Shown here: positions 1 through 64,000 of the stretch, one piece after another
Position numbering within the stretch: position 1 is the first letter of the stretch
How the letters are laid out: every line of letters starts with the position of its first letter
Program-made: the position numbers and the translations under genes
Notes under the pieces: generated by a model
What the model saw: the letters and a program-made list of their open reading frames with translations, nothing else
Told to the model about the DNA's origin: nothing
The model's database searches: none
Assembly: GCA_903916735.1 (NCBI GenBank)
Contig: CAIWXX010000085.1
Location: forward strand, 7,883-71,882
Length of the DNA: 64,000 nt
Source: an uncultured Acidobacteriota bacterium
Lineage (GTDB): Bacteria > Acidobacteriota > CAIWXX01
Direction: 5' to 3'

Positions 1-419
1 CGGCGTTCGCCGCCGCTGAGTGATCCGGCGCGAGTGTGCGCGATCGAAGCAAGACCCGTCAATTCGAGATGCTCGTTGATCCAGCGTTTGCGCAAAGGCG
101 ATTGAATATGCCGGAGATCATAAAAAAGCTCGAGATTTTCGCGGGCGGATAGATCATCGACAAGATGAATCTGCTGCGGCACATAGCCGATTCGCCGGCA
201 GATGGCACGATCCATTTGAGGGCTGTCCATTCCGAAGAGCTTCACCGAGCCGGAGCTCGGTTCGAGCAAAGTGGCGAGTATCCTGAGCAGCGTTGTTTTG
301 CCGGCTCCGTTCGGCCCGATCATGCCAAGAACGCCCGACGACATTTCCAGTGAAACGCTTTTCAACGCTTCGGTGCCGTTAGGGAAAAATTTACCGATTT
401 CGGTGGCTTCGATGTTCAT
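1..419 (-). CDS. ABC transporter ATP-binding protein (N-terminal part; runs off the left edge of the window)
   Basis: Manual translation from the ATG at 419 gives MNIEATEIGKFFPNGTEALKSVSLEMSSGVLGMIGPNGAGKTTLLRILATLLEPSSG, containing Walker A GPNGAGKTT. Not in the ORF track because it has no stop inside the window. Confidence 0.9.
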   Translation of the reverse strand, partial: MNIEATEIGKFFPNGTEALKSVSLEMSSGVLGMIGPNGAGKTTLLRILATLLEPSSGSVKLFGMDSPQMDRAICRRIGYVPQQIHLVDDLSARENLELFYDLRHIQSPLRKRWINEHLELTGLASIAHTRAGSLSGGER

Positions 420-793
420 GGCAAATTTATGATGCTTTGCTCGGATGTCTGTCGATTAAATTGACCTCCTGTCCGGGCAATTCTCAACAAAGGCATCCAC
501 GCGGCGATCCGCGAACCAGCTGACTGATGTGTCGGGATCGAGGCTTTTTGTATTCAATTGGGCTGAAAGGTCACCCGACGTGTCGAAAATACACTTGTGA
601 TTGGCAAAGATTTTGTGTATTCATCCCGATGGATGGGTGTTTTGACCCTTTTCGAAAACAACTCATCACAAAGCAGTGACCAAATAACAATAACCGGCCT
701 ACATTCAATGTGTACGAAGCGGATTTGAACGAGCCGATGGCAGGGGGGTCATTCGGCCAGCGGATCAGCGGACATTCCAAAAGGGAGGATGCG

Positions 794-3001
794 ATGTTTA
801 TGAGGAATCCGTTCATAGGATCGGCTGCAATCATGGCTCTCGTGCTTATTGCAGGCTTTGGGGTTCCTGTGTTTTGTGAAACCAAACCGATATCGGAAAA
901 AGCTGAAGTTTCCATTGTCGACCTCCGGGTCACTGTCCTGGATAAGGACGGCAAGCCCGTGACGGATCTCAAGGAAAATGAATTCAAGGTCAAGGATAAC
1001 GACACGCTTCAGAGTCTCGTTGCTGCGCAGCTTGTGAGCAGCGGGGTGGCAACAACCTCGACGAACACGACGGCCTCTTCTGCGCCTCAGGCCTTGCATC
1101 AGCCTCGCCATTTCCTTCTCCTGTTCGATTTGACTTACAACGATATGATCGCATTGAAAAATGCGCGCAATGCTGCGCTGCAGTTCGTGCAGCAGGACCT
1201 GGTTGAGACGGATGACGCGAGCATCTTTACGATTGACATCACGGAGGGAGTCAAAATGCATATGAACTTCACCCGTGATAAGGAGCAGCTTTCTGATGCC
1301 CTGCTGAACCTCCGTTCAACCAAGGGGAACAACTTTCTGACAGATTCCGCGGGTCTTGTTCGGATCGTCCCGGAAGCACGCGGCAATCAACTCAAAGGGA
1401 CCTGGATTCGCAAGGGGATGACTTATAATCCCAAGGATGCCGCGAACGACGAAAGCCAGTCCTATCATCAGCAGGTGAAGCGAAACGAGGTGCTCGACTA
1501 CCGCAATAGCGCCGGCAAATACCTGACCTGCCTCGATGCCTTCGCTCAGAGCATCGATACGATGCCGGGAAGGAAAATTTTTCTGCTCTTCAGTAGCGGG
1601 TTCGATTCGAAGGCGCTCGGTGGTCAGACTCTCCAAGAGACAGAAGAAGACACGATGAACTTCATGATGGGCGAATTCCAAAAGATGGACTCCGCGGGGA
1701 GAGAAGTCGATATACAAAATATCGACCTGCTGCAACAAGCGGCATCGCACTTTTCGACGAGCGATTGCCGGATTTTCTGCATCGATCCGAGCGGCAACAG
1801 GCAAACCTCTGCGGATTCCGATACGCCGGCCGATATCAATTTTCGCAATCAGACACTGCTGGAAACCCTATCCTCCGAAACCGGAGGGCAGGTTATTCGG
1901 CACACGAATTCCTACGAAGAGGCGCTTGGCCATGTCATCGAATCGACCTCGTCGTATTATCTGCTCGCCTACAGCGCGCCGATCGGCAAGTCGGGGAAAT
2001 ACCATAGCATCGATGTGGAAGTGACCAGACCCGGTTGTCGAGTCAGCCATCGAAAAGGGTACTTCGAGGACAGGCCTTTTGAGAAATACACCTCGCTGGA
2101 ACGTCAGCTTCAGGTGGCGGCGATCATTAACGAAGCCCGGTCGCCTGCAGGCATCTCAATTACGACAACCGCATTCCAGCTGCCGATGTGCCGGTCAGAG
2201 GCGGCGGTTGCTCCTCGGTCGGCCGAGAACAGCATGTATTCTATTGAAGGCATCGTCGAGCTTCCGGTGAGCGTGCTCGCCGATATGGGATCGAAAAAGG
2301 ACGAAGATATCGAATTCTTCCTGTTCGCCATTTCCGAGAAAAACTATGACGTGATCAGCTATTCTCACGGTCTCGGCAAAGCTCCGGCGACACCGCACAC
2401 AGCCGACGACGAGGCGTTGGACACCGTGCGTGGCGGTCTCCGCTACCTTGGCGTTGTGGCCGTGCCGAAAGGCACCTACAAGATCCTCGGCATCGCCCGC
2501 AATTTGATCACGGGAGTCTGTGCCGTCGGATCGATGTCTCTCAACACAACGCCTCAATCTCAGCTGACCATCGCATCTTGCCTCGTTTCGGAAGGCGGTG
2601 AATGGATGACGGTTTCCTCGAATAAGAACGGCTGCAGCCCGCTCACTTTTGAAGGCAAGCTGGTGGCGGCTCGAGCCAAACCGAATGTCAAGAGCGGAGA
2701 AGAGTGCCTCATTGTGGTGACGTTGAACGGACTCGGTCGCGATCCCATTACCGGGAAACCAACGGCTGATGTGAGCATCAAAACCATCGGGGAAGATGGG
2801 AGTGCGACTCCTCTTTCCGGTTCGCAGCTCCTCAAGGGGAATTGGACGAAGACAAACGATTACGAAATGATTTTTAAGGTCAAACTTCCCAGTGGCCTGA
2901 GCGACGGGACATATTGGTTGGATGTACAGGCCGTGGATCGTGTGGGTGAGAAGAAAGCAGCGACCAGGATACCTTTTGGAGTCGGTCGCACGAATTCCTG
3001 A
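794..3001 (+). CDS. Secreted VWA-domain protein, Acidobacterial VWFA-related type, with C-terminal extension
   Basis: Signal peptide; VDLRVTVLDKDGKPVTDLKENEF N-terminus; FLLLFDL strand; YYLLAY...SIDVEVTRPG...HRKGY end of domain. GGAGG at 784-788 supports the ATG at 794. Confidence 0.8.
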   Translation: MFMRNPFIGSAAIMALVLIAGFGVPVFCETKPISEKAEVSIVDLRVTVLDKDGKPVTDLKENEFKVKDNDTLQSLVAAQLVSSGVATTSTNTTASSAPQALHQPRHFLLLFDLTYNDMIALKNARNAALQFVQQDLVETDDASIFTIDITEGVKMHMNFTRDKEQLSDALLNLRSTKGNNFLTDSAGLVRIVPEARGNQLKGTWIRKGMTYNPKDAANDESQSYHQQVKRNEVLDYRNSAGKYLTCLDAFAQSIDTMPGRKIFLLFSSGFDSKALGGQTLQETEEDTMNFMMGEFQKMDSAGREVDIQNIDLLQQAASHFSTSDCRIFCIDPSGNRQTSADSDTPADINFRNQTLLETLSSETGGQVIRHTNSYEEALGHVIESTSSYYLLAYSAPIGKSGKYHSIDVEVTRPGCRVSHRKGYFEDRPFEKYTSLERQLQVAAIINEARSPAGISITTTAFQLPMCRSEAAVAPRSAENSMYSIEGIVELPVSVLADMGSKKDEDIEFFLFAISEKNYDVISYSHGLGKAPATPHTADDEALDTVRGGLRYLGVVAVPKGTYKILGIARNLITGVCAVGSMSLNTTPQSQLTIASCLVSEGGEWMTVSSNKNGCSPLTFEGKLVAARAKPNVKSGEECLIVVTLNGLGRDPITGKPTADVSIKTIGEDGSATPLSGSQLLKGNWTKTNDYEMIFKVKLPSGLSDGTYWLDVQAVDRVGEKKAATRIPFGVGRTNS

Positions 3002-3048
3002 CATCGCCGGCGCTGTGGGAAGAATGGCAATGGGGAGCGGCTCTTCTG

Positions 3049-3077
3049 GGCAGAGAAGGGCCGCTTCCTGCCTTTTT
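3049..3077 (+). terminator. Probable intrinsic terminator after the VWA gene
   Basis: GGCAG-A-GAAG-ggccg-CTTC-CTGCC stem-loop followed by TTTTT, about 50 nt after the stop at 3001. Confidence 0.55.
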
Positions 3078-3135
3078 GGAAGATCGACATGGAAGAATGA
3101 GCTCGGCGCAAAGCCATGTCGATTTCGGCAGGGGG

Positions 3136-4272
3136 CTAGGGCCGCTTCACGAGCTGTCGATATAGATCCTGCAACTGCCGGACATTGCTATCGAGGCTGA
3201 ACCGCCGGCAGGATTCAATCGCCGTCTGAGCTATGCGCCGGGCCGTTTGCGGCTCCGTCAGCAGCAACTCGATCTTCTCCGCCAGTGCGTTGAAATCGGT
3301 GGGGGGAACCAGCAGAGCGTCGACGCCATCCTGCACGATCTCGGAAATGCCCCCGACTCGCGTCGCCACCACGGCCTTCCCGACGGCCATGGCTTCGACC
3401 AGCACCAAGGGAAACCCTTCTGTGAGAGATGGCATCACCAGGACCGTGAACATCGACATGCACACGGGAATGTCCTGACGGAATCCGGTGAAGAGGACCG
3501 AGTCGCGGATGCCCAGACGCGCAGCCTGCGACTCGAGTTCGCCGCGCAGCGGCCCCTCTCCGATCAGCACGAATTTCGTCTTCGGGAACCTATGCACGAC
3601 GCGCGCAGCGGCATCGATGAAGTACCGGTTTCCTTTTTCTTCGCGGAGCCGCGTGACGGTCCCGACGACGGAAAAGCCATCGGGGATGCAGAGCTCCGCG
3701 CGAAGTGCGGCAACTTGATCGGGCGAGGAGGCGTGGAAGTCGTCGAAGCTGACGCCGTTGTGAATGACCCGTATCGTTTGCTCGGGAATGGATCGGCCGT
3801 GGATCATGAAGCGCTTCACCGCCTGTGAGACGGCGACGCCGGCTGTGGTCTTGTTCCGGAGGAGAAAATCCGCACAGTACTGGTGCGGGCGAATGGTGAG
3901 AATCGCGTGCTCGTGGACGACGGCCGGGATGCCGCACCTGGCCGCGGCAAGGCGCCCGAAGTTGGCCGAGCTGTAGCCGTGCAGATGCACGATGGAGACC
4001 CCTTCGCTCCGGATGACCTGTTCTATCGCCGAGACGGTGCTCGGCGAGAACTTACCCTTGTTCAGGTAGATCACGGTGTTTCCGAAGTCGCGCAGCCACT
4101 GTCCAGCTGGCTCGGGAGTCTTGATGCCGCAGAAAACCATCTCGAATTCCTTCGAATCGAAATGCGGCACCCAGGCCGCGAACAGGCGCGTGCAGCTGGT
4201 CGGGTTCAGGCCGTCCACGGTGAATTTGTCGATTATGTGAAGGACCTTGATCCGGCTGGTTGTCTCAGTCAC
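3136..4272 (-). CDS. Glycosyltransferase family 4 (GT-B fold)
   Basis: IVHLHG, VGTVTRLREEKG, and MPSLTEGFPLVLVEAMAVGKAVVATRVGGISE (EX7E motif). Confidence 0.92.
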   Translation of the reverse strand: MTETTSRIKVLHIIDKFTVDGLNPTSCTRLFAAWVPHFDSKEFEMVFCGIKTPEPAGQWLRDFGNTVIYLNKGKFSPSTVSAIEQVIRSEGVSIVHLHGYSSANFGRLAAARCGIPAVVHEHAILTIRPHQYCADFLLRNKTTAGVAVSQAVKRFMIHGRSIPEQTIRVIHNGVSFDDFHASSPDQVAALRAELCIPDGFSVVGTVTRLREEKGNRYFIDAAARVVHRFPKTKFVLIGEGPLRGELESQAARLGIRDSVLFTGFRQDIPVCMSMFTVLVMPSLTEGFPLVLVEAMAVGKAVVATRVGGISEIVQDGVDALLVPPTDFNALAEKIELLLTEPQTARRIAQTAIESCRRFSLDSNVRQLQDLYRQLVKRP

Positions 4273-4372
4273 AGGCGTTCCCCTTTCTCGGAATTCGCTG
4301 TCCGTCCGGCGACGGTGTCGGGACCGGCGCTCACCAGGGTCCCTTCCAGATCGAAGCTCGGCGCGTCGATCT

Positions 4373-5782
4373 TCATCGGGACATGCTGAACCGGTAGATC
4401 ATCTGGTTCACCCACGCGCGGACCCGCTGGGGGACCTTGGCACGCAGGGTCGTGAGCAGGCGGTAGTTGGAATCGAAGAACAGGCAGATCAGGGCCTTCA
4501 CCAGGTCCTCGTCCTTGTACACCATGTACCGGAACCGGCTCTTGTACCGGCGGATGGCCTTCCGGGACAGGCTGGGGTATTCGACGATCGAGCTGAACTT
4601 GTTGGACCTGATCTGATTGACGTCCTCCCGGAGCCATCCCTCCCTCTCGCAGATGGCCTTGAGTTCCGTGCCGGGATACGGCTGGAAGATGGCGGTTTGC
4701 ATGAAATCCGGCTTGGCCCGGCGGTTGAGATCGATGGTCCGAAGGATCTCCTTGTCCGTCTCGAATGGCAGCCCGACCATGTTGTACACGTACACGGTCA
4801 TGTCGGCCTGCCTGGCCATGCGTATCGCCTCCAGGATCTTCTCGTTCGAATGCCGGCGCTTGAGCACCTCGTTGCGAATGTACTCATCTCCGGCCTCAAT
4901 GCCCATCTGAAGGCTGGAGCATCCCGTATTCCGGAGCAGGGCGCAGATCGGCTCGCTGATCATCTCGGGCCGGATCTGACACCGGAAGGGCAGGCCGATC
5001 TCCTGGCGGTACCGGGCGCAGAACGCCTCCAGCCAGTTGCGGTTCAGCACCAGGACATCATCGCAGAAATAGAGGCTCTTGATCCGGTACCTGCCGACCA
5101 GGTCGTGGAGCTCCTTCATCACGTTTTCCACCGACCTGTACCGGACGAACCTGCCGCCGCCCCGGTAGAGCTTCTGAAGGATCGGGTTGACGCAGTAGGT
5201 GCACTGGTACGGGCAGCCCCGTCCCACCATGACCTGGCCCTCGTAGGCCCTCAATGGAAGCAGCCGCTCGTAGTGGAAAAGCTCCAAATCCACCGGCGGA
5301 AGGCGATCCAGGTCCTGGATCAGGGGCCGGACCTCGTTCCGGAAGATCCGGTCCCCCTCCTTGATATAGAAATTCCTGACATCCCGCAGCTGCTCGCCCT
5401 GCTCCATCCGCGAGACCATCTCCAGCAGGGCCTCCTCTCCCTCACCCACGCATATCATGTCCACCGCCGGCTGGCGGATCGTCTCCTCAGGCTCGATGGT
5501 GGGGTGAACCCCGCCGAACACGATCGGCGTCCGCGTGACTTTCTTGATCCGGCCGGCAAGGCCGCAGCAAAACTGAAAATCCCCGGTCGTCACCGAAAAT
5601 CCGATCAGGCCCGGATCGAATTCCTTGATCCGCCGCAACACCTTCTTCTCCGACAGCCCATACGTGAAATCCAGCAGGTCCGTCTGGTGCCCGAAGGCTT
5701 TCAGGTACGAGGACAGATGCCCGATGCCGACAGAGATATTCTCGTATTTCAGGATGTTGGGGAAGACGAACAAGACCTTCAC
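4373..5782 (-). CDS. Cobalamin-binding radical SAM protein (class B methyltransferase-like)
   Basis: N-terminal B12-binding-like region (GIGHLSSYLKAFGH...IVFGGVHPT) and GRGCPYQCTYC (CX3CX2C). The GTG start at 5782 overlaps the upstream TGA (GTGA coupling), so the ORF-track start at 5941 is probably too long. Confidence 0.88.
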   Translation of the reverse strand: MKVLFVFPNILKYENISVGIGHLSSYLKAFGHQTDLLDFTYGLSEKKVLRRIKEFDPGLIGFSVTTGDFQFCCGLAGRIKKVTRTPIVFGGVHPTIEPEETIRQPAVDMICVGEGEEALLEMVSRMEQGEQLRDVRNFYIKEGDRIFRNEVRPLIQDLDRLPPVDLELFHYERLLPLRAYEGQVMVGRGCPYQCTYCVNPILQKLYRGGGRFVRYRSVENVMKELHDLVGRYRIKSLYFCDDVLVLNRNWLEAFCARYRQEIGLPFRCQIRPEMISEPICALLRNTGCSSLQMGIEAGDEYIRNEVLKRRHSNEKILEAIRMARQADMTVYVYNMVGLPFETDKEILRTIDLNRRAKPDFMQTAIFQPYPGTELKAICEREGWLREDVNQIRSNKFSSIVEYPSLSRKAIRRYKSRFRYMVYKDEDLVKALICLFFDSNYRLLTTLRAKVPQRVRAWVNQMIYRFSMSR

Positions 5783-6525
5783 GACCCCGATTCTCCCCGC
5801 ACGCGGAGAACCCGGGCGGGCACGCCGACGGCCACGGCGTAGTCGGGCAGGTCCTTGACCGCCACGGCTCCCGCACCCATAACCACGTGCCTTCCCAGCC
5901 GCACCCCGTCCGCCACCACGGCGGCCGCGCCTAGCCAGCACCCCTCGCCGATCACGATGGGGCCCCGGGTATAGGACCCCTGCTTCGCCACCGGAATATC
6001 GGTGCGGTCCATGCGGTACATCCCCCCACCGACGTAGCAGTTCGCCGCGAACAGGGTGTCGGCGCCCACCTCGATCCGGCCCATAGAGCCTATCAGGCAG
6101 TTGGAACCGAAATTCGCCCGATCACCGATGTGGATCGATCCGTACTTGCAGATCAGCATGCTGTTGCGACTGATGATGACGTCGCTGCCGACGACAAGCC
6201 CCATCTCGTCCGCCCCTTGCGCGTCCAGCAGACACCCCTCGTCGACATACACGTTCTCGCCGAGGGAGATCTTGTGAGGATGGCGCAAGGACACGTTGCG
6301 GCCGATAACCACACCCCGGCCAACGGACCGGAACAGGCTGGGATAGAAGACCTTGCGAAGGAACAGACCAAGAGCTCCTGGAACATACCCAAGCAGGAAC
6401 GTCACCAGCTCAAACTTCATGAAATACCACAGCGACCTGTCGCCGGTCATGATCCCCCGGTATTTCCGGACTGCGGAACTTCCTTTATCGGCAAGCCGAC
6501 CCTGGAGCGTTTCTTTGCCTTCCAC
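5779..6525 (-). CDS. Hexapeptide-repeat (left-handed beta-helix) acyltransferase
   Basis: Repeated I/V-G-X-X-X-X hexads (HIGDRANFG, VIGEGCWLG, RLGRHVVMGAGAVAVKDLPDYAVAVGVPARV). GGAGG lies 10 nt before the GTG at 6525. Confidence 0.88.
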   Translation of the reverse strand: MEGKETLQGRLADKGSSAVRKYRGIMTGDRSLWYFMKFELVTFLLGYVPGALGLFLRKVFYPSLFRSVGRGVVIGRNVSLRHPHKISLGENVYVDEGCLLDAQGADEMGLVVGSDVIISRNSMLICKYGSIHIGDRANFGSNCLIGSMGRIEVGADTLFAANCYVGGGMYRMDRTDIPVAKQGSYTRGPIVIGEGCWLGAAAVVADGVRLGRHVVMGAGAVAVKDLPDYAVAVGVPARVLRVRGESGS

Positions 6526-6801
6526 AGTAAAAGAACCTCCTTGTTTGCGCTGCGTCCTGCCCTGCGACGAAACGGCATCTCTCTTCTTATGCGATCCGCC
6601 GTTGAATGTCAATAAGTCTCCTTTTTTGTCAGCGCTGACGCATGAAGGATGTTTGGGTGTCAAGGATGCGTTCGTGTGAGGCCCTCTTTAGGACTTGGGG
6701 ACGGATTGTGTGCGAATGGGTGCGAAGTCTGTGGGCAATCATCCGATTGTGGGACGTACTTGGATGCAGTTCATCGGGGTTGGGGTAAGGCTTCGGCGTG
6801 T

Positions 6802-7158
6802 TTACGAGGGGGATGATCTGAATTGCGTTAGTCCCACCGGAGTTGGAATGTGAGGGTTGAGGCGCTCACGCACCCAGATCCGATCGAGCCAAGGGCCGGC
6901 GAGGGTCTCTCTGAGAAATTCGATGAACGCCCGCACACCCAAAGACCGGACGATTTTGATAAGAGCAGTGGAGTAGATGGCCAAGATGTTGAGGGTGTGC
7001 GCGAGACGCATCAGGTAGTGATAGCCCTTCATGGCTTTCCAGTCGAACGAGAAGCAGTGCTCGTAGTTGTAGCCGTGACGCTTTTCGACGAGAAACGCGG
7101 ATTCGATAGCCCAGCGATGCCGTGCTCCGATGTTGCATCGTTCGTGGACGTTACCCAA
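6802..7158 (-). pseudogene. C-terminal fragment of a DDE transposase (IS relic; family uncertain)
   Basis: NVHERCNIGARHRWAIESAFLVEKRHGYNYEHCFSFDWKAMKGYHYLMRLAH resembles the RWxIE catalytic-helix region of DDE transposases. There is an in-frame stop just upstream and no N-terminal part. Confidence 0.7.
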
Positions 7159-7490
7159 CGGGCATCACCGTCCCCGCCAACCGGATGGCGAGCGTGAATA
7201 CCATCCCTCACAAAGTCTTGCCTGCATGGAACTGCACCATTGTTCCCGACACACCAAAAATGTGAATTGGTTCTTGCGCCGCCCCTTGGTGAGTATGATT
7301 ACACCAATCTGGTCGGTGCCCTAAATTGCACCGATGATTCGGAAAACACGGGCGGACACATTCGATGCGATTCGCATATTGGAAAAAGAACCGCTGAAGC
7401 TGTCGAGAAGCGTCGAGAAGCGAGGAAGAAAATGGAGGAGTGAATTTTTCCACCCCTCCTCAAATGCCAGGACCTCTTTTTGAACGGCGC

Positions 7491-8738
7491 CTACTGTCCG
7501 TACATCGCGATAATTTCTTTCTTTCCTTTGCCGAGAATATCGTGCTTCTTTCCGACCTTGATGAAGGCGGCGATGGCCTTGTCGAGGTGATGTGTTTCGT
7601 GAGCGGCCGACATCTGCGTGCGGATGCGGGCTTGCCCCTTCGGCACAACCGGAAAGAAGAATCCGACGACATAGATACCTTCAGCAAAAAGATCGCGAGC
7701 GATGTCCTGTGCGAGCCTGGCGTTGTAGAGCATGACAGGAACGATCGGGCTTTCGCCTTCTTTGATGTCGAATCCCGCTTCCGTCAGCAGCTTCCGCCAG
7801 CAAATGGTGTTCTGTTCCAGCTTATCGCGCCGCGCCGTTGTTTGCGAAATCAGGTCCATCACTTTCAGAGCCCCGGAGACAATGACGGGCGCGACAGTGT
7901 TGGAGAAGAGGAACGGACGCGCTCGCTGGCGACACATCTCAACCAGCTCCTTGCGACCGCTGACACAGCCACCGGAAGCGCCGCCGAGGGCCTTGCCGAG
8001 TGTCGTCGTGATGATGTCGATTTTCCCAACGACTCCGCAGTGTTCGTGAGTGCCTCGGCCGGTTTTGCCGATGAAGCCGCTGGCATGCGATTCATCAACG
8101 AAGACCATCGCGTTGTATTTCTCGGCGAGCGCGACAATCTGGTCGAGTTTGACTAGATCGCCGTCCATCGAAAAAACCCCGTCCGTGATCACCATGCGAA
8201 CCCGCTTGTCCTGGTGCTCCTGGAGCTTTTCTTCGAGATGAGCCATGTCGGAGTGCTTATAGGTGTCCTGCATGGCTTTGCAGAGGCGCATGCCGTCGAC
8301 GATCGATGCATGAACGAGCCGGTCGGCAATCATCACATCTTTTTCCGTGAGGACGGCTTCGAACACCCCCGCATTAGCATCCATGCATGACGGGAAGAGA
8401 AGCGTGTCTTCGGTTCCCAAAAACTCGGTCAGTTTGTTTTCGAGCTGGCGGTGAATATCCTGTGTGCCGCAGATGAAACGCACGGAGGACATCCCATAGC
8501 CGCGATAATCGAGCCCTTCATGGGCGGCCTTGACGACATCGGGATGGCTCGACAATCCGAGGTAGTTATTGGAACAGAGGTTGATGACCTGTTTCGGCGC
8601 GGCCCCCACTGGGAACTCAACTGCAATTCCCGCTGCTTGAGGCGAATGAATATAGCGTTCCTCCTTGAAAAGCCCGGCTTCGCGGATACCGCTTATTTCA
8701 TTTTCATACCATTCTCGTGTCTCTTTGCTGTAAGCCAT
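7491..8738 (-). CDS. kbl: Glycine C-acetyltransferase (2-amino-3-ketobutyrate CoA ligase), PLP alpha-oxoamine synthase
   Basis: NLCSNNYLGL, GMSSVRFICGTQDIH (SVRFICGTQ is characteristic of Kbl), DESHASG, and TTTLGKALGGASGG containing the PLP lysine. Confidence 0.88.
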   Translation of the reverse strand: MAYSKETREWYENEISGIREAGLFKEERYIHSPQAAGIAVEFPVGAAPKQVINLCSNNYLGLSSHPDVVKAAHEGLDYRGYGMSSVRFICGTQDIHRQLENKLTEFLGTEDTLLFPSCMDANAGVFEAVLTEKDVMIADRLVHASIVDGMRLCKAMQDTYKHSDMAHLEEKLQEHQDKRVRMVITDGVFSMDGDLVKLDQIVALAEKYNAMVFVDESHASGFIGKTGRGTHEHCGVVGKIDIITTTLGKALGGASGGCVSGRKELVEMCRQRARPFLFSNTVAPVIVSGALKVMDLISQTTARRDKLEQNTICWRKLLTEAGFDIKEGESPIVPVMLYNARLAQDIARDLFAEGIYVVGFFFPVVPKGQARIRTQMSAAHETHHLDKAIAAFIKVGKKHDILGKGKKEIIAMYGQ

Positions 8739-8750
8739 ATTACACTCCTG

Positions 8751-9008
8751 TCACACACGACCTTTGGTAAAGCGCGTGACTAGATCGGCGATGTTGTTGA
8801 TACTGTCGAATGCCTGCGGAGTTGCGTCGGCATCCGGTATCTGGATATTGTACTTTTTTTCCAAAAACCGTTTCAGCGACACCATTGAAAAGGAGTCCAC
8901 AATTCCGCCGGTGATGAGCGGGGTGTCTTCCTTGATCACCCGGTCATCGCCTTCTTCCAAGTACTCCCGGGTTACATATTCCGTGACCATGCGTTTCACT
9001 TCGTCCAT
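8751..9008 (-). CDS. Acyl carrier protein
   Basis: 85 aa, acidic; LITGGIVDSFSMV phosphopantetheine serine motif; FDSINNIADLV C-terminal helix. Confidence 0.88.
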   Translation of the reverse strand: MDEVKRMVTEYVTREYLEEGDDRVIKEDTPLITGGIVDSFSMVSLKRFLEKKYNIQIPDADATPQAFDSINNIADLVTRFTKGRV

Positions 9009-9045
9009 AGTGTTCTTCCTCCTGTGCGTGAATCTTCGTTCTCGT

Positions 9046-10746
9046 TCAGTCTTCCATCAAAGTCGAAATATCCCCGACCGGTTCGCCCCATTCCTGCGCG
9101 CGCAGAACGCGGCGCATGATCTTGCCGCTCCGAGTCTTCGGCAGTGATGGAACGAACTCGATCTCCTGCGGCATCGCCAGCGGGGATAGTTTTTTGCGGA
9201 TGAAATTCATGATCTCAAGTTCGAGATCATCGTTCACCTCATACCCCTTTTTCAATGTGACAAAAGCCTTGACGACTTCCATGTTCACCGGATCGGGCTT
9301 AGCGACCGCCGCCGATTCAGCGACAGCCGGGTGTTCGAGCAGAGCCGATTCGATTTCAAACGGGCCGACCAGATGGCCGCCCGTGTTGATGACATCGTCA
9401 TCACGGCCGACGAACCAGAAATATCCATCCTTGTCGATGCTCGCCCGATCTCCCGTGACATACCATCCATTTTTGAACTTATTGGCATAGCCGGTCGGGT
9501 TGTTCCAATAAGTACGGATGAGCGACGGCCAGCCGGGCCGAAGAGCGATCAAGCCGACTCGTCCGGGCGCATCATATTGCTCAAAATTCTTGGGATCCAA
9601 CACCGTGGCGGTCATGCCGGGAAATGGCCTGCCCATGGATCCAGCCTTGATGGGCATCCCAGGGAAATTGGTGACAACGATGCATCCGGTCTCGGTCTGC
9701 CAGAACGTATCATGGAATGGAAGCCCGTATGCCTCCTTGGACCAAATCACCGCTTCCGCATTCAACGGCTCGCCCACGCTGCAGAGATGCCTCAGCGATG
9801 ACAAATCGCATTTCGCGACGAGATCCTTGCCGTCCCGCATGAGGAGGCGGATCGCTGTCGGCGCCGAATACCAGACCGTCACGCGGTGCTTCTGAATGAA
9901 TGCGTACCAGCGCTCAGTATTGAATCCGGAATCCAAAACAACCTGCGTGATCCCGTTGGACCATGGCCCGATGATTCCGTACGACGTGCCCGTCACCCAG
10001 CCAGGGTCGGCATTGCACCAGTAGATGTCATCCGGCCTGAGATCCAAGACCCATTTGGCGGTGAGGTACTGTGAAATGAGTGAATAGTGAACATGCTGAG
10101 CGCCTTTAGGCTGGCCCGTCGTTCCGGATGTGTAATGGAGAACAGACGGAGTTTCAGCCATCGAAGGAAAGACGTCGAAGTGATCGACTCGAGGCACTTC
10201 TTCCATCGCGAAGGAATGCTCCCCTTCTTTCAGCGGCGAACCGGCCGCATCAACGACGATGACATGCCTGAGCTCAGGCAGCTTGTCGCGGATCTTCCGA
10301 ACCTTCGGCACGTACTTCTTCTGCGTGAATATGGCGCTGGTTTTTGCATCATTCAGTCGAGTCCAGAGGGATTCGTCTCCGAAGGCGGAAAAAAGAGGTT
10401 GCACGATCCCGCCCATCTTGAGAACTCCGAGGAACCCGATATACAACTCGGGGATACGATCCATGAAAAGGCAAATTCTTTCCCCGGGTTTCAATCCAAG
10501 GTCGCAGACATATCTGGCGATTGTATTCGACAAGATACGCACATCATCATAGGTGAAGCTTTTGCCTGTGCCAAGGAAATCCTCCCAGATCAACGCCGGT
10601 TTCCGGCCGTGTCCCAGTTTGCAGATGCGATCACTGCAATGCCAGCCGATGTTGATCGTGTCGCCTTTTCGATAGCCCAGTTCTTTCTCGGAAATGGACC
10701 AGTCAAAGCCCTTGAGCCGATCCTCGTACATCAGTTGATCTGTCAT
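9046..10746 (-). CDS. Acetate-CoA ligase-like AMP-binding enzyme (possibly ACP-acylating)
   Basis: LHYTSGTTGQPKG, SVGEPLN, DTFWQTETG, GRDDDVI, and KTRSGKIMRR acetyl-CoA synthetase motifs. Confidence 0.88.
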   Translation of the reverse strand: MTDQLMYEDRLKGFDWSISEKELGYRKGDTINIGWHCSDRICKLGHGRKPALIWEDFLGTGKSFTYDDVRILSNTIARYVCDLGLKPGERICLFMDRIPELYIGFLGVLKMGGIVQPLFSAFGDESLWTRLNDAKTSAIFTQKKYVPKVRKIRDKLPELRHVIVVDAAGSPLKEGEHSFAMEEVPRVDHFDVFPSMAETPSVLHYTSGTTGQPKGAQHVHYSLISQYLTAKWVLDLRPDDIYWCNADPGWVTGTSYGIIGPWSNGITQVVLDSGFNTERWYAFIQKHRVTVWYSAPTAIRLLMRDGKDLVAKCDLSSLRHLCSVGEPLNAEAVIWSKEAYGLPFHDTFWQTETGCIVVTNFPGMPIKAGSMGRPFPGMTATVLDPKNFEQYDAPGRVGLIALRPGWPSLIRTYWNNPTGYANKFKNGWYVTGDRASIDKDGYFWFVGRDDDVINTGGHLVGPFEIESALLEHPAVAESAAVAKPDPVNMEVVKAFVTLKKGYEVNDDLELEIMNFIRKKLSPLAMPQEIEFVPSLPKTRSGKIMRRVLRAQEWGEPVGDISTLMED

Positions 10747-11312
10747 CCGTTCACCCCCTCCTCGGGAAGAATATGTGTGGTTCAGAAGTCCAAGACGAAG
10801 CCGGCGCCGGCGATACCGTACACCTGAAGGAAGCCGGCCGATAACAAGGGCCGATGCTGATTATCATTTTTGAGGGTTAATCATCGAATGTGGGGTGTGC
10901 CGCATAGGTTTGAATCAGCAAAGGGAACTTCCTCCGGAGAAGTAAAATACCCGCGCCGTCTGATGCTGTCAAGATTAACTTCACAGCTCTACCAATTGCC
11001 GGTCATCAACTCACAGTGCTTAATCAATCCCTCACGGTCCCGAGGTCATCGCTTCGATTCCGATCTTCGGCCTTCTCAAGATCAAGGTATGGGGTAAGCC
11101 TGACTCCACCAAGAAGCCGCCGATGAATGATCTGGTTTCGTCCTCCGCCCTATTTTCGGAGGGAAATTATGTCACGGGTATGGTCGTGAACCTGTGGATG
11201 CAATGCTGAGATTTCATTTTTCGCGAAATAAGAAGCGCCATATGGTCCACGCCACTCAAACCGCATCTGGGAGCAGGCAACTGTGACACATGTTACTCGC
11301 TCTCAGCGAAAA

Positions 11313-12212
11313 TCATCTCCGAAGGCGCGCCTCCACAGCAGCTCTGACCGCCGTTCGGTGCGCCCCCCGATAAAATTCCTGCTGCGAAGTAGCGAAATGA
11401 AATTGTGCACATGCATCGTCCCATGTGAAACCGATCCTCCGGGCCAATTCGTCATCACGCAAAGAAGTGTCCAACGGAGGCTTCTGGTGAGCAGCCTCTG
11501 CGATTCGGCTTTCCACTTCATCGAAATAGGCCAGATTGAGGTTGATCACCGAATCGTCGTAACGGCCGACCGCGTGGCAATAAAAAACCTGCCGCGCCGC
11601 GAGCGACTTCATGCGCACCAGCGAGGACCGCATCTGGGTGTAAGTCACATCGCTGTCCACGAATGGTAGTGGGTACTCGGCCGCATCTCCCGCCAATAGC
11701 GCCGGAATTTCCGGTATGAACACTGCGATATGATCGGCCCTGTGCCCTGGTGTCGCCACGATGCGCAGGGTCAGGTCGCCGGTATGAATTTCGGCGCCGT
11801 CATTCACCGTGATCGTTGGTGGAACGAGTCGCACGGACCCATAAAGATCGGGCTCTTCGATCTTCTTCTTCGCAAGCACAGCCCACTCCTCAGCCGATTC
11901 CATGCGCTGTCGGCAGAGAGGATGAGCCAGGATCGGTGCCGGATGAGGCGCCGAATCTCCGGCAAAGCAACCATTCCCCCAGGCATGATCCCAATCCGCG
12001 TGCGTGTTGATGACCAGAAGCTCTCTGCCTTTCAGATCTTCCGACATCAGATCAATGGCCTCACCAGCCATCGGCGCGTTAAGAAGTGTGTCCACGAGAA
12101 CAAGATACCGCTTGGTCACGATTCCAAAGACGGTGACAAGATCCGAATATTGCAAAACCTTCACTCGGGGATCCCATCCATCGTTGGGAGTCATCTCGAT
12201 CGGGCAGCCCAT
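11313..12212 (-). CDS. MBL-fold metallo-hydrolase
   Basis: INTHADWDHAWGN, TPGHRADH, LAGDA, and YCH motifs. Confidence 0.85.
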   Translation of the reverse strand: MGCPIEMTPNDGWDPRVKVLQYSDLVTVFGIVTKRYLVLVDTLLNAPMAGEAIDLMSEDLKGRELLVINTHADWDHAWGNGCFAGDSAPHPAPILAHPLCRQRMESAEEWAVLAKKKIEEPDLYGSVRLVPPTITVNDGAEIHTGDLTLRIVATPGHRADHIAVFIPEIPALLAGDAAEYPLPFVDSDVTYTQMRSSLVRMKSLAARQVFYCHAVGRYDDSVINLNLAYFDEVESRIAEAAHQKPPLDTSLRDDELARRIGFTWDDACAQFHFATSQQEFYRGAHRTAVRAAVEARLRR

Positions 12213-12271
12213 GATTTTCTCCTCATGTTCTGAGCGTCACAGCCAATGGTCAGATCAGCTGTCATTCGATC

Positions 12272-13573
12272 CTATGCAGCCGGCGCCCTCTTCTCCCTGG
12301 CAGCGATTGCGCGGCTGACGAATGTCAGAGCCGCCGCGGCCAGGAGCATTCCGATGATGATGAAGTAGGTCAAATCATTAGAGCCTGTCACATCCTTGAT
12401 CCTTCCATGCACCCACGGCCCGATGAGGCCGGCGGCGCCCCAGGCACTGAAGAGGATGCCATAGTTGAGTCCGAAATTTTTTAAACCAAAATAATCTCTG
12501 GCCGCAGATGGGAAAAGAGACAGATTCGATCCATAATTGGCTCCGATAAGTAAAACGATCATCATCATCGAAAGCCAGCCGGCTCCTCCTTGGACGAGGT
12601 AGAGAACTGCAAGGACGACGGCTTGTGTGATCAGCGTCAGGAAGAGGGTCCATTGCCGGCCGATGATATCGGAGAGAGTTCCAGCAAGAATTCGACCACC
12701 GGCATTGCCGATCGCCAGTACGACGACGGCGAGGAAGGCAAGCTCGCCGAGAGATCTCCTACCGAAGTCCTGCGCAACACTGATGAAAGTCAGCCCGGCA
12801 GAAGCGCCGGCAAAAAAAATGATCCAGAGGATGTAAAACTGGGAGCAGCGAAGCATGTGCTTCCAGGTCGTATCGGAGCCTGATGGAGCAACAATCGAAG
12901 ATTTCCCATCCTTCGATGGTGACGGATTCGGCTGAGCGGCCGAAGGATTTCTCAGAAATTGCGAAAGAACCGTGACCACGAGGAGGAATCCGATTCCGAA
13001 TGTGATCATCGTGCTGGAAACGCCCTTTTCAACAACCTCAACTCCTGTCAATGGATCCAAAAGGCCGGTGCCTTTGCTGAAAACGTGGAGGAGTTTATTC
13101 GCCAGAGGTGCGATATAAACTGAAGCGAGTCCGAAGCCGGAAACGACGATGCCTGCAATCATGCCGGTCTTCTTCGGCGGAAACCATTTCACAGCGGGCG
13201 GTGTTGCGGATGCATAGCCGAAGCCGATGCCGAAGCCTGCCAGGATGCCGAAACCGATGACAAAGCCGGTCAGCGAGGAGCCCGAGAGGCCGGCGATGAT
13301 GCATCCGAGGCCGGTGAGAACACCGCCAATCGTCGCAACCCAGCGCGGACCGATGGCATCCTGCAGGCGGCCGGCCGGAATCATGGCTATGGCAAAACAG
13401 ATGCAAGCAACCGAATACGGCAAAGCCCTCGCCGCATTGCTCCATCCCCATGAAACAGGAATGCCTCCCTTGATGACGCTCCACGTATAGAGAATCCCCA
13501 GCGCCAGATTGATGCCCGTCCCCGAGAGAGTGACGATCCAGCCGGGTTTCGTTTCAAACTTGCTCATCCTCAT
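12272..13573 (-). CDS. OFA-family MFS transporter (oxalate/formate antiporter-like)
   Basis: About 12 hydrophobic segments; GRLQDAIGPR and GTLSDIIGR MFS loop motifs; KWFPPKKTGMIAGIVVSGFG. Confidence 0.85.
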   Translation of the reverse strand: MRMSKFETKPGWIVTLSGTGINLALGILYTWSVIKGGIPVSWGWSNAARALPYSVACICFAIAMIPAGRLQDAIGPRWVATIGGVLTGLGCIIAGLSGSSLTGFVIGFGILAGFGIGFGYASATPPAVKWFPPKKTGMIAGIVVSGFGLASVYIAPLANKLLHVFSKGTGLLDPLTGVEVVEKGVSSTMITFGIGFLLVVTVLSQFLRNPSAAQPNPSPSKDGKSSIVAPSGSDTTWKHMLRCSQFYILWIIFFAGASAGLTFISVAQDFGRRSLGELAFLAVVVLAIGNAGGRILAGTLSDIIGRQWTLFLTLITQAVVLAVLYLVQGGAGWLSMMMIVLLIGANYGSNLSLFPSAARDYFGLKNFGLNYGILFSAWGAAGLIGPWVHGRIKDVTGSNDLTYFIIIGMLLAAAALTFVSRAIAAREKRAPAA

Positions 13574-13786
13574 GACCCTTTCAATGTCGTTGCATTCAGT
13601 GCGCAGCTGTGAAGTGGTTTCGTCGCTGAAGGTCAATGTTCATGGGGTTGTCAATGGGCTCTTCCTGCAGGGGGTTGGGAATTGCCCACATCTGAATTGA
13701 CCGACAGATCTTTGACCAAGTCCACGATCGACCCATCCACATCAGGTTGAATATGGATGTCCATTATCGCCACCCCTGGTCGTTCT

Positions 13787-13811
13787 TAGTTGTCGGTCCC
13801 CAGTTGTCAGT
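13787..13811. repeat. Short degenerate AGTTGTC repeat relic
   Basis: TAGTTGTCGGTCCCCAGTTGTCAGT contains two AGTTGTC units. Confidence 0.35.
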
Positions 13812-13820
13812 CTCTCGTGA

Positions 13821-14051
13821 TTATCGTGCATCATCGTTTCTGTTCCCGAGTGGTCGCACCAACCCGCCTCGGCCATGGGCGATCGCGCGAGCAACTTCTT
13901 CATGGAAAGAATATGGTAAACTGCGGCCGGCGATGCGACAGAATGCATCAATAACCTGTGTTGCTCCAGTGCCGGGCACGCTTGTGACAATCTGTGCGCC
14001 GGCATCATGAATCGCACGAGCCAGGATCTGTATCGCAGTTTCTTTCATCAT
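13821..14051 (-). pseudogene. N-terminal fragment of an indolepyruvate:ferredoxin oxidoreductase alpha-like subunit
   Basis: ILARAIHDAGAQIVTSVPGTGATQV...SFHEEVARAIAHG parallels the IorA pattern AIARGA.EAGV..A.SYPGTPSTEI...NEKVA.E.A.G. Similarity is lost after about 60 codons. Confidence 0.55.
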
Positions 14052-14129
14052 GAAAAGCTAAGGCCGAGTTATGCAAAAGTCAAACGGCGCGGGCGCCAAT
14101 TTGTTTATATGGGAACGAGGAGCTGAGGT

Positions 14130-14366
14130 ATGAATCGAATATTAAACCTCTTATTTCTACTGACGCTCCTTCCCGGTATTGTCGCGTGGTGGCAAAGTTG
14201 AAAACAGGCCAACCGCGGCCGCCTCGCTTTTGTGACAAGTGGCATTTATGTCGTGGTCATGATAACGACTTCAGTTCCATGGCCTCTTATTTTCTCAGTT
14301 TCCGGACATCCTTTGTCTGGAGCCTCAATGATTGAAATGGCATTGGCCGCCGGGCACTCAGTATGA
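14130..14366 (+). pseudogene. Small membrane-protein gene with one in-frame TGA
   Basis: GAGGAG/GAGG upstream. Translation is MNRILNLLFLLTLLPGIVAWWQS*KQANRGRLAFVTSGIYVVVMITTSVPWPLIFSV...GHSV*. The final TGA overlaps the next ATG (ATGA). Confidence 0.5.
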
Positions 14367-15601
14367 GCGGCACCGTGACAGAGGTGGATATCGTTATTGT
14401 CGGCTGTGGAGCAGCAGGGATAGCGACATCCATTTTCGCAGCGCAGCGGCGTCCCGGGAAATCCATTATGCTGCTCGATGGAGCGGAGAAAATCGGCGCC
14501 AAGATCCTCATGAGTGGCGGCGGGCGATGCAATGTCGCCAACCGAAATGCATCGGCATCCGATTACCATGGCGGCAGCTCGATCTTCATTCGTCACGTCC
14601 TGCAGGCTTTTCCTGTAGATAAAACCATCAGATTTTTTCGCGATGCTGGAGCCGATTTGCATGAAGAGTCCGATGGGAAGCTCTTTCCCGCAACAAATCA
14701 ATCTCGCACTGTCCTCAATGCTCTGGTCCGCCGGATGAACGATATCGGAATTCGCCTGTGTCCACGACATCGGGTGGTGGAGGTTATTCGGAAAGGCGGC
14801 GGCTTCCAGATCAAGACCTCAGCTGGAATCATCGCCGCGCCACGGATCGTGTTGGCCACTGGAGGCATGTCCTATCCGCAAACCGGAAGTGACGGATCCG
14901 GCTATCGGATTGCCCGGAGCCTTGGCCACGGCCTCATTCCGCCGGTGCCGGCGTTGGTGCCGCTTGTCCTGGAAGGCACAAGGCACCGACAGCTGGCCGG
15001 AATATCGCAGGAAATCGTGCTCACATTGAAGCGAGACGGTCGAGGCGCGGCGCAGTTTCGCGGCCCCATGCTCTGGACTCATTTCGGCATCAGCGGACCG
15101 GCGGTTCTCAATATGTCGGGTATTTGGCACCGCACAAAACTCGGGGATTCAACGGCCCGTCTCCAGGCGAATTTCCTGCCGGATGATGATTTCACTTCCG
15201 CTGAACTGAGGTTGTTGAATTTAGCATCCACACACGGCCGGCCTTCATTGCAGAGTGTTCTTTCTCAATTTCTTCCGGCACGTGTCAGCCGAGTCCTCCT
15301 CCAACAAATGGAGCTTGATGGGCAAGGGTGTACCTCTCACCTCTCACGCGCCGATCGTCGCCGGCTCCTCCATTCACTTCTGGAATGCGAGTTGCCAGTG
15401 AGTGGCAGTCGAGGCTATGCAGAAGCGGAAGTCACCGCCGGCGGAGTTCCTCTTGATGAAATCAATCCGACGACGATGGAATCACGGATCTGCTCGGGCC
15501 TTCATTTCGCCGGCGAAATTCTCGATGTCGACGGCCGAATCGGAGGGTTTAATTTCCAATGGGCATGGTCCAGCGCCTGGGTCGCAGCATCGGCTCTTTG
15601 A
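14363..15601 (+). CDS. HI0933/YhiN/BaiN-family flavoprotein (NAD(P)/FAD-dependent oxidoreductase)
   Basis: IVGCGAAG, KILMSGGGRCNV, LATGGMSYPQTGSDGSGY, and VTAGGV...GEILDVDGRIGGFNFQWAWSS. Confidence 0.93.
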   Translation: MSGTVTEVDIVIVGCGAAGIATSIFAAQRRPGKSIMLLDGAEKIGAKILMSGGGRCNVANRNASASDYHGGSSIFIRHVLQAFPVDKTIRFFRDAGADLHEESDGKLFPATNQSRTVLNALVRRMNDIGIRLCPRHRVVEVIRKGGGFQIKTSAGIIAAPRIVLATGGMSYPQTGSDGSGYRIARSLGHGLIPPVPALVPLVLEGTRHRQLAGISQEIVLTLKRDGRGAAQFRGPMLWTHFGISGPAVLNMSGIWHRTKLGDSTARLQANFLPDDDFTSAELRLLNLASTHGRPSLQSVLSQFLPARVSRVLLQQMELDGQGCTSHLSRADRRRLLHSLLECELPVSGSRGYAEAEVTAGGVPLDEINPTTMESRICSGLHFAGEILDVDGRIGGFNFQWAWSSAWVAASAL

Positions 15602-15862
15602 GTCGCGATCACATGAAATGGCTCGTTGTCAGTTTCCCTTTCTCAGGTCAGAGACAGCCGATTCAATCAATCGTGATTTCGATGTTAGGATACTTTCGAG
15701 ATGAGAGGGGCGCGCTCCCCTGCACCTCGGCTCCAGCGCCATCGCGAGAAAAAAAGGGCTATTCAGCAATTTTCAGCTTTTCGCGTTATGGCATGCAATC
15801 TATTATTGCATTCTCATTGCAACCGTGGTTGACTGGGTGAGCAGAAACACGGTAAGGAGAAA

Positions 15863-17188
15863 GTGATGAAAATCGATGCCCTTTACGCCCAGCACATTGA
15901 AATTTTGAGGAAGCGGTATGCAGAAGCCATCGAGGCACTCACAAAAAGCGGCCAGGCCATCGATGCGGTCCTTCTGCACAGCGGTTCTGAAACAGTGTAT
16001 TACGCCGATGATGAAATTTGCCCCTTCAAGGCATACGGTCATTTTGCGCAATGGCTCCCTGTTGAACGCCCCGATCAGATGGTGCTTGTTGAGCCCGGCA
16101 AGAAGCCTGTCTATTACCGGGTTGTTCCACGAGATTACTGGTACGACCAGACGGTGCCGAGTGCAGACTGGTGGACCGGCCAATTTGACATCGTTGATCT
16201 GATCGCGCCTGAAGAGGTCTTCGATCATCTTCCTCCTCATCGGCGGATTGCTTTTATGGGTGAGAACACGGCATTCGCGGCGACTATCGGGCTACCATCC
16301 ACCTTGCAGAATCATCCCCAATTGAAAAACCGCCTCGACTACCCACGCGCCTATAAAACCGATTACGAAGTTGCGCGTTTGCGTGAGGCCAACAAGATGG
16401 CGATTGTGGGCCAGGAAGCGGCGCGGGGAGCGTTCGAGCGGCGCGGAAGCGAATGGCGGATTCATATGGATTATCTAAACGCGTGCGGGGTCACCGAGCA
16501 TGAGACGCCTTTTCCGAATATCGTTGCCCTGGACGAAAAATCTGCAATCCTTCACTATCAGCACCGGAGGCATGACGGTGGAGATAAGAGTCGCGTGCTT
16601 CTGGTGGATGCCGGCTATCGCCTGGCCGGCTACTGCTCAGATCTCACTCGCACCTATGCCCGCGACGATGCACACCCTGTTTTTCGTGCTCTCCTGAAAG
16701 GCATGGATCGCCTTCAGAGGGAGATCGTGGCGCTTTCGAAGCCCGGCCTTCCCTTCGCCGATCTCCACATAGAAACCCACCGGAAAGTCCGCGAGCTGCT
16801 TAAAGAGACCGGAATCGTCACGGGCTCGGATGCTGAAATTGAAACTCATTCCATCAGCCGGCTTTTCTTTCCACATGGCCTTGGGCACCTTCTCGGAATT
16901 CAGGTTCATGATGTGGGAGGGCACCTGAAGAATGCCGAGGGAGAACTCAACCAGCGACCCACAGAGCACCCGTTCCTCCGGCTCACACGGCAACTCGAAC
17001 CCGGCATGGTTTTCACCGTCGAACCCGGACTCTACTTCATTCCGACGCTGCTCGATCCGGAGAGAAACACTGAGAAGGGTTGCCTGCTCAACTGGAGGCT
17101 CATCGATGAACTTCTGCCCTTCGGCGGAATTCGAATCGAAGATAATGTGCTGATCACCGCTCAGGGTCATGAGAACCTGACGAGGTGA
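15863..17188 (+). CDS. pepQ: Xaa-Pro dipeptidase (prolidase, M24B)
   Basis: VDAG...SDLTRT, HGLGHLLGIQVHDVGG, TVEPGLY, and GGIRIEDNV metal-ligand motifs; AAGGAG RBS. Confidence 0.9.
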   Translation: MMKIDALYAQHIEILRKRYAEAIEALTKSGQAIDAVLLHSGSETVYYADDEICPFKAYGHFAQWLPVERPDQMVLVEPGKKPVYYRVVPRDYWYDQTVPSADWWTGQFDIVDLIAPEEVFDHLPPHRRIAFMGENTAFAATIGLPSTLQNHPQLKNRLDYPRAYKTDYEVARLREANKMAIVGQEAARGAFERRGSEWRIHMDYLNACGVTEHETPFPNIVALDEKSAILHYQHRRHDGGDKSRVLLVDAGYRLAGYCSDLTRTYARDDAHPVFRALLKGMDRLQREIVALSKPGLPFADLHIETHRKVRELLKETGIVTGSDAEIETHSISRLFFPHGLGHLLGIQVHDVGGHLKNAEGELNQRPTEHPFLRLTRQLEPGMVFTVEPGLYFIPTLLDPERNTEKGCLLNWRLIDELLPFGGIRIEDNVLITAQGHENLTR

Positions 17189-17302
17189 ACTACCGGAAAT
17201 TTGGAATCGTAACCGGGCCGTGCGAGCCGAGTCCGTCTTCCTGAGCGAGCATTATTGTTTGGACGCGAATAGAGTCGAACAAGACGGAAATCGATATGGA
17301 AA

Positions 17303-17866
17303 TCATCCGTAGAGTTCGCGTTCGATCTCCTCGGCGAGCTGTCTGATTTCCTTCAGTTTCCGGCGGAGGCGTTCCCTTGCTTCCTGGCTCTGCGATGGAG
17401 TCGGGGTACGCAAAGATCCTTCGGTGGGGTAGAGACGTTTAAGTGCATCGTAGATTGATGTTTGAGGAGCAATTTGCGACCTGATCTGGCATCCTGTTTC
17501 CCTTTCCAGAGTCTTCAGCGCCTCCCGATCCTCCGGATCGACGAGCACGACCGTCAACGTCTTATCCGCTCGTGATACAGGGATAGCGCCGAATCGATAT
17601 GCCGTTGCGGTTGAGACGAGCGTAAGGACTTCGCGCGGGATCAGCCGCTTCGATAAGGATATCGTATCGGTTCCGCGTTGCATCGCCAGAAATGTCGCCA
17701 GGACATCTTCATCAATCGCCCCGATTTTCACGAGAGAGGAGCCGAGCCGGCCTCCTTCTTTTGCTTGGTATTCGAGTGCCCTCGCGAGTTGTTCTTCTGT
17801 AACAATGCCGGCCGATAAGAGCATCTCGCCGATCTTAGTAGGCTCGCTTTTCTTCATGCTCGTCAT
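17303..17866 (-). CDS. Stand-alone MshEN / GspE N-terminal domain protein (no ATPase domain)
   Basis: KIGEMLLSAGIVTEEQLARALEYQ...RLGSSLVKIGAIDEDVLATFLAMQ forms tandem MshEN motifs, followed by a T2SSE_N-like segment and a charged C-terminal helix. Confidence 0.8.
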   Translation of the reverse strand: MTSMKKSEPTKIGEMLLSAGIVTEEQLARALEYQAKEGGRLGSSLVKIGAIDEDVLATFLAMQRGTDTISLSKRLIPREVLTLVSTATAYRFGAIPVSRADKTLTVVLVDPEDREALKTLERETGCQIRSQIAPQTSIYDALKRLYPTEGSLRTPTPSQSQEARERLRRKLKEIRQLAEEIERELYG

Positions 17867-18233
17867 GCTAACCCCCGAATTCCTTTCCCAGCAATTTAGC
17901 CCCAACCGGTTCAAAGGTCAATCACGGAATTGAAGGTGTGTCTTTTCATAAAATGAGGAATGATTCACAGACTGTTCTCATGATCTGGGATCGAGGGGCT
18001 GGATATGTGGGGCTAGGGATTGAACGTCGATCCGGACGGCTGGAACTTGCCCTCTGCTCCTCGTTCCTGGTCTCTGAGAGGTTTTCTCTCCAGCTTTTTT
18101 TTGACTCTGCCAATTCAAAATTTCCTGATGAGGCACCGGCTTGACTTTGACGTTATCCTTGTGGATCAGGATCTGCATCTTGACACCACCGACACTCATC
18201 CCTACCCTTTAGCTGAGCGGTGTTAATAAAACC

Positions 18234-20618
18234 ATGAAACGCCTCAACCTTCGCAAGACGCATGTTGCCATTGGATTAATAATTCTCAGCATCATGCTCC
18301 TCCTCTGGTTCAGCGTGAGGAAAAGAATCGTTTTGATCACACCTGCTCCGACGATTCTTTTCGAGGACGTCCAAGGGAGATTTATCGCTGAATTGAGCCA
18401 GGACTCACGTCGTAACGGCTACTGGCCCGTCCCTCATGAAATCCCAAGCAAGATCCTCGCAGCGACGCTCGCCGCAGAAGACAGCCGCTATTACGAACAC
18501 AGCGGCGTGGACGTTCGGGCCATTCTGCGAGCGCTCTGGCAAAACATCGCTCACTTACAAATCGTCTCGGGAGCGTCCACAATTCCCATGCAAGTGGCTC
18601 GAATTCAGCATCCCGCCGAAAGGACTATTTTTCACAAAATCACCGAAGCAATCACAGCCACAGCGCTGGTCCGTGTATATGGGCATAATGCCGTCATCCG
18701 ACAGTATCTCAGAATTGCACCGTATGGCTGCCAAAACCACGGCATCGTCTATGCGGCGCGGAAATATTTTGCAAAGCCGGTGGAGGATCTGACATGGGCC
18801 GAAGCATCTCTACTGGCCGCATTGCCGAAACTCCCGGGACGCATGAACCTCTATCGATTCGAAGGCTGGCATTTGGCGACGCAGCGGGCGATCTACGTCC
18901 TGAACCGGCTTCGGAAGATTGGGAAGATCACCGATGCGGAATACGATGAAGCCCTCTCGCATTTGCCGGCTCTGCGGCCGGTTCAGAAAGAGATACGCCC
19001 CTCGATCTGCCTCCACGCCATCCTGCAGATCGAGAAGAAAATGCGAGCCGCCCCAGCAGCCTGGAAGAAGCATGATCCCATCATCAGGACATCCATCGAT
19101 CTTGATCTCCAGAACGATATCTCCTCCGAAGCGGTCCTCGCGATGCAGGAGTTGCGCAGGGACGGGGCCGGCAATATCGCGGTCATCGTCGCCGAAAAGG
19201 AAACCGGCAATGTCATCGGATATTTGGGGTCCGAGGATTTTTGCGATGTGGATGCCAAAGGCGGCATCGACTATGCGCAGGTGCCACGATCTTCAGGAAG
19301 CATTTTGAAGCCCTTCATCTATGCGCTTGGGATGCAGGAACGAGGATTTACAGCGGCGACATTATTGACTGATATTGGGTTGCCTCTCGATGGATGCACT
19401 GGCGCATATGCATTTCATAATTACGACGATTCGTATCTCGGCCCCATCCTCTACCGCAATGCGCTCGCCAACAGCCGCAACATCCCTGCCATACAGGTTC
19501 TGCAGGCTGTCGGCATCGACGTCACATGTCGGCAGTTTTATGATCTGGGCCTCATCCATCAACGCATTGATCCGGCCTACTATGGCCTCGGCCTGGCCAT
19601 TGGGGGACTTTATGTGAAGCTGTTTGATCTTGTTCAAGCTTACGGCATTCTTGCGAATGATGGCACGCCCTTCAAGCTTCACTGGTATCCGGAGCGGGTG
19701 GCGCCGCCTTCGCACCACATCATCCCGGAAGACATTGCAAGGCAGATCAGCCTGTTCCTCTCGGATCCCATAGCCCGTCTTCCATCGTTCCCTCGTATGG
19801 GATCACTCGAATACCCGTTTCCTGTCGCCGTCAAAACGGGGACGTCGAAAGGATTTCGTGATGCGTGGTGCGTTGCATATTCGAAAAAATACATCGTCGG
19901 GGTTTGGGTTGGTCATCCGGATAATTACCCGATGAAGAGACGAGCCGGAGCGGACTCGGCTGCGAAACTGGTTCACCGAATCATGGAAAAATTGCACCCG
20001 GAAGAGATGAACGGCCTTTCAGATAACGCCTTTCCACCGCCTCGCGGATACATCGCGAAGCGAATCTGCATGCTTTCAGGGAAGCTCGCCACCGATAATA
20101 CTCAGCATACTGCCTACGAATGGTTCAGACCCGGCACTGAGCCGGTTCTGGAGAGCGATGTTTATCGTACAGTCAAGATCGATGCTCGAACCGGCAAACC
20201 GGCGGGGGATCGCTGCCCGGCGAGTGTCGTCAAATTGAAAACCTATGTGGTGCTCGATCCACGATTCGCAGACTGGGCGAAGCAATCCGGGCTTGAGCTT
20301 CCGCCCGTCGACGTCATCCGGACCGCTGGCGTGCCCAGGCTGCGTTCAGATCCTCGATTGGCGGTCAAAGAGCCGCCAAACGGAGTGAGATTATTGCGGG
20401 ATCCAGAGACTCCACCGGAATATTCAACAATTCCTTTGCAGGCACTGGTCGATCCTCCGGTTCCACAGGTCGTCTGGTATGTGGATGGAGAGCCATACGA
20501 AGTGGTCGACTATCCTTATTCAACCAGATGGAAAATGCTGCCCGGCCGGCATACTTTCCAGATCAAGCTTCCCTATGCGCGATTGGCGAGCGAAAAGGCC
20601 AGAATCATAGTGAAATGA
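18234..20618 (+). CDS. pbpC: Penicillin-binding protein 1C (bifunctional transglycosylase/transpeptidase)
   Basis: EDSRYYEHSGVD and SGASTIPMQVAR (GT51); SSGSILKP, SRN and KTGTS (transpeptidase); C-terminal WYVDGE beta domain typical of PBP1C. Confidence 0.85.
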   Translation: MKRLNLRKTHVAIGLIILSIMLLLWFSVRKRIVLITPAPTILFEDVQGRFIAELSQDSRRNGYWPVPHEIPSKILAATLAAEDSRYYEHSGVDVRAILRALWQNIAHLQIVSGASTIPMQVARIQHPAERTIFHKITEAITATALVRVYGHNAVIRQYLRIAPYGCQNHGIVYAARKYFAKPVEDLTWAEASLLAALPKLPGRMNLYRFEGWHLATQRAIYVLNRLRKIGKITDAEYDEALSHLPALRPVQKEIRPSICLHAILQIEKKMRAAPAAWKKHDPIIRTSIDLDLQNDISSEAVLAMQELRRDGAGNIAVIVAEKETGNVIGYLGSEDFCDVDAKGGIDYAQVPRSSGSILKPFIYALGMQERGFTAATLLTDIGLPLDGCTGAYAFHNYDDSYLGPILYRNALANSRNIPAIQVLQAVGIDVTCRQFYDLGLIHQRIDPAYYGLGLAIGGLYVKLFDLVQAYGILANDGTPFKLHWYPERVAPPSHHIIPEDIARQISLFLSDPIARLPSFPRMGSLEYPFPVAVKTGTSKGFRDAWCVAYSKKYIVGVWVGHPDNYPMKRRAGADSAAKLVHRIMEKLHPEEMNGLSDNAFPPPRGYIAKRICMLSGKLATDNTQHTAYEWFRPGTEPVLESDVYRTVKIDARTGKPAGDRCPASVVKLKTYVVLDPRFADWAKQSGLELPPVDVIRTAGVPRLRSDPRLAVKEPPNGVRLLRDPETPPEYSTIPLQALVDPPVPQVVWYVDGEPYEVVDYPYSTRWKMLPGRHTFQIKLPYARLASEKARIIVK

Positions 20619-20845
20619 CACGTTCCGGGTATTCAACTCCCTCGCCAATGTGCAGCGGAAATGATCACGACAACAATCTCTCACAGCATCCGGATGAAGA
20701 TGGCCTTGCGGCAATTGACCTTGTCATTCAATCGGGCTAGATTCCATGTTGATGATAGCCTTTGGAATTGAAAGACGCCGAATCGAATGTCGCACGAGCG
20801 GTCCCATTTTCTTCGATATCGCAGCCATCGAGTGGAATGATTGCC

Positions 20846-21019
20846 TTAGGCGCCTTAGCAGACGATTCTTACCAACATGTTGTCAGAGCCTCCAAAGCAC
20901 GAATCTAGACGCAGACCTAGATGTAAACGTGGACGAAGGGCACCGACCGACCACGTCTACAACCACGTGGTCTGCGAGCGCATCGAGCCCTTCAATCAAG
21001 GCGGAGCCATGGAATGAAC
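20846..21019. repeat. Hexamer-unit palindromic repeat, copy A (174 bp)
   Basis: Aligns end to end with 25765-25959 (TTAGGCGCCTTAGCA...GGCGGAGCC.TGGAATGAAC). The internal GTAGAC/GTCTAC-like units form an imperfect hairpin. Confidence 0.85.
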
Positions 21020-21020
21020 A

Positions 21021-21251
21021 TAGTATGTGATCGGTGAAATCTGTGTATAGAATGGCAAAAGTTGGGATAGGGCGGAATCGTGAATTCCTCTCAGGAAGCC
21101 GGGAAGAAAGGAATTCAGGAATGACTAATAACCCCACCGCTGGTCGATATAAAAATCCGTTCCTGCTTTCCTCTCTTCCTGCATTCCTGAGAGGTTCGGG
21201 TGCGATGGTTGTCAAAGCCGCCTTGTTTGGTTGCGGCTATGCCGCGTTAGG
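21021..21251 (+). repeat. Modular AGGAA/TTCCT hairpin element, copy 1 (left L1, core A, right R1)
   Basis: Arms CTCTCAGGAAGCCGGGAAGAAAGGAA and TTCCTGCTTTCCTCTCTTCCTGCATTCCTGAGAG; ends in TTGGTTGCGGCTATGCCGCGTTAGG. Confidence 0.85.
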
Positions 21252-21290
21252 TAACTGGGAACCAGCCACCAAGAACCTCTCGTGGAATTT

Positions 21291-22097
21291 ATGAATAAGA
21301 CCGCACTCGTCGTCCCATGCTATGACGAAGCACGAAGGCTCGATCAGGAGGCCTTTTCCGCGGCGGTCGTTGAGAAGAAGAATTTGCACATTCTCTTTGT
21401 CAACGACGGAAGCCGCGATGAAACGTCCAAGATCCTCAGAGACCTTTGTGCGCGCTACCCGGCACAATTGAGTCTTCTCGATTTAAAAACCAACACCGGC
21501 AAGGCAGAAGCTGTCCGTCGCGGGGTGTTGCTTGCATCGAAAAACAACCATACCTATATAGGCTATTGGGATGCCGATCTTGCCACACCCTTGAGCGCCG
21601 TCGCCGCATTCGAAAAAACGCTCGATGACAACCCTCACATCAACCTAGTCATGGGCGCACGCGTGAAGCTCCTCGGCCGGCGCATCGATCGGCGGGGTAT
21701 CCGGCATTATGCCGGTCGAGTGTTCGCCACATTTGCTTCCGCGGCCATCGGCCTGGCTGTTTATGATACTCAGTGCGGAGCGAAGCTGTTCAGATGGACA
21801 GAGAATGTGGAAGCGATTTTCAGCAGGCCGTTTCACGTGAACTGGACATTCGATGTCGAGATACTCGCCCGCCTCAAGATGCTTCACCAACTTAATGGCG
21901 GCCCGTCGGTCGAGGATTCCACCATCGAATATCCTCTTGAACAATGGGTTGATGTCGCCGGTTCCAAGGTAAGAGTCATCGATTTCGTGATCGGTGCCTG
22001 GGAAATCACGAAAATTTTCGGCATTCTCCACGCTCCCGGATTCGAAAATCGTGCGAAGGAGCTCACGCGTTCTCGGAAGAGCGACCTGGGGAGATGA
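21291..22097 (+). CDS. Glycosyltransferase family 2 (polyprenol-phosphate glycosyltransferase-like)
   Basis: VVPCYDE, FVNDGSRD, NTGKAEAVRRG, YWDADL, and DTQCGAKLF. Confidence 0.9.
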   Translation: MNKTALVVPCYDEARRLDQEAFSAAVVEKKNLHILFVNDGSRDETSKILRDLCARYPAQLSLLDLKTNTGKAEAVRRGVLLASKNNHTYIGYWDADLATPLSAVAAFEKTLDDNPHINLVMGARVKLLGRRIDRRGIRHYAGRVFATFASAAIGLAVYDTQCGAKLFRWTENVEAIFSRPFHVNWTFDVEILARLKMLHQLNGGPSVEDSTIEYPLEQWVDVAGSKVRVIDFVIGAWEITKIFGILHAPGFENRAKELTRSRKSDLGR

Positions 22098-22196
22098 GTG
22101 CGCATCGTATCGGGAACAGGCGCGGGGCCGCAAGGATGATGGGCACTGGAGAACTGATGCCTCCGAGGACTGAGGACTGATAGCGAGGAACAAAAA

Positions 22197-23039
22197 ATGG
22201 CAATACACCCGCTTCCCGAAAACCTTCCGACTGACGATCTACTTCAGCTCGCTCATCGAGGCGACAACGAGGCATTCAATGCGATCATACTGCCATGGCA
22301 GAAACCGCTTTTTGCGTTTCTCTACCGCATGGCGGCGCATAAGATGGATGCTGAGGATCTCATCCAGGAGACCCTCATCCGGGCTCTGGAAGAGCTCCGC
22401 CTGTCAGCAGGTCACGAACATGTGAAAATATGGCTCTTCGGCATCGCCGCTTGCACAGCTCTTGAGCATCTCGCCCATTGCCGGCGCTGGCGCTCAGATG
22501 CGCATCTCATTGCGGAGCAATCAGAGGACTCGGATCCGGTTGCACAGGAGCTCATTAGTGAAGCCATTGCTGCACCGGGGTTTGCTTTCGATATTCGGGA
22601 ACACATCGCGTTTTGCTTCACGTGCATCGGCCGATCACTTGCTCCGGCCGATGTCGCGTTGCTCCTGCTCCATGATATCTTCGATTTCACAGAGATTGGA
22701 TGCTCCGGCGCCTTGGGGATTGCCGAGGAATCGTTGCCCGGGCAATTGAAATCGGTGCGCGCCGACATGAATAACAGTTACAAGAGCTATTGCAAACTCG
22801 TGACTCCCGAAGGTCGTTGTAACCAATGCCGAGCTCTTCGCGAAGGAATCCCAAAAGCCTGGCGAGGCGAAGATCTGGAAAAAATCGAGGCGGACTCCAG
22901 TCAGGAATCATCTGATGGGACTCAGTTCAAAATGCTGCTTCGGATTGTCAGAGAAGCTGATTTGGAAAATGGCCGAAGCAGCCACTACCACAGTCTCCTG
23001 TTCGATGGGTTGAGCCATCAGGAAGATGCACATCCTTAA
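22197..23039 (+). CDS. ECF-type RNA polymerase sigma factor with Cys-containing C-terminal extension
   Basis: Region 2 reads AEDLIQETLIRAL...KIWLFGIA; a region-4-like segment LLLHDIFDF follows; C-terminus contains CKL...CNQC. Confidence 0.7.
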   Translation: MAIHPLPENLPTDDLLQLAHRGDNEAFNAIILPWQKPLFAFLYRMAAHKMDAEDLIQETLIRALEELRLSAGHEHVKIWLFGIAACTALEHLAHCRRWRSDAHLIAEQSEDSDPVAQELISEAIAAPGFAFDIREHIAFCFTCIGRSLAPADVALLLLHDIFDFTEIGCSGALGIAEESLPGQLKSVRADMNNSYKSYCKLVTPEGRCNQCRALREGIPKAWRGEDLEKIEADSSQESSDGTQFKMLLRIVREADLENGRSSHYHSLLFDGLSHQEDAHP

Positions 23040-23252
23040 CCTGGCCTAGCCAGAACCAAAGAAGGAGGTCGCACAAATCGCAAGTCCGGACTTCTCAGGA
23101 AGCAAGGAAGGGAGGAACGGATTTTGATATCGACCAGTAGTGGTTCCATAAACTATTCCTGAATTCCTTTCTTCCTGTCTTCCTGAGAGGAATTCACGAT
23201 TTTGCCCTGTCACAACTTTTGGCATTTTATGCACAGATTTCACCGGTAACAC
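23034..23252 (-). repeat. Modular hairpin element, copy 2 (L1, core A, R3), inverted relative to copy 1
   Basis: The reverse complement matches copy 1 (GTGAAATCTGTG...GTGAATTCCTCTCAGGAAG...CTGGTCGATAT.AAAATCCGTTCCT). Its end overlaps the sigma-factor TAA. Confidence 0.85.
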
Positions 23253-23543
23253 CCCAAAATGCTTCGATCTTCTCCAACATCTTGAAACCTCGGCGCAAAA
23301 TATTCGTCATTAATTTATTAAGGTTCGGTTCAACATGATTGTGAGTTTCAACGACAAGGACTGGAAGCCACACGATAAAAAACGAGGAGAACGATATCGA
23401 CGCCATCCAGACAACAGCCCGGATACAAGAAAGGACGATTCGAAAATGCATCCTCGGCACCGGCTTTAGACGTGGAGCCATCTCCTCTGCCTCTTCGGGG
23501 ATGCTGGATGTGGATCATCGACATCGCGCACATTCGGGCCGTA

Positions 23544-23552
23544 TGCTATAAT
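23544..23552 (+). promoter_or_regulatory. Extended -10 promoter element
   Basis: TGcTATAAT about 65 nt upstream of the ATG at 23616. Confidence 0.5.
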
Positions 23553-23615
23553 TTAAAATTGGATTAGTGGCGGCTTTATTGTGCTGATCAGACAGCGGCA
23601 TGAAAGGCGAGGCAT

Positions 23616-24128
23616 ATGTCGAGCTGGAGCATCTCATTCCCGACTTCAGGATCCGGGATGCCTGTGTCGATGGATGCGTCACGGACCAAGAGTCAGAGCG
23701 ACGCCAAGAATGCGCGCGAAGTCGAGGATCTGAAAACAAAGGACGCCAAGGTCCGGGCGCACGAACAGGCTCATGTGGCAGCGGCGGGTCCATATGCAAA
23801 GGGCTCTCCTCATTACGAGTACGTCACGGGGCCTGATGGGAAGAGATATGCAGTGGGCGGTGAAGTCGAGATCGACACCTCGCCGATTCCAAATGACCCC
23901 GACGCAACTGTCAGGAAAGCAGAGACGGTCAAGCGAGCGGCGCTGGCCCCAGCCGACCCTTCCGCTCAGGATCGTCGCGTTGCCGCCGAAGCAGATCAGA
24001 TGGAACGTCAAGCCCAGACGGAAAAGAGCCAGGAGCAGGTACAACAAGCAGTCGCTCAGACCTATGACGGGAATGGCCTCAAGGCATCCTCCAAACCTCA
24101 GCCGTTTGCTTTCGATTTTTCCGTCTAA
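23616..24128 (+). CDS. SprA-related family protein (putative metalloprotease CJM1_0395-like)
   Basis: [32 protein letters not shown], and [20 protein letters not shown] match the family pattern. Confidence 0.8.
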
Positions 24129-24153
24129 TCGTGCCGGGGATGAGGAGCTTGTA

Positions 24154-24597
24154 ATGGAAAATGTGATCGTCTTCGAGGACAGGTTGACGCGGGCTGTCGC
24201 AATCAGGTGCGATTTGTTGCACAAGCTGTATCCGGGCGAATCATTCGAACCGTTGCGTCACTTGCCGGATCTTTATCGATTCTTCTGGCATCTCGCCTTC
24301 GATATGGAAATCATACCTGCTGTTCGGCATTATGCAGCAAGCCTCGCGTTCTATATCTTCTCCACCCTCGACTATGTTTCCGAAGACACTCCGGTCGCGA
24401 CGGGATATCTGGATGATCTGGCTGTGAGCATCCGAGGATTTCGCAGCATTGAAGCCGAGCTGGGGCCGGCGAAAATCGCCGAGCATTGGAAGTCGATCGA
24501 GTCCCTGGCGCTTCTCATCCCGCGGACTGAGGAGCTCTTTTCACGCCATCTTCCCGATCGCGTCGAAATAAAAATATCGCTCTATCTGCAGAGATAG
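24154..24597 (+). CDS. DUF1232/YkvA-like protein
   Basis: YIFSTLDYVSED...GYLDDLAV resembles the Y..SP.D..PD..G.LDD motif; GAGGAG precedes the ATG at 24154. Confidence 0.65.
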   Translation: MENVIVFEDRLTRAVAIRCDLLHKLYPGESFEPLRHLPDLYRFFWHLAFDMEIIPAVRHYAASLAFYIFSTLDYVSEDTPVATGYLDDLAVSIRGFRSIEAELGPAKIAEHWKSIESLALLIPRTEELFSRHLPDRVEIKISLYLQR

Positions 24598-24662
24598 TAT
24601 CGAGCGGAGTCACGCTCCATCTGCGAGTCCCGACGGAGAGAGGCCGGCCTTCGCGATCATCC

Positions 24663-25080
24663 TCAATTCACATGCAATCGCACAACTCCGATCACGATGG
24701 TCGCAATCGTGAGAATGGATCCCGTTTTGACGTACTCCCAAAATGTGATTTCGACTCCTTCACGATGCACACGCTGAACGACGATCAAGTTCGCAATGGA
24801 TCCGAGTATGATGAGATTGTCGGCGGGTGTTGATGACATGGCGAGCACAAGCCAGCCGCGCTGCGGATCAGCGAGATGAGACATCAAGGGTTTGAAAACA
24901 GGAACAGCAGGGACGTTGCTGACAAGATTTGAGAGAAGAGAGGCGACGACGCTCATCACGCTCATATTGTCCAATCCAAATCGATAGTCGATATTATCTA
25001 CATTTGTAGTAAAAACTGACTTCTCAACCCCGGCAATGACAATGAAGAGACCGATGAAGAGCACTCTTTCAAAAACATTT
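24663..25080 (-). pseudogene. C-terminal fragment of an ArsB/NhaD/YbiR-type anion transporter
   Basis: LFIGLFIVIAGVE, SNLVSNVPAV, and AMSSTPADNL...GSIANLIV (usually SSTLAGNL). The N-terminal two thirds are missing. Confidence 0.7.
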
Positions 25081-25141
25081 GAAGAAGCGGCCGGAAACAG
25101 GTATGGTGAGAGGCTATGAAACAGAAGCAGAGCAGGGCGAT

Positions 25142-25681
25142 ATGAATTTTGTAGAGACTGCACTCAGAGGGGCCTTCCTGATTGATCCGGTGCTATTCGA
25201 GGATGAAAGAGGGTATTTCGCGACATCTTTCTGCCGGAGGGAGTTCGAGGCGCATGGGCTCACCCCGAACCTCGCTCAGATCAACATCTCCTACAATAAA
25301 AAAAAAGGGACTTTGCGCGGGATGCACTTTCAGAAAACCCCTCATCCGCAAGCCAAACTCGTGCGATGCACAATCGGCGCGGTTTATGACGTCATCCTCG
25401 ACCTGCGCCCTGGATCGCCGACTTTCATGAAATGGACGGCAGCGACGTTGACATCACAGAATCGCAGAATGTTGTATGTCCCTGATGGGTTCGCACATGG
25501 ATTTCAGACCGTGGAAGACTGTACAGAAGTTGTCTACAACGTATCGGATTTTTATGCTCCCGAGCTGGCGGATGGTGTGAGATGGGACGACCCGGCCTTC
25601 GGGATCCAATGGCCGGCCATCGAGGAACGCATCATGATCGCTCGCGATCTTCAATATCCGGATTTCCATCCACCGACCTGA
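25142..25681 (+). CDS. rfbC: dTDP-4-dehydrorhamnose 3,5-epimerase
   Basis: DERGYF, GTLRGMHFQ, QAKLVRC, DLRPGSPTF, GFAHGFQT, and GVRWDDPAFGIQWP. Confidence 0.93.
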   Translation: MNFVETALRGAFLIDPVLFEDERGYFATSFCRREFEAHGLTPNLAQINISYNKKKGTLRGMHFQKTPHPQAKLVRCTIGAVYDVILDLRPGSPTFMKWTAATLTSQNRRMLYVPDGFAHGFQTVEDCTEVVYNVSDFYAPELADGVRWDDPAFGIQWPAIEERIMIARDLQYPDFHPPT

Positions 25682-25714
25682 GGTGCTCGCTATATCGTAG
25701 CCACCGGATTTAGG

Positions 25715-25752
25715 ACAGATCGGATGCGGGGTATCTGAGTTCATCTGCGGTT
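25715..25752. repeat. Relic of an ATCTG(T/A)GTTCATCTG(T/C)GGTT-type palindromic repeat
   Basis: ATCTGAGTTCATCTGCGGTT at 25733-25752 resembles the motif at 43270-43299. Confidence 0.5.
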
Positions 25753-25764
25753 CCCTTCGGTGCG

Positions 25765-25959
25765 TTAGGCGCCTTAGCACGCGATCCTTACCAACAGCTT
25801 GTTAGAGCCTCCAGAGCACGTATCGTAGGCGTAGTCGTAAAGGCGTAAAGGTGGACGAAGGGCACCGAACGACTACGTCTACGTCCGCGTCTACGATTAC
25901 GACCACGTGGTCTGCGAGCTCATCGAGCCCTTCATTCAAGGCGGAGCCGTGGAATGAAC
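25765..25959. repeat. Hexamer-unit palindromic repeat, copy B (195 bp), direct repeat of copy A
   Basis: Same ends as 20846-21019 and 21 bp longer, from internal gains of about 18 and 3 bp. Confidence 0.85.
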
Positions 25960-26011
25960 CTGGATTCTTCGTGTGCGGTTTTTCTGACATATAGCTATTT
26001 CAGGGCTGATA

Positions 26012-26040
26012 TTGAACTTCTGAGAAGCCCTTGATAGAGT
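26012..26040 (+). promoter_or_regulatory. Sigma70-like promoter for mtnA-tsaD
   Basis: TTGAAC-N17-TAGAGT, 33 nt upstream of the GTG start. Confidence 0.5.
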
Positions 26041-26073
26041 GGATGTTTCAATCCTCTAAAAAGGAGAGACATA

Positions 26074-27120
26074 GTGCTTCCGGCGATTGAATGGAGAAAC
26101 GGTACCGTTGTCATGGTGGATCAGCGTCGGCTGCCGACAGTCGAAGAATATTTCCACGCACACAGCTATGAAGACGTCGCAACGGCAATTGAGACGATGG
26201 TGATTCGCGGCGCACCCGCAATCGGCGTCGCCGCCGCCATGGGAGTGGCGCTCGGGGTTTCATCCCTTGATGAAAAATTGAGTGGCGATCAACTACGGGC
26301 TGAATACGAAAAAATTCACTCCCGGCTTCAACGCACCCGGCCCACTGCCGTTAATCTCTTCTGGGCACTCGCGCGCATGCGCACGGTTTTTGAAAAGTAT
26401 CTGGGGAATCCCGATCTCCGCCGCCGTCTCGTCGAAGAAGCGCTATCGATCGAACGCGAGGACATCGATATGTGCCGGCGCATCGGGCAATATGGCCGTG
26501 AATTAATCCAGAAAGGCGCCTGCATATTGACCCATTGCAACGCAGGCGGCCTGGCCACGGCAGGCTACGGCACGGCGCTCGGCGTTATTCGAGCCGCGTT
26601 CGAGGCCGATTCATCAGTGACTGTTTTTGCCGATGAAACGCGCCCTTTCCTGCAAGGCGCACGTCTCACGGCCTGGGAGTTGATGAAGGATCATATTCCG
26701 GTCACTCTCATCACCGACAACATGGCCGGATTCATGATGAATCGCGGCGCCATCAATTACGTGATTGTCGGGGCCGATCGGATTGCTGCCAATGGGGATA
26801 CAGCGAATAAGATCGGCACTTATTCGGTCGCGGTTCTTGCCCGCGAAAACGGTATCCCGTTTTATGTTGCTGCTCCGGTTTCGACATTCGATCTGAGTCT
26901 GGTGAGCGGGGAGCAGATCCCGATTGAAGAACGATCACCGGATGAAGTGACCAATATACAAGGGGTGCGAATCGCCCCTCAGAACGTGGTTGTCCGCAAT
27001 CCGGCTTTTGATGTGACGCCGGCACGATTTGTGACGGCCTTTATAACAGATCGCGGCATTCTCAAGGCTCCTTACACGGAAACCCTGCGGCTGATGCGTG
27101 ATGCTGGTTCTGGGGATTGA
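26074..27120 (+). CDS. mtnA: S-methyl-5-thioribose-1-phosphate isomerase
   Basis: [50 protein letters not shown], and [18 protein letters not shown]. Confidence 0.95.
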
Positions 27121-28096
27121 GACCTCATGCGATGAGGCGTCGGCCGCGGTCGTCGCCGACCGGCGCACCATCCTGTCCAACATTATTTACTCCCAGGATC
27201 ACATCCACTGCCAGTTTGGCGGAGTTGTTCCGGAGCTTGCGAGTCGTGAGCATTTAAGAAAAATCGACGGTGTTGTCGCGGCGGCCTTGGAGCAATCCGG
27301 CGTCGGACTCTCCACGATCGACGCCTTTGCGGTCACATGTGGGCCGGGGCTCATCGGATCGCTTCTTATCGGGATCTGCTACGCCAAATCGCTGGCCTAC
27401 TATTGCGACAAGCCTCTATACGGCATAAACCATCTCATCGGGCACATGCACGCCGTTTTTCTGGAGCATGACGAGCCTGCAGCGCCCTATTTGACTCTCC
27501 TGGTTTCCGGCGGCCACACAAGCCTCCTTCACACCGGCGACGATCGAGTGACACGCACTATCGGACGCACGCGGGACGATGCCGCAGGCGAGGCATTTGA
27601 CAAGGTTGCCAAGATGCTGGGGCTGGGTTATCCAGGAGGCCCGCACATCGAAAAAAGAGCGGCCGAGGGCAAAGCCATCATTCGTTTCTCACGAGCGAAG
27701 ATGTCGGATGGGAGTCTGGACTTCAGCTTCTCGGGGCTCAAGACGGCGGTTCTTTATCACCTTCGTGAGAATCCAGTCACGGATCGTTTGATCGCCGACG
27801 TCGCCGCATCATTCCAAAAGGCTTGTATTGAGTCGCTTGTGCAGCAGACCGGGCGAGCGCTGGATCAATTTCCGGCCACCGCGCTTCTTCTTTGCGGAGG
27901 CGTCGCGTGCAACACACCCCTTCGGACGGCGCTCTCCCATCTTGCAGCGCGCTACGCCCTCCCTTGTCTCTATCCTCCTCCCCGGCTCTGTGCCGACAAC
28001 GGCGCCATGGTGGCTGCCGTTGCACTGGCCGGACGAGCCGATCCGGTGTCGCCTTTGGATCTGGATGGAGACCCGAATCTCCGGATACAATCCTAA
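27098..28096 (+). CDS. tsaD: tRNA N6-adenosine threonylcarbamoyltransferase
   Basis: [67 protein letters not shown], and DNGAMV. Confidence 0.95.
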
Positions 28097-28135
28097 ATCG
28101 GGAGGGGGTTCACAGCGACGGTTGCTGGAGACGAC

Positions 28136-28612
28136 TCAATCTCCCAATCGATTCTTCAATCGCCCTCGGATTTCCCTCTCCTCATCGCGACGCTTGATGG
28201 TTTCCCGTTTGTCGTAGGTTCGTTTGCCTTTGGCGATGCCGATTTCGATCTTGACGCGATTGTTTTTCAGATAGACGCGCAAGGGGACAATTGTGAGGCC
28301 TCTCTCGGCGGTCTTGCCGGCAAGCTTATTGATTTCCCGCCGGTGAAGCAGGAGTTTACGATCGCGGAGTGGATCAAGGTTGTAACGGTTGCCCTGCTCA
28401 TATGGGCTGATGTGTGCGCTCATGATGAAGAGCTCGCTGCCGTGCATTTGACAATACGAATCCCGCAGGTTGATCCGTCCCTGGCGGACGCTTTTTACCT
28501 CGGTGCCCGAAAGGACGATGCCTGCCTCATGGCTTTCGAGAATAAAGTAGTCATGTCGCGCTTTGGAATTTGTAGCAACAACTTTAAGGCCGGATTCTTT
28601 TTTTTCAGTCAT
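28136..28612 (-). CDS. smpB: SsrA-binding protein
   Basis: NSKARHDY, GIVLSGTEVKS, RDRKLLLHRREI, and AKGKRTYDKRETIK. Confidence 0.96.
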   Translation of the reverse strand: MTEKKESGLKVVATNSKARHDYFILESHEAGIVLSGTEVKSVRQGRINLRDSYCQMHGSELFIMSAHISPYEQGNRYNLDPLRDRKLLLHRREINKLAGKTAERGLTIVPLRVYLKNNRVKIEIGIAKGKRTYDKRETIKRRDEEREIRGRLKNRLGD

Positions 28613-28834
28613 GATCGCATCCAATCTCCGCGTGGATTATCTCTCAAACTGGGAAAACTGCAACGCCGGGAGAAACGCCTTGCGTCCGCAACAAGATCCA
28701 TGCAAACAAGATCGTGGGTGTCAAGGAAGTGAACAGAGGGTCAATCTGAAAACTCCTCGATCGACCTCTGAAGAATACATCCTAAAACAACGTGAAAATA
28801 TGCTAGGATATTCCATCAGAAAAGGAATGCCATA

Positions 28835-29002
28835 ATGGAATGCGTACGCTGCCAAAAATCCGACGAGGACACTCATCTTCTGAAGTGCCCGATCTGCTTC
28901 AAGCATGTATGCGAAGAGTGCCAGGTCAACAGACACGGGCGTATTTTCTGTTCCAAGATTTGTGCCGACCTTTTCTTCTTCGGCGACGAAGAAGACGAAT
29001 AA
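28835..29002 (+). CDS. 55-aa Cys-rich (zinc-finger-like) small protein
   Basis: Manual translation: MECVRCQKSDEDTHLLKCPICFKHVCEECQVNRHGRIFCSKICADLFFFGDEEDE*. AGGA lies upstream. Below the ORF-track length cutoff. Confidence 0.75.
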   Translation: MECVRCQKSDEDTHLLKCPICFKHVCEECQVNRHGRIFCSKICADLFFFGDEEDE

Positions 29003-29046
29003 TCTCGAACGGCCTGTTCCCCGCTCTGACGGTTGAGACCGCCGGA

Positions 29047-29790
29047 TCAAATTCCGATAGCCAGGCGCGAGGCGAGAATCGGGGGGAGGTTTGCCTTGAG
29101 AATTTTCTCTTGCGTCCGCCGCAAAAGATAGTTCCGCCGTTGGATCGTGATGATCCGTTTTTCGCTCTCATACGTGGCAAACGACAGCCTGGGCTCGCGG
29201 TCCCGCGGCTGGCCGAGTGAACCCGGATTCACGAGGTAGCGGCATCCTGCCTTCAATTCAATCTTCAGGCCGTTTTCGTGGAAGCCGATCATTTCGATGC
29301 GCCCATCCGGGAGTTGAACATAGATCCGCGGGACGTGAGTATGGCCGAAGAAACAGAGATCCTCTTTGAAGGATGAAAATGCCAGCAGCGCGTCATAATC
29401 ACTGAACATATAAGCATCCTCATCGAAAGGCGAGCCATGACAGATGAGGAATTGATCATCCACGAGACGCGGCCCTTGGGGGAGAGCTTTCAGATAAGCG
29501 GAATTAACTTGGCTCAGCCTCTCGCGGGTCCATTGCGCTGCCTGAAGAGCGGCCGAATTGAAGTCATTGCCATCCTCGATCTCAGTCGCAACCTTGTCAT
29601 GATTTCCTCGCACCACCTCGATCGGGCGAAGCCTTTTAATCCGGTCGATGACCTGATTAGGGGAAGCCGCATAGCCGACAAGGTCGCCGAGGACGATGTA
29701 CTTGTCGATCTTTTTTCTCTTTGCCCATCTCAGGAGGACCTGCAGAGCTTCCACATTCGAATGGATGTCGCTGAAGACCAGATATTTCAT
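29047..29790 (-). CDS. Calcineurin-like metallophosphoesterase
   Basis: SDIHSN, GDLVGY, RGNHD, HGSP, FFGHTH, and NPGSLGQPRD. Confidence 0.92.
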   Translation of the reverse strand: MKYLVFSDIHSNVEALQVLLRWAKRKKIDKYIVLGDLVGYAASPNQVIDRIKRLRPIEVVRGNHDKVATEIEDGNDFNSAALQAAQWTRERLSQVNSAYLKALPQGPRLVDDQFLICHGSPFDEDAYMFSDYDALLAFSSFKEDLCFFGHTHVPRIYVQLPDGRIEMIGFHENGLKIELKAGCRYLVNPGSLGQPRDREPRLSFATYESEKRIITIQRRNYLLRRTQEKILKANLPPILASRLAIGI

Positions 29791-30299
29791 TCGGAGTGCT
29801 CCATGTCCTTCAATCTCTGCAAAATGGCTTCGACGACCTCATCCGGTGTTCCGACCGCCGGCACGTGGAAATGTGCGTCACGGTAGGACGTCATCCGGGC
29901 ATCCAGGAGTGATTTCAATTCCACCGGCTGACGCCGAGCCAGCGGACGATCTTCATGGCCATCGAGTCGCTTGAGAATCTCATCGAATGGCGTATCCAGG
30001 AAGATGCAGATTCCTGAGTCGCGAGCTATTTTTCTATTTTCGGGATCGACGAAGGAGCCTCCTCCGAGAGCGACCACGGTTCCGGGATCAGTGGAAATTT
30101 CGCGAAGTATTTCTTTTTCATGTTGTCGAAAAACCGTTTCGCCTTCGGCGTGGAAGATATCGATGATTGAACGTCCCGAGCGCTCTTCAATCACTCGATC
30201 CAAATCCACGAACTTCCAGCCAAGTTCACGACTCAATATTCGACCCGCCGTCGTTTTCCCAGCGGCCATGAAGCCGACGAGATAAATGTTCCCTCTCAT
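29787..30299 (-). CDS. aroK: Shikimate kinase
   Basis: LVGFMAAGKTT, DLD, EGETVFRQHE, ALGGG, and RPL. Confidence 0.93.
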   Translation of the reverse strand: MRGNIYLVGFMAAGKTTAGRILSRELGWKFVDLDRVIEERSGRSIIDIFHAEGETVFRQHEKEILREISTDPGTVVALGGGSFVDPENRKIARDSGICIFLDTPFDEILKRLDGHEDRPLARRQPVELKSLLDARMTSYRDAHFHVPAVGTPDEVVEAILQRLKDMEHSE

Positions 30300-30894
30300 T
30301 CGGGGAAATGGGTACCCTGCAAGCGTGTTATCAAGTTTCGCATGAAATGTCCTTCAGCCGCGGGGCGACGTGAATATTCACGGAGAAAACCACTCCCCCC
30401 AGACCATCAATATAGCAAATGCCGCATCATCCCTTCAAGGAGGACGTGACTTCCCTAATTCCGCGGCATTATTATTGCGCTGGAGTTGCTCTATTTCTCA
30501 CAACAGCAGAGGTGCGGAGGAGCGGACGTGCACGGGAGTTTTGTGAGCACGCTTGGCAGGATTGCGAGAGGACATCCCTCTTGGTTCACAAGCGTGGTCA
30601 AGGCAAGGACCGACCTGCGCCTGCTTCCAGAAACGAGTCGTTGGCAAAAGCTTGTCTGATCGATCAGAGTCATTGTACTGGACGTGCGTTTCGAGCAACA
30701 CTAATGCGGACATACTGAGTCAAATGGTTGAATTTCAATGATGGTGATGGTATCTTCAGCGCGCACTTTTTAGGGAGTACACTTCAAGAGGCCTGGTCGT
30801 TTGAGTGCTCCAGCATAAAGCCATAAGCGGTATGTTTGATGATGTGGCGGGTACAAATGTACATTCAGGGACTCACTCCAAACGGAGGACTTCA

Positions 30895-31587
30895 ATGAGC
30901 AAGTTCTATACGAAAGCGTTAAATCTTTCCATGTATCTATCGAAAGTATACAAAACGCAAGGGTATGAAGAATTCATGAAGGAATTTAGCCGATGTATCG
31001 ACCTTTCTCTTGAGGGCTTGGATACAAACCCTGAGGAAGTCGACCGAAGGCTGATCTCACTGGCCACAGGTATGTCGCTTTCTCTCTTCAGTGATAATCG
31101 GGAATCGATCATGCAGTTTATTGTGCATCTTCCCTTCCAACTGAAAGAGGATAAACCCATAGATATCAAACGAAAACGATTCATTGATGGGTTTGGAATG
31201 ATGGTGAAGACATTGGAGCAATCTTCCAGGAAGTTTTCAGAAAGAGTGATTATGTTACTAAAAAGTTATCCTCTTCAAAAACTGAATCAACTATCCGTCG
31301 ATATTTTGGCCAATCAGTTCCAATACAGCAAAAGTTATTTTTCTCGAAAATTCCACGAGGAACAAGGTCACACGATCCATGACGCTATCACTTATGAAAA
31401 GTTGAATCGGGCTTTTTCGCTGCTTTCCAACGCCAATCCGCGGATGAATGTCAAAGATGTCGCCCAGACCGTCGGATTTTCAGATCAGAAGTACTTTAGT
31501 TCTTTGTTTAAAGAAAACTATGGATTTTCTCCCTCCGACATCGCTCGTCTGGATGAGGCGATACATCGATATCCGAAGCAGGAATGA
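30895..31587 (+). CDS. AraC/XylS-family transcriptional regulator
   Basis: C-terminal double HTH (SKSYFSRKF...VKDVAQTVGFSDQKYFSSLFKENYGFSP); GGAGG before the ATG at 30895. Confidence 0.88.
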   Translation: MSKFYTKALNLSMYLSKVYKTQGYEEFMKEFSRCIDLSLEGLDTNPEEVDRRLISLATGMSLSLFSDNRESIMQFIVHLPFQLKEDKPIDIKRKRFIDGFGMMVKTLEQSSRKFSERVIMLLKSYPLQKLNQLSVDILANQFQYSKSYFSRKFHEEQGHTIHDAITYEKLNRAFSLLSNANPRMNVKDVAQTVGFSDQKYFSSLFKENYGFSPSDIARLDEAIHRYPKQE

Positions 31588-31601
31588 ATGGAAATCCATC
31601 G

Positions 31602-34600
31602 TCACAGAAGGGGGACGAGGGCTTCAAGTTTGAATTTTGTCTCATCATAATCCCTGAGTCTCATAGTGATATCTTTTTGAATCATCGCCATGGTGAAATC
31701 AGATAATTCCAATGGGACATCCGGATTTTGTTGGGCCGGGCGAATCGGCTCCTGGTGGACAATTTTAAAAATCGTCTGATAAACATCATCCTGATCGATC
31801 GGATACGGTGTTTCTCCGGTCAGCATGAGGTAAAGGATAATGCCCAGGGCATAAAAATCCACGGTCGGTTCAGGAGAATGTCGGTTCCAAAAATATTCAG
31901 GCGGAAGAAATAATGGGGTTCCGCTATCCAGATCGATTCGGGTCAGCGTTTGATTCTCGATGAAGCGGGCAAGGCCGAAATCCAGAATTCGGATATCACT
32001 CTTCACTTGTCCAACCATATCGTGAAAATCAAATGAATTGAGAGGATGAGATCCTCTCATAAAAAGAATATTCTCTGGTTTTAAATCGCGGTGGATCACG
32101 CCACAGGTATGAATCTCTTCAATAATGTCGAGCAGCACGGAGGTGATGGCAAGGGCAAATTTAGACGTGATGGCGCGCTCGTCAATCATCCTTTGCAGGG
32201 ATCTGCCGTCAACGTACTCCATGAAAAGATAGCTCCGGCCATGAATGGCTCCGCGTTCCCAAATCCGTGTGATATTCTGATGGAGAATGGTTTCGCAGAC
32301 GAGTCCTTCCTGAAGAAACTGGGCTTGCATCCTTGGTGAGATAATGCTCTCATGAATGATCTTAAGGGCGCCGGTTTTTCCAGTAACGTTGTCCTTTGTC
32401 AAAAAAACCTCGCCCGTCCCGCCTGAGCCGATCTTCTCAATGAGCTTGAACTTCCCGAATCGAGTCATCCTGTGGCGTTCAGCAAATTTAGTGAGAAGCT
32501 TCGATCCGACGGAGTAGCTGATCCCCCCTGCCGCCAATAATCCAATGATGACCAGGGTAAGAAACCATCCGGTCCGATAGAAAGGCGGGCGAATAGTGAT
32601 TCGAATTGATGTCCCTGTTTCATTCCATATTCCCTCTTCTCCAGCTCCCTTGACGCAGAAAACATATGTGCCCGGATCCAGGTTGGTATAGATAGCCTGC
32701 CGGCGAGATCCTGAGAAGATCCAATCCTTGTCAAAGCCGTCCATTCGATAGGCATATTGGCAGCGAGCGGGTTCGCTGAAATCCAAAACCGCAAATTCGA
32801 ATGTCAAAACATTTTGCCGATGGTCAAGAATGATGGTCTCTGTCTCGCTGACTCTTCTTGAAAGAATCGCCGTCGCTCCTTCTTCTATTGGAACCGGTTG
32901 GTTGAAGAGCTGGAATCCGGTCAGCCCGATCGAAGGGATTTCCTGATTCCTTCTTGCGCTTTCAGGTCGGAACCAATCCAAGCCGTTGTTGCCTCCAGCA
33001 AAGATCTCACCATGACGCGTTCTAATAAAAGTCTTATAGTTGAGAATATTGCTTTGTAATCCATCTAATACATTATATTTATGTAATACTTTGCCTTTGG
33101 GATTTGCATGAAAGATTCCATCGCTGGTTAATAACCAAAGATAGTTGTCGCTGTCTTCCAAAACACCGAGTATTTCGCATTTTGGTATCCCCATAAGAGG
33201 GGTGCAATAGATGAACCGGTTCGCTTCCGGAAAATATTGATACAGCCCATCAGCTGCTCCAATCCAAAAGGTGCCGGTTGAATTTTTTTTGACAATACAG
33301 TAGATGGCCTTTTGGCTGAGGTCGTCGGGGATAGTCGTTTTTTCATCATGAGTTGTAAGTTTCCCCGTAGCAGTTTCGAAAAAGAATAGGCCTTTGCTGG
33401 TGCCGAGCAATAGAGTGCCTTGATCTGCTTCCTGGATCGCAAGGATTGTAATGATGGGATGTTTTTCAACACTATCCTTGAATTGAAATGATGCAAGTAC
33501 TTTGCCATTTTTATCCATTTTGACAATACCCTGAGGATTGACCCCCACCCAGATGTCTCCTAACTGGTCTTCGTATAAAACATATGGTATTGAATCCTCG
33601 GTTTTGTGAGGGGAATAGTCGATGAAGTGGAACCGGTCTGAAGACTGTGGAAGCCGGCCTAATTTGCCTGAAAGGGTTCCGAACCACAGCGTTCCCCTGC
33701 TGTCCTCAAGGATGGAGATGACGGCGTTTCGAGAAAAATCCTGAGGGTCGGTGGAATCAGGGGAAAAATGGACGATCTTCCCAGTAGTTCGATCCCATCG
33801 GTTTAATCCCCCTCCCCATGTCCCAAGCCATAACGTTTCATTTCGGCCTTCACGAACGCATTGGATTTCATTGTTGCTCAGGCTTTCCGGATTTTCCGGG
33901 TGGTTTTGAAGATGTGAAAATGCCAACCTTCGTTGGTTGAGTTTGCATAGCCCGTTGCCCCACGTCCCGATCCATAGGTTTTCAGACCGATCTTCATAGA
34001 CTGAAAGGATTTGGTTGCTGCTGATGCTCCCCGAATCGGCGGGATTCGTGAAGAAATTCAATATTTGATCACTCTGGGGATCAATCCGGCTGACTCCGCC
34101 ATTGAATGCTCCAGCCCAGATGTGTCCGGAATGATCGGCAATTACTGCCTGGATATCTTTGAGGCTTGCGCCCTCAAGGCTCTTTGCATTTTGGGGATAA
34201 TGAAGAAAGCAACTCCGGTCGTTCTTATGAATCAGGCGATTGACCCCTCCACCCCTTGTCCCAATCCATAGGGTTCCATGAGAGTCCTCAACAATACATG
34301 AAACGATATCAAGGCTTAGGCTGTCCGGCTCAGTGGGCACATTATGGTAATGGCGGACTGCACCTGTCTTCGGCGTATATTGAAATAGCCCTTGTCCCCA
34401 TGTTCCAATCCAGATGTCGCCATTTTGACTTTGGTAAAGTGCACAAATGTGCATGGATTCGCCATGTTTCTGAAACGGATGCAAGACAGCTTGTTCGGAT
34501 CGGTGAGTGACCGGGTCATACCAGAATAAGCCTCGGTTGGCTATTGCAATCCATAGCAGCCCAGACTGGTCTTCTATGACAGCTCTTATAAGAGAGTGTT

Positions 34601-35063
34601 TATTGCTATCTTCCATTCCGGAAGGGAGGGATACTCCTTGCCATGACTCTTTCAGGACATTAAATCGCCTCAGACCCACTTGAGGCCGACCAACAATCCA
34701 CAGGTCTCCGGTCCGACTCAAGCATAGCGAATAAAGAGTGGCGTCTTCCGGATTGGTTGTTTTGAGTGGAGCAGGACGAAAGGTAGTGAAGGCGTAACCG
34801 TCATATTTGACAAGGCCATCCTCAGTGGCCAACCAGATAAATCCACGACGATCTTGGACGATTTCGGAGATAATATGCTGATTCAAGCCTTGCTTGGCTG
34901 CGATTCGTTCAAAATCAAGACCACCGAAGCAATCGTGGCGTACAAAAAAGGGCATCCCAATCAGCAAAAACTCCGAGAAAGCACTAAGGATAAGGAAAAA
35001 TGCGCCAATTTTTCGAGGGAACTGCATTTTCATACAACCGATAAACCAAAAATAGAATTCCAT
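31602..35063 (-). CDS. Membrane sensor: two-component-regulator beta-propeller + Y_Y_Y domain + TM helix + Hanks-type Ser/Thr kinase
   Basis: Repeated D..G.LW.GT..G propeller blades; QYAYRMDGFDKDW...YTNLDPGTY (Y_Y_Y); TM segment; IGSGGTGEV, ALK, HRDLKPEN, DFG and GTP kinase motifs. The start may be 35033 rather than 35063. Confidence 0.88.
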   Translation of the reverse strand: MEFYFWFIGCMKMQFPRKIGAFFLILSAFSEFLLIGMPFFVRHDCFGGLDFERIAAKQGLNQHIISEIVQDRRGFIWLATEDGLVKYDGYAFTTFRPAPLKTTNPEDATLYSLCLSRTGDLWIVGRPQVGLRRFNVLKESWQGVSLPSGMEDSNKHSLIRAVIEDQSGLLWIAIANRGLFWYDPVTHRSEQAVLHPFQKHGESMHICALYQSQNGDIWIGTWGQGLFQYTPKTGAVRHYHNVPTEPDSLSLDIVSCIVEDSHGTLWIGTRGGGVNRLIHKNDRSCFLHYPQNAKSLEGASLKDIQAVIADHSGHIWAGAFNGGVSRIDPQSDQILNFFTNPADSGSISSNQILSVYEDRSENLWIGTWGNGLCKLNQRRLAFSHLQNHPENPESLSNNEIQCVREGRNETLWLGTWGGGLNRWDRTTGKIVHFSPDSTDPQDFSRNAVISILEDSRGTLWFGTLSGKLGRLPQSSDRFHFIDYSPHKTEDSIPYVLYEDQLGDIWVGVNPQGIVKMDKNGKVLASFQFKDSVEKHPIITILAIQEADQGTLLLGTSKGLFFFETATGKLTTHDEKTTIPDDLSQKAIYCIVKKNSTGTFWIGAADGLYQYFPEANRFIYCTPLMGIPKCEILGVLEDSDNYLWLLTSDGIFHANPKGKVLHKYNVLDGLQSNILNYKTFIRTRHGEIFAGGNNGLDWFRPESARRNQEIPSIGLTGFQLFNQPVPIEEGATAILSRRVSETETIILDHRQNVLTFEFAVLDFSEPARCQYAYRMDGFDKDWIFSGSRRQAIYTNLDPGTYVFCVKGAGEEGIWNETGTSIRITIRPPFYRTGWFLTLVIIGLLAAGGISYSVGSKLLTKFAERHRMTRFGKFKLIEKIGSGGTGEVFLTKDNVTGKTGALKIIHESIISPRMQAQFLQEGLVCETILHQNITRIWERGAIHGRSYLFMEYVDGRSLQRMIDERAITSKFALAITSVLLDIIEEIHTCGVIHRDLKPENILFMRGSHPLNSFDFHDMVGQVKSDIRILDFGLARFIENQTLTRIDLDSGTPLFLPPEYFWNRHSPEPTVDFYALGIILYLMLTGETPYPIDQDDVYQTIFKIVHQEPIRPAQQNPDVPLELSDFTMAMIQKDITMRLRDYDETKFKLEALVPLL

Positions 35064-35650
35064 GTACTTTCTCAGTAAGTCAATATCTTCCTTTCACAAG
35101 GAAGAAGTCCTAAGCAGGGGGAAATTTATACGATAAGGCTGAAAAATTCAACATAGGAATGAAAAACATGTTCAATAGAAAATCTCCAATGTTATGAATC
35201 AGATAGACAGGAATAGAGCATCTCGGCACAAATTCAAGCAGTTTATGCATTTCTTTTCCGTCTAAGTTTAATATCCCAATCCATTGAAACCTATAGGGTT
35301 ACCGATCACAATTTCTTACCCAAAAGGACAGAAAGTCCTCATTATGTTGCTTATTACCGTCTTTACACGCTGGTGAGATCGTAGTTATCATATCGGCATG
35401 GCCATAAATATTTGCAAAAGACGAGGCCCGTGTGGCCGTTCTTCTCTTGCCATGAGGGAATCTGGTTGATTCGATCTCGTTTGTCCCTGTGCTGCCGCTC
35501 TCCAAATTTGAAAATAACGGAAGGGGAAAACTCCCTTGTCCAAAATAGACACTTATCTTCAAGCCCTCCCAAATTCATGGACGAAAGTGATCTTGAGTTC
35601 GGATGCTCTGAATTGGGACTCGTATCCAATTGTTCAAGGAGAATGACTGT

Positions 35651-37573
35651 ATGAAACAGATCCTGAGTGCCGTTTTTCTGATGGGGATGACCATCGGGAT
35701 TCTTAATGCTGAAGAAATCGTTCGAGACTATGACAACAATTCATACCATGTTGTCCGGATCGGATCTCAATCCTGGCTCAAGGAGAATCTCAAATCACTT
35801 CACTATTCTGATGGAATATCGATACCGGATGTCGTTTCCTTCAATAACGATGAAAGCCTGGCAACGGTCTACGGACGCCTGTATACATGGCCTGCTGCCA
35901 TGAAAGGATCCAATACTCCCATGACTCAGGGAGTCTGCCCATGTGGGTGGCATGTCCCGAGTGATCCGGAATGGACAACTATGGAGGAATATCTTGGCGG
36001 GGCAGCGGTTGCGGGTGGGAAACTAAAGGAGGCGGGCACGGCACATTGGAAGACCCCAAATACCGGTGCTGACAATTCGAGTGGGTTCAGCGCACTGGGT
36101 GCCGGTGAATGGGACACCACCGTATTTCATCAACTGACTGAACAGGCTGTATTTTGGACATCGACCGAAATCAGCGCCGAGGATGCAAGAGAACAATATC
36201 TCAGTTTTGATAATGCCGCCAGCCATATCTACAATTGGCATAAACCTTTGAAATATTCAATCCGCTGTATCAAGGACACCGCAGGCCCGCGTTGGGCGAC
36301 GACATACGGGGGAAAAACAGCCACCGACGTATCATCCATGCACGTGACATCGGATGGTGGTCAGATCATTGGCGGCATTCTTAGCGGATCCAAAGCTGGC
36401 AGCGAAGATTTTTTCATTATGCGCACGGACAGGGGTGCAAATGTCAAATGGACCTACAAATATGGCGGGAATAAAGGCGATATCCTGGCGAGCATCCAAC
36501 CGGCCTCAAATGGAGGCTACGTGGCAGTCGGGACATCTGATTCATTTGGATCCAAAGGGGACGACGATATTTGGATTGTGAGCCTGGATAGTCAGGGTGC
36601 CATCAAATGGCAGATGAGGTATGGCACAGGAAATGAGGATCAGGCGCATCATATCCAGCCAACAAAAGACGGCGGGTATGTGGTCACGGGATCCATGCAT
36701 TCAACTACCTCCAAGGATAGTGCATTCCTCTTGAAGCTGAATTCATCCGGAAGTGTTAAATGGCAAAATGCCTATCGAATTTCGGGATTTGAAACGGGCA
36801 TCCACGCGGAGCAAACATCTGACAGTGGGTATATCCTCCTCGGTCAGACTATTTCAACGGGAGGAGATTCCGATATTTGGGTTCTTAAAATGGATGCACG
36901 AGGCATAATCAAATGGCAGGTTGCGCTCGGAGGATCTGAAGATGATGTTGGAAAGGTGATCAGGCAGACGTCAGATGGAGGATACATCCTGATCGGGACC
37001 ACGTCCTCTTTCGGCGCAGGTGATTCAGATATTCTCGTGATGAAACTCACATCAACAGGTGCGATTAAATGGCAGAACACATTTGGATCCTCCGGGAAGG
37101 ATGAAGGAACCTGCATCCAACAAACAACGGACAGTGGATTCATAGCTTCAGGGTTGACACCGTCTTCGACAGGAGATGCGGATGTCGTCATTTTGAAGCT
37201 CGACAAATCGGGCAAGGTTCAATGGCAAAAAGCCTATGGTGAAACGGGCAACGAGACGTCTCCATTCATCGACAAGACCTGTGATAGCGGTTTCGCTGTT
37301 GCCTGCGGCATGGAAATGGCCAATTCAAAACCGACGACCATTTTGGCAATGAACATTTCAGAAAGTGGCGATTTCGATACAGCGTGTGAATCATTTTATC
37401 GCACTTCTCAACTCATGACTAAGAAGTCCACATGCCGGAAGGTTGTGACAAAAGCCGTCAAAAGCGATCCCAAATTTAAGATGAATACGGCAACCGGGAA
37501 AGGAACCAAGATGACGTTTTCATCCGATTCGATTTGTGCATCAATGCAATTGTGGCATGAGTGTGGCGAATAA
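35651..37573 (+). CDS. Secreted protein: FISUMP domain + beta-propeller-like repeats
   Basis: Signal peptide; IGSQSWLKENL, YGRLYTW, CPCGWHVPSDPEW, and YSIRCIKD (FISUMP); then about 50-aa QTxDGGYI repeats. AAGGAG RBS. Confidence 0.8.
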   Translation: MKQILSAVFLMGMTIGILNAEEIVRDYDNNSYHVVRIGSQSWLKENLKSLHYSDGISIPDVVSFNNDESLATVYGRLYTWPAAMKGSNTPMTQGVCPCGWHVPSDPEWTTMEEYLGGAAVAGGKLKEAGTAHWKTPNTGADNSSGFSALGAGEWDTTVFHQLTEQAVFWTSTEISAEDAREQYLSFDNAASHIYNWHKPLKYSIRCIKDTAGPRWATTYGGKTATDVSSMHVTSDGGQIIGGILSGSKAGSEDFFIMRTDRGANVKWTYKYGGNKGDILASIQPASNGGYVAVGTSDSFGSKGDDDIWIVSLDSQGAIKWQMRYGTGNEDQAHHIQPTKDGGYVVTGSMHSTTSKDSAFLLKLNSSGSVKWQNAYRISGFETGIHAEQTSDSGYILLGQTISTGGDSDIWVLKMDARGIIKWQVALGGSEDDVGKVIRQTSDGGYILIGTTSSFGAGDSDILVMKLTSTGAIKWQNTFGSSGKDEGTCIQQTTDSGFIASGLTPSSTGDADVVILKLDKSGKVQWQKAYGETGNETSPFIDKTCDSGFAVACGMEMANSKPTTILAMNISESGDFDTACESFYRTSQLMTKKSTCRKVVTKAVKSDPKFKMNTATGKGTKMTFSSDSICASMQLWHECGE

Positions 37574-38126
37574 AAAGGGAGATAACCCGCGACAAAATAT
37601 TGATGTTGTATTGTTAATACGAAGGATAAAAGAGGCGCTTCCGGGGTTGGAGTGGCCGGCCCCAAGATGTTGTGATTGGCGATGACATGGGGATCAGAGG
37701 GCAACGGCGCTGGCCATGGGGCAGAGATCAAGCCCATCCCAGTGAAAGTAGATGGCGAGGCGGTCGTGAGTACGATTGCGGAATCCATCCAGTCATTTCC
37801 TTCACCCCATCCACCGCCTGCCCCAATCCCCCTCCATCGGATCTCTCGAACACAACATGTTGGGGTATGCTACTCCATCGCCGGAATGACCGCTTTTACA
37901 TCCAAAATATGTTTTTCGCATATACCTTTGGGATGAATTCACTCTCCATGGAGGCCTGTTCATGGTCCACAAATTGCACAACACCAGTCAGAGCGCGACA
38001 AATCCGTTGGCGATTGATGTTGCTTCACTCTCCTATTTTTCCTCCAGCCCGATTCATTCACGGGCTGGTCATGACTCCGGCGTCGAGGCGCATCGCCATT
38101 TGACGAAGAAACACATCGAAAGCCGC

Positions 38127-39524
38127 ATGAGAGTGCTGGTCATGACGGCCGTTGTTTGGATGACGCCCTGGTGGAGCAGTGTCGACGCGAAGCCGGATAG
38201 TCTCCCCATCCCAGCGCCTCTCTCGACGCCCGCCAATAAAACTGTGGAAGTACGAAAGCTCTATAGCACTAGCCGTGACTCCTGCCTCAATAGCAGCGGC
38301 AGCCACAGTTGGGCTCAATTGACCCCCGACGGAACAACAGCCGGCATTGTTTATCGTGAAACGCAGGGAGGAGCCGGTGACAGCTCAATTTCTCAGCTCG
38401 TTCTGAAAACCATCACCCCCGATGGCCGGATTCAGAAAAAGCAGATCACCCATGGGACCTGTGTCGAAAACAGTGTCCTTCTTTACGATGCCTTGCTTCA
38501 TCCCCATATTTTCACGCTTCTGCAGAACGGTGTCGCTCAGGACTTGTTGCATTTCACCCTCAGTAATCGGACCAAGTGGCACAGCGAAAAAATTGCCCAT
38601 TTCGCCAACAGCAAAGGCGAATACGTCTATGAACTGGCCGCTGCTCTTGGACCCAAGAATTCTCTGCACCTGGCCGTGCTACAATTCGGCTCAACCCCCG
38701 ATCATTATCTGGTGGCCAACGAAAACAGCAATCTCTTCTACATGACCAATTTAAGCGGAGCATGGAAACAGGAGTTGGTGCAGCACTATGATTCCGTCTA
38801 CATTTTAATGAATATAGGATATTGGTATATGCGACCCCTGCGCCGTCAGGATCTGGTGATTGACAATTCCGGTCATGCTCATATCGCATACGGTGCCTTG
38901 GTGCGCGAGGGGTTTGATCCATATCCCACCGAGATGCGCTATGCTACCAACGCCAGCGGAAAGTGGGAAATCTCGACTGCTCTGCCGAAATCCGACACCT
39001 CCTGCGATGCCGGCTATAATCCTTCCATCGCCATCGACAGCCATGGACGCATCGCCATGGCATGCACCTATGTCGAGCGTGTGCCGGCCAAATCAGCTCA
39101 ATATTCTCAATTAATATATGCGCAATTGAATAGAGGGAAGTGGACTAGAAATGTACTTGTCACTGTGGCCGATAATTATTTCGGTTACGATGAAGGCCAG
39201 TTCACCGGCGCCATTCCTCATTTATGTTTCGATAAACGGGATCGGCCGCATATCGTTTTTTCCGATATTGCCTCTTCACATGTGAGGGAAGGTAGTTTTC
39301 TTAATGTGGGGCAGATCCGCTACATCCACTACAACGGGGTCGGTTGGGAGCTTTCCACTCTCTATCACCAACCCAGCCCCTATGATTACAATACTTTCAG
39401 CGAAATCCACAGCATTTGCCTCATGTTGTCGCCTACTAGTGACGAGTTTCAGATCATCGCCGAGGAGTATATCGGAACTGGTAGCAATCGCACATTCAAT
39501 CTACTACATCTCAATTCCAAATAG
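38127..39524 (+). CDS. Secreted hypothetical protein (probable beta-propeller)
   Basis: Signal-like N-terminus at the ATG at 38127; repeated ID..G.AHIAY / W......V blades. The start is uncertain. Confidence 0.6.
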   Translation: MRVLVMTAVVWMTPWWSSVDAKPDSLPIPAPLSTPANKTVEVRKLYSTSRDSCLNSSGSHSWAQLTPDGTTAGIVYRETQGGAGDSSISQLVLKTITPDGRIQKKQITHGTCVENSVLLYDALLHPHIFTLLQNGVAQDLLHFTLSNRTKWHSEKIAHFANSKGEYVYELAAALGPKNSLHLAVLQFGSTPDHYLVANENSNLFYMTNLSGAWKQELVQHYDSVYILMNIGYWYMRPLRRQDLVIDNSGHAHIAYGALVREGFDPYPTEMRYATNASGKWEISTALPKSDTSCDAGYNPSIAIDSHGRIAMACTYVERVPAKSAQYSQLIYAQLNRGKWTRNVLVTVADNYFGYDEGQFTGAIPHLCFDKRDRPHIVFSDIASSHVREGSFLNVGQIRYIHYNGVGWELSTLYHQPSPYDYNTFSEIHSICLMLSPTSDEFQIIAEEYIGTGSNRTFNLLHLNSK

Positions 39525-39671
39525 CACATGTTCACAAGGAGCATCGACGAGAGGCGATCAGCCGTGTCGTTAATGCAACTTTGAGTGCCCGTTTGCCTGC
39601 AATGTGGGGAGAGGCGACGACAGCCTGCGCATCGGATTCGAAGAAGTTCCCTGTCTGTGACCGTCTATCCG

Positions 39672-40058
39672 TCACGCGACTTCTTCATCCGCTTCGACCT
39701 CCGTCGCCGGACCCGCCTCGCCGTCAGGTTTCCTGCCGAGCATCAGCATTCGGCGCAGGATAATTTCGGTTGTGTATGCCTTGGATCCACTTTTGTTCAT
39801 ATAAGAACGAGTCTGCAAGCGCCCCTCCACAAAGACACTTTTGCCCTTATGCAAATAGCGTTGGACCGTATCTGCCAAGCCCCCGAAAGCCACTACCCGA
39901 TGCCAATCAGTCCGTGCTTCGACTTCACCGGAGACATTTTTCCATCTCAGACTGGTCGCCAGTGAAAAATTGGCCACGGGCCGCCCATCTGGTAAGTGTC
40001 GCACTTCAGGGTCGCGTCCCAGGTTCCCAATTAGCATAACCATATTCAGGCTGCTCAT
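39672..40058 (-). CDS. ssb: Single-stranded DNA-binding protein (short form)
   Basis: LNMVMLIGNLGRDPE, TDWHRVVAFG, KGKSVFVEGRLQTRSY. No DDDIPF-type tail. Confidence 0.93.
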   Translation of the reverse strand: MSSLNMVMLIGNLGRDPEVRHLPDGRPVANFSLATSLRWKNVSGEVEARTDWHRVVAFGGLADTVQRYLHKGKSVFVEGRLQTRSYMNKSGSKAYTTEIILRRMLMLGRKPDGEAGPATEVEADEEVA

Positions 40059-40069
40059 TAGTATTCTCC

Positions 40070-41104
40070 TTATTCTCCGGAAGCTTTCGCAGCCGCACTC
40101 GATTCTGTAGTCTTTGTCTGCATGGCGGCTGCAATCTGCCGTGTCACATCGGGGTTTGCCTGCAGGAATTTTCGTGCATTATCCCGGCCATTGCCGAGTC
40201 GAGTGCCATTCCAGGTAAACCAGAAGCCGCTCTTTTCGACGACTCCTCGCGCCACTCCGCAATCGAGCAGATCCCCTTCAACTGAAAACCCATCTCCAAA
40301 TAAGAGATCGATTTCTGTTTCTTTGAATGGCGGTGCCAGCTTGTTCTTGACGACCTTCACTCGAGTGCGATTGCCGATTATGCTATCGCCATCTTTAATG
40401 GCCTGCCCGCGCTTGACTTCAATTCTGAGTGTCGCATAGAACTTCAGAGCCCGCCCGCCGGTTGTCGTCTCCGGATTGCCGAACATCACCCCGATTTTTT
40501 CGCGCATCTGATTGATGAAAACGAGGCATGAATTGCTTTTGGAAACCGCGCCTGTCAGCTTTCTCATCGCCTGGCTCATGAGTCGTGCCTGCGAACCGAC
40601 CTGCGCATCTCCCATTTCGCCTTCGATTTCCGCTCGAGGCGCCAGCGCTGCCACAGAATCCACGACACACACATCCAACCCCTGGCTTCTAACAAGAATA
40701 TCCACAATCTCCAGCGCCTGTTCGCCACAATCCGGCTGAGAGACGAACAAGTTATCGCAATCGACTCCTAATCTCCGTGCGTAATCCGGCGCCAAGGCAT
40801 GTTCGGCATCAATGAACGCGCAGACTCCCTTCTGCTGCTGTGCCTTCGCAATGATCTGTAATGCAAAAGTCGTCTTCCCAGATGATTCCTGGCCGAAGAC
40901 CTCTATGATCCTGCCTCGCGGAACTCCTCCCATCCCGAGCATCTGATCGATAGAGAAGATCCCCGTTGGAATAACATCGACCGCATCATGCGCCGAGTCT
41001 TGGCCTAGTCTCATGATAGATCCGCGACCAAATTGCTTTTCGATCTGTGTCAGCGCCGCCTCAAACGACCTCGCCCGCACCTCCAGCTCTTTTGCTGATA
41101 TCAT
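40070..41104 (-). CDS. recA: Recombinase RecA
   Basis: [48 protein letters not shown], and [14 protein letters not shown]. Confidence 0.97.
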
Positions 41105-41128
41105 GTTTCCTCCTCAAAATGGCCCCCA

Positions 41129-41159
41129 ACGAGGCGAGGAGTCAGACTCCTCGCCTCGT
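41129..41159. other. Perfect 14-bp stem-loop between comEA and recA
   Basis: ACGAGGCGAGGAGT-CAG-ACTCCTCGCCTCGT, with no U-tract immediately after the stem. Confidence 0.8.
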
Positions 41160-41177
41160 CCTGCAGCCGTCGATTTT

Positions 41178-41495
41178 TCACTTGCTGGGTGTCACAGGGG
41201 CAGCGATCAATATCTGGGGTTTCATTTCCGCAAATGTTTTTTCGCCGATTCCTGAGACTTTCATAATATCTTCGGGGCTCTTGAAAGGACCGTTCTTGGT
41301 CCTGTATTCCACAATCCGTTGCGCGACTTTTTCGCCGACACGTGGAAGCTTCGTGAGCTCCTGCACGGACGCGGTGTTGATATTGATCTGAACATCCTTG
41401 GATTTCGCGGCTTGTACCAGAGGTGCCCAAATGGTGAGGGCCAATGCCATGATGGTCAGAAGGCCCAGAATCCTGACGGCTCTGCTTTTTTCCAT
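41178..41495 (-). CDS. comEA: ComEA-family helix-hairpin-helix DNA-binding protein
   Basis: Signal/TM segment, then ININTASVQELTKLPRVGEKVAQRIVEYR..NGPFKSPEDIMKVSGIGEK; AAAGGAG RBS. Confidence 0.88.
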   Translation of the reverse strand: MEKSRAVRILGLLTIMALALTIWAPLVQAAKSKDVQININTASVQELTKLPRVGEKVAQRIVEYRTKNGPFKSPEDIMKVSGIGEKTFAEMKPQILIAAPVTPSK

Positions 41496-41897
41496 GAGAT
41501 GACTCCTTTGTTTGTTTTCATTTTTTTGCGGTACTGAAATCGCCAATCTTGCTCTTGGATTCCGATCTTAAGTGTTTCTACTTTGGTTCCATCACCTCCT
41601 TTCAGAGATGACTTAGGAGCAAATCTCATGCCAGCCTGCGAGTCATTGCATTTTTCTTTTTTTTCAAGAAGTTGCGGAGAAATCCAATTCGAATGCGGGT
41701 GACAACCAGCGTTGACAGGTCGATTCTAACGCGTCCTAATCCATTGCGTTTCAGGAAGATCAGTCGCGTGTAAACTATCGTTGACAACGTTAACAAACGT
41801 TGACCACCTCGTGGACTTTTCACAATTCTCAGATATGGTCGGGGTTGCTTTCCCACGAGAAAACTCATTTCCCCGATGAAAGATCACCCCATGGCAT

Positions 41898-42125
41898 TAG
41901 TGTCAAAATGGCGAAATGTCGACACGAAATGGCAGGATCTTCGGAACATATAAGATCCCACCCGGACCTCTTAGGAATGCAGTAAGTAAGGAAACCAGGA
42001 ACGAACCGACCATTGCCGGCACACTGCCTTCCGTTCCTGCATTCCTCTTTTCCTGGCTTTCTGAGAGGTCTGGAGTGGCTCTGTGGTGCGGCCACCATCT
42101 TTGGTTCTGGCTCCGCCAGGTTAGG
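41898..42125 (+). repeat. Modular hairpin element, copy 3 (L2, core B, R2)
   Basis: TAGTGTC...GGCGAAATGTCGACACGAAATGGC...GGAAACCAGGAACGAACCGACCATTGCCGGCACAC...TTGGTTCTGGCTCCGCCAGGTTAGG. Confidence 0.88.
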
Positions 42126-42218
42126 GGAAAAAGCATCCATAATGTAAATTCTTGAGTTGCGCTCAGGCGACGATGCGATAGGATGTATTTCGCAGAATGA
42201 GAACGAGGAGGTTCATAC

Positions 42219-43007
42219 ATGGGAACGCCCATTGTTCAGGTTGATGCATTCACGAACAAGCCGTTTTCCGGCAACCCGGCAGCAGTCTGCCTTTTATCAA
42301 GACCGACGGCGGATAATTGGATGAAGGATGTCGCCCGGGAAATGAACCTTTCAGAGACGGCTTTCTTATGCCGGCAGGAGGATGGTTACAATCTGCGATG
42401 GTTCACACCGACCATCGAAGTCGATCTTTGTGGTCATGCAACCTTGGCCAGCGCGCATGTGCTCTGGGAGGAAGGTCACCGGAAGCCTCAGGAGGCCATA
42501 CGTTTCTCCACGAAAAGCGGGCGCCTGACCGCCACTCGCGATGGAGATTGGATCAAGCTGGATCTGCCGGCCAAGCACGAAGAGCCCGCCGTCGCACCGG
42601 TGTCGCTTTTGGATGCACTCGGCGTTCAAGCCGAGTACATCGGGAAACACCAATCCGACTATATTGTGCTCGTCTCTTCCGAAGAGATTGTGCGGCGAGC
42701 CAAGCCGAATCACAGCATGCTGCGCACGCTGCCTGTGCGAGCTGTCATACTGACGGGCCACTCATCGACGGCCGGATTCGATTTTGTGTCACGGTTTTTC
42801 GCCCCGGGATCCGGTATTGACGAAGACCCCGTAACGGGATCGGCCCACTGCTGTCTCGGCCCGTTCTGGAGCGCCCGATTAGGCAAGAAAGAATTGACCG
42901 CTTACCAGGCATCGGATCGCGGAGGCATCATCCAGGTCAGCGTACGCCAGGATCGGGTGGTGCTTGGGGGTCAGGCTGTCACGGTGATGCGGGGAACGAT
43001 CCTCTAG
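42219..43007 (+). CDS. PhzF-family isomerase (YddE-like)
   Basis: QVDAFTNKPFSGNPAAV, NLSETAF, EVDLCGHATLA, and EDPVTGSAHC. Confidence 0.93.
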   Translation: MGTPIVQVDAFTNKPFSGNPAAVCLLSRPTADNWMKDVAREMNLSETAFLCRQEDGYNLRWFTPTIEVDLCGHATLASAHVLWEEGHRKPQEAIRFSTKSGRLTATRDGDWIKLDLPAKHEEPAVAPVSLLDALGVQAEYIGKHQSDYIVLVSSEEIVRRAKPNHSMLRTLPVRAVILTGHSSTAGFDFVSRFFAPGSGIDEDPVTGSAHCCLGPFWSARLGKKELTAYQASDRGGIIQVSVRQDRVVLGGQAVTVMRGTIL

Positions 43008-43224
43008 TGTCTAAGCGGCGAAATGTCGACACGAAATGGCAAGATCTTCGGAATATGCAAGATTCCATCCGAACCTCCAAGGAATGCAGGAAGTAAGGAA
43101 ACCAGGAACGAACCGACCATTGCCGGCACACTACCTTCGGTTCTTGCATTCCTGGCTTGCTGAGAGGTCTGGAGTCGCTCTGTGGTGCGGCCACCGTCTT
43201 TGGTTCTGGCTCCGCCAGGTTAGG
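43005..43224 (+). repeat. Modular hairpin element, copy 4 (L2, core B, R2), direct repeat of copy 3
   Basis: Closely similar to 41898-42125; begins at the TAG stop of the PhzF gene. Confidence 0.88.
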
Positions 43225-43302
43225 TTCAACCGCAATCAAACTCAAATTAATTCCGTTACTCCGCTTATGATCTGTGTTCATCGGTGTTCATCTGTGGTTG
43301 AA
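43225..43302. repeat. ATCTGTGTTCATCGGTGTTCATCTGTGGTT-type palindromic repeat relic
   Basis: Tandem GTGTTCATC units at 43270-43299; TTCAACCGC and GTGGTTGAA termini can pair. Confidence 0.6.
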
Positions 43303-43403
43303 CAGTGCTATTCCCGTTCAGAGTACTCCAATTGTGCGCTCACGATCCGGGACTCAGTTGACTTTTCCTCACAACAAGCTTATTTTTCTAAACGATAACT
43401 ATC

Positions 43404-45038
43404 ATGAAGAGACTTTGTATGCTGATTGTATTGACCCTTTTTGCCGCTTCACTCTCAGCCGGCGTCCTTGTCCCTCCCGTGCTCGTTCTGACTCCTGAGA
43501 ACCGGACCGGCAAAGCGGAATTCAACTGGATAGGCCTGAGCTTCTCGATATATCTTTCCGAGAAACTCCTCCCTCTGCTCAATGTCGCCTCTATTCCTCC
43601 TGAAGCCCGTGCAGCGGGGTTTGAATCTATCGACATACCGGAAAGCGGCGCAATCTCTCATGCCACCATGATCCGCCTGGCATCTGAACTGAAAGCGCTT
43701 TATGTTCTGTCCGGCTACTATGAGCTCACCACCGACGGAAACCTGCAGATCACCATTATCCCCTTTGATACGGCGAACAATTCCATGGGTCACGCCACGT
43801 CGGTGAAGAGCAAGCTCGGAGAGATCATCTCAATGGAAAACACCATCGGATATAACATCGTCAAAGAATATTTTGCGGATCCAGATTCTCTGAAAGCCAA
43901 AATCCTGGGACGTGATGCCGGGGTCCCACTGGAGGCATACGAATACTTTATCAAGAGCTTCGGCTATAGTGATTCCCAGAAGAGGCTCTATTATCTCAGC
44001 AAAGCCACGACGGCATTCCCAGGCTATGCAGAGGCAGTTTTCGAACGAGCGAAGATACTCTACGCGAAGCGTGATTTCGCCGACGTCATCAAACTGCTGT
44101 CATCTCCTCCACTGGATTTTGCTGACAATTTTGCCTTCCTTCAGGGTATGGCCTATTACTCCAGCGGGGACCTCACACAGGCCGCCGCGATCTTCACCGA
44201 TCTCATCGCCAAACCATCGCTCAGCTGCCCGGCGATGAACAATCTGGCCGCAGCCTTCTCGGAACAGAACAATCAACAACAGGCTGCTTTTTATCTCCTG
44301 AACGCAATCCAGCTGGATGGATCAAATCCTGCTCTCCGGTTCAACTTCGGGATCGTCAAGCAGCGCGCCGGGGCGAAAGATGAAGCCATCTCGGCCTATA
44401 AGGATGCCGCGCGCCTGGATCCAAACGATTGGCAAGCGCAGTATATTCTGGCCGATCTTCTGGCTCAGGCCGGTCTCAAGGAAGAAGCTCAAGCCGTGCA
44501 CAGTCTTGCTATTTCGCACGCTCCTCAGCATCTTCCCGACATCAAGGATATGCTCCGTCCTCGCCTGCTCCCAATTCCTCACGGTGGAATTCCTCCCGAC
44601 GAAACGCTGCCTTCGACGGCATCACGGGATGAAGTGATACGATTTCATCTGGAACGGGGGTTCGATTACTGCCGGCGCTCATTGTGGATAGAAGCCACCG
44701 AGGAATTGAAGAAGGTGCTTTATTTGGACCCATATCATGGGGAGGCACGGTATATGCTGGCAAAGGCTTACTTCGGAGTCGGAGATCTCGACCACGCCAT
44801 GATTGAAGCGAAGATGTCGTTGTGGAGCAGCGAGACGGCTGCCGCACATGTTCTTCTCGCAAAAATTCTCAATCGATTGGGCCGCCAGCAGGAATCCCAG
44901 CATGAAGCTGAGCGCGCGCTTGAGCTCGATCCTTCCAATGCCGATGTTCGCGCTTTGCTGCCAATGAAGGAATCTTCATCGTTGATCTGGCACGACGATC
45001 CGTCGAGGCCCCTTTGTGATGAATTCATGGTTGCTTAA
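43404..45038 (+). CDS. Secreted tetratricopeptide-repeat protein
   Basis: Signal peptide, an N-terminal alpha/beta domain, then TPR patterns (A...Y..A..LDP, EA...LA..Y). Confidence 0.8.
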   Translation: MKRLCMLIVLTLFAASLSAGVLVPPVLVLTPENRTGKAEFNWIGLSFSIYLSEKLLPLLNVASIPPEARAAGFESIDIPESGAISHATMIRLASELKALYVLSGYYELTTDGNLQITIIPFDTANNSMGHATSVKSKLGEIISMENTIGYNIVKEYFADPDSLKAKILGRDAGVPLEAYEYFIKSFGYSDSQKRLYYLSKATTAFPGYAEAVFERAKILYAKRDFADVIKLLSSPPLDFADNFAFLQGMAYYSSGDLTQAAAIFTDLIAKPSLSCPAMNNLAAAFSEQNNQQQAAFYLLNAIQLDGSNPALRFNFGIVKQRAGAKDEAISAYKDAARLDPNDWQAQYILADLLAQAGLKEEAQAVHSLAISHAPQHLPDIKDMLRPRLLPIPHGGIPPDETLPSTASRDEVIRFHLERGFDYCRRSLWIEATEELKKVLYLDPYHGEARYMLAKAYFGVGDLDHAMIEAKMSLWSSETAAAHVLLAKILNRLGRQQESQHEAERALELDPSNADVRALLPMKESSSLIWHDDPSRPLCDEFMVA

Positions 45039-45041
45039 GAA

Positions 45042-46367
45042 ATGGCAAGAGTCAAAATAATGAAAAAGAAACGATTCGCCCAAACAGTTGTGCTCTTCAT
45101 CCTTCTCACCGCACTTCCCGCGGTCGCGGCCGCAGAGATACTCGTCGCCGATCTTTCTGAAATCATCCAGCCGGTCACGGCGCGTTATCTTTTAAATGCA
45201 ATGGATCAAGCCGAGCGCGAACATGCGACGCTGCTGATTATCCGGCTCAACACACCGGGTGGCATGATGGATCCGATGCGTGAAATCATCATGCGAATGC
45301 TCGATACCAGAGTGCCTGTGGCGGTGTTGGTAGGCCCGAGTGGAGCGCGAGCGGCATCGGCCGGCTGCCTCATCACTATCTCCTCCGACATCGCTGCCAT
45401 GTCTCCTGGAACGAACATGGGCGCCGCTCACCCGGTCTCGATCGAGGGCGAAAAGATCGACGAAATCATGTCCAAGAAAATAGAAAACGACACGGTCGCC
45501 TGGATCAAATCCATCGTCGAGAAGCGCGGACGCAATGCGGACCTCGCTGATAAGGCCGTTCGCGAGAGCAAGTCCTACACCGAAAAAGAGGCCTTAGAGG
45601 GGCATATGATCGAATACGTCTGCAAGGATGTCGACGATTTGATCAACCAGCTGAACGGAAAAACGATTCACCGGTTTAACGGACAGGAAGTCACTCTCCA
45701 TCTTTCGGGACAGCGGCAGAAATGGATCCCGATGACATCCAAAGAGAAAATCCTCAACCTTCTCGCACACCCCACCGTGGCTTACCTGCTGTTCATGGCT
45801 GCCTTGCTTGGTTTCTATTTCGAGTTCGCTCACCCTGGGGCCATTTTCCCCGGCGTTACTGGCGGAATCTGCTTGATTCTCGCCTTTTTCGCATTCAACA
45901 TACTTCCCATTAATTACGCAGGACTCATGCTGATCCTGCTGGCATTCGGATTTTTTATCGCGGAGGTGAAATTGCAGAGCTTCGGTGTGCTTGGTATCGG
46001 AGGTGTCATCGCTCTCATCCTGGGATCGATGATGCTCATCGACGCCGCTGATGCCGCACTTCGAGTCCCGATCAGAATCATTCTTCCAGTTTCAATCGGG
46101 ATGGCACTCATCGTCATCTTCCTTCTCCGTCTGGCCCTCGGCGCCTTGCGACGACGGACTGTGACAGGCGAACAGGGGATTGTGGGGGAGATTGGGCAGG
46201 TGATCGAAGCTGTGCATCCTGAGGGCATCATGCCGGCCGGAAAAATTCAGGTCCACGGCGAGTACTGGAATGCAATCACTGAAGAGGGGGATTTTCAGCG
46301 AGGCGAACGCGTCATCGTGACGACGGTGAGCGGCCTCACATTGACCGTCAAACGTACAAACCAATAG
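45042..46367 (+). CDS. nfeD: NfeD-family membrane-bound protease
   Basis: LNTPGG, RAASAG, MSPGTNMGAAHPV, multi-TM region, and C-terminal VHGEYW OB-fold. Confidence 0.9.
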   Translation: MARVKIMKKKRFAQTVVLFILLTALPAVAAAEILVADLSEIIQPVTARYLLNAMDQAEREHATLLIIRLNTPGGMMDPMREIIMRMLDTRVPVAVLVGPSGARAASAGCLITISSDIAAMSPGTNMGAAHPVSIEGEKIDEIMSKKIENDTVAWIKSIVEKRGRNADLADKAVRESKSYTEKEALEGHMIEYVCKDVDDLINQLNGKTIHRFNGQEVTLHLSGQRQKWIPMTSKEKILNLLAHPTVAYLLFMAALLGFYFEFAHPGAIFPGVTGGICLILAFFAFNILPINYAGLMLILLAFGFFIAEVKLQSFGVLGIGGVIALILGSMMLIDAADAALRVPIRIILPVSIGMALIVIFLLRLALGALRRRTVTGEQGIVGEIGQVIEAVHPEGIMPAGKIQVHGEYWNAITEEGDFQRGERVIVTTVSGLTLTVKRTNQ

Positions 46368-46379
46368 AAGGAGAAAGAG

Positions 46380-47120
46380 ATGCCTGGATGGATCATTTTA
46401 ATCGGGATTGTCGTACTCTACCTCTTGAGCTCGATCAAGATCCTTGCCGAATACGAACGGGGTGTCATTTTCAGGTTGGGGCGGTTGTTGTCGGCCGACA
46501 AAGGACCCGGCCTCATCTTTGTCTTCGCCCCGATCGACCGGATGGTCCGTGTCAGCCTGCGGACCATCGTCCTCGATGTGCCGCCTCAGGACATCATCAC
46601 CCGAGACAACGTATCGGTGAAGGTGAACGCCGTCGTCTATTTCCGCGTGATGTCACCACGGAGGGCCATTGTCGAGGTCGAGAATTATCTGTATGCCACA
46701 TCACAGCTCGCCCAGACAACACTTCGGAGCATCCTCGGTCAGGCGGACCTCGACGAGCTCCTCTCACAGCGTGAAAAACTGAACATACAGCTCCAGTCAA
46801 TCCTGGATCTGCACACCGACCCATGGGGGATCAAAGTGTCGGCCGTTGAAGTTAAGCACGTCGACCTCCCAACCGAGATGCAGCGGGCCATGGCGAAGCA
46901 GGCGGAGGCCGAGCGCGAGAAGCGAGCGAAGATCATTCACGCCGATGGCGAGTTCGCCGCTTCGCAGAAGCTGGGAGAAGCCGCGGAAATCATTTCCAAG
47001 AATCCATGCACTCTGCAGCTCCGATATCTGCAGACCCTGACGGAGATCGCCACCGAGAAGAATTCGACCATTATTTTCCCGCTGCCGATCGACCTTCTCA
47101 AAGGAATATTCATTAAATAA
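46380..47120 (+). CDS. Slipin/stomatin (SPFH) family protein
   Basis: [37 protein letters not shown], and [10 protein letters not shown]; canonical partner of nfeD. Confidence 0.93.
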
Positions 47121-47320
47121 CCGATTGTCGACCGATTGGATCAATGACGGAGGGCTTTGGCATGGTTCTCTCCTTCAGAATGCGAGGTTGGAAATCGGTC
47201 CACGAAGGGGGAATCAAGCCGGGATGTTCTACGGATGTAGTAAGAAAACCTGGAAAAATCAATGCCAGTTGTGGTATGTAAGTAGGAGGAGGCCGATGAA
47301 TCGGCCATAAGGGGCCCGCA

Positions 47321-47902
47321 ATGAGTGAATGGAACAGCACGGGATACCATGAAATTCGGTTGGAACATAAACAGATACTGTTTGTGTTCCTGATCGCCGC
47401 CGTCATTGGAGTCGCTCTTTTCCTGCTGGGTGTCATGGTCGGGCGGAAAAGCCCTGCCGAAACTGCAGCGGCTGAAGGAACGGAGGTTGTGGAGAAGGTT
47501 AAGGCCGAAGCGCCGAAGCCCGCCGTGGATCACACGACGGAGGCGAGTTTCTTCGACAAGCCGTCGAAGCAGCCGGCAGCCGTCAACGAAGAACAGCCGG
47601 CCGCAACCCCGCCGGTCGCCAGGGCGGTTGACCATCATGCTGAGACGCCGCCTCCGCCAACCCCCAAGCCCGGGCATTACTACTCGATTCAATCGGGTGC
47701 TTTCAGCACCGAGGCCAACGCAAAGCATTCCGCGGTGGAACTTGAAAAAGCCGGCTACCCCATAACGATTCTGCCTCCTGGAGCCAAGGATACAAAGAAA
47801 CTATACCGCGTGCTTGTCGGTGAATTTGCGACGCGAGATGAGGCGATTGGGGCAAAGAAGCGTCTCGAGGGCATGGGGTTCAAGAATCTGGTTGTGAGAT
47901 AG
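47321..47902 (+). CDS. SPOR-domain cell-division protein (FtsN/DedD-like)
   Basis: Single TM, Pro/Ala-rich linker, then YSIQSGAFSTEANA...YRVLVGEF. Confidence 0.85.
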   Translation: MSEWNSTGYHEIRLEHKQILFVFLIAAVIGVALFLLGVMVGRKSPAETAAAEGTEVVEKVKAEAPKPAVDHTTEASFFDKPSKQPAAVNEEQPAATPPVARAVDHHAETPPPPTPKPGHYYSIQSGAFSTEANAKHSAVELEKAGYPITILPPGAKDTKKLYRVLVGEFATRDEAIGAKKRLEGMGFKNLVVR

Positions 47903-47907
47903 GCATC

Positions 47908-49641
47908 ATGGAAATAGTCGGTATTCGCTCGCTCTTGGACTTTCTGATCGAGGAAGGACTGATTGGGCACACGGATGCCGACAGGGTTCTCAAGGAAATG
48001 AAGCTGCAGGGCGGGAGCATTTTCTACAATCTTCTGAAGCTCAAGCTCGCAACCGCCCCTAAGCTTTTTTCTTTCGTCGAAGAGAAGCTTGGACTTCTTT
48101 ATTGGTATGCCGAAGAGGTTTCCATCGACACGACGTTGCTCGATTTGATCCCCCCAAATATCGCACATTTTTACAAGATTGTGCCCGTCAAGCTCGATCA
48201 GAATATCCTGACACTGGCGGCGTCGGCTGTGAGCTCCGCGCAACTTCTGCCGGCGCTCGAGGAGTTGACCGGATATAAAATCCGGGTCCTTCTGACTCAC
48301 CCGGCCATCCTCAGTCGCGCTCTCGAAAAATATTACAGTCCGAGGGTCGAAGCAGGCGTTCTGGATTCCAGTTCCGGTGAGAAAATTTTCGTCCTGAAGG
48401 ATGACGATAAACAGATTCGGCCTGTCAACATTCATATGATGAACGAGAGCTCCTCGGCCGCCGACTGGCTCCGGACAATCCTCGCCGAAGCCGTCATCAA
48501 GCGCAGCCGGCAGGTGATGTTTCGGCAGAACGATCACGATGAAATTCTCGTGTATTTCGTCAAGGAAGGGGAGCCTTACATCGAGTTCCGGCTGGGGGCT
48601 ACGCTGTACCAATCCATTGCGCTCTTCGTGGACTATCTCACGAGCGTCGGGCCGTTCGATACGCAGGTGCCGCAGGAAAAGCGCGCCAAGATCAAGATCA
48701 GCGATCGGACGATTTATCTTCAGATCAGTTCAGTTCCAGTGACGCATGGGCGGAGCCTCACGTTCGATCTTTATGATGAGAAGAGCTTCGAGCAACTCTT
48801 TGAGACCCTTTTCGATGCGCGAACCGGCGAAGCGTCCTATTTATCCAAACTGATCCAGCAGCGGAAAGGGCTCATCATTCTTTCTGTCGCGCCGGGCACT
48901 CAGAAAAAGCTCATTCTGTATTCGACTCTCGCTGAAGCGCACAAGACGACACCGGCCGTCTTCACACTCGAGGAATCCATTTTCTACGCGCTGCCCGGGA
49001 TTCACCAGATTTCCTTCGGCAGCGCATCACACAAGATTTTCTCGCGGATGCTGGAAACATCACTCCGACAGCACCCCGATGTGCTGGCCATCGATACCGT
49101 CCGCGATGCAGCGTCGATGGAACTGGCGCTCCTGAGCAGCAGCCGGTGTCTGGTGCTGGCGACATGCACATTCCCGGATCTGCGGTCTGTTTTGCGATGG
49201 CTCACGGAAAGCGGCCTGCGGCCGGCCCTCAAAGCGCGCCTCATCCCAACCGTCCTCCAATCCACATCGGTTCTCCGCCTCTGTAAATATTGCAAAAAAG
49301 AGGCGCTATTAACCGAGGAGGAAATCGCTCAGTACGATCTGGCGGACTATCGCGAAACGGTATTTTGGTTCAATTCCGGATGCCCCTTATGCAAAGGCGT
49401 CGGTATGCTGATGGAGGAGGTCCTCTGTGAGGTGACGCCGATCGACGAAACAATCCTTTATTATTTGGATCATCCCGAACAGAGCGCAGCTGTACGCAGG
49501 CAGGCGGGTCGAGTCGGACCCGGCGGGCTGGATAACAAACGACCGAATTTCCCATCACTCCTCCAAAAGGGCGTCGCCCTGGCGGCTGCAGGCAAGGCGG
49601 ATATTCGGGACGTGCTCGCGAAGTGCGCGTTCCTCGTCTAG
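47908..49641 (+). CDS. GspE/PilB-like secretion ATPase paralogue with degenerate catalytic motifs
   Basis: PilB architecture is recognisable (N-domain, LRQ.PD..., CKYC/GCPLC zinc motif). Walker A reads VAPGTQKK, Walker B reads IDTVRD, and the His box is absent. Confidence 0.75.
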   Translation: MEIVGIRSLLDFLIEEGLIGHTDADRVLKEMKLQGGSIFYNLLKLKLATAPKLFSFVEEKLGLLYWYAEEVSIDTTLLDLIPPNIAHFYKIVPVKLDQNILTLAASAVSSAQLLPALEELTGYKIRVLLTHPAILSRALEKYYSPRVEAGVLDSSSGEKIFVLKDDDKQIRPVNIHMMNESSSAADWLRTILAEAVIKRSRQVMFRQNDHDEILVYFVKEGEPYIEFRLGATLYQSIALFVDYLTSVGPFDTQVPQEKRAKIKISDRTIYLQISSVPVTHGRSLTFDLYDEKSFEQLFETLFDARTGEASYLSKLIQQRKGLIILSVAPGTQKKLILYSTLAEAHKTTPAVFTLEESIFYALPGIHQISFGSASHKIFSRMLETSLRQHPDVLAIDTVRDAASMELALLSSSRCLVLATCTFPDLRSVLRWLTESGLRPALKARLIPTVLQSTSVLRLCKYCKKEALLTEEEIAQYDLADYRETVFWFNSGCPLCKGVGMLMEEVLCEVTPIDETILYYLDHPEQSAAVRRQAGRVGPGGLDNKRPNFPSLLQKGVALAAAGKADIRDVLAKCAFLV

Positions 49642-49714
49642 CACCGATCTCCGCATTCCTCGTTCTCAAACCCCCATTTGACAGTCGCGGCATCCGGCCG
49701 CGATACTGAGTTGT

Positions 49715-51172
49715 ATGCCGATTGGGCCGTTTGAAAAATTGCGCCGCGAGGTGATCGATGCGGGGCTCTGCACTCGCTGCGGTTCCTGCGTCGGCGTGTG
49801 TACAGCTGAAGTCATCGAATTTGCCGATCCTCTCGGGCGTTGTTTACCGATTCTCAAAGACAACGAACCGTGCGCGAAATGCGCCGCCATGTGTGTGAAT
49901 GGATGCTCAGGTCAGGACGTTCATTTTCCGACTCTCGCCCAATTCACCCATGGATCTCCTTCGACCGACACACGTCTGGGAGCCGTGAAAAGTCTCTATG
50001 TGGGATATGCCGGAGACGAGGAGATACGGAAAGCCGGCGCCTCCGGAGGGGTCCTGTCAGCAGCGGCCATCTACATGCTGGAATCGGGAATTGTCGATGG
50101 CGCTATCGGGCTCTCTCCGAACGCCTCCGAGCCGTGGAAATTTGAGCCGCGAATCGCACGCCATCGGGACGAGGTTCTCGGTTGTGCTCAGAGCAAATAT
50201 TCCATTTCGCCGGTGAATACGATCCTCCGGCAATTGGAACAGGAACCCAAAGGATTTCGCGCTGCCATGGCGGCAATTCCATGCCAGGTTCATTCCATTC
50301 GCAAGCTTCAGGCTGATGGCTTCCCCGCTGCATGCAAGATCACGCACATACTCGGCTCCTATTGCGGCAACATCTTGCATTTCGATGCCGTCCGAGGATT
50401 TTTGGCCAAGCATCGCGTGAAGGACTACAGGCAGATCGCTCGACTGGAATATCGAGCCGGCGAATGGCCGGGCAAAATGCGCGTGACACTGGTTGATGGC
50501 CGCCTGCTGGAGATGCCCAAGTTTTACGCCAATTACCTCATCCCGTTCTACATGATGCGCCGATGCTTGCTCTGTACGGATTTGGCCAACGAATTCGCCG
50601 ATATCTCAGGGGGAGATGCGTGGGCCCCGATTTATGAAGAACGAGGCAAAGGATTCTCTCTGATCATGGGGAGAACCGAGCGCGGCCGACAGGTTCTGGA
50701 TGAAATGATCAGGGAAGGCCGGCTGACGGTTGAACCCATCGAGTTGGAAGCGGCCGTCGGCATGCATTCTCACATGCTGGATTTTAAAAAGCGAGGGGCC
50801 TTCTTGCGGATGGATTCGTTGCGGTTACGACACAAACCAGTCCCATCCTATGGCTATCATCCTCTGACACCGGCTCCGTTCGGCAGGCTGGCTTTTGAGA
50901 TGCTTCTTCGGACGATCTATGCGGTCTGCTCCTGGAGCCTCAGCCAGTGGGCGGTCGCACGGCTCCCAACGGGAATCACGGGACGGATTTTCGAACAGGC
51001 ACGCCGCCGCTGGAAAGGACTCACGGCGTCGACCAAACGAAAAGGATTTGGGACGATTCAGTTCGAAGTCGAACCGCCACGGTTATTGCAACACGAAAGA
51101 ATCTCGCCTATTGAAGATCACTCGCGAGGGGTTGAAAAAAACGAGATCAGCGAGAGACATGTAAAAGCATAA
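49715..51172 (+). CDS. Coenzyme F420 hydrogenase/dehydrogenase beta-subunit-like (FrhB/FdhB) Fe-S protein
   Basis: CTRCGSCVGVC, CAKCAAMCVNGC, GASGGV, QSKY, PCQ, GSYCG, RCLLCTD, and ADISGGDAW. Confidence 0.85.
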   Translation: MPIGPFEKLRREVIDAGLCTRCGSCVGVCTAEVIEFADPLGRCLPILKDNEPCAKCAAMCVNGCSGQDVHFPTLAQFTHGSPSTDTRLGAVKSLYVGYAGDEEIRKAGASGGVLSAAAIYMLESGIVDGAIGLSPNASEPWKFEPRIARHRDEVLGCAQSKYSISPVNTILRQLEQEPKGFRAAMAAIPCQVHSIRKLQADGFPAACKITHILGSYCGNILHFDAVRGFLAKHRVKDYRQIARLEYRAGEWPGKMRVTLVDGRLLEMPKFYANYLIPFYMMRRCLLCTDLANEFADISGGDAWAPIYEERGKGFSLIMGRTERGRQVLDEMIREGRLTVEPIELEAAVGMHSHMLDFKKRGAFLRMDSLRLRHKPVPSYGYHPLTPAPFGRLAFEMLLRTIYAVCSWSLSQWAVARLPTGITGRIFEQARRRWKGLTASTKRKGFGTIQFEVEPPRLLQHERISPIEDHSRGVEKNEISERHVKA

Positions 51173-51230
51173 CCACGGGTTTCTTTTGTGGCGTCTCACA
51201 TCGAGGAAAAAGGGATCCGAGCGTTGCCTT

Positions 51231-52013
51231 CTACTTGGCTATATCCGTCGTGACGATCGGCTGAGGATCCCCGATGATCTGAGTCAGTTGCTCAATCAAG
51301 GCATGGCCATCATCCTTGCAATAAGGCTTTGTGTAGAAGGAGTCGAGATCGAGCGGCCGATGAAGAGTGATGCTGCACGTCTTGAACATTTTTCCAGGAA
51401 ACTGCTTGTGCATAAGCAAATTTCTGAATCCGTCGACGCGAACCGGCACGACAATGGCTTTTGTGCGGTGGAGAATCAGTGGAACGCCTGGCCGAAATGG
51501 GGCTCCTTCCCGTGTCGTGCCCGCCGGGAAATGAAGCAGCCAGCCGGCGGCAATTGCCTGTTCAATGCGTGCCGCACCCTCAAAATCAACCGGCCGTTTC
51601 ACTTCCTGCCCGCCGTCACGGAAACTACGCCTGATTGTGACTCCGCCGACTTTGGTCATGAGCGAGGTCAGAAGATTTTTCTTCATTGTCTCTTCAGCGG
51701 CCGAGAACCGGATAATCGGGCCTTCCCATGGAAACATGTGCCTGACGTAGATCACGTCGAAGAAGGCGATGGCCTCCATGAAATATGTCTGATGATTCGA
51801 TAGAAAAACCACTCTTTTTTTCGGCAGGGTTTCAAGAATTTCGTCGCCCATCACGCGAATCCTGTTCAGGAGATGGAAGTAGGGCAGAGAAAATCCGAGA
51901 CCAAAGCCGGCGATGATCGCCCGGCGGATCCAGCGATCCAGGTAAGTCTGCTCGAATAACTCGGATTCAATGGGGCTCGAAATGATGGAACTGTCCTCTG
52001 TTCGAGTCAGCAT
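51231..52013 (-). CDS. Lysophospholipid acyltransferase (PlsC family)
   Basis: SNHQTYFME acyltransferase block and FPAGTT...VVPVRVDG. The start is uncertain. Confidence 0.8.
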   Translation of the reverse strand: MLTRTEDSSIISSPIESELFEQTYLDRWIRRAIIAGFGLGFSLPYFHLLNRIRVMGDEILETLPKKRVVFLSNHQTYFMEAIAFFDVIYVRHMFPWEGPIIRFSAAEETMKKNLLTSLMTKVGGVTIRRSFRDGGQEVKRPVDFEGAARIEQAIAAGWLLHFPAGTTREGAPFRPGVPLILHRTKAIVVPVRVDGFRNLLMHKQFPGKMFKTCSITLHRPLDLDSFYTKPYCKDDGHALIEQLTQIIGDPQPIVTTDIAK

Positions 52014-52195
52014 ATGCCGGCTCCCGAGGCAAAATGAAACAGAGGACATTCGAACCGGAACGTGATCGGAAAAGTCATGCCCCTAATGGAAATGTCCCCC
52101 GTCATTATTCATTCCCGAATCAAGATGGAATTGTGGTCCGGGCGGAAGAAAATGTCAACTCCGGTACAGGCGCACGGGCCTTTTATCTTTTCAGG

Positions 52196-53068
52196 CTACC
52201 CATTTTTCCGGACAATCAGATCTGCCAGCAATCCGGTGGCTCCGAGCTGGACGCCCGAAATGATTGTCATCAGTGAAATGTCCGTGATGTTCTTGTGAAC
52301 GAGAACCTCATAGATACCGAATCCGACGCCGAAAGCGATGAGCAAGACGCTCATCGGAAGGAAGACGCGGAGCGGGTTGAAATAGATGATTGTCCGGAGG
52401 ATCACCTGCAGGAAAAGCAGGGTATCACGGATCGGGCGGATCTTTGAGTGGCCGGTACGGGCGTAGTAGTTGATAGGCACGAAAACAACTTCTTTGCCGT
52501 CTGAGATGAAGGCAAGAGTCGATGTCATCGTGAAGGAGAAGCCGTTCGATATGATATGAAAATATTCTTTGATTCCCTGCTTCTTGAAATAACGCAATCC
52601 GGAATTCAAGTCGGGAATGGTCTCTCCGGAAAGGTAGCTAGCGAGCTTGGTCAAGATCCATTTCGCGGGCCGCCGGATGAGAGGTATCTTCCGCTTTCGG
52701 CCGGTTCGAGCGCCGATGACCATGTCGCACCCCTCTCGAGCATCCAGGATCTTGATGGCTTCTTCAACATGATAGGTATCATCGGCATCGGTGATCAGGA
52801 TATCATCGAAACGCGCATGGTGAATCCCAACTTTCAGGGTTGCGCCATAGCCGCGGTTGGTCCTGTTCTTGAGGACGGTGGCGCCGTGCGATCGAGCCGC
52901 CTCAGCCGTATTGTCCTTGGATCCATCATCAACCACCAGGATCTCGAATAAATCCATCGAACCGAAATAAGCAAGTAATCCCCGGCGATATGAATCCACC
53001 ACCGAACCGACGGAATTTTCCTCGTTAAACGCCGGCATCAAAATTGTGATCGATCTTTTTTCTAACAT
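52196..53068 (-). CDS. Glycosyltransferase family 2 with C-terminal TM helices
   Basis: MPAFNEE, VVDDGSKD, NRGYGATLK, TDADDTY, and DLNSGLR. Confidence 0.92.
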   Translation of the reverse strand: MLEKRSITILMPAFNEENSVGSVVDSYRRGLLAYFGSMDLFEILVVDDGSKDNTAEAARSHGATVLKNRTNRGYGATLKVGIHHARFDDILITDADDTYHVEEAIKILDAREGCDMVIGARTGRKRKIPLIRRPAKWILTKLASYLSGETIPDLNSGLRYFKKQGIKEYFHIISNGFSFTMTSTLAFISDGKEVVFVPINYYARTGHSKIRPIRDTLLFLQVILRTIIYFNPLRVFLPMSVLLIAFGVGFGIYEVLVHKNITDISLMTIISGVQLGATGLLADLIVRKNG

Positions 53069-53232
53069 GCGCGTGTAGAGTAAGTCCGAACGGGAAAAAA
53101 CTCAACCCCCTATTCTTGCCATCAATCCGCGAGTAGAACCGGCGGATTGAGCTACTCGGAGAATCGAAAAGCGCCGCCGTTGGACCGGCGCCGGCAGTGG
53201 GTGTTCCCGCAGGAGAATCGCTGGTGAAGAAA

Positions 53233-53368
53233 CAGGAACGGATTTTAATATCGAGCAGCGGTGGTTTCATAAGTCATTCCTGCATTCCATTCTTTCTGGC
53301 TTCCTGAGAGGTTCGGGTGCGATGGTTGTCGAAGCCATCTTGTTTGGTTGCGGCTATGCCGCGTTAGG
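53233..53368 (+). repeat. Modular hairpin element, copy 5 (truncated; core A inverted, R1)
   Basis: CAGGAACGGATTTTAATATCGAGCAG... is the reverse complement of core A and is followed by the copy-1 right end TTGGTTGCGGCTATGCCGCGTTAGG. Confidence 0.85.
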
Positions 53369-53616
53369 GGTCAGAGGTCAGGGATGTGTTGTGTTTCCAA
53401 ACTGTGTGCATCGTTGCAATCATACTGGCACGCGCCTCAGATTCTGCAAATCCTCCGGCCCCATTTCCGGCACTAAACTCCAACCTCTAGCCCCTTGCTG
53501 CCTCAGCAAGGCCTCGCCGCGATCCCAGACATCCCACTTTGTAGAATTTCCGAGACGTATCTATACGCACGTTCTGAATCGCGGAGACCCTGAAAAGCCC
53601 CGCGAACACCTTGTGA

Positions 53617-53769
53617 AAAATCAATCCGAACATTGAGTACATCATAGGAGACATGGCCACAGCAAGAATCGCCGGCCAAATGGACTTGGGAATCTGCGCA
53701 TTTGATTCTCTAAACTATCTCATTGACGAAGACATGCATTCGAAGAGGTGTGCATTTGGTACATTTTGA
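53617..53769 (+). pseudogene. Internal fragment of a class I SAM-dependent methyltransferase
   Basis: NIEYIIGDMATARIAGQMDLGICAFDSLNYLIDED matches the GDM...FD...C.FDSLNY region. The frame is flanked by stops. Confidence 0.5.
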
Positions 53770-53850
53770 CTTTGGCATTACTCTGAGGACTTGACGCAAA
53801 AGCTATTCTTCTCGATTGCCACACAGTAGAATGAGGGCGAGGAATCCGTC

Positions 53851-54318
53851 ATGAATCCCAAGATCAGGCTCATGGCCGTGTTCAGCGCCTGCCTGCTCGG
53901 AGGCATTGCCGGCTACGCCTATTTTTTCAGCTCGAAAGCAATCATCAGGCGTGCGATCGCATCAAGCAAGCAATCGTTTGAAAAGCGGCACATGGCTGGA
54001 TTCATGGAAATCATCTCGAAAAATTTCAGCGATGAAAACGGCTTCTCATCTGCTGACATTCAGGAAGGCACAGGACAGGCGTTTTCGAGCTTTGAGTCTT
54101 TCAAAATAACTCTGGAAAACATGGAAATCACCATTATCGATAAAAAGACGGCTCGATGCACCTGCCTGGCAACCGTTGTTGCGACGACCCACGAAAAAGA
54201 AAAATACCTGGTGCTCGGGACCACCGAATCCGGCCAGCGAATTGACCTGGACCTCCTCAAAGAATCCGACGGCCACTGGCGTGTTGTTCGAGCGCGTGGC
54301 TACGCTCGCCCATCCTGA
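53851..54318 (+). CDS. Exported hypothetical protein (NTF2-like fold probable)
   Basis: N-terminal TM segment; alpha-helices followed by beta strands ending W.VV.A; GAGG RBS. Confidence 0.6.
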   Translation: MNPKIRLMAVFSACLLGGIAGYAYFFSSKAIIRRAIASSKQSFEKRHMAGFMEIISKNFSDENGFSSADIQEGTGQAFSSFESFKITLENMEITIIDKKTARCTCLATVVATTHEKEKYLVLGTTESGQRIDLDLLKESDGHWRVVRARGYARPS

Positions 54319-54531
54319 TGCGGCATAGCCGCAACCAAACAAGATGGCTCCGATAACCATCGCTCCAGAACCTCTCAGGAATGCAGGAAGTAAGGAAACC
54401 AAGAACGAACTGATCATCGCCGGCACACAGCACACTACCGTCCGTTCCTGCATTCCTCCCTTCCTGGCTTCCTAAGAGGAATTCATGATCCTGCCCTATC
54501 ACAGGTCATCCCATCTTATGCACAGAGTTGA
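54314..54531 (-). repeat. Modular hairpin element, copy 6 (L1, core B inverted, R1)
   Basis: The minus strand reads left end as in copies 1 and 2, then the reverse complement of core B, then TTGGTTGCGGCTATGCCGCATCAGG. The end overlaps the TGA at 54316-54318. Confidence 0.85.
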
Positions 54532-54551
54532 CTGGCCAGATACCAAGGCAC

Positions 54552-55889
54552 CTAGAGCAGATCGACGATCGTCACGCAATCAACAAGGCCCGAGCAGCCG
54601 TACATGACAGGCAGTATTTTCTCGGGCGGGTGCTCTTGGCGGAGTTTGCCAATGAGCTCTGTGCCGATTTTGTAGGCCGGGAGGTACATTCTCCCGAGTA
54701 ACGGGTGACGGCCCCATGCACCGGAGAGTTTGTCGGCGCGTTCTTCAGAGACGAGGAAATCCCGGCGGAGCACCTTCGCGACCTCATCTTTCGGGCGCTC
54801 TTCACCCCATGTCAACCAAGAAGATTGGTTTTTGGCTTGATCCTGCAGGAGAGCGAGGAGGACGCCGACACGCAGGTTCGGGTCTTCGAGCTCTTCGATC
54901 GACGTGACCCCGTGCGCCATCAGAATAGCGTTGTTGGCGATGCCTTCGGCGAGTGTCGCGAAGCGGGTGTTCATTGTCAGCACTGTTGCTTCGAAGCCGA
55001 CCCGCCCCAGCATGTACAGCTTCTGCATGAAAGCGAATGTCGTCACATGTCCGGGGACCACTTCATGACTCACCAGTTGCTCGAACTCGGGCATCGAAAT
55101 CTGCAACGCCGCGTTGATCTCGTAAGTGGCTTCATATTGCGGTGAACCGTCGGCGTTGCGGGCACGTCCGATGTAGTTCATGGAACCCGAAAACCATGCA
55201 TTTTCAATCGATAAAAAGTTGATATTGGCCATCGGCACATCATGCATTTCGGCTGGAAGATACGGAAGGAGATTCTTGCGCGTGAGCGTTTCATACATGG
55301 CAATGACGCCGGCGGATTTGGAAGCCACATCGCGCCCGGCAACAGCGCGTTCGCTTCTCCAGAGGTCCACAGCCGTGAGAATATCTCCGCCGGCTTTCGA
55401 GAGATGTCCTGCCTTCCCGAGGATTTCCTTGACCAGATTCCTGTCATGCGATGGATCGGACGGCGATGGATCTCGGCCTGTGGACGCTCGCACCGCCCGC
55501 GTATAAGGGACTTTGTCGCCTTCGCCGATCATTTCAAGCGCCAGGTCGAACATGACACGACAACATTCCGCGACACTCAGCAGGAAAGCTCCGCGAGTTC
55601 CCCCGAGATGAATCGCCCCGGCGGCGACTCCTGCGATGGCCCCAGGCACATCGACGGCACGAAGATACTGCTTGATGGAATCCCGATCGATGTCTTTGGC
55701 CGTAACCGCCCCGGTCTCGCGCAGCTTCGCCGCTGTCGGGTGCGTATAGGCTTCGGGCAAGGCATGATCCGAGCACCATGAGTCGGCGATGAACCGACCC
55801 ATGCCGGATGGGTTCATCACATCGCCTCCCCAGAGTGTGTCAACCCCAAGAATCGCGTTGGCAATGTTACGATCAAGCTCATTCAGCAT
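54552..55889 (-). CDS. Hypothetical protein with a DUF885-like HExxPGH metal motif
   Basis: VSHEVVPGH followed by a downstream EGIAN. The start is uncertain (55889 or 55946). Confidence 0.6.
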   Translation of the reverse strand: MLNELDRNIANAILGVDTLWGGDVMNPSGMGRFIADSWCSDHALPEAYTHPTAAKLRETGAVTAKDIDRDSIKQYLRAVDVPGAIAGVAAGAIHLGGTRGAFLLSVAECCRVMFDLALEMIGEGDKVPYTRAVRASTGRDPSPSDPSHDRNLVKEILGKAGHLSKAGGDILTAVDLWRSERAVAGRDVASKSAGVIAMYETLTRKNLLPYLPAEMHDVPMANINFLSIENAWFSGSMNYIGRARNADGSPQYEATYEINAALQISMPEFEQLVSHEVVPGHVTTFAFMQKLYMLGRVGFEATVLTMNTRFATLAEGIANNAILMAHGVTSIEELEDPNLRVGVLLALLQDQAKNQSSWLTWGEERPKDEVAKVLRRDFLVSEERADKLSGAWGRHPLLGRMYLPAYKIGTELIGKLRQEHPPEKILPVMYGCSGLVDCVTIVDLL

Positions 55890-56102
55890 AGCTGGAATCC
55901 TTTCTGATGAATCTGCCGATGATTCTACATTCTGATGCCGCTCCAACTCAACAGATGGAATCCGCCGGGGCGTCCAAATTGACTTTTCAGATCCGAGATG
56001 TCATGAATCTCTTTCTCTGATGACAGAGAGCAAAGCTCGATTGAGATCAGGAATGCGCTATGAACTTGGAACCCGGTAACACTCCGCCGATCACTTCTCA
56101 TC

Positions 56103-57044
56103 ATGAATAGCTCCTCTCCCAAGCCTCAACATCATTCATCGGCCCGGCTGATGAAGCTGAAGGAACGGCTTGACCTCCTCTGTCACACGTTCGGCGAAGA
56201 GTATCTATCGAGCGATCCGCTGCTATTTCCGCATCGTTACGCGGATCGTCACGATCAAGAAGTTGTGGCTCTCATCGCCTCTCTTCTCGCCTATGGGACT
56301 GTGCGCCAAATTTTCCGATCGATGGAATTTCTTCTTCAAAGGATGGGCCCGGCGCCGGCGCGATTCCTTCTTCAATCCCGCCCTGATGAAATGAAAGGCC
56401 GCTTCCAGGGCTTCTCGCACCGGTTCCATAAAGCTGCCGACATCGAGCTGCTTGTCATGACAATCGGTCTTGTGCTCAGGGAATTTGGTTCAATCGAAAA
56501 ATTCTTTATCGGAAAACCCGACCGTGAGGGCGATCTTCGTGTGGCTCTCAGTCGCTTCTCCCTACAATTTCTGCGACTCGCCGCACGCCTGAAGAAGCAG
56601 CGAAGCCGCGCCTTTGCCTTTTTCTTTCCTGACCCGATTGCTGGCGGGAGCGCCTGCAAGCGCCTGAACATGTTTCTCCGATGGATGGTTCGCCGCCAGC
56701 CTCCGGATCTCGGCCTTTGGTCCTGTCTCACGCCGGCGCAGCTCATTATCCCGCTTGACACTCACATCGCTCGGATCGCGCGACGACTCGGGTTGAGCGA
56801 TCGCCGCACTTCCGACTGGAAAATGGCTGAAGAGATCACAGCCGCGTTACGGCAATTCGATTCCGTCGATCCCGTCAAATATGATTTCGCCATCACCCGT
56901 CTCGGAATCCTGGGATATTGCCCTCACAATCTCGACCCTCTTCGCTGCATCACTTGCAGGCTTTCAGATGTGTGCGATGCCGGCAACAACGGCCAAGCCG
57001 GGCGAAAAGGGAATAGCCGGCGCAATGAAGTTTTATTCCGCTGA
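56103..57044 (+). CDS. TIGR02757/DUF2400-family protein (HhH-GPD-like)
   Basis: DPLLFPHRY, LAYGTVRQI, SACKRLNMFLRWMVR, IPLDTHIARI, and DPVKYDFA. Confidence 0.88.
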   Translation: MNSSSPKPQHHSSARLMKLKERLDLLCHTFGEEYLSSDPLLFPHRYADRHDQEVVALIASLLAYGTVRQIFRSMEFLLQRMGPAPARFLLQSRPDEMKGRFQGFSHRFHKAADIELLVMTIGLVLREFGSIEKFFIGKPDREGDLRVALSRFSLQFLRLAARLKKQRSRAFAFFFPDPIAGGSACKRLNMFLRWMVRRQPPDLGLWSCLTPAQLIIPLDTHIARIARRLGLSDRRTSDWKMAEEITAALRQFDSVDPVKYDFAITRLGILGYCPHNLDPLRCITCRLSDVCDAGNNGQAGRKGNSRRNEVLFR

Positions 57045-58112
57045 CTCGACGGTCTCCGGCGGCACGTCGGGGCGAGCCCGAGCTCGGCAGGCATTCGCCT
57101 GCTCGTTGAGCCCCAGCTGATCATAGCAACGAGCCGCATCGAGGAGATTTTCTATTTTCGTCGACTCCCACCATTCAACCGAGGCAGCTTCGTCATAGCA
57201 ACGAGCGGCCTCTATCCATTCACCGGTAGCCTCATGGCACCGGCCTCTGCATCGAAGGGATTCCGATTCGCAATCCGCTGTCGCGTAGCAGACAGCCGCG
57301 GGTTCGAACCTTTTCGACTCCTCCAACAACTGCGCCGCTCGCAGCCAATCTCCGGCCTTTTGGAAGGAAAAAATGGCCTTTTCTATGTCACCTGATTTTT
57401 CAAAATGAAGGGCGGCGAGGTGGTGCTCAGCGACCCGTTCATAGCACCGGGCGGAATCAGAAGACCGCCCCGCTTTTTCATGGCACCGCCCAGCGGCAGC
57501 ATGTTCGCCGGATGCCTCATAGAGCGGCGCCGCGGCGCTGATGTCGCCTGATCTCTCAAAGCATCTAGCCGCGCTCAAATGCTCATGCGCCCTCTCATAG
57601 CGCACAGCCGCCGTGGCATTCTGACCGGCTTCCTCGTAGCACTGTGCCGCATGAGCAGCATCGTCCAGCTGATCATAATAAGCGGCAGCTTCCTCATACA
57701 GACCCGCCAGGCAAAAGCAACGGGCCGCATCTGGAATCGATTGAGCGATGGCGTGCCTTCGGCCCGCGCTTGCATAGTTCCCAATCTGTTCAAAGTGAGA
57801 AGCCGCATCAGCATGTCGTCCATCCCGTTCGCATTCAAGCGCCGTCTGAAGAGCCCCTGAGGCGCCGGCATCGACGCCAAGGATCTCGACCGTGATCGGC
57901 CCCTTCGGAGTACGTATCTTCACAATCGATCCAATTTGTTTCCCCAGCAATGCTGTGCCGATGGGCGACGACATGGATGCGATTTGAGTTTCCGGTTCAA
58001 TCGATGTCTTTCCATCAAGCGCGTCCCTTGTAATCCTGTATTTCCGAAACTGCCCGCTCTCGATGCCTTTCACAATCACCAACTGCCCACATTCAACGAC
58101 TGATTGTTTCAT
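57033..58112 (-). CDS. GreA/GreB C-terminal domain fused to helical TPR-like repeats
   Basis: SMSSPIGTALLGKQIGSIVKIRTPKG..VEILGV, followed by many AA..YE.AG...AA repeats. Confidence 0.7.
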   Translation of the reverse strand: MKQSVVECGQLVIVKGIESGQFRKYRITRDALDGKTSIEPETQIASMSSPIGTALLGKQIGSIVKIRTPKGPITVEILGVDAGASGALQTALECERDGRHADAASHFEQIGNYASAGRRHAIAQSIPDAARCFCLAGLYEEAAAYYDQLDDAAHAAQCYEEAGQNATAAVRYERAHEHLSAARCFERSGDISAAAPLYEASGEHAAAGRCHEKAGRSSDSARCYERVAEHHLAALHFEKSGDIEKAIFSFQKAGDWLRAAQLLEESKRFEPAAVCYATADCESESLRCRGRCHEATGEWIEAARCYDEAASVEWWESTKIENLLDAARCYDQLGLNEQANACRARARPDVPPETVESAE

Positions 58113-58181
58113 TGTCGATCTCCCCACAATTCAATGCGCTGTCTGACGCGTCGCCATCGGTCTGAACTCCATGGTTCCATC

Positions 58182-59066
58182 TCAGGCCCCCCGTGTCGCA
58201 AGAAATCCGCCGGCAACGATCAACGCCGTCGACACGGCCAGACGGGCGCTCACCGCTTCCCCCAGCAACAGAGATGCAAAAATAATCGAAAGAACAGGAT
58301 CGATGAAATCGATATAAACGATTTGAGAAATGTCGACATGCTTAAGCATCCAAAAGAACAAGACATAGGCAACGCCGCTCGACAGCAGCGCCAAATAAAG
58401 GAGCGAGACAAGAAATGCAGGAGTGATAGTCATCTGCTTGTAGGATTCCATCAGAAGACTGGCGATGAAGATCACCGGCGCAACCATCACCATTTGATGG
58501 GGAAGCGCGACACTAGGGTCTTCGTGATGGAGGTATTTCTTCACAACGATCACTCCTCCGGCCCCGGCAAGGGCGCCTACCAGAATCAAGAAGAGCCCCA
58601 TATTGGCCCTGAAGCCCGCTGAGAGCAGCGCCGGCAGATATAAATAGAAGATGCCTGAAAGCCCGAGGAGGATAGCCGCAATTCGATACGGCGTCAGCCG
58701 CTCTTTCAGAAAGATCCTGGCCATTGTGACCGAGAAGACCGGACCACAACTGAAAACGACCGCCGCGATCGATGCATCAACCGTCTTTTCGCCGATGAAA
58801 ATCGTCACGAAGGGGATTCCGAAGAAGAGCAGCCCACCAAGGAAATTGACGCGATGCGTCACATAGCGAAGCCGCATCGGGATTCCCATGATGCGTGCGT
58901 AGGCGAAAAGGAAACCAGCTGAAAGAAGACACCTCACCGAGGCGAAGAGCAAAGGAGGGAAATCCCGAACCCCGATTTTGATGAAGATCCACGATAGAGA
59001 CAATAAGACACAGCACGTTGCAAAGGCGGAGACAGTCCTGAAACGACTCATTTGAAGCCTCGGCAT
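58182..59066 (-). CDS. EamA/DMT-family transporter
   Basis: About 10 hydrophobic helices in two repeats; PPLLFASVR, FLKERL, and LLGEAV. Confidence 0.9.
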   Translation of the reverse strand: MPRLQMSRFRTVSAFATCCVLLSLSWIFIKIGVRDFPPLLFASVRCLLSAGFLFAYARIMGIPMRLRYVTHRVNFLGGLLFFGIPFVTIFIGEKTVDASIAAVVFSCGPVFSVTMARIFLKERLTPYRIAAILLGLSGIFYLYLPALLSAGFRANMGLFLILVGALAGAGGVIVVKKYLHHEDPSVALPHQMVMVAPVIFIASLLMESYKQMTITPAFLVSLLYLALLSSGVAYVLFFWMLKHVDISQIVYIDFIDPVLSIIFASLLLGEAVSARLAVSTALIVAGGFLATRGA

Positions 59067-59183
59067 CGATCCAGTCTGCCGTCGATCACGCCACCGCCTT
59101 CAGAAGACTGCATTCTCTCCGTTGGCCAAGGACGTTCCTCGAACAACGAAAGAACACTACAGGCGGCATGACCATTGGTACCG

Positions 59184-60893
59184 TCATGGGTTGTCGACAA
59201 TCTCGTAAATCAAAATCGTTGGATTCTGAATGTTGTCGTTCCCTTCATAGCGACCGATTTGTTTCGCATTCAGAGCCCGAAGGTATTGACCATAGGCGGG
59301 TGTGTTCTCCGCATTCATCGTGTAGATGGACTGACTGATGAGGATGTATCTGACGCCATCGGCTCGACATCGCTCGATTGGGAAACCAATAATATTCGGG
59401 ACGACTATTTCATGAGTGAAGCGAGCCGGGAGGAAAGGAGTTCGCTCTTCGCGAAGAATAACGGATGTATCGGCCACATTGTTCCGGATCCAGGAAAAGG
59501 CCTCCGCGCACCCAAGCGGTTCCCGCGAATGAGTGAACCACTCGATCTGGCGCCGTATCGGATGAATAAGGACCATGATGCATAAAGCGGTGCCGGCGAA
59601 GCTACGAGTGTATCGCCCCACTTTGTTCTTCAGCAAATTCAATAGATAAAAAATACCTCCAGCTGTGAAAAGAAAGAAAATGGGTTCCAGCGGGCTTAAA
59701 TACCTCGTAAACACCCCATGGTAAAAACCCAGAAACGCAAAATGAATGATGAAGAAACCCAAGAGGAGAAGTCGCTTATGGTCCCAATCCAAAAGCGAAT
59801 TGAAACATCCCAGGAGGAAAAGCCCAGCAGTCGCAAATCCGAAGGCGGACAGGTAGCCGAGTGCATAGTTGACGGCAGTGGCGCCTGGCTGCTGGCCACC
59901 GATGCCCCAGACGCGGCTCCCTCCAAAATAGGACAGCTCACCGAGACTTCGAAGAAATGTCGGGAAATCGAGTAAAGCATAAGGAGTCGTCATAAGAAAA
60001 GAGACGCAGGCTGCCACAATGACGATGACCGACATCTGCCACCGTGAATGAAGCACAGCTTCCTTCGGCATCCAAATCCAAATGGTCGCACAAAGGAGTA
60101 TAAGGAGAGTCAGACAATAGTACATGGTTGAGCACGCCAGACCTGCCAGGCCCCCGGCCACGGCAATCTTCCAGAGGGATGGAGAATCGAGTATCCAGGC
60201 GATCCATCCCAGAACAATCAGCGCCATGAGCGTCGCGAGGCCGTGAAAGGAGGCGCTGCGTGCGGTCTCCGAGGAAAGATGCGACACTGAGAGAAAGAGG
60301 GCTGCCGCAAAAGCCGCCGGCCGCCCGAAGATTTTCCGCCCCAGGAGATAAGTGGCCGGAATGGTGAGGGCGCTGAAGATTGCGGCGGCGGAGCGCGCGC
60401 CGTTGTGAAGTGCTGAAAGAGGGACATCCTGTATCGCCAAAAATAAGCCGGCGGTTGCATCACGAAGGAACCCGGCAATCATCAGAGGCAACGTCGCGTA
60501 ATATCCAAAAGACGGGTAATCGAAAAAATGAGGATTATAATTTCCGCTGGTCAGGATCCATGATAGAGGGTTCAGGATGTGCTGTTCATCGACACCATAA
60601 CAATAGGGGAGGCCGAAATAGAGTCCAATGCGGCGGATGCTCCACGCCACAATACAAAGCAGCGCCGCGATGAAGACATCGGCATTCAGCCTGATCCATT
60701 CAATGGTTCGCCCGACTCCAAACCAATGTAACCAAAAAGTGACGAGACACACTGCGGAGAGTGCCACATCGAGAGTTGATGTCAGGAAGAAGAAAAAAAG
60801 CGAATGTTTGAAGATGACAGCGCAGAGGAAATTCAGTATGAGTATCGGCAGCAGTATATCTCTCCCAGGCAGTTTCTTCATTGCATTTGCCAT
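59184..60893 (-). CDS. GT-C fold glycosyltransferase (family 39/ArnT-PMT-like)
   Basis: YGVDE catalytic-loop motif after the first TMs, about 13 TMs, and a soluble C-terminal domain. Confidence 0.8.
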   Translation of the reverse strand: MANAMKKLPGRDILLPILILNFLCAVIFKHSLFFFFLTSTLDVALSAVCLVTFWLHWFGVGRTIEWIRLNADVFIAALLCIVAWSIRRIGLYFGLPYCYGVDEQHILNPLSWILTSGNYNPHFFDYPSFGYYATLPLMIAGFLRDATAGLFLAIQDVPLSALHNGARSAAAIFSALTIPATYLLGRKIFGRPAAFAAALFLSVSHLSSETARSASFHGLATLMALIVLGWIAWILDSPSLWKIAVAGGLAGLACSTMYYCLTLLILLCATIWIWMPKEAVLHSRWQMSVIVIVAACVSFLMTTPYALLDFPTFLRSLGELSYFGGSRVWGIGGQQPGATAVNYALGYLSAFGFATAGLFLLGCFNSLLDWDHKRLLLLGFFIIHFAFLGFYHGVFTRYLSPLEPIFFLFTAGGIFYLLNLLKNKVGRYTRSFAGTALCIMVLIHPIRRQIEWFTHSREPLGCAEAFSWIRNNVADTSVILREERTPFLPARFTHEIVVPNIIGFPIERCRADGVRYILISQSIYTMNAENTPAYGQYLRALNAKQIGRYEGNDNIQNPTILIYEIVDNP

Positions 60894-60915
60894 TCTTCTT
60901 TGAAAAAGCCCTGAT

Positions 60916-62733
60916 TCATTTTGCTATGTGGGATGTCAGGTTGTTCGTGCCGTGGAGTCGCCGCCTCGGCCGATGATCGAGTTGGCTCGTTGAAGGCACC
61001 ATCCCGGGCGAGTCAGGAGATCCGGATTTATCCGGCCTCGGCGGCACTTGATAAATATCGATTGCCGGATTCTGAAGATTGTGATTTCCGGCGAAGGACA
61101 CGATGGGACGCGCATTCAGCTTCCTCAGATACCACCGATATTTCCTATCGTTTTCCAGATTTCGTGTTGAGTACGATTGGCTGACGACGATGTACTCGAC
61201 ACCTCGCTGCCGGCATTGTTCGACCGAGAGGTCGATCACCCGGTCCAAGCGCAACTGATGGTTGAAGCCCCACGGCAGGAACGGCGTGCGCTCCTCCAAG
61301 AGGAAAAGGCTTTTCGGATTGAGATTCGCCTGGATCCAGGTGTATGCACGCAGGCACGCCACGGGCTCGCTCGTTTGGCAATACCATTGAGCCTCTTTTT
61401 GTACCGGGGCATAGAAGAGAGTCCCTATCATGAAAATTGATGCCGGAAGCCACACGAATATGCGCAACCGGGATCGCATCCAGCCGATGACACGCACGCA
61501 CCCATCGGCAACGAGGAGAAGATAGAGAGGCTCGAGCGGCGCGAGGTAACGCGAGAAGGCGGCCCGGTAGGAGCTCATGAACCCGAAATGGAGCACAACG
61601 AACCCGAAGAGGAGGAGGCGATGCCGGTCTCGGAGTTTGATCGTCAAAAAAGCATCCCCAAGAAATAAGCACGCTGCCAAGAGGCCGAATGCTGCGAGAT
61701 AACCAATAGAATAGTTTCGAGCAGTGATGCCTCCGGCTCCGCCAAGCCCTATATTACCGCGTGATACTGAAAGGCTGAGGCGCTCGGCGAATTGGTTGAC
61801 GAAATTCGGCATATCAAGGACGGCGTAGGGAGTTGTCAAGAAAAACGCGAAAGCGGCAGCTGCCAGCATGCATCCAGTCAGTGCCAGACGATAACCGTTC
61901 GATCTCTTCGAATATCCATCCAGCCATACGAGGAAGATGACGACCGGGAGGACCGTGCTGCAATAATACATTGTGGAAAATGCAAGCCCGGCGAGGGCTC
62001 CAGAGAAAATGGCCCACCCGGCAGATCGAGTATCCAGGTAACGAAAGCCGGCGCCGAGAGCGGCCAGGACCAACAGTGGCGCCATGCCGTGAAAGCCGGC
62101 ATTCCGCCCGTTTTCAGCGGCGAGGTGAGACACGGCCAGAAGACCAGCGCCAAGGAATGCCGCATAGCGCCCGATCGTCCGGCGACCAAGCAGATAGAGC
62201 GATGGGACCGTGATGGCGCCGATAAGGGCTGAAATATGCCGAGCATAATAGTAGGACACATAATCCGGCATCTGGCTCAGGTGAAGGTACAATCCTTTCC
62301 CTGCTTCAAGAAGAAAGCCTCGCGCCAGAGCCGCCGCCGTCAGATAAAAGCCAAGGGATGGATAGTGGAATCGATGCGGATTAAAATCGCCGGTCTGGAT
62401 CATCCGGATGGAGCTTTGGACGATGTAGGGCTCGTCGATTCCATAGCAAAAGGGCAACCCGAAATAGAGGCCGATTCGGCGCACACCCCATGCCCCAACA
62501 CCGAGAATCACGACAAGATAGGCATCCGCATATCGTCGAAAGTGCTCTTTGATGTCAGGCCACGTGACGTCAAACCGCCGGATGATGAGGAAAAGAAGAA
62601 ATCCTAAAGAAAGAGCGCGATCCACAGATGTCGGCAACCAGAAGAAGGCGGGCGAGTGCCACAGAAGAAGAGAAGAAAGAGCGTTGAGAATAAGAAAAGC
62701 GCCCCAGATGCCCGGCCCCGGTTTCTTCGTCAC
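60916..62733 (-). CDS. GT-C fold glycosyltransferase, tandem paralogue of 59184-60893
   Basis: GLYFGLPFCYGIDE, GDFNPHRFHYPSLGFY, FSTMYYC, and EERTPFLP motifs shared with the neighbouring gene. Confidence 0.8.
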   Translation of the reverse strand: MTKKPGPGIWGAFLILNALSSLLLWHSPAFFWLPTSVDRALSLGFLLFLIIRRFDVTWPDIKEHFRRYADAYLVVILGVGAWGVRRIGLYFGLPFCYGIDEPYIVQSSIRMIQTGDFNPHRFHYPSLGFYLTAAALARGFLLEAGKGLYLHLSQMPDYVSYYYARHISALIGAITVPSLYLLGRRTIGRYAAFLGAGLLAVSHLAAENGRNAGFHGMAPLLVLAALGAGFRYLDTRSAGWAIFSGALAGLAFSTMYYCSTVLPVVIFLVWLDGYSKRSNGYRLALTGCMLAAAAFAFFLTTPYAVLDMPNFVNQFAERLSLSVSRGNIGLGGAGGITARNYSIGYLAAFGLLAACLFLGDAFLTIKLRDRHRLLLFGFVVLHFGFMSSYRAAFSRYLAPLEPLYLLLVADGCVRVIGWMRSRLRIFVWLPASIFMIGTLFYAPVQKEAQWYCQTSEPVACLRAYTWIQANLNPKSLFLLEERTPFLPWGFNHQLRLDRVIDLSVEQCRQRGVEYIVVSQSYSTRNLENDRKYRWYLRKLNARPIVSFAGNHNLQNPAIDIYQVPPRPDKSGSPDSPGMVPSTSQLDHRPRRRLHGTNNLTSHIAK

Positions 62734-62743
62734 GACGAATGCC

Positions 62744-63691
62744 TCATGCTCCTCGCCGGCTGGTGAAGAAAGCGAGTGTCATCTTCAAGCCGTCATGAAA
62801 ATCCACCGAGGGCCTGTAACCGAGAAGTTCTTGCGCCAGAGCTATCTGCGCCTCCGAATGGCGCACGTCGCCCGGACGAGCATCGGCGAAAAGAGGCGTC
62901 TGGTCAAACCCAGTGAGTTTTTGAATCACAGCATACAGCTCTTTCACCGAGTTTCTCTTTCCGGTGCCTATATTCACGACCTGACCGGAGGCTGATTCGT
63001 ACTGATCGGCGGATAGGATGGCGGCGATAACGTTGGCGACGTAGGTAAAATCGCGGCTCTGTTCGCCATCTCCACAAATCGTCGGCCTCTGCCTCTGAAG
63101 CATTCTTTCAATAAAGATTGAAATGACACCTGAGTATGGAGATGAAGGATCCTGTCGAGGCCCGAAGATATTGAAGAGCCGCAGAGAGATTGTCGACAAG
63201 CCGTAGAGATGTGAAAAGAGAGCGCAATAATGCTCACCAGCCAGCTTTGAAAGAGCATAGGGAGATGCCGGCGCCGGCAGCATTGATTCTGTTTTGGGCA
63301 AGGTTTCATCTTCTCCATAGACAGCGCACGATGACGCGAAGACAACTCGCCGGACGCGTGCGTCACGAGCTGCCAGCAAAAGCTGTAAGGTGCCATGAAT
63401 GTTCACCCGGTCGGTGGAAACAGGATCTTCGACGGAATGTACCACTGACGGGATCGCCGCGAGATGAACGACCGTATCGATTCCGTCAGCAGCCCTCCGG
63501 ACGTCATTGGGATTCTCGATGCATCCATGAATGAACTCGATACGATCCATGAAGGTGTGAAGGTTTTCGAGTCTGCCTGTTGAAAGATCGTCGAGGACCC
63601 TCACGCGATCGCCGCGCATTACGAGAACCTCGCAAAGATTGCTTCCGATGAAACCAGCTCCGCCGGTGACGAGATATTTTCCCATAATCAA
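62744..63691 (-). CDS. NAD-dependent nucleotide-sugar epimerase/dehydratase (UDP-Glc/GlcNAc 4-epimerase-like)
   Basis: GGAGFIG, HLAA, ASSCAVYG, YALSK, NIFGPRQDP, and GDGEQSRDF. Confidence 0.92.
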   Translation of the reverse strand: MIMGKYLVTGGAGFIGSNLCEVLVMRGDRVRVLDDLSTGRLENLHTFMDRIEFIHGCIENPNDVRRAADGIDTVVHLAAIPSVVHSVEDPVSTDRVNIHGTLQLLLAARDARVRRVVFASSCAVYGEDETLPKTESMLPAPASPYALSKLAGEHYCALFSHLYGLSTISLRLFNIFGPRQDPSSPYSGVISIFIERMLQRQRPTICGDGEQSRDFTYVANVIAAILSADQYESASGQVVNIGTGKRNSVKELYAVIQKLTGFDQTPLFADARPGDVRHSEAQIALAQELLGYRPSVDFHDGLKMTLAFFTSRRGA

Positions 63692-63845
63692 CCTCTGTGC
63701 AGGTTCTCCCTTCTTCGTGGCAAAGCGTCTATCGTCTCGCGAAAACAGTTTGAACGCAACCCTTGCGTTGAAGATTCACCAAACAAGGATTCTGCCGGAT
63801 TCCGGCGCAGGGCTTCAGCGCATGATGAATCGGTTCGGCGCCTGG

Positions 63846-64000
63846 TTAAGATTCCGCAGCGGCCGATGCACTCTCCGAGGTGGCAGCCAAGGGGCTTCTC
63901 CGAGGACGAACGCGCGCCATGCAAGTTTGCGCCAGGCGAATGGCGGAGAGTGAATCCACCCGACCGGCTCCCTGCTCATCGGCAGTGCACTTGAGCTTCT
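63846..64000 (-). CDS. C-terminal end of a gene entering from the right edge, possibly a subtilisin-like S8 peptidase
   Basis: The open frame KLKCTADEQGAGRVDSLSAIRLAQ...AAAES* contains a GAGRVD.L.A motif typical of S8 C-termini. Only about 50 codons are visible. Confidence 0.4.
   Translation of the reverse strand, partial: KLKCTADEQGAGRVDSLSAIRLAQTCMARVRPRRSPLAATSESASAAAES

Follow-up and report, generated by a model that had tools for sequence, protein, structure and literature searches.

What does a ligase of the acetyl-CoA synthetase type do beside a small carrier protein and a relative of Kbl, the glycine C-acetyltransferase, and do the three genes work together? This question is raised by a locus in an Acidobacteriota bacterium, which lies in a stretch of 64,000 nucleotides that was analysed as a whole (the window). 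The preliminary description had reported three tightly co-oriented genes with gaps of 37 and 12 bp, and the three open reading frames were confirmed on the minus strand, exactly at the positions listed below, with the gaps at 9009-9045 (ligase/ACP) and 8739-8750 (ACP/AOS). The features of the locus, in the direction of transcription, are the following.

12272-13636, minus strand: SfMCT-type monocarboxylate (L-lactate family) MFS transporter (NF049980, 373 bits against a cut-off of 320)
11313-12212, minus strand: MBL-fold hydrolase, between the transporter and the module (Pfam Lactamase_B match; weak NCBIfam matches)
10944-10972, minus strand: sigma-70-like promoter candidate TTGACA-17-TATTTT, based solely on a match to the consensus (10 of 12 positions), some 200 bp ahead of the ligase start
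9046-10746, minus strand: AcsA-type AMP-forming ligase, 566 aa, proposed acetate:[carrier protein] ligase
8751-9008, minus strand: stand-alone carrier protein (ACP), 85 aa, with Ser39 in GGIVDSFSM as the predicted phosphopantetheine site
7491-8738, minus strand: Kbl-derived alpha-oxoamine synthase (AOS), 415 aa, proposed glycine C-acetyltransferase acting on acetyl-ACP
7434-7459, minus strand: intrinsic-terminator-like hairpin with an 11-bp stem and a T-rich tail, 32 bp past the AOS stop
6802-7158, minus strand: transposase-like remnant of 118 aa (translation read by eye; no Pfam match)

The ligase, ACP and AOS genes are likely to form one transcription unit. The transposase-like remnant separates them from downstream polysaccharide-type genes, which encode a WcaF-like acetyltransferase, a B12-radical SAM protein and a GT4, and none of these recurs among the neighbours of the module in 80 loci. 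The MBL-fold hydrolase was not found adjoining the module in other loci, and its link to the module is uncertain.

The 80 genome loci were retrieved using the carrier protein as the query. The order ligase-ACP-AOS is kept in all of them where the contig reaches far enough; the exceptions are a few loci without one of the genes at a contig end and one locus (L090) without a nearby ligase. Neighbourhood conservation had been proposed as a check, with a non-conserved gene order as grounds for refutation, and this refutation fails because the order is kept in the loci examined. The module occurs in about ten phyla, including Acidobacteriota, Zixibacteria, Ignavibacteria, Gemmatimonadota, Calditrichota, Fibrobacterota and others, mostly in uncultured organisms, and identity across these phyla is 67-84% for the ligase and 73-88% for the AOS. 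Co-occurrence was determined in a phylum sample of 301 Acidobacteriota genomes, with the ligase clade defined at an identity of at least 63%. The carrier and the module AOS clade are present in exactly the same 31 genomes and in none of the other 270. The ligase clade was found in 26 of the 31 ACP-bearing genomes (0 of the 270 others), sometimes unlinked, at a distance of 29-37 kb or on a different contig. Four or five of the 31 genomes have the ACP and AOS without the ligase; two of these cases are contig ends, and the absence looks genuine in G192, G262 and G213, so the ACP-AOS pair can exist without the ligase. Recurrence in the 80 loci, together with strict co-occurrence in the 301 genomes, places the arrangement far beyond chance. 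The ligase, ACP and AOS genes are a real, conserved and co-inherited module.

These distributions bear directly on the idea that housekeeping genes merely happen to be neighbours here, in which case the ligase would be the acetyl-CoA synthetase of the cell, the AOS a CoA-dependent Kbl, and the carrier a servant of some other process. Both enzymes do score above NCBI equivalog cut-offs, the ligase is the sole Acs-like gene in this genome, and the window holds no cassette AcpS. However, such an accidental grouping is very improbable in view of the 31/31 against 0/270 distribution of the ACP and AOS clade, the restriction of the ligase clade to ACP-bearing genomes even when it is unlinked, the gene order conserved in the loci examined across phyla, and the dedicated second AcpS and the separate canonical Acs and Kbl that most module genomes possess. 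An ordinary Acs is also present in 12 of 16 module genomes, and many have an ordinary tdh-kbl pair as well; the module is therefore best regarded as an extra, specialised set.

On NF003313 (acetate--CoA ligase), the ligase reaches 739.2 bits, marginally above the cut-off of 729, and its best PDB match is the 572-aa acetyl-CoA synthetase 9g79 (548 bits). The acetate-pocket residues V310, T311, V386 and W414 (S. enterica numbering) and the Lys in SGKIMRR (catalytic Lys609) are kept in it and in all 66 of 66 module ligases, which bears out the short-chain signature that had been noted for this enzyme. In its 9g79 score, acetate pocket, catalytic Lys and overall length, it resembles the Bacillus-type AcsA (NF003313; PDB 9g79). 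It differs in that the module ligase clade is confined to ACP-bearing genomes, usually alongside a canonical 650-aa Acs, and in that its proposed acyl acceptor is the carrier protein. That the ligase clade co-occurs with the ACP favours the carrier as acceptor, and we infer that the ligase acylates ACP rather than CoA. Comparison of ACP-linked with ACP-less paralogues revealed no feature of the ligase A8 loop that distinguishes an ACP from a CoA acceptor. A change of R526 to L is present in ACP-less paralogues too. Because this genome encodes no other Acs-like enzyme, acetyl-CoA may be a further product of the ligase, or even its sole one.

The 85-aa carrier has no Pfam match; it matches NCBIfam ACP models (best 6e-18) and, by profile search, carrier proteins in the PDB. 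It has 7565 homologues, the top 120 of which are at least 72% identical, and D38 and S39 are invariant. The AF2 model (pLDDT 87.6) contains helices at residues 2-16, 39-52 and 70-82, with Ser39 at the start of helix 2, and its top Foldseek matches are PltL, PigG and DltC, at a TM of about 0.8; for the closest carriers with glycyl-CP included, the TM is about 0.7-0.85. By its predicted fold and conserved Ser, the protein is a phosphopantetheine carrier protein. Its best fold and profile matches are thus stand-alone type II carriers (PltL, PigG, DltC and the B. japonicum glycyl carrier protein), which are loaded by dedicated (ANL) adenylating enzymes. Carriers of the PltL, PigG and DltC type hold amino acids for secondary metabolism or teichoic acid alanylation, whereas the module carrier is partnered by a ligase with an acetate pocket, and its consumer would be a Kbl paralogue. 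A dedicated AcpS gene lies directly upstream of the module in 57 of the 80 loci, and most genomes have a second AcpS copy. No acpS was found in this window, nor in the 567-bp gap upstream of the ligase (10747-11312), and a PPTase search of this genome returned only weak, sub-threshold candidates on contigs C137 and C136. As the module here has no AcpS of its own, another PPTase would have to prime the carrier.

The AOS is above the glycine C-acetyltransferase cut-offs (TIGR01822, 584.6 against 493 bits; NF005394, 582.8 against 460 bits), carries SSVRFICGTQ and is 52.6% identical to E. coli Kbl. It is below the cut-offs for BioF (TIGR00858, 362.4 against 426.45 bits), CqsA/LqsA (NF005526, 197.1 against 428 bits) and Spt (NF047600, 319/640; NF047599, 269/500; NF047603, 225/670 bits). 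A phylogeny against Kbl, BioF, Spt and CqsA had been suggested; the module AOS sequences form one monophyletic clade (SH-aLRT 100) nested in canonical Kbl and not in Spt, BioF or CqsA. The Kbl residues N50, V79, H136, S185, D210, H213, T241, K244 and R368, whose catalytic and glycine-binding roles, including that of the Gly-selecting Val79, have been described (PMC9814548, PMC11906848), are kept in the AOS of the window and in 69 of 69 clade members, in support of the Kbl signature reported earlier. Two positions have changed: residue 135, beside the catalytic His, is Asn in 18 of 18 canonical Kbl and Val in 68 of 69 module sequences, and residue 112, in the SCFDAN motif, is Phe in 17 of 18 canonical Kbl and Met or Leu in 69 of 69. 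Further signatures of the clade are A133R, L298R and a conserved C-terminal tail. Judged by sequence, the AOS is a distinct Kbl subclade in which the residues for glycine and PLP chemistry are intact. It shares with the Tdh-Kbl pathway (E. coli kbl-tdh) the equivalog score and the catalytic and glycine-binding residues. In contrast to canonical Kbl, it always stands beside a carrier protein, usually coexists with an ordinary Kbl, has N135V, F112M/L and the C-terminal extension, and its proposed thioester partner is ACP instead of CoA. The strict link to the carrier argues for acyl-ACP as the thioester, and the AOS would accordingly prefer acyl-ACP.

Because of N135V and F112M/L, the acyl pocket of the AOS may differ from one suited to acetyl. 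It has to be asked, then, whether another short acid (propionate, glycolate, lactate or similar) is loaded and accepted by the altered pocket, giving a different small alpha-aminoketone that serves as a signal or building block, like the CqsA/LqsA products or pyrazine precursors. Both substitutions lie beside the His that stacks on PLP and polarises the thioester (PMC9304779), the ligase is barely above its acetate--CoA ligase cut-off, and a lactate-family monocarboxylate transporter is found beside the module both here and in G045, a genome of the same family, where a homologue with 55% identity directly adjoins it (L139). A partial homologue is also found beside the module in L057. This transporter is a possible accessory supplier of the acid substrate. 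Its presence is not general among the 80 loci, however, as the link is seen in only 2-3 of about 90; the acetate pocket, with its chain-length-limiting Trp, is kept in every one of the 66 ligases, and the AOS falls inside Kbl, far from CqsA (197 against 428 bits). A product of this kind is thus distinctly unlikely.

The order of the three genes recalls the AasR/AcpR/Spt tripartite system of Caulobacter crescentus, E. coli B and other "Rhodobacteria", in which AasR acylates AcpR alone and acyl-AcpR is the substrate preferred by Spt (PMC9386255). Both sets consist of a clustered ANL-family ligase for a private carrier, a small dedicated ACP and an AOS that uses acyl-ACP, the loading of the carrier and the use of acyl-ACP being proposed for the module. 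The module ligase is of the AcsA type and not of the FAAL type, sharing 23% identity with AasR in the ANL core (E 2e-15); no similarity of the ACP to AcpR of E. coli BL21 could be detected (E 0.91); and the AOS is Kbl-type, with 30% identity to Spt of E. coli B. In the module, the pocket is also of the short-chain type and the signature is that for glycine, where AasR-AcpR-Spt uses a long chain and serine; a dedicated AcpS is usual, and the phyla are different. The preliminary description had stated that the locus mirrors the Caulobacter ceramide locus, which stands as an analogy (PMC9386255) and not as common descent. On these comparisons, the module is an analogue of AasR-AcpR-Spt drawn from other lineages, not a homologue. 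Another AOS that prefers acyl-ACP over acyl-CoA is SulA, the cysteate acyl-ACP transferase of Alistipes (PMC9304779). SulA differs from the module AOS, as it is a member of the Spt clade, acts on a long chain and on cysteate, relies on the housekeeping ACP and has no dedicated ligase.

This shared architecture, and the existence of AOS enzymes that use acyl-ACP, would also suit a sphingoid-base, aminolipid or biotin-type pathway, in which a long or dicarboxylic acyl group on the ACP is condensed as in Spt, SulA or BioF. That assignment is extremely improbable. The Spt, BioF and CqsA models are far below their cut-offs, the ligase and ACP are not homologous to AasR and AcpR, and the short-chain Trp pocket and the Gly-selecting Val are kept. 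Ceramide tailoring genes (reductase/epimerase, N-acyltransferase) are not recurrent neighbours in the 80 loci, and this genome has neither bioB nor bioD, with bioA-like matches at only about 30% identity.

The reading that we prefer, to which we give about an even chance, is a self-contained, carrier-protein-dependent Kbl reaction in which the carrier receives acetate for condensation with glycine. The AcsA-type ligase would adenylate acetate (a C2-C3 acid at most) and load the acyl group onto the private 85-aa carrier, at its phosphopantetheine thiol. The Kbl-derived PLP enzyme, holding glycine as the external aldimine, would then attack acetyl-S-ACP to give 2-amino-3-oxobutyrate and holo-ACP. 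The keto acid could be reduced by a threonine dehydrogenase, whose gene lies elsewhere, to give L-threonine, or could decarboxylate spontaneously to aminoacetone. In this scheme, the acyl group on the carrier would be acetyl and the net flux would run toward condensation. The equilibrium of Kbl probably favours cleavage, by analogy with thiolase, which counts against the condensation step. Among the neighbours in the 80 loci, no enzyme that would consume the product downstream recurs.

The direction of the reaction is the point at which the opposite scheme has to be weighed. Here TDH would make 2-amino-3-oxobutyrate, and the Kbl paralogue would split it with holo-ACP into glycine and acetyl-ACP; the latter would be a private acetyl donor, or would yield acetate and ATP (from AMP and PPi) through the reversed AMP-forming ligase. 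Cleavage is the direction in which Kbl works physiologically, and unlike other AOS enzymes it does not decarboxylate. Several neighbourhoods also agree with this scheme, as tdh immediately precedes the module in L032 and L061 and an SDR-type TDH is its neighbour in L012 and L013. Three genomes (G192, G262 and G213) keep the ACP-AOS pair but lack the ligase, and a TDH candidate of either of two types is present in 14 of 17 module genomes checked (module genomes only). On the other hand, an ordinary tdh-kbl pair is already there to do this in many module genomes, AMP-forming ligases seldom reverse in vivo, and no acetyl-ACP-consuming enzyme recurs nearby in the 80 loci. Both the order of ligase, carrier and condensing enzyme and the presence of a dedicated AcpS are reminiscent of tripartite systems for biosynthesis (PMC9386255). 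Cleavage is thus conceivable, though unlikely.

A search confirmed the statement that the window has no tdh; the best Zn-type tdh-like matches in this genome are on other contigs and below cut-off, and an SDR-type TDH-like gene is on contig C49. The proposed threonine/2-amino-3-oxobutyrate link is backed by the 9 of 80 loci, from three phyla, in which tdh or canonical kbl adjoins the module (tdh in 4 of 80). In some relatives the module stands between tdh and kbl, as in L061, where the order is tdh-acpS-ligase-ACP-AOS-kbl. To say that the module needs no tdh would be too strong, given the TDH candidates in 14 of 17 genomes. The module as a replacement for threonine synthase was tested in this genome and was not supported.

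No paper was found in the literature that describes the Kbl reaction on a private carrier protein in place of coenzyme A. The module probably runs the reaction of acetyl and glycine in this way. A broader and doubtful proposal is that it constitutes a CoA-independent, carrier-bound acetyl branch of central amino-acid metabolism in at least about 570 mostly uncultured species; with threonine dehydrogenase, this would provide an ATP-driven way to make threonine from acetate and glycine, or a controlled supply of aminoacetone, apart from the acetyl-CoA pool. If the carrier-bound reaction is true, the module would be the first short-chain, glycine-using counterpart of AasR-AcpR-Spt, and tripartite ligase/ACP/AOS systems would have at least two origins, in different enzyme lineages. 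Models of acetate, glycine and threonine carbon flow would change for many soil and sediment bacteria, and an AOS accepting protein-bound C2 thioesters would be of interest for biocatalysis. Metabolic reconstructions of Acidobacteriota, Zixibacteria, Ignavibacteria, Gemmatimonadota and related phyla do not show the module, because its genes are labelled by pipelines as acetate--CoA ligase, acyl carrier protein and glycine C-acetyltransferase.

Three closely spaced genes, separated by gaps of 37 and 12 bp, had been reported in the preliminary description, and this placement was confirmed, with all of them on the minus strand. The module they form is composed of an AcsA-type ligase, a carrier protein (ACP), and a Kbl-type alpha-oxoamine synthase (AOS):

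9046-10746, minus strand: ligase of 566 aa, matching the acetate--CoA ligase model NF003313 (739.2 bits, cut-off 729)
8751-9008, minus strand: carrier protein of 85 aa, an acyl carrier protein by NCBIfam
7491-8738, minus strand: AOS of 415 aa, matching the glycine C-acetyltransferase model TIGR01822 (584.6 bits, cut-off 493)

A promoter-like TTGACA-17-TATTTT site is located about 200 bp 5' of the ligase gene, and an 11-bp hairpin with a T-tail is located 3' of the AOS stop codon. Together with the short gaps, these sites make the three genes look like a single transcription unit. No riboswitch or leader was found 5' of the module in the window or at nine related loci; the only riboswitch match is a sub-threshold serC-leader inside the ligase gene (E 0.097). 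The small ORF at 7208-7453 was rejected as a counterpart of an 81-aa protein encoded 3' of the AOS at 13 loci, to which it has no similarity. A 118-aa transposase-like remnant without a Pfam match (6802-7158, minus strand) sits between the module terminator and a set of WcaF-like acetyltransferase, B12-radical SAM, and GT4 genes, which suggests a rearrangement boundary. A 763-aa exported protein that looks VWA-type is encoded upstream of this set (710-3001, plus strand).

At least 574 carriers turned up when a single genome of each species was scanned. Among the matches listed, the hosts belong to Acidobacteriota, Gemmatimonadota, Zixibacteria, Ignavibacteriota, Calditrichota, Fibrobacterota, Latescibacterota, Eisenbacteria, Polyangia, and others. 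The preliminary description had made its case depend on conserved gene order, and the 80 loci kept, from many phyla, retain ligase-ACP-AOS on one strand wherever the contig permits, with identities to the window of 67-84% (ligase) and 73-88% (AOS). An AcpS-type phosphopantetheinyl transferase (PPTase) gene lies immediately 5' of the ligase in 57 of these loci, and in most of the 16 genomes examined it is a second copy beside a housekeeping AcpS. No other widely recurring neighbor was found at the 80 loci; the 81-aa protein, of no known family, occurs in 13 and a tandem-Usp protein in 12. No reductase or N-acyltransferase recurs beside them, so the module is self-contained. In an Ignavibacteriaceae genome (locus L090, genome G010), the ligase and the ACP-AOS pair share a contig but are about 320 kb apart. 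The AOS of a Fibrobacter sp. MAG (L028) and a Latescibacterota MAG (L030) are almost identical (branch lengths 0 and 0.029) despite their different assigned phyla, which points either to transfer in the very recent past or to an error in binning.

The window copy is an unremarkable representative of the module that lacks AcpS, and the 567 bp 5' of the ligase (10747-11312) are non-coding. No AcpS-type gene was detectable in the window's own genome with two cassette AcpS queries, and its PPTase-domain matches are sub-threshold (C137:62642-62851 and C136:12227-12379, with 44.9 and 25 bits). The bacterium must have a means of priming its fatty-acid ACP.

The own genome belongs to Acidobacteriota, the source of the closest named RecA proteins, and co-inheritance was studied in 301 evenly drawn genomes of this phylum. 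The carrier is present in 31 of them, covering 25 of 185 genera. An AOS at least 72% identical to that of the window occurs in exactly the same 31 genomes, and the next best AOS anywhere in the sample is at most 63% identical. A ligase at least 63% identical occurs in 26 genomes, every one of them with the carrier; the 270 genomes that lack the carrier have no such ligase. Fisher tests gave p = 6e-43 and 8e-33, nominal values for sampled genomes that are phylogenetically non-independent. In one family (G073, G202, G136, and G112), the ligase is separated from the other genes by 29-37 kb or placed on a different contig and still co-occurs with them, which is profile evidence independent of adjacency. 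That these are housekeeping genes adjacent by chance is therefore very unlikely. In two of the 31 genomes (G076 and G078), which are exceptions, the contigs stop at the carrier. G192 and G262 carry AcpS-ACP-AOS, or ACP-AOS, without the ligase, and G213 has ACP-AOS alone; because these three genomes keep the pair without the ligase, ACP and AOS are the invariant core of the module. At the individual loci, an IS200/RAYT-like gene follows AcpS-ACP-AOS in G262 (L135, without an AcsA-type ligase), a divergent PP2C/SpoIIE-like membrane protein is encoded upstream of ACP-AOS in G213 (L136), and G192 (L134) has ACP-AOS without an AcsA-type ligase.

The 85-aa protein has no Pfam match. Its family profile matches carrier proteins in the PDB, and its AlphaFold model (pLDDT 87.6) has a carrier-protein fold with the invariant Ser39 at the start of helix 2, which together show that it is a carrier protein. 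The nearest folds are PltL, PigG, DltC, and the glycyl carrier protein of B. japonicum. The family is large and unusually conserved, with 7565 homologues, the best 120 of which are at least 72% identical. An identity as the "ornithine-lipid ACP" of NCBIfam was rejected, as the score is 65 bits against a cut-off of 130 and no parallel emerges from the OlsH/OlsI paper.

The best solved relative of the ligase is the 572-aa acetyl-CoA synthetase 9g79 (548 bits). In alignment to S. enterica Acs, the acetate-pocket residues V310, T311, V386, and W414, along with Lys609, are kept in all 66 module ligases. The short-chain signatures noticed earlier in both enzymes hold for this pocket and equally for the AOS, whose catalytic and glycine-binding residues are kept in 69 of 69 module proteins. 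An ordinary Acs of about 650 aa is additionally present in 12 of 16 module genomes; the own genome has no Acs-like gene besides the module ligase. The R526-to-L and S523-to-G changes of the A8 loop were rejected as a mark of ACP use, as the same loop occurs in ACP-less AcsA-like paralogues of the phylum. Upstream of the module, the window encodes an SfMCT-type (L-lactate family) MFS monocarboxylate transporter (12272-13636, minus strand), and a 55%-identical homologue lies directly 3' of the module in a genome of the same family (G045; L139 5680-6975, minus strand). Specifically in this family, the transporter may serve to supply the acid substrate.

The AOS is closest to the solved Kbl enzymes 7v58, 7bxp, and 1fc4 (about 452-461 bits), with Spt, ALAS, and BioF structures scoring far below, and shares 52.6% identity with E. 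coli Kbl. Maximum-likelihood analysis of 92 AOS sequences gathered the 31 from the module into a single clade with very short branches (SH-aLRT 100), nested within the canonical Kbl radiation that includes E. coli Kbl, so the phylogeny agrees with the earlier assignment to Kbl. Val79, the glycine gatekeeper of Kbl-type enzymes according to a mutagenesis study (PMC9814548, PMC11906848), is also kept in all 69. Position 135, beside the PLP-stacking His, is Asn in 18 of 18 canonical Kbls and Val in the module clade, and Phe112 of SCFDAN is replaced by Met or Leu. The clade is further marked by A133R, L298R, a 2-3-residue insertion (EFP), and a conserved C-terminal tail of about 15 residues (..ILGlGKKei..rYG). 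In enzymes of this family, the thioester carbonyl is polarised by the His adjoining position 135 (PMC9304779), so the N135V/F112M-type changes lie at the site that handles the thioester substrate. They also hint at a short acid other than acetate, as does the monocarboxylate transporter beside the module in the own genome and G045; with the acetate pocket intact throughout, such a substrate is improbable. The overall net charge gave no hint of an ACP landing pad, the median being -4 in both module AOS and canonical Kbl.

A role in biotin synthesis was rejected, as the score on the BioF model does not reach the cut-off and neither bioB nor bioD was found in the 98.7%-complete own genome by tblastn with the E. 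coli proteins. The absence of both genes makes biotin auxotrophy probable for the organism. A biotin or long-chain lipid pathway is the least probable reading of all. The own genome has a second AOS (C61:12263-13441, plus strand), a canonical Kbl (650 bits against the Kbl model) that is 59.7% identical to the module AOS; it adjoins D-3-phosphoglycerate-dehydrogenase-like and DUF1015-like genes, not tdh.

Two known systems provide precedents for carrier-bound substrates. AasR of Caulobacter, E. coli B, and other Proteobacteria has its private AcpR as sole acylation target, and acyl-AcpR is the preferred substrate of Spt (PMC9386255). SulA is a second AOS that prefers acyl-ACP (PMC9304779). The preliminary description had likened the module to the Caulobacter ceramide locus. 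The working logic on paper is indeed the same; homology is ruled out by direct comparison with AasR, AcpR, and Spt of E. coli BL21(DE3), in which the ligase is 23% identical, the ACP has no similarity (E 0.91), and the AOS is 30% identical. The module derives its parts from AcsA, a PCP-like carrier, and Kbl and is not a member of the AasR-AcpR-Spt system. It can be classed as a putative tripartite system that arose independently and bears short-chain, glycine-type signatures. Full-text literature searches found no description of a ligase, ACP, and Kbl-type AOS combination.

The best reading, held with about even confidence, is that acetate is loaded on the carrier and condensed with glycine. 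The ligase would adenylate acetate and load the carrier, and the Kbl paralogue would convert acetyl-ACP and glycine to 2-amino-3-oxobutyrate, which would be reduced to threonine by threonine dehydrogenase (TDH) or decay to aminoacetone. This reading is favored because of the gene order, the dedicated PPTase, and the strict co-inheritance, and because the acetate and glycine determinants are intact and precedents exist.

The window has no tdh, as stated earlier; related loci link the module to threonine and glycine metabolism. In Zixibacteria locus L061, a single strand carries tdh-acpS-ligase-ACP-AOS-kbl. A Zn-type tdh is likewise located upstream in L032, and the AOS of L012 and of L013 faces a convergent gene for an SDR-type TDH that scores 427 bits against TDH structures. 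A canonical kbl lies 0.1-5 kb from the module in L041, L061, L080, L083, and L090 (in the last, 1 kb 3' of the AOS). Among 17 module genomes, Zn-type TDH (at least 370 bits) occurs in 7, SDR-type TDH (above 50% identity) in 3, and a more divergent SDR-TDH-like gene in 4, including the own genome (C49); the Zn and SDR types have a complementary distribution. The tdh adjacency, the ACP-AOS pairs without ligase, and the usual direction of Kbl favor the main rival, in which the same chemistry runs as cleavage from threonine to acetyl-ACP; this direction is possible and rather unlikely. Several genomes (G004, G007) additionally hold an ordinary tdh-kbl pair, so the module is an extra function and not a housekeeping pathway. 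No threonine synthase (ThrC) was found by TIGR00260 in the own genome, G010, G012, or G015, and no homoserine kinase was found in the own genome by tblastn with E. coli ThrB. Replacement of threonine synthase by the module is not supported in the own genome, because contig C164 (52126-53214, minus strand) carries a PRK08197-type threonine synthase ORF (298.9 bits, cut-off 303), the sole threonine-synthase-like gene there, which TIGR00260 missed at E<=1e-20.

Follow-up and report, generated by a model that had tools for sequence, protein, structure and literature searches.

Mosaic hairpin elements in an Acidobacteriota genome: probably an old mobile family whose copies recombined sporadically

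Six short elements, each with AGGAA-rich and TTCCT-rich arms around one of two cores, lie within the window, the whole stretch of 64,000 nucleotides analysed here from contig CAIWXX010000085.1 of an uncultured Acidobacteriota bacterium. The initial annotation had proposed that their mixed composition reveals a system shuffling ends and cores. All six copies were found and their module assignments match the proposed ones, as listed below. In our reading, to which we assign a probability of roughly 0.7, the elements belong to an old, decayed family of non-autonomous mobile DNA, and the mosaics were produced by sporadic recombination between copies and not by a dedicated shuffling system.

Copy 1, 21024-21250, + strand: X-A-Y1, canonical copy of the major subfamily
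Copy 1, left end X, 21024-21087: preceded by the left-flank 4-mer ATAG at 21020-21023
Copy 1, hairpin, 21088-21193: AGGAA arm 21088-21121, core A 21122-21159, TTCCT arm 21160-21193
Copy 1, right end Y1, 21194-21250: TTTGGTT 21226-21232, stem-loop GCGGC-TAT-GCCGC 21233-21245, terminal TTAG 21247-21250
Copy 2, 23036-23253, - strand: X-A-Y3 in canonical orientation; Y3 end 23036-23091, hairpin 23092-23189, X end 23190-23253
Copy 3, 41901-42124, + strand: Z-B-Y2, second subfamily; Z end 41901-41967, core-B hairpin 41968-42067, Y2 end 42068-42124 with stem-loop CTGGC-TCC-GCCAG
Copy 4, 43008-43223, + strand: Z-B-Y2; Z end 43008-43074, hairpin 43075-43166, Y2 end 43167-43223
Copy 5, 53233-53367, + strand: left-truncated, (truncated)-A inverted-Y1; remnant of the inverted A-type hairpin 53233-53310, Y1 end 53311-53367
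Copy 6, 54315-54542, - strand: X-(B hairpin inverted)-Y1; Y1 end 54315-54371, complete B-type hairpin 54372-54478, X end 54479-54542

The non-coding element is about 227 nt long and occurs at about 150 loci in this genome, with 101 full-length copies. A full copy consists of a left end (X or Z, formerly L1 and L2), a hairpin of about 100 nt and a right end (Y1, Y2 or Y3, formerly R1, R2 and R3). X and Z are homologous across their first ~35 nt, and the Y types are variants of a single right end, in which TTTGGTT is followed by one strand of a 5-bp stem, a 3-nt loop, the second stem strand and GTTAG; this terminal stem covaries. In the hairpin, arms of four phased AGGAA/TTCCT octamers flank core A or core B, which measure about 35-40 nt, are non-coding and carry no evident payload. 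The elements are intergenic and frequently adjoin stop codons. On the + strand, ORF 22197-23039 upstream of copy 2 takes its TAA stop (23037-23039) from the terminal TTAA of that copy, the left-flank CTAG of copy 4 includes the TAG stop (43005-43007) of ORF 42219-43007, and the terminal TCAG of the Y1 end of copy 6 provides a TGA stop at 54316-54318.

Element boundaries fall on the left between TTAG and T(A/G)TCT... and on the right between ...GCCGCGTTAG and G, with no terminal inverted repeats at them. The left end stands directly 3' of a flanking TTAG, which is either the target's or an element's own; TTAG is the left-flank 4-mer in 44 of 92 copies. Left and right 4-mer variants do not match each other, being identical in only 2 of 64 pairs having a non-TTAG member. 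Where copies stand in tandem, they have one TTAG in common (C119:12476 here, L029 and L030 in the related genome G001), and the Z module itself has TTAG at both borders. One X/Z left end and one Y right end are present in 99 of the 101 full copies; one of the remaining two, C52:577, has the X/Z-to-Y arrangement read on the opposite strand. At C10:16923 a head-to-head copy has a Y end at both sides. Three hairpin-less copies of 133 nt have one common junction, so the ends alone seem sufficient for spread. Since copies show a mean pairwise identity of 82-88%, with no identical pair, the family is old; neither a transposition event in the genome nor an empty/filled site pair from close strains was seen.

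Module combinations are far from random. Three fixed combinations account for 85 of the 101 full copies (54 X-A-Y1, 21 Z-B-Y2 and 10 X-A-Y3), and both the left end (Fisher p = 2.5e-17) and the Y type (Fisher p = 8e-15) are linked to the core. The alternative of fixed subfamilies, which the initial annotation had named as contrary to its own view, thus describes most of the family, yet some 12-15% of copies are recombinants: five X-B-Y2, four X-A-Y2 and one Z-B-Y1, besides one hybrid core, of A with B, one hybrid left end, of Z with X, and the head-to-head copy. In some recombinants the crossover lies inside an arm or core (C137:62187, C76:62370). Ends are therefore mixed between cores, as had been claimed, and plain MITE copying does not suffice for every copy. 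Because the 3-nt spacers between octamers are asymmetric, the orientation of an arm can be read; B arms are the flipped version of A arms, and the right arm of copy 5 equals the left arm of a canonical A hairpin after reverse complementation. Cores A and B do occur in both orientations, but what turns is the whole hairpin, arms and core together, with junctions at the stem base, and not the core by itself; in copy 6 a complete B-type hairpin is flipped relative to the ends. Recombination that exchanges cores is thus real, but flips are rare, at 3 of about 125 orientable loci (copies 5 and 6 and C10:16923). With two of these three loci the window is atypical of its genome. Copies 5 and 6 are separated by 945 bp, a spacing that would be unlikely if flips arose independently and at random; no single inversion accounting for both was found.

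Could the combinations in copies 5 and 6 be chimeras assembled from collapsed repeats? Metagenome contigs do tend to end at these elements, and contig L054 departs from the window inside the hairpin of copy 6, where 10 mismatches and a 7-nt gap follow position 54402; either strain variation or an assembler that strayed into another copy may explain this. Independent contigs covered copies 3, 4 and 6, but not copy 5. L057, from another sample, matches the window with 100% identity as far as 54477, as do L055 and L056 as far as 54414; independent metagenome contigs thereby reproduce the passage of copy 6 from its reverse-complemented Y1 end across the arm to core B. No other copy exceeds ~87% identity to the copy-6 hairpin, which also has a private 7-nt insertion, and being unique this hairpin could not have been borrowed from another locus; at ~107 nt it is also short enough for one read to link core and ends. 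We therefore give hardly any credence to an assembly artefact, and at copy 6 mis-assembly, which the initial annotation had reckoned with, is contradicted. The same independent assemblies showed no orientation polymorphism: the hairpin at 54372-54478 has one orientation throughout, so that both orientations at a single locus, which had been expected of a shuffling system, were not encountered, and copies 3 and 4 each have the same sequence there as in the window (copy 4 being present in L060 and L061).

The origin of the family became apparent in other phyla. A scan with the Y terminal motif, whose 20 specified bases should yield about 1 chance match, gave more than 117 matches/genomes in many phyla, and in 75 of 80 analysed loci both free stem pairs were kept as standard pairs, of four pair types. 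The motif bounds units of about 1.7 kb located 3' of TTAG, with neither terminal inverted repeats nor target duplication, and the gene of the unit lies on the strand opposite to the X-to-Y direction. In about 12 of the 80 loci a homologous gene, with an N-terminus like ...GVLSCFDRV..., has its first codons 54-72 nt from the motif on the opposite strand. Three loci with enough flank (L073, L105 and L136) contain a complete ORF of 505-511 aa, and in L073 and L105 its stop codon is followed by an X-like left end and then CTAA. At nine insertion sites of one identical element, TTAG stands at the left and the TTGG terminus at the right in 9/9, and hence there is no 4-bp target duplication. Full-length copies carrying a gene in place of the core, as had been anticipated, thus exist, though only in other genomes. 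The octamer hairpin is absent from these full-length units, and mini-elements of other phyla combine the same ends with quite different octamer hairpins.

The protein of about 505 aa had no match in Pfam, NCBIfam, PHROG, PADLOC or PDB sequences. At 90% identity its family comprises at least 7,956 clusters, most of them on contigs of 1.6-2.7 kb; at 50% identity there are 7,746. An AlphaFold model (pLDDT 93.9) shows a double beta-sheet saddle and a C-terminal winged helix. The top PDB fold match was RepSTK1 (4cij; E = 1e-4, probability 0.99) with low TM-scores of 0.19/0.33, followed by TATA-binding proteins, and a TATA-binding protein is the sole fold relative reported in the Rep_trans structure paper (PMC4797284). 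An invariant block, KMYDKxGxVLRIE, resembles the Rep_trans motifs YxK and RxE. A search with the Pfam Rep_trans model and PDB-sequence profiles returned nothing besides the C-terminal winged helix; it is by the fold search alone that the predicted fold most resembles Rep_trans rolling-circle nickases. No paper describing a Rep_trans-type transposase was found in the literature searched.

Neither an intact gene of the parent element nor an intact GxxExxY gene is present in the genome studied here. The only relic of the parent gene, of 68 aa, lies at C111:13292-13495 and adjoins an X end and an AGGAA arm; in G001 broken pieces of the gene occur, one of them split by a mini-element. At least four contigs of G001 also have a TTCCT arm directly behind the 3' terminus of a GxxExxY gene, and the hairpin beside this fragment continues into a Y end in three contigs and into a reverse-complemented Z in one. 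The same GxxExxY relic is found here at C54:45881-46034, and further GxxExxY genes of G001 are enclosed by other octamer arms. No transposase or recombinase for the elements was found nearby, in agreement with the initial annotation as regards the window; the linked HUH gene (Y1/RAYT) that it had suggested did not appear, since none of the 19 Y1_Tnp loci of the genome, whose ends are unrelated, is flanked by element ends. One Y1_Tnp locus lies about 1 kb or less from a partial element copy, an observation of position only.

From these data the following history can be proposed. The mini-elements consist of both asymmetric termini of the parent, the gene having been replaced by the octamer hairpin of about 100 nt. 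The ~505-aa protein would be a tyrosine nickase cutting TT(A/G)G beside the right-end hairpin, and the element, as rolling-circle or single-stranded DNA, would have entered sites 3' of TTAG without target duplication, the mini-elements being mobilised in trans by the parent protein. Later the genome would have lost the enzyme, leaving the 68-aa relic, and because of this loss the present copies would be fossils. The hairpin, which full-length units of other phyla lack, most likely represents an emptied, octamer-armed GxxExxY cassette nested into the element, and this would be how it entered the acidobacterial mini-elements. Mosaics and the three whole-hairpin flips would have arisen sporadically and incidentally, through ectopic recombination, template switching or gene conversion, with near-palindromic arms and the stem base supplying homology for exchange between dispersed copies.

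That the hairpin was a separately mobile, emptied GxxExxY nuclease cassette re-inserting or homing in either orientation into the palindromic X-Y junction CCTCTCAGG/CCTGAGAGG seems to us rather unlikely, although much of what is seen would suit it. Exchange and flipping would then reflect cassette mobility and not general recombination, and the exchange of entire hairpins with junctions at the stem base, the hairpin-less X+Y copies (junction GAATTCCT to GAGAGG), the GxxExxY fragment adjoining the TTCCT arm in G001, the other G001 GxxExxY genes within other octamer arms and the different octamer hairpins of same-ended mini-elements elsewhere all agree with it. However, the genome lacks an intact GxxExxY gene as well as solo hairpins outside an X/Y context, crossovers inside an arm or core fit general recombination better, and the hairpin-less copies may equally be slippage deletions between ATTCCT direct repeats. 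A dedicated site-specific recombination at the AGGAA/TTCCT arms, inverting or swapping cores as programmed variation, is quite improbable. Phased arrays of four octamers would make a plausible protein-binding code, and within the window both hairpins in both orientations, mixed ends and the closeness of the two flipped copies gave the idea its appeal; nothing indicates an active system of this kind, given the rarity of flips, the very strong linkage in fixed subfamilies, the fossil-like divergence of copies, the missing recombinase, cores devoid of payload and the constancy of copies 3, 4 and 6 among assemblies.

Relative to neighbouring genes, 31 elements are co-directional and 18 anti-directional, 21 lie between divergent genes and 14 between convergent ones. 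The lack of a strong orientation bias speaks against programmed variation as well as against structured ncRNA genes or cis-regulatory RNA (terminator, stabiliser or a protein sponge bearing GGA motifs) in place of mobile DNA. Such an RNA role would be in keeping with the very stable predicted fold (about -73 to -85 kcal/mol), the terminal stem covariation across phyla and the intergenic positions next to stop codons. We regard it as very improbable nonetheless: no Rfam family matched, these termini also delimit a protein-coding unit of 1.7 kb that is found at many unrelated sites, copies occur in tandem or nested and one interrupts a gene of G001, and a DNA hairpin that a nickase recognises would account for the covariation equally well.

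As an old mobile family, the elements resemble bacterial MITEs such as the Correia elements of Neisseria in being short (~230 nt), non-coding, dispersed in 100-plus intergenic copies with subfamilies, derived by gene loss from a gene-bearing parent and often adjoining or supplying stop codons. Unlike MITEs they have no terminal inverted repeats or target-site duplication, their two ends are mutually unrelated, and the inverted repeat is internal, as the hairpin. With IS200/IS605 and the gene-less PATEs they have in common asymmetric ends, a hairpin just inside an end, insertion 3' of a specific tetranucleotide (here TTAG) without target duplication, head-to-tail tandems and short derivatives with both ends. 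In contrast to IS200/IS605, neither a Y1_Tnp/HUH nor a TnpB domain is found in the parent protein; the ends of the genome's own Y1_Tnp elements differ from those of the present family, and an element hairpin was demonstrated at the right end only. IS91/ISCR and Helitrons likewise lack terminal inverted repeats and duplication, use a tetranucleotide target, have a hairpin before a conserved short terminal sequence at one end and encode enzymes related to rolling-circle replication initiators, a relation that here stems from the predicted fold; their enzymes are HUH (Y2) proteins, whereas the fold predicted here resembles the unrelated Rep_trans class. To Rep_trans proteins (PF02486; RepD, RepSTK1, MOBT relaxases) the parent protein is linked, besides the fold match, by conserved acidic residues, a Y-x-K ... 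R-x-E block on beta strands and a separate DNA-binding domain; it differs in having no sequence-level match, low TM-scores and about twice the size, and its 1.7-kb unit is chromosomal and multi-copy, as opposed to a plasmid, phage or integrative conjugative element origin.

Enterobacterial REP/BIME and pneumococcal BOX repeats are also intergenic and combine few modules in several arrangements and orientations. They are clustered palindromes of 20-40 nt mobilised by RAYT, whereas the present element forms a single long unit whose terminal modules are fixed and which has no associated RAYT-like genes. In plastids, hairpin minute inversions flip a segment bounded by inverted repeats without a dedicated recombinase (PMC12371153), which makes them a good model for the rare flips described here. 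There the loop flips between perfect arms (PMC12371153), whereas here the arms are imperfect and turn along with the core, and copies have also exchanged hairpins with one another.

Reading of the six sites together with repeat detection placed the hairpin elements of the window as follows.

Hairpin elements of the window, each placed by site reading and repeat detection
21024-21250, plus strand, copy 1
23036-23253, minus strand, copy 2
41901-42124, plus strand, copy 3
43008-43223, plus strand, copy 4
53233-53367, plus strand, copy 5, left part absent
54315-54542, minus strand, copy 6

The initial annotation had described six copies assembled from exchangeable modules, and the module strings were recovered exactly as it listed them: X-A-Y1 in copy 1, X-A-Y3 in copy 2, Z-B-Y2 in copies 3 and 4, an inverted core A with Y1 in the truncated copy 5, and X-(B inverted)-Y1 in copy 6, where X and Z are left ends (its L1 and L2), A and B are hairpin cores and Y1, Y2 and Y3 are variants of the right end Y (its R1, R2 and R3). 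A full copy consists of a left end of about 65 nt (X or Z), a hairpin of about 100 nt, which runs from CTCTCAGGAA to TTCCTGAGAG, and a right end of about 57 nt. The hairpin arms are inverted arrays of four phased octamers (NNNAGGAA), and the 3-nt spacers are not the same in the left and the right arm, so that the orientation of an arm can be read.

A blastn census of the whole 5.37-Mb assembly (183 contigs, the window being C85:7883-71882), with the six copies and the separate modules as queries, revealed about 150 loci, 101 of them full length. Unsupervised clustering of the ends, read from the outside inwards, separated Y (102), X (77) and Z (23), and 71 cores were of class A and 30 of class B. 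In 99 of the 101 full copies, an X or Z end is paired with a Y end; C52:577 has the same arrangement when read on the other strand, and C10:16923 carries Y at both ends.

Module combinations found in the census
X-A-Y1, 54 copies
Z-B-Y2, 21 copies
X-A-Y3, 10 copies
X-B-Y2, 5 copies
X-A-Y2, 4 copies
Z-B-Y1, 1 copy
X-(B inverted)-Y1, 1 copy (copy 6 of the window)
Y2(reverse complement)-B-Y1, 1 copy
odd Y variants, a few copies

The modules are very strongly linked (Fisher p = 2.5e-17 for left end and core, and p = 8e-15 for Y1/Y2 and core). Mean pairwise identities inside the subfamilies amounted to 0.86, 0.88 and 0.82, and no two copies were identical. The initial annotation had set a candidate shuffling system with swappable ends and cores against the alternative of two fixed subfamilies, and fixed subfamilies were indeed seen among the 101 full copies, with genuine recombinants forming a minority of 12-15%. 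X and Z have their first 35 nt or so in common, and the left end at C54:65654 is Z-like at its start and then X-like; the core at C76:62370 is of class A on its 5' side and of class B on its 3' side, and at C137:62187 a crossover lies inside the left arm. By the arm-spacer test, whole hairpins (arms and core) are reversed with respect to the ends in copies 5 and 6 and at C10:16923, that is, at 3 of about 125 loci with readable orientation and at no others, and two of these three loci lie 945 bp apart in the window. Turned round, the canonical A arms give the canonical B arms; at least one flip is accordingly ancient. A single inversion between copies 5 and 6 was considered as the source of both anomalies; when worked out on paper, no combination of arm or stem-base breakpoints turned two canonical elements into the observed pair. 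At C176:3681-3763, a remnant of the element has a hairpin nearly devoid of a core (AGGAA arm, about 11 nt, TTCCT arm).

Mis-assembly of the repeats, which might mimic such odd copies, was addressed with two genes, one lying between copies 5 and 6 and one between copies 3 and 4; look-ups of their exact proteins led to contigs from other metagenome samples. One of these contigs (L057) is 100% identical to the window at 53815-54477, a stretch that includes copy 6's Y1 end (reverse-complemented), arm and B core, two others (L055 and L056) are identical to the window up to 54414, and a further two (L060 and L061) reproduce copies 3 and 4. Another contig (L054) departs from the window inside the copy-6 hairpin after 54402, where either a strain differs or the assembler has strayed into another copy; this genome holds the copy-6 hairpin only once. 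Copy 6 is not an assembly artefact, and contigs from other samples reach copies 3, 4 and 6, while none of them covers copy 5. The mosaics had also been taken to imply recombination that inverts or exchanges cores. Recombination between copies did happen, as the recombinant copies document, but the further step to a shuffling system is not supported. Invertons and shufflons have a linked recombinase and orientations mixed within a population; no recombinase adjoining any copy was found in the window, and independent assemblies presented one orientation only. The apparent shuffling is for the most part the ageing of an old family of repeats.

The element boundaries were obtained from an alignment of 54 copies with their flanks. 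Similarity begins directly after a flanking TTAG (TTAG/TATCTGATCGG..., the slash marking the boundary) and stops at ...GGCTATGCCGCGTTAG/G, and the termini, T(A/G)TCTGATCGG on the left and ...GCCGCGTTAG on the right, do not form inverted repeats. The left-flanking tetranucleotide is TTAG in 44 of 92 copies and a one-base variant of it in the others (TTGG, TTAA and ATAG being common), and the right terminal tetranucleotide is TTAG in 58 of 92; of the 64 copies in which at least one of the two is not TTAG, only 2 have the same tetranucleotide on both sides. At C119:12476, a solo Y end with its terminal tetranucleotide is followed without a gap by a full copy; several head-to-tail tandems in a relative genome of the same family (G001) have a single TTAG in common, and the Z module has TTAG on both sides and can precede X (C54:47225, C65:10001, C82:157492). 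Also, three 133-nt copies (C92:37215, C82:37411, C82:131696) lack the hairpin and join X to Y1 at the same junction, GAATTCCT/GAGAGG, all three with a common sub-variant of X. They suggest that the ends alone are enough for spread, and represent either the spread of a short form or the recurrence of the same slippage deletion. Tandems sharing TTAG, a TTAG-bounded Z and the 133-nt copies are all typical of an element that targets TTAG. The stop codons at 23037-23039, 43005-43007 and 54316-54318 are supplied by element ends or lie against them, as would be expected since TTAG and its complement CTAA contain TAG and TAA. Three paralogous genes of a small family have their 3' ends, 86-89% identical, at 20842-21019 and 25761-25959 of the window and near 47.9 kb of C113; in two of these three paralogs an element directly follows the stop, and there is none at the paralog ending at 25959. 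The paralogous gene ends at 25888-25959 were also compared as a candidate empty site; no homology was seen between the flanks downstream. A terminator or regulatory RNA was considered as another reading of these elements and set aside. With ORFs as a crude proxy for genes, the elements were oriented without strong bias towards their neighbours: 31 were co-directional and 18 anti-directional, while 21 lay between divergent and 14 between convergent ORFs. An Rfam scan of the 64-kb window at the gathering threshold gave 0 matches.

In order to trace the ends beyond this genome, the right-end motif TTTGGTTNNGGCTNNGCCNNGTTAGG (20 specified bases, with a chance expectation of about one match in 1.2e12 positions) was scanned in one genome per species. 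It matched at least 117 stretches in Acidobacteriota, Planctomycetota, Chloroflexota, Gamma-, Delta- and Zetaproteobacteria, Bacteroidota, Armatimonadota, Gemmatimonadota, Verrucomicrobiota, Bacillota and others, and 80 of these loci were fetched and analyzed. The right end contains a 5-bp stem that covaries, its four unconstrained positions forming standard pairs of four types in 75 of the 80 loci; a conserved hairpin of this kind was not established for the left end. Upstream of the motif, one kind of locus holds mini-elements with the left end TTAG/T.TCTTAC..TGAAAT..GCAAAATGGCAA and hairpins of other octamers, the smallest form being only about 70 nt long (L079). In the other kind, seen at about a dozen loci, a homologous gene begins on the opposite strand 54-72 nt away from the motif, its first codons encoding an N-terminus like ...GVLSCFDRV.... 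At the three loci where the flank was long enough (L073, L105 and L136) the ORF is complete, with 505-511 aa, and in L073 and L105 its stop is followed by about 45 nt of left-end-like sequence and then CTAA. One identical full-length element occupies nine insertion sites with otherwise unrelated flanks (L194-L202); TTAG is present on the left in 9 of 9 and the right terminus of this variant is ...GCCGGGTTGG (TTGG), which excludes a 4-bp target duplication. In the contigs L195-L202, five of the nine insertion sites adjoin another repeat, the REP-like palindrome GGAACCGCGAATAGATCAGCGGTTCC, which hints at a preference of the parent element for hairpin-forming targets. A full-length parent element with the same two ends and one in-frame TGA was also present in another Acidobacteriota genome (L193, G018:C2:1858600-1861300); it lies inside an array of CGTAATCG-type octamers and is thus nested in another octamer-arm repeat. 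Tracing the ends outward ties an abundant class of intergenic hairpin repeats to a unit of about 1.7 kb that encodes a 505-aa protein.

Gene-bearing full-length copies, which the initial annotation had proposed to look for, exist in other genomes, but a tblastn search of this genome with three family members returned a single 68-aa relic (C111:13292-13495, approximately residues 330-397), situated directly after an X end and a complete AGGAA arm. When a gene-bearing copy was sought through solo Y ends, the 2.6 kb upstream of ten such ends had nothing in common. In G001, the parent gene occurs only in broken pieces, one of them interrupted by a mini-element. The lone relic, the broken pieces of G001 and the divergence of 12-18% between copies indicate that the elements of this genome are fossils. 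G001 also has an intact 578-aa ORF (L187, G001:C288:8027-9187) with 27% identity to the 505-aa protein; this distant paralog might still be active there.

For the parent protein, no family was found with Pfam (E <= 0.1), NCBIfam, PHROG or PADLOC, and a profile search of PDB sequences returned no relative beyond a MarR-like C-terminus. This match at residues 450-500 or so, the only weak signal, explains the NCBI label "MarR family" on some members. The family comprises at least 7,956 clusters at 90% identity and 7,746 clusters at 50% identity (E <= 1e-3); for most of the 90% clusters the longest contig is only 1.6-2.7 kb, the signature of a multi-copy repeat. Among 66 diverse members D20, R21, G104, E113, Y142, Y144, G151, P162, N170, L175, N191, E244, F251, Y318, R326 and E328 are invariant. 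An AlphaFold model (pLDDT 93.9, pTM 0.86) consists of two blocks of long beta strands and a helical C-terminus. In Foldseek, the sole PDB match below E = 1e-3 was RepSTK1 (4cij; E = 1.1e-4, probability 0.99), with low TM-scores (0.19/0.33), followed by archaeal and eukaryotic TATA-binding proteins and MarR-type winged helices; matches in the viral fold library were likewise TBP-like. The Rep_trans catalytic domain of RepSTK1 and RepD is a sheet of two 5-strand modules, for which TATA-binding protein is the sole structural relative reported, and the catalytic tyrosine and a D/D/E metal site are located on the sheet's inner face (PMC4797284). Rep_trans motifs comprise an N' D, RxD, T/SxY/ExG, YxKxxE and W/LxRxE (PMC5714925), which the FDR and KMYDKxGxVLRIE blocks of the parent protein partly resemble by eye. 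This likeness of predicted fold and motifs, with low TM-scores and no profile-level match, is suggestive of a Rep_trans-like protein.

The HUH transposases of this genome were considered as well, the initial annotation having suggested a look for a linked HUH (Y1/RAYT) or other recombinase. There are 19 Y1_Tnp (PF01797) loci (e.g., C49:37782, C55:94718, C52:4309, C136:90 and C178:21773), belonging to several families of elements of about 1 kb with terminal inverted repeats of their own of about 30 nt (GGGGCCAGGTCTTCA..., GGGGCCAGGTCTTCACTTTTCA...), and none of the 19 is flanked by X, Y, Z or hairpin modules. A partial element copy on C52, within about 1 kb of a Y1_Tnp gene, is a positional neighbour only. 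Many of the Y1_Tnp elements, which are unrelated to the hairpin elements, lie at contig ends, indicating that they are multi-copy and break the assembly. TnpB is present in this genome as fragments only.

The elements were compared with several known systems. Like classical MITEs they are short, non-coding and multi-copy (about 150 loci), with both ends in common with a gene-bearing 1.7-kb element; unlike them, they lack the terminal inverted repeats of a parent insertion sequence and a target-site duplication, as judged from nine full-length sites and the unmatched tetranucleotides here. With IS200/IS605 elements and PATEs they share insertion 3' of a fixed tetra- or pentanucleotide (here TTAG) without duplication. 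However, those elements use an HUH Y1 transposase (PF01797), with TnpB optional, whereas the parent protein has no Pfam or NCBIfam match. Those elements also carry imperfect hairpins just inside both ends; of the two, a covarying right-end stem was observed here. In REP/REPIN-RAYT systems short palindromes flank a RAYT gene and the dispersed copies derive from them, whereas X, Y, Z or hairpin modules flank none of the Y1_Tnp loci here. The elements behave like IS200/IS605 or IS91 but belong to neither, since the parent enzyme is not an HUH protein. Rep_trans (PF02486) proteins have a double five-strand beta-sheet saddle with the active site on its inner face; the top fold match of the parent model is a member of this kind (4cij), but the parent protein does not match the family profile. 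The elements of this genome are best filed as non-autonomous derivatives of a target-specific transposon without terminal inverted repeats or target duplication. In the literature searched, we found no Rep_trans-type transposase, no description of the parent protein family and no paper combining these end features. A bolder reading, to which we assign a probability of roughly 0.4, is that the X/Z and Y ends belong to a superfamily of prokaryotic transposons that is very large, spans phyla and has so far not been described. Its members would move as a single strand or by rolling circle through a Rep_trans-like tyrosine nickase instead of an HUH enzyme, insert 3' of TTAG, leave mini-elements in many phyla and repeatedly host octamer-armed GxxExxY hairpin cassettes able to change orientation or be swapped there.

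Beyond the original claim, the greatest interest attaches to the parent family, large and unannotated, and to the Rep_trans-like chemistry that it may have. Public data contain thousands of clusters of this protein, which carries no domain annotation and is at times wrongly labelled a MarR regulator. If a Rep_trans-like nickase drives its transposition, this would be a second enzyme fold for rolling-circle or single-strand transposition, and the parent element would account for many short contigs and breaks of metagenome assemblies. A test of the reaction would be easy, the target and the two ends being defined. For annotators, the approximately 150 loci of this genome are sequences to be masked.

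The origin of the hairpins was followed in relatives. Among 40 related genomes, the element is present in two of the same family. G001 has hundreds of copies, many at contig ends, of the same plan (Z-like left end, AGGAA/TTCCT arms, other cores, Y end). On at least four contigs of G001, a TTCCT arm lies directly 3' of the last 60-110 nt or so of a GxxExxY gene (TIGR04256); three of these contigs have Y as the outer end and one has Z in reverse complement, indicating that whole hairpins flipped in G001, too. One complete copy of this gene exists in G001 (C18), without a left arm, and only its 3' fragments are multi-copy. Other GxxExxY genes of G001 (L049-L052, on C96, C120, C237 and C284) each lie within inverted GCAGAGAC-type octamer arms, with a gene remnant between such arms on C284. 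No intact GxxExxY gene was found in this genome, where a relic of the same gene end is located beside a TTCCT arm and a Y2 end (C54:45881-46034); copies in which the two AGGAA/TTCCT arms enclose an intact gene were seen neither in this genome nor in G001. From the gene ends next to TTCCT arms in G001 and at the C54 relic, we infer that the hairpin is an emptied octamer-armed cassette nested in the element. Such nested hairpins offer a tractable case of how palindromic cassettes invade other mobile elements and flip there. A separate repeat of the window, a 28-nt motif (CCAGCTGATCATAGCAACGAGCCGCATC-like) with six irregularly spaced copies at 57113-57809, is probably a repeat inside a coding region.

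Follow-up and report, generated by a model that had tools for sequence, protein, structure and literature searches.

The sensor kinase and the AraC-type regulator described here are encoded side by side in a window of 64,000 nucleotides (the whole stretch of DNA that was analysed) from an uncultured Acidobacteriota bacterium. The AraC-subfamily regulator gene lies on the plus strand (30895..31587, 230 aa), with its ATG at 30895 placed 8 nt downstream of GGAGG, and the sensor-kinase open reading frame lies on the minus strand (31602-35063; 1153 open codons, 1153-aa product). As the AraC gene ends at 31587 and the kinase stop codon occupies 31602-31604, the two genes are convergent and separated by a spacer of 14 bp (31588..31601), in which no terminator-like hairpin was found. 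At its other end, the kinase gene is separated by an AT-rich divergent intergenic region of 587 bp (35064..35650, 41% GC), a candidate control region, from the plus-strand gene of a secreted FISUMP (Fib_succ_major) and SBBP/delta-60-like beta-propeller protein (35651..37573), a candidate target. Signals in the promoter and terminator scan did not rise above background, eight intergenic regions taken from the closest loci shared no operator k-mer or direct repeat beyond compositional noise, and no gene for a cognate PP2C phosphatase lies at the locus.

From its N- to its C-terminus, the 1153-aa protein comprises a signal-anchor, a two-propeller Reg_prop sensor, a Y_Y_Y domain, a transmembrane (TM) helix and an intact Hanks kinase, all encoded on the minus strand. 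The signal-anchor or first TM segment (residues 18-42, 34938..35012; start codon M1, M11 or M13) is followed by the extracytoplasmic Reg_prop double beta-propeller (residues 43-760, 32784..34937; Pfam E 5e-40), the Y_Y_Y domain (residues 761-824, 32592..32783; Pfam E 5e-18), the second TM helix (residues 830-854, 32502..32576) with a short juxtamembrane stretch, SKLLTKFAERHRMTRFGKF, and the cytoplasmic Hanks-type Ser/Thr kinase domain (residues 866-1153, 31605..32468), matched by Pkinase over residues 873-1136 (Pfam E 6e-44, 150.9 bits, with 31.7 as the gathering score). Residues 18-42 and 830-854 are the two hydrophobic segments of the protein, which puts residues 43-829 on the outer side of the membrane and the kinase in the cytoplasm. 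The set of catalytic motifs is complete, including GSGGTGEV, ALK (K901), E919, HRDLKPEN (991-998), DFG (1028-1030), the APE-like PPE (1054-1056), D1069 of subdomain IX and R1135 of subdomain XI, and the catalytic residues are invariant or nearly so across 15 to 27 kinase homologs. T1041 and T1049 are conserved threonines of the activation loop, and an insert of ~10 aa, specific to the A clade of the kinase tree, separates HRDLKPEN from DFG. The sequence-only reading had proposed that a propeller/Y_Y_Y sensor is fused to an apparently intact Hanks kinase, quoting ALK, HRDLKPEN and DFG; the Pfam domains and the conservation of these motifs in the family bear this out, and the fusion is real and, judged by its motifs, catalytically intact. 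A decayed pseudokinase was rejected because all of the Hanks motifs are intact and conserved. No HisKA or HATPase_c match was obtained with Pfam in the 1153-aa protein, the cytoplasmic part of which is Pkinase, and the chain stops after the kinase domain, with neither a receiver nor an AraC helix-turn-helix (HTH). NCBIfam holds no equivalog for either the kinase protein or the AraC.

Homologs bear the source name 'Acidobacteria bacterium', in line with the phylum of the genome. The Reg_prop/Y_Y_Y sensor recurs in this genome as a promiscuous module joined to a wide variety of outputs, which besides the Hanks kinase include HisKA_3 kinases, a PP2C phosphatase, GGDEF domains and a Cys-rich tail. 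The Reg_prop sensor shares 30-40% identity with 13 other Reg_prop sensors encoded by the same genome, and the Y_Y_Y domain shares 44-58% with those of histidine-kinase or hybrid two-component system (HTCS)-type sensors (P0052, P0055, P0067, P0117), the value for P0117, a true HTCS, being 44%. The kinase is not a dismantled HTCS of Bacteroidetes. A classical HTCS split by a frameshift was also considered and rejected, since the whole family shows the same architecture.

The regulator carries a double-HTH DNA-binding domain at residues ~126-225 (HTH_18 of Pfam, residues 168-247 of the long open reading frame, 61.7 bits vs. 33.6), which in the AF2 model superposes on AraT, YesN, MarA and SoxS. 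The HTH is the only Pfam match in the protein, and the ~125 N-terminal residues match no family and include no receiver domain; the earlier description of an AraC with a non-receiver N-terminal domain, ending 14 bp from the kinase gene in convergent orientation, thus agrees with both the coordinates and Pfam. Residues 1 to ~125 are confidently predicted by AF2 to form a five-helix bundle (pLDDT 92.8 and 86). No known N-terminal companion domain (cupin/AraC_binding, receiver, GATase-like etc.) was recovered for the AraC by Pfam or Foldseek: a Pfam scan of 30 AraC N-domains at E <= 1 yielded no consistent family, a fold search with the full-length model matched AraC DNA-binding domains only, and the best E-value of the N-domain model against the PDB with Foldseek was 0.85. 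Four-helix proteins of the HPt type head the N-domain fold list with non-significant TM scores of 0.27-0.41, and because of these values kinship with HPt or receiver domains was rejected. A cupin-type sugar-binding AraC was rejected because the N-domain is all-helical. Thr6 is the only conserved hydroxyl residue of the N-domain and is among its three best-conserved positions, being T or S in 83% of a 48-sequence alignment and in at least 90% of the closer 30 sequences; it is missing in about 17% of family members, and AF2 places it within helix 1 and not in a flexible tail, which counts against its reading as a phosphosite.

The AraC subfamily is small and previously undescribed. A profile search of all representatives gave ~47 clusters at 50% identity among 1.84 billion proteins, a size that fits a specialised partner. 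Word-index searches with the single AraC sequence or the 48-sequence profile recovered almost nothing beyond the query, and a scan of metagenome contigs with a 5-sequence alignment was swamped, its two matches covering the DNA-binding domain alone.

Co-occurrence of the kinase architecture with this subfamily, which the sequence-only reading had named as a way to check its hypothesis, proved strongly positive. Among the A-clade kinases with readable context, 17 of 24 have a subfamily AraC within 6 kb, compared with 0 of 80 generic Ser/Thr-kinase loci taken as a negative control; these loci came from a scan of genome contigs with the full-length kinase alignment and the generic motifs HRDLKP[ED]N and YALGVILYEM, which returned generic Ser/Thr kinases throughout and no member of the family. 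In the reverse look-up on long metagenome contigs, each of the four subfamily AraCs examined adjoins a Hanks kinase. The linkage occurs in four different gene arrangements. In each of the three closest kinase homologs (52, 52 and 40% identity), a convergent AraC of 221-231 aa is present amid differing flanking genes, and in more distant homologs the AraC lies upstream in an overlapping operon or is divergent across a TonB-dependent receptor. The linked AraCs are orthologous over their full length, N-domain included. In acidobacterial genomes, an AraC was found within 4 kb of 13 of the 22 fusion kinases examined, again in four arrangements. With ~0.1 pairs expected by chance adjacency in the genomes examined and linkage in more than 17 independent loci, the association of kinase and AraC is not chance.

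The two families are also inherited together. Across 401 genomes of the phylum, A-type fusion kinases are carried by all 11 genomes that have the AraC subfamily, and the subfamily is absent wherever the A-type kinase is absent. Counts of kinases and AraCs per genome are close to 1:1 (e.g., seven and seven in G050), which allows pairing in trans; about a third of A-type kinases lack a nearby AraC, and ~40% of the genomic AraC members are orphans. Distances among the kinases agree with those among the AraCs (Mantel r = 0.78, p = 2e-4), and paralogous pairs inside one genome are mutual nearest neighbours for both proteins: the pairs co-duplicated within one genome, up to seven of them. Two of the four kinases found by reverse look-up bear a TPR sensor in place of the propeller sensor, and one of these two belongs to the same kinase clade and shares the juxtamembrane stretch and the insert. 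Since the AraC also pairs with TPR-sensor Hanks kinases, what is conserved from genome to genome is the A-type kinase domain together with the AraC subfamily, its N-domain included, and not propeller plus AraC; the sensor, propeller or TPR, is swappable. The initial picture of a rewired HTCS needs correcting as regards the constant partner of the AraC, a role that falls to the kinase domain rather than to the propeller sensor.

The recurrence, duplication and co-inheritance of sensor kinase and AraC suggest a two-component-like pair running on Ser/Thr phosphorylation. On balance, we consider it probable that the two genes form a dedicated signalling pair, in which the receptor kinase phosphorylates its cognate AraC and thereby switches nearby transcription. 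The double propeller and Y_Y_Y would face the periplasm and probably bind an oligosaccharide or another polymer fragment, as HTCS sensors do, and the single TM helix would link this sensor to a cytoplasmic Hanks kinase predicted from its motifs to be catalytically competent. We infer direct phosphorylation, which linkage, co-evolution and the conserved T6 support indirectly: the kinase would recognise the 230-aa AraC and modify it on the five-helix N-domain, the conserved Thr6 being the best candidate site. Ligand-induced dimerisation, which the sequence-only reading supposed to activate this step, is a putative trigger. Phosphorylation may then alter the oligomeric state or the DNA binding of the AraC, and the altered regulator could switch the transcription of neighbouring genes whose products are secreted or lie in the outer membrane, in this locus possibly that of the gene for the FISUMP/propeller protein.

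AraC-type regulators commonly adjoin the genes under their control, and linkage, co-duplication and tree congruence would be equally expected if the AraC merely controlled transcription of the kinase gene. It could be a local transcription factor for the kinase and secreted-protein genes, responding to an intracellular signal of its own through the helical N-domain and co-inherited as a regulator with its regulated gene, while the kinase has unlinked substrates. The orphan AraCs, which have no kinase beside them and lie next to genes for secreted proteases and Sortilin/BNR proteins, would suit this explanation; however, over three sensor architectures and four gene orders the constant neighbour is the Hanks kinase domain and no particular target gene, and the AraC is missing from every genome that lacks an A-type kinase. 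Convergent and overlapping-operon layouts are also unusual for a regulator and its target promoter, and the N-domain has no recognisable ligand-binding fold. We therefore regard a purely local regulator as rather unlikely. Sequestration is a further alternative, by which the kinase holds the AraC at the membrane by docking (as a partner switch or anti-activator), autophosphorylation gates the binding and no phosphate is transferred to the AraC. Co-occurrence and co-evolution fit this equally, the A-clade-specific insert between catalytic loop and DFG could be the docking surface and the AraC has no invariant phospho-acceptor. The strong conservation of all catalytic residues and the standing of T6 within the N-domain nevertheless speak against it, and known bacterial pairs of Ser/Thr kinase and transcription factor work by phosphorylation (PMC4601284), so that docking without phosphotransfer appears distinctly improbable. 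That the adjacency is fortuitous or the kinase a decayed pseudokinase, with no signalling pair at all, is hardly credible: the window itself shows just one convergent gene pair, but the intact and conserved Hanks motifs, the recurrence of linkage in rearranged order against the empty controls and the chance expectation, and the congruence of the kinase and AraC trees reject it.

Going beyond the single locus, the dedicated pair may be the first example to be recognised of a modular 'Ser/Thr two-component system', built of one-to-one pairs in which a membrane Hanks kinase with a swappable sensor phosphorylates a 'receiver-like' helical domain, previously undescribed, that is joined to the DNA-binding domain of an AraC, and which duplicate and diversify within genomes as His-Asp systems do; we hold this broader proposal to be plausible, somewhat short of probable. 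Among the closest known systems are the Reg_prop/Y_Y_Y HTCS (listed in PMC3243724). Those of gut Bacteroides (e.g., BT4663-type), which sense sugars, have the same Reg_prop double propeller and Y_Y_Y between two membrane segments, and likewise end in an AraC-type DNA-binding domain and occur in loci with secreted or outer-membrane proteins, including TonB-dependent receptors. The pair described here, in contrast, has neither HisKA/HATPase nor receiver, its transmitter being a Hanks Ser/Thr kinase; its AraC stands as a protein of its own, has a helical N-domain of a new kind and is found with TPR-sensor kinases as well, and the phylum is Acidobacteriota and not Bacteroidota. The closest structures to the DNA-binding domain are those of YesN/AraT-type response regulators, which join REC to AraC (6swi AraT, 3lsg YesN). 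In the AraC studied here the receiver is replaced by a five-helix bundle without an Asp pocket, so the protein cannot be a substrate of a His-Asp phosphorelay. One member of the AraC family is named 'response regulator YesN' by its source.

The nearest precedent for a Ser/Thr kinase acting on an AraC is PknK-VirS, for which we know of no description of a one-to-one, co-duplicating pair family. In M. tuberculosis, VirS, a regulator of the AraC family, gains affinity for its promoter when PknK phosphorylates it (Kumar et al. 2009, reviewed in PMC4601284). A Hanks Ser/Thr kinase and an AraC-family regulator are common to both systems, phosphorylation being putative here, and a conserved genomic association of kinase and regulator is found for the present pair. 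PknK is soluble, with a STAND-type C-terminal region, whereas the kinase of this locus is a membrane receptor with an extracytoplasmic sensor; the N-terminal region of VirS also differs from the AraC N-domain, for which no Pfam or PDB match indicated homology to a regulator of the PknK-VirS type. The genes pknH and embR are neighbours, and in AfsK-AfsR a Ser/Thr kinase likewise has a dedicated transcription-factor substrate. PknH-EmbR also joins a Hanks kinase to a dedicated regulator substrate (PMC4601284). The substrates of PknH and AfsK, which are receptor or soluble kinases, are SARP regulators, unlike the AraC-type DNA-binding domain found here, and EmbR is recognised via an FHA domain, which the AraC lacks. 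The usual order of PknB/PknH (N-terminal kinase, TM, C-terminal sensor) is reversed in the present protein, where the kinase is C-terminal to the sensor.

The general description of bacterial Hanks kinases is that a genome has few of them and that they act pleiotropically, whereas histidine kinases and response regulators are wired one to one (PMC4601284). A kinase clade with a transcription-factor partner of its own, to which the co-duplication of up to seven pairs in one genome and the sensor swaps with retention of the pair point, would demonstrate that two-component-like logic is within reach of Ser/Thr signalling, and a 'Ser/Thr two-component system', if true, would contradict this common view. 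The new helical domain of ~125 residues is a candidate Ser/Thr phospho-acceptor, analogous to a receiver module, and the pair is concrete and cloneable (a 300-aa kinase domain and a 230-aa regulator), providing a handle on extracellular polymer sensing by uncultured Acidobacteriota. In the window, a patch of low GC at 30.8-35.6 kb covers exactly the kinase-AraC pair, which was probably acquired as a unit in this genome.

The sensor kinase encoded on the minus strand at 31602-35063 (1153 residues) carries many Reg_prop repeats (Pfam, E 5e-40), followed by a Y_Y_Y domain (residues 761-824) and a protein kinase domain (residues 873-1136), which scores 150.9 bits where the gathering score is 31.7. 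Exactly two membrane segments were detected by hydropathy, at residues 18-42 and 830-854, so that the double propeller and the Y_Y_Y domain (~790 residues) are extracytoplasmic and the kinase domain is cytoplasmic. This topology is that of hybrid two-component systems (HTCS) and histidine-kinase sensors, and it reverses the order usual in PknB-type kinases, namely kinase, transmembrane (TM) helix and sensor. All Hanks signatures were found (GSGGTGEV, K901 of the ALK motif, E919, HRDLKPEN, DFG, PPE, D1069 and R1135), and these are invariant or nearly so across 15 to 27 homologs; the activation loop contains the threonines T1041 and T1049. The catalytic apparatus is intact and, with every signature kept, a pseudokinase is ruled out. 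The sequence-only reading, which had described a propeller/Y_Y_Y sensor and an apparently intact Hanks kinase in one protein, was correct in every particular according to Pfam and motif analysis.

The partner gene lies convergently on the plus strand, from a most probable start at ATG 30895, preceded by GGAGG 8 nt upstream, to a stop codon at 31587, 14 bp from that of the kinase, and encodes a regulator of 230 residues. Matches to known families in Pfam and NCBIfam are limited to the C-terminal ~100 residues, which form an AraC double HTH. In the AlphaFold2 model (48-sequence alignment, mean pLDDT 92.8) five N-terminal helices (residues 2-22, 24-38, 46-64, 69-82 and 89-111) are followed by a canonical double HTH. 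Foldseek comparison with the PDB matched the DNA-binding domain alone, the best hits being to the AraC-type outputs of AraT and YesN, both response regulators; the N-domain modelled by itself (pLDDT 86) had no significant structural neighbour in the PDB (best E-value 0.85), and a Pfam scan of 30 such domains gave no consistent family match. Because these fold and Pfam searches gave no consistent match, identification of the N-domain as a receiver, a cupin or another described ligand-binding module is ruled out, and the earlier account of a non-receiver AraC ending 14 bp from the kinase stop agrees with both Pfam and the model. Well-conserved positions in the N-domain number only three: G23, K92 and T6. 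Position T6, predicted to lie in helix 1 and not in a disordered tail, is occupied by Thr in 33 of the 48 sequences and by Ser in 7 (conservation of at least 90% among the closer 30). No other hydroxyl residue outside the DNA-binding domain is conserved, which makes T6 the obvious candidate for phosphorylation. The subfamily is small: a profile search against 1.84 billion protein representatives yielded ~47 clusters at E <= 1e-30, all of 216-253 aa. Upstream of the AraC gene, a stretch of 595 bp is unannotated except for a 99-codon ORF (30419-30718), which matches no Pfam or NCBIfam family and is probably not a gene.

Conserved linkage of this kinase architecture with this AraC subfamily in other genomes, the check set beforehand for the idea of a Ser/Thr-based HTCS analogue, was found in both directions, from kinase to AraC and from AraC to kinase. 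For each of the three closest kinase homologs (identity 52, 52 and 40%) a gene for a 221-231-aa AraC converges on the 3' end of the kinase gene, and the remaining neighbours all differ. Among homologs at 35-36% identity, one carries the AraC gene directly upstream of the kinase in an overlapping operon; in a second the distance is 3.7 kb, the AraC gene again lying upstream and diverging from a TonB-dependent receptor gene that precedes the kinase; in a third no AraC occurs within 6 kb. The kinase-linked AraCs belong to one subfamily, since they align over the full length including the N-terminal 125 residues. Of five subfamily members looked up for the reverse test, one was on a 1.6-kb contig that is too short to be informative; the four on long contigs all adjoin a Hanks kinase. 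One is convergent with a Reg_prop/Y_Y_Y kinase, another is divergent from a TonB-dependent receptor with a Reg_prop kinase 5.7 kb away, the third lies 34 bp downstream of a gene whose product joins an extracytoplasmic TPR domain through a TM helix to a C-terminal kinase, and the fourth is divergent from a gene for a kinase-TM-TPR protein.

The fusion is not a one-off, since a Y_Y_Y-TM-kinase query returned ~30 clusters of 1050-1150-aa proteins with identical domain set and order (coverage 93-100%, identity 31-52%). These homologs are mostly metagenomic, a few carrying the sole name 'protein kinase [Acidobacteria bacterium]'; no description of the architecture was found in the literature searched, and NCBIfam holds no model for it. 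In a maximum-likelihood tree of kinase domains the Reg_prop-fused kinases group together against generic kinases (SH-aLRT 99) and split into two clades. Clade A (SH-aLRT 99, 31 rows) is marked by a 10-20-residue insert between HRDLKPxN and DFG that is missing from clade B and from generic kinases; in the window's kinase it occupies residues ~1000-1022, between HRDLKPEN and DFG (~31998-32066, minus strand), and could be a substrate-docking element. All 16 AraC-linked propeller kinases in the tree fall in clade A, and AraC linkage was found in none of the clade B members of known context. Clade A also includes the TPR-TM-kinase of a homologous locus (L110), which has the same juxtamembrane motif and insert. 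In a sample of 401 genomes of the window's phylum, 11 have the full-length AraC subfamily, and all 11 encode fusion kinases; within this sample the AraC was found in no genome devoid of an A-type fusion kinase, and genomes with B-type kinases only, including one from the window's own family (G029), do not have it. The AraC subfamily is specific to the A-type kinase domain.

When 20 mapped regions from AraC-bearing genomes were combined with metagenome loci, the AraC was located within 4 kb of a fusion kinase in 13 of 22. The conserved linkage tolerates rearrangement: the genes are convergent (5), co-directional with the AraC upstream (4) or downstream (2), or divergent, separated by a single gene (3, among them one that shares its locus with a convergent pair). 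Kinase and AraC pairwise distances are correlated over 14 pairs (Mantel r = 0.78, permutation p = 2e-4). Kinase and AraC alike identify the paralogous pairs of one genome, and the orthologous pairs of different genomes, as reciprocal nearest neighbours; the two genes have duplicated together. Numbers of A-type kinases and AraCs per genome are nearly equal (1/1, 1/1, 1/1, 2/2, 2/2, 2/2, 7/7, 3/2, 3-4/3 and 2/1), so that kinases with no AraC nearby and orphan AraCs might nevertheless be partners in trans. What genomes inherit, duplicate and move as one unit is the A-type kinase domain together with the AraC, and the sensor is exchangeable.

In the best-supported reading, the propeller/Y_Y_Y domain would sense a putative extracytoplasmic ligand and the signal would pass through one TM helix to activate the Hanks kinase, which would phosphorylate its cognate AraC, presumably on the helical N-domain, and thereby change the transcription of candidate target genes. 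Experimentally, the closest known parallel is the phosphorylation of VirS, an AraC-family regulator, by PknK, which increases the promoter affinity of VirS 2.5-fold (PMC4601284). That the AraC is merely a regulator of the kinase locus is considered unlikely, and control of the AraC by kinase binding, without phosphotransfer, is regarded as distinctly improbable. Adjacency by chance is rejected, as roughly 0.1 pairs would be expected over all genomes examined given <=7 AraC genes per ~5-Mb genome, and no subfamily member occurred in 80 control loci centred on generic Ser/Thr kinases of numerous phyla. Since Ser/Thr kinases targeting transcription factors are already known, a kinase that phosphorylates its AraC would not be a new kind of system; new with respect to the literature searched are a Hanks kinase of receptor type that carries an HTCS-like sensor in histidine-kinase-like orientation, a private AraC partner with a new helical N-domain, and a family of pairs that duplicates and swaps sensors in the fashion of two-component systems.

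The window's genome encodes 13 other Reg_prop/Y_Y_Y sensors and ~35 other Hanks kinases, and only one fusion of both. The outputs of the other sensors comprise HisKA_3/HATPase kinases, a PAS-HK-REC hybrid, a SpoIIE/PP2C phosphatase, GGDEF domains and a short Cys-rich tail, and none of the 13 has a receiver plus AraC output. Given such varied outputs, the sensor is a promiscuous input module in this genome; a dismantled Bacteroides HTCS is thus ruled out, and the proposal of rewired HTCS parts has to be corrected accordingly. Four of these sensors, encoded outside the window (C183:25747-28389(-), C3:55890-58544(-), C120:30742-33354(+) and C160:26256-28949(-), contigs of the same genome), end in a TM helix, a short coiled coil and a ~60-aa Cys/His-rich tail with the motif LPICAWCxKxRxDxGYWxxxExYxxxHxxAxFSHGxCPxC; the tail has no Pfam match and may be a minimal zinc-binding output domain. 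At two homologous loci propeller sensors stand in tandem, as a Reg_prop-Y_Y_Y-GGDEF gene directly upstream of a Reg_prop-Y_Y_Y-kinase gene (L109:4102-10388) and as a row of three Reg_prop genes (L103:2979-13504), which suggests that one locus may produce c-di-GMP and Ser/Thr outputs from related signals.

A low-GC patch at 30800-35650 (41-47% GC versus 53-55% in the flanking sequence) coincides with both genes of the pair and with the intergenic region upstream of the kinase gene, and the closest relatives of both proteins belong to a different family of the phylum; together, these sequence features suggest that the pair was horizontally acquired as a unit. Secreted or outer-membrane proteins are recurrent neighbours of pairs and orphan AraCs, including SBBP and BNR/Sortilin propellers, dockerin-bearing esterases and peptidases, and TonB-dependent receptors. 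In the window, a secreted protein with a FISUMP (Fib_succ_major) domain and an SBBP/delta-60-like beta-propeller is encoded at 35651-37573, followed by a 520-aa protein of no Pfam family at 37962-39524. Such neighbours are plausible targets of the AraC; a search of eight intergenic regions from the closest pair loci gave no shared operator. SBBP or BNR/Sortilin propeller proteins are encoded beside other pairs and orphan AraCs at three homologous loci (L100, L001 and L095). At L001 (12583-16724) the closest homologous pair is also flanked by a SiaABCD-like module, composed of a HAMP-SpoIIE phosphatase, DUF6272, SiaC and a GGDEF protein, which is probably an independent neighbour.
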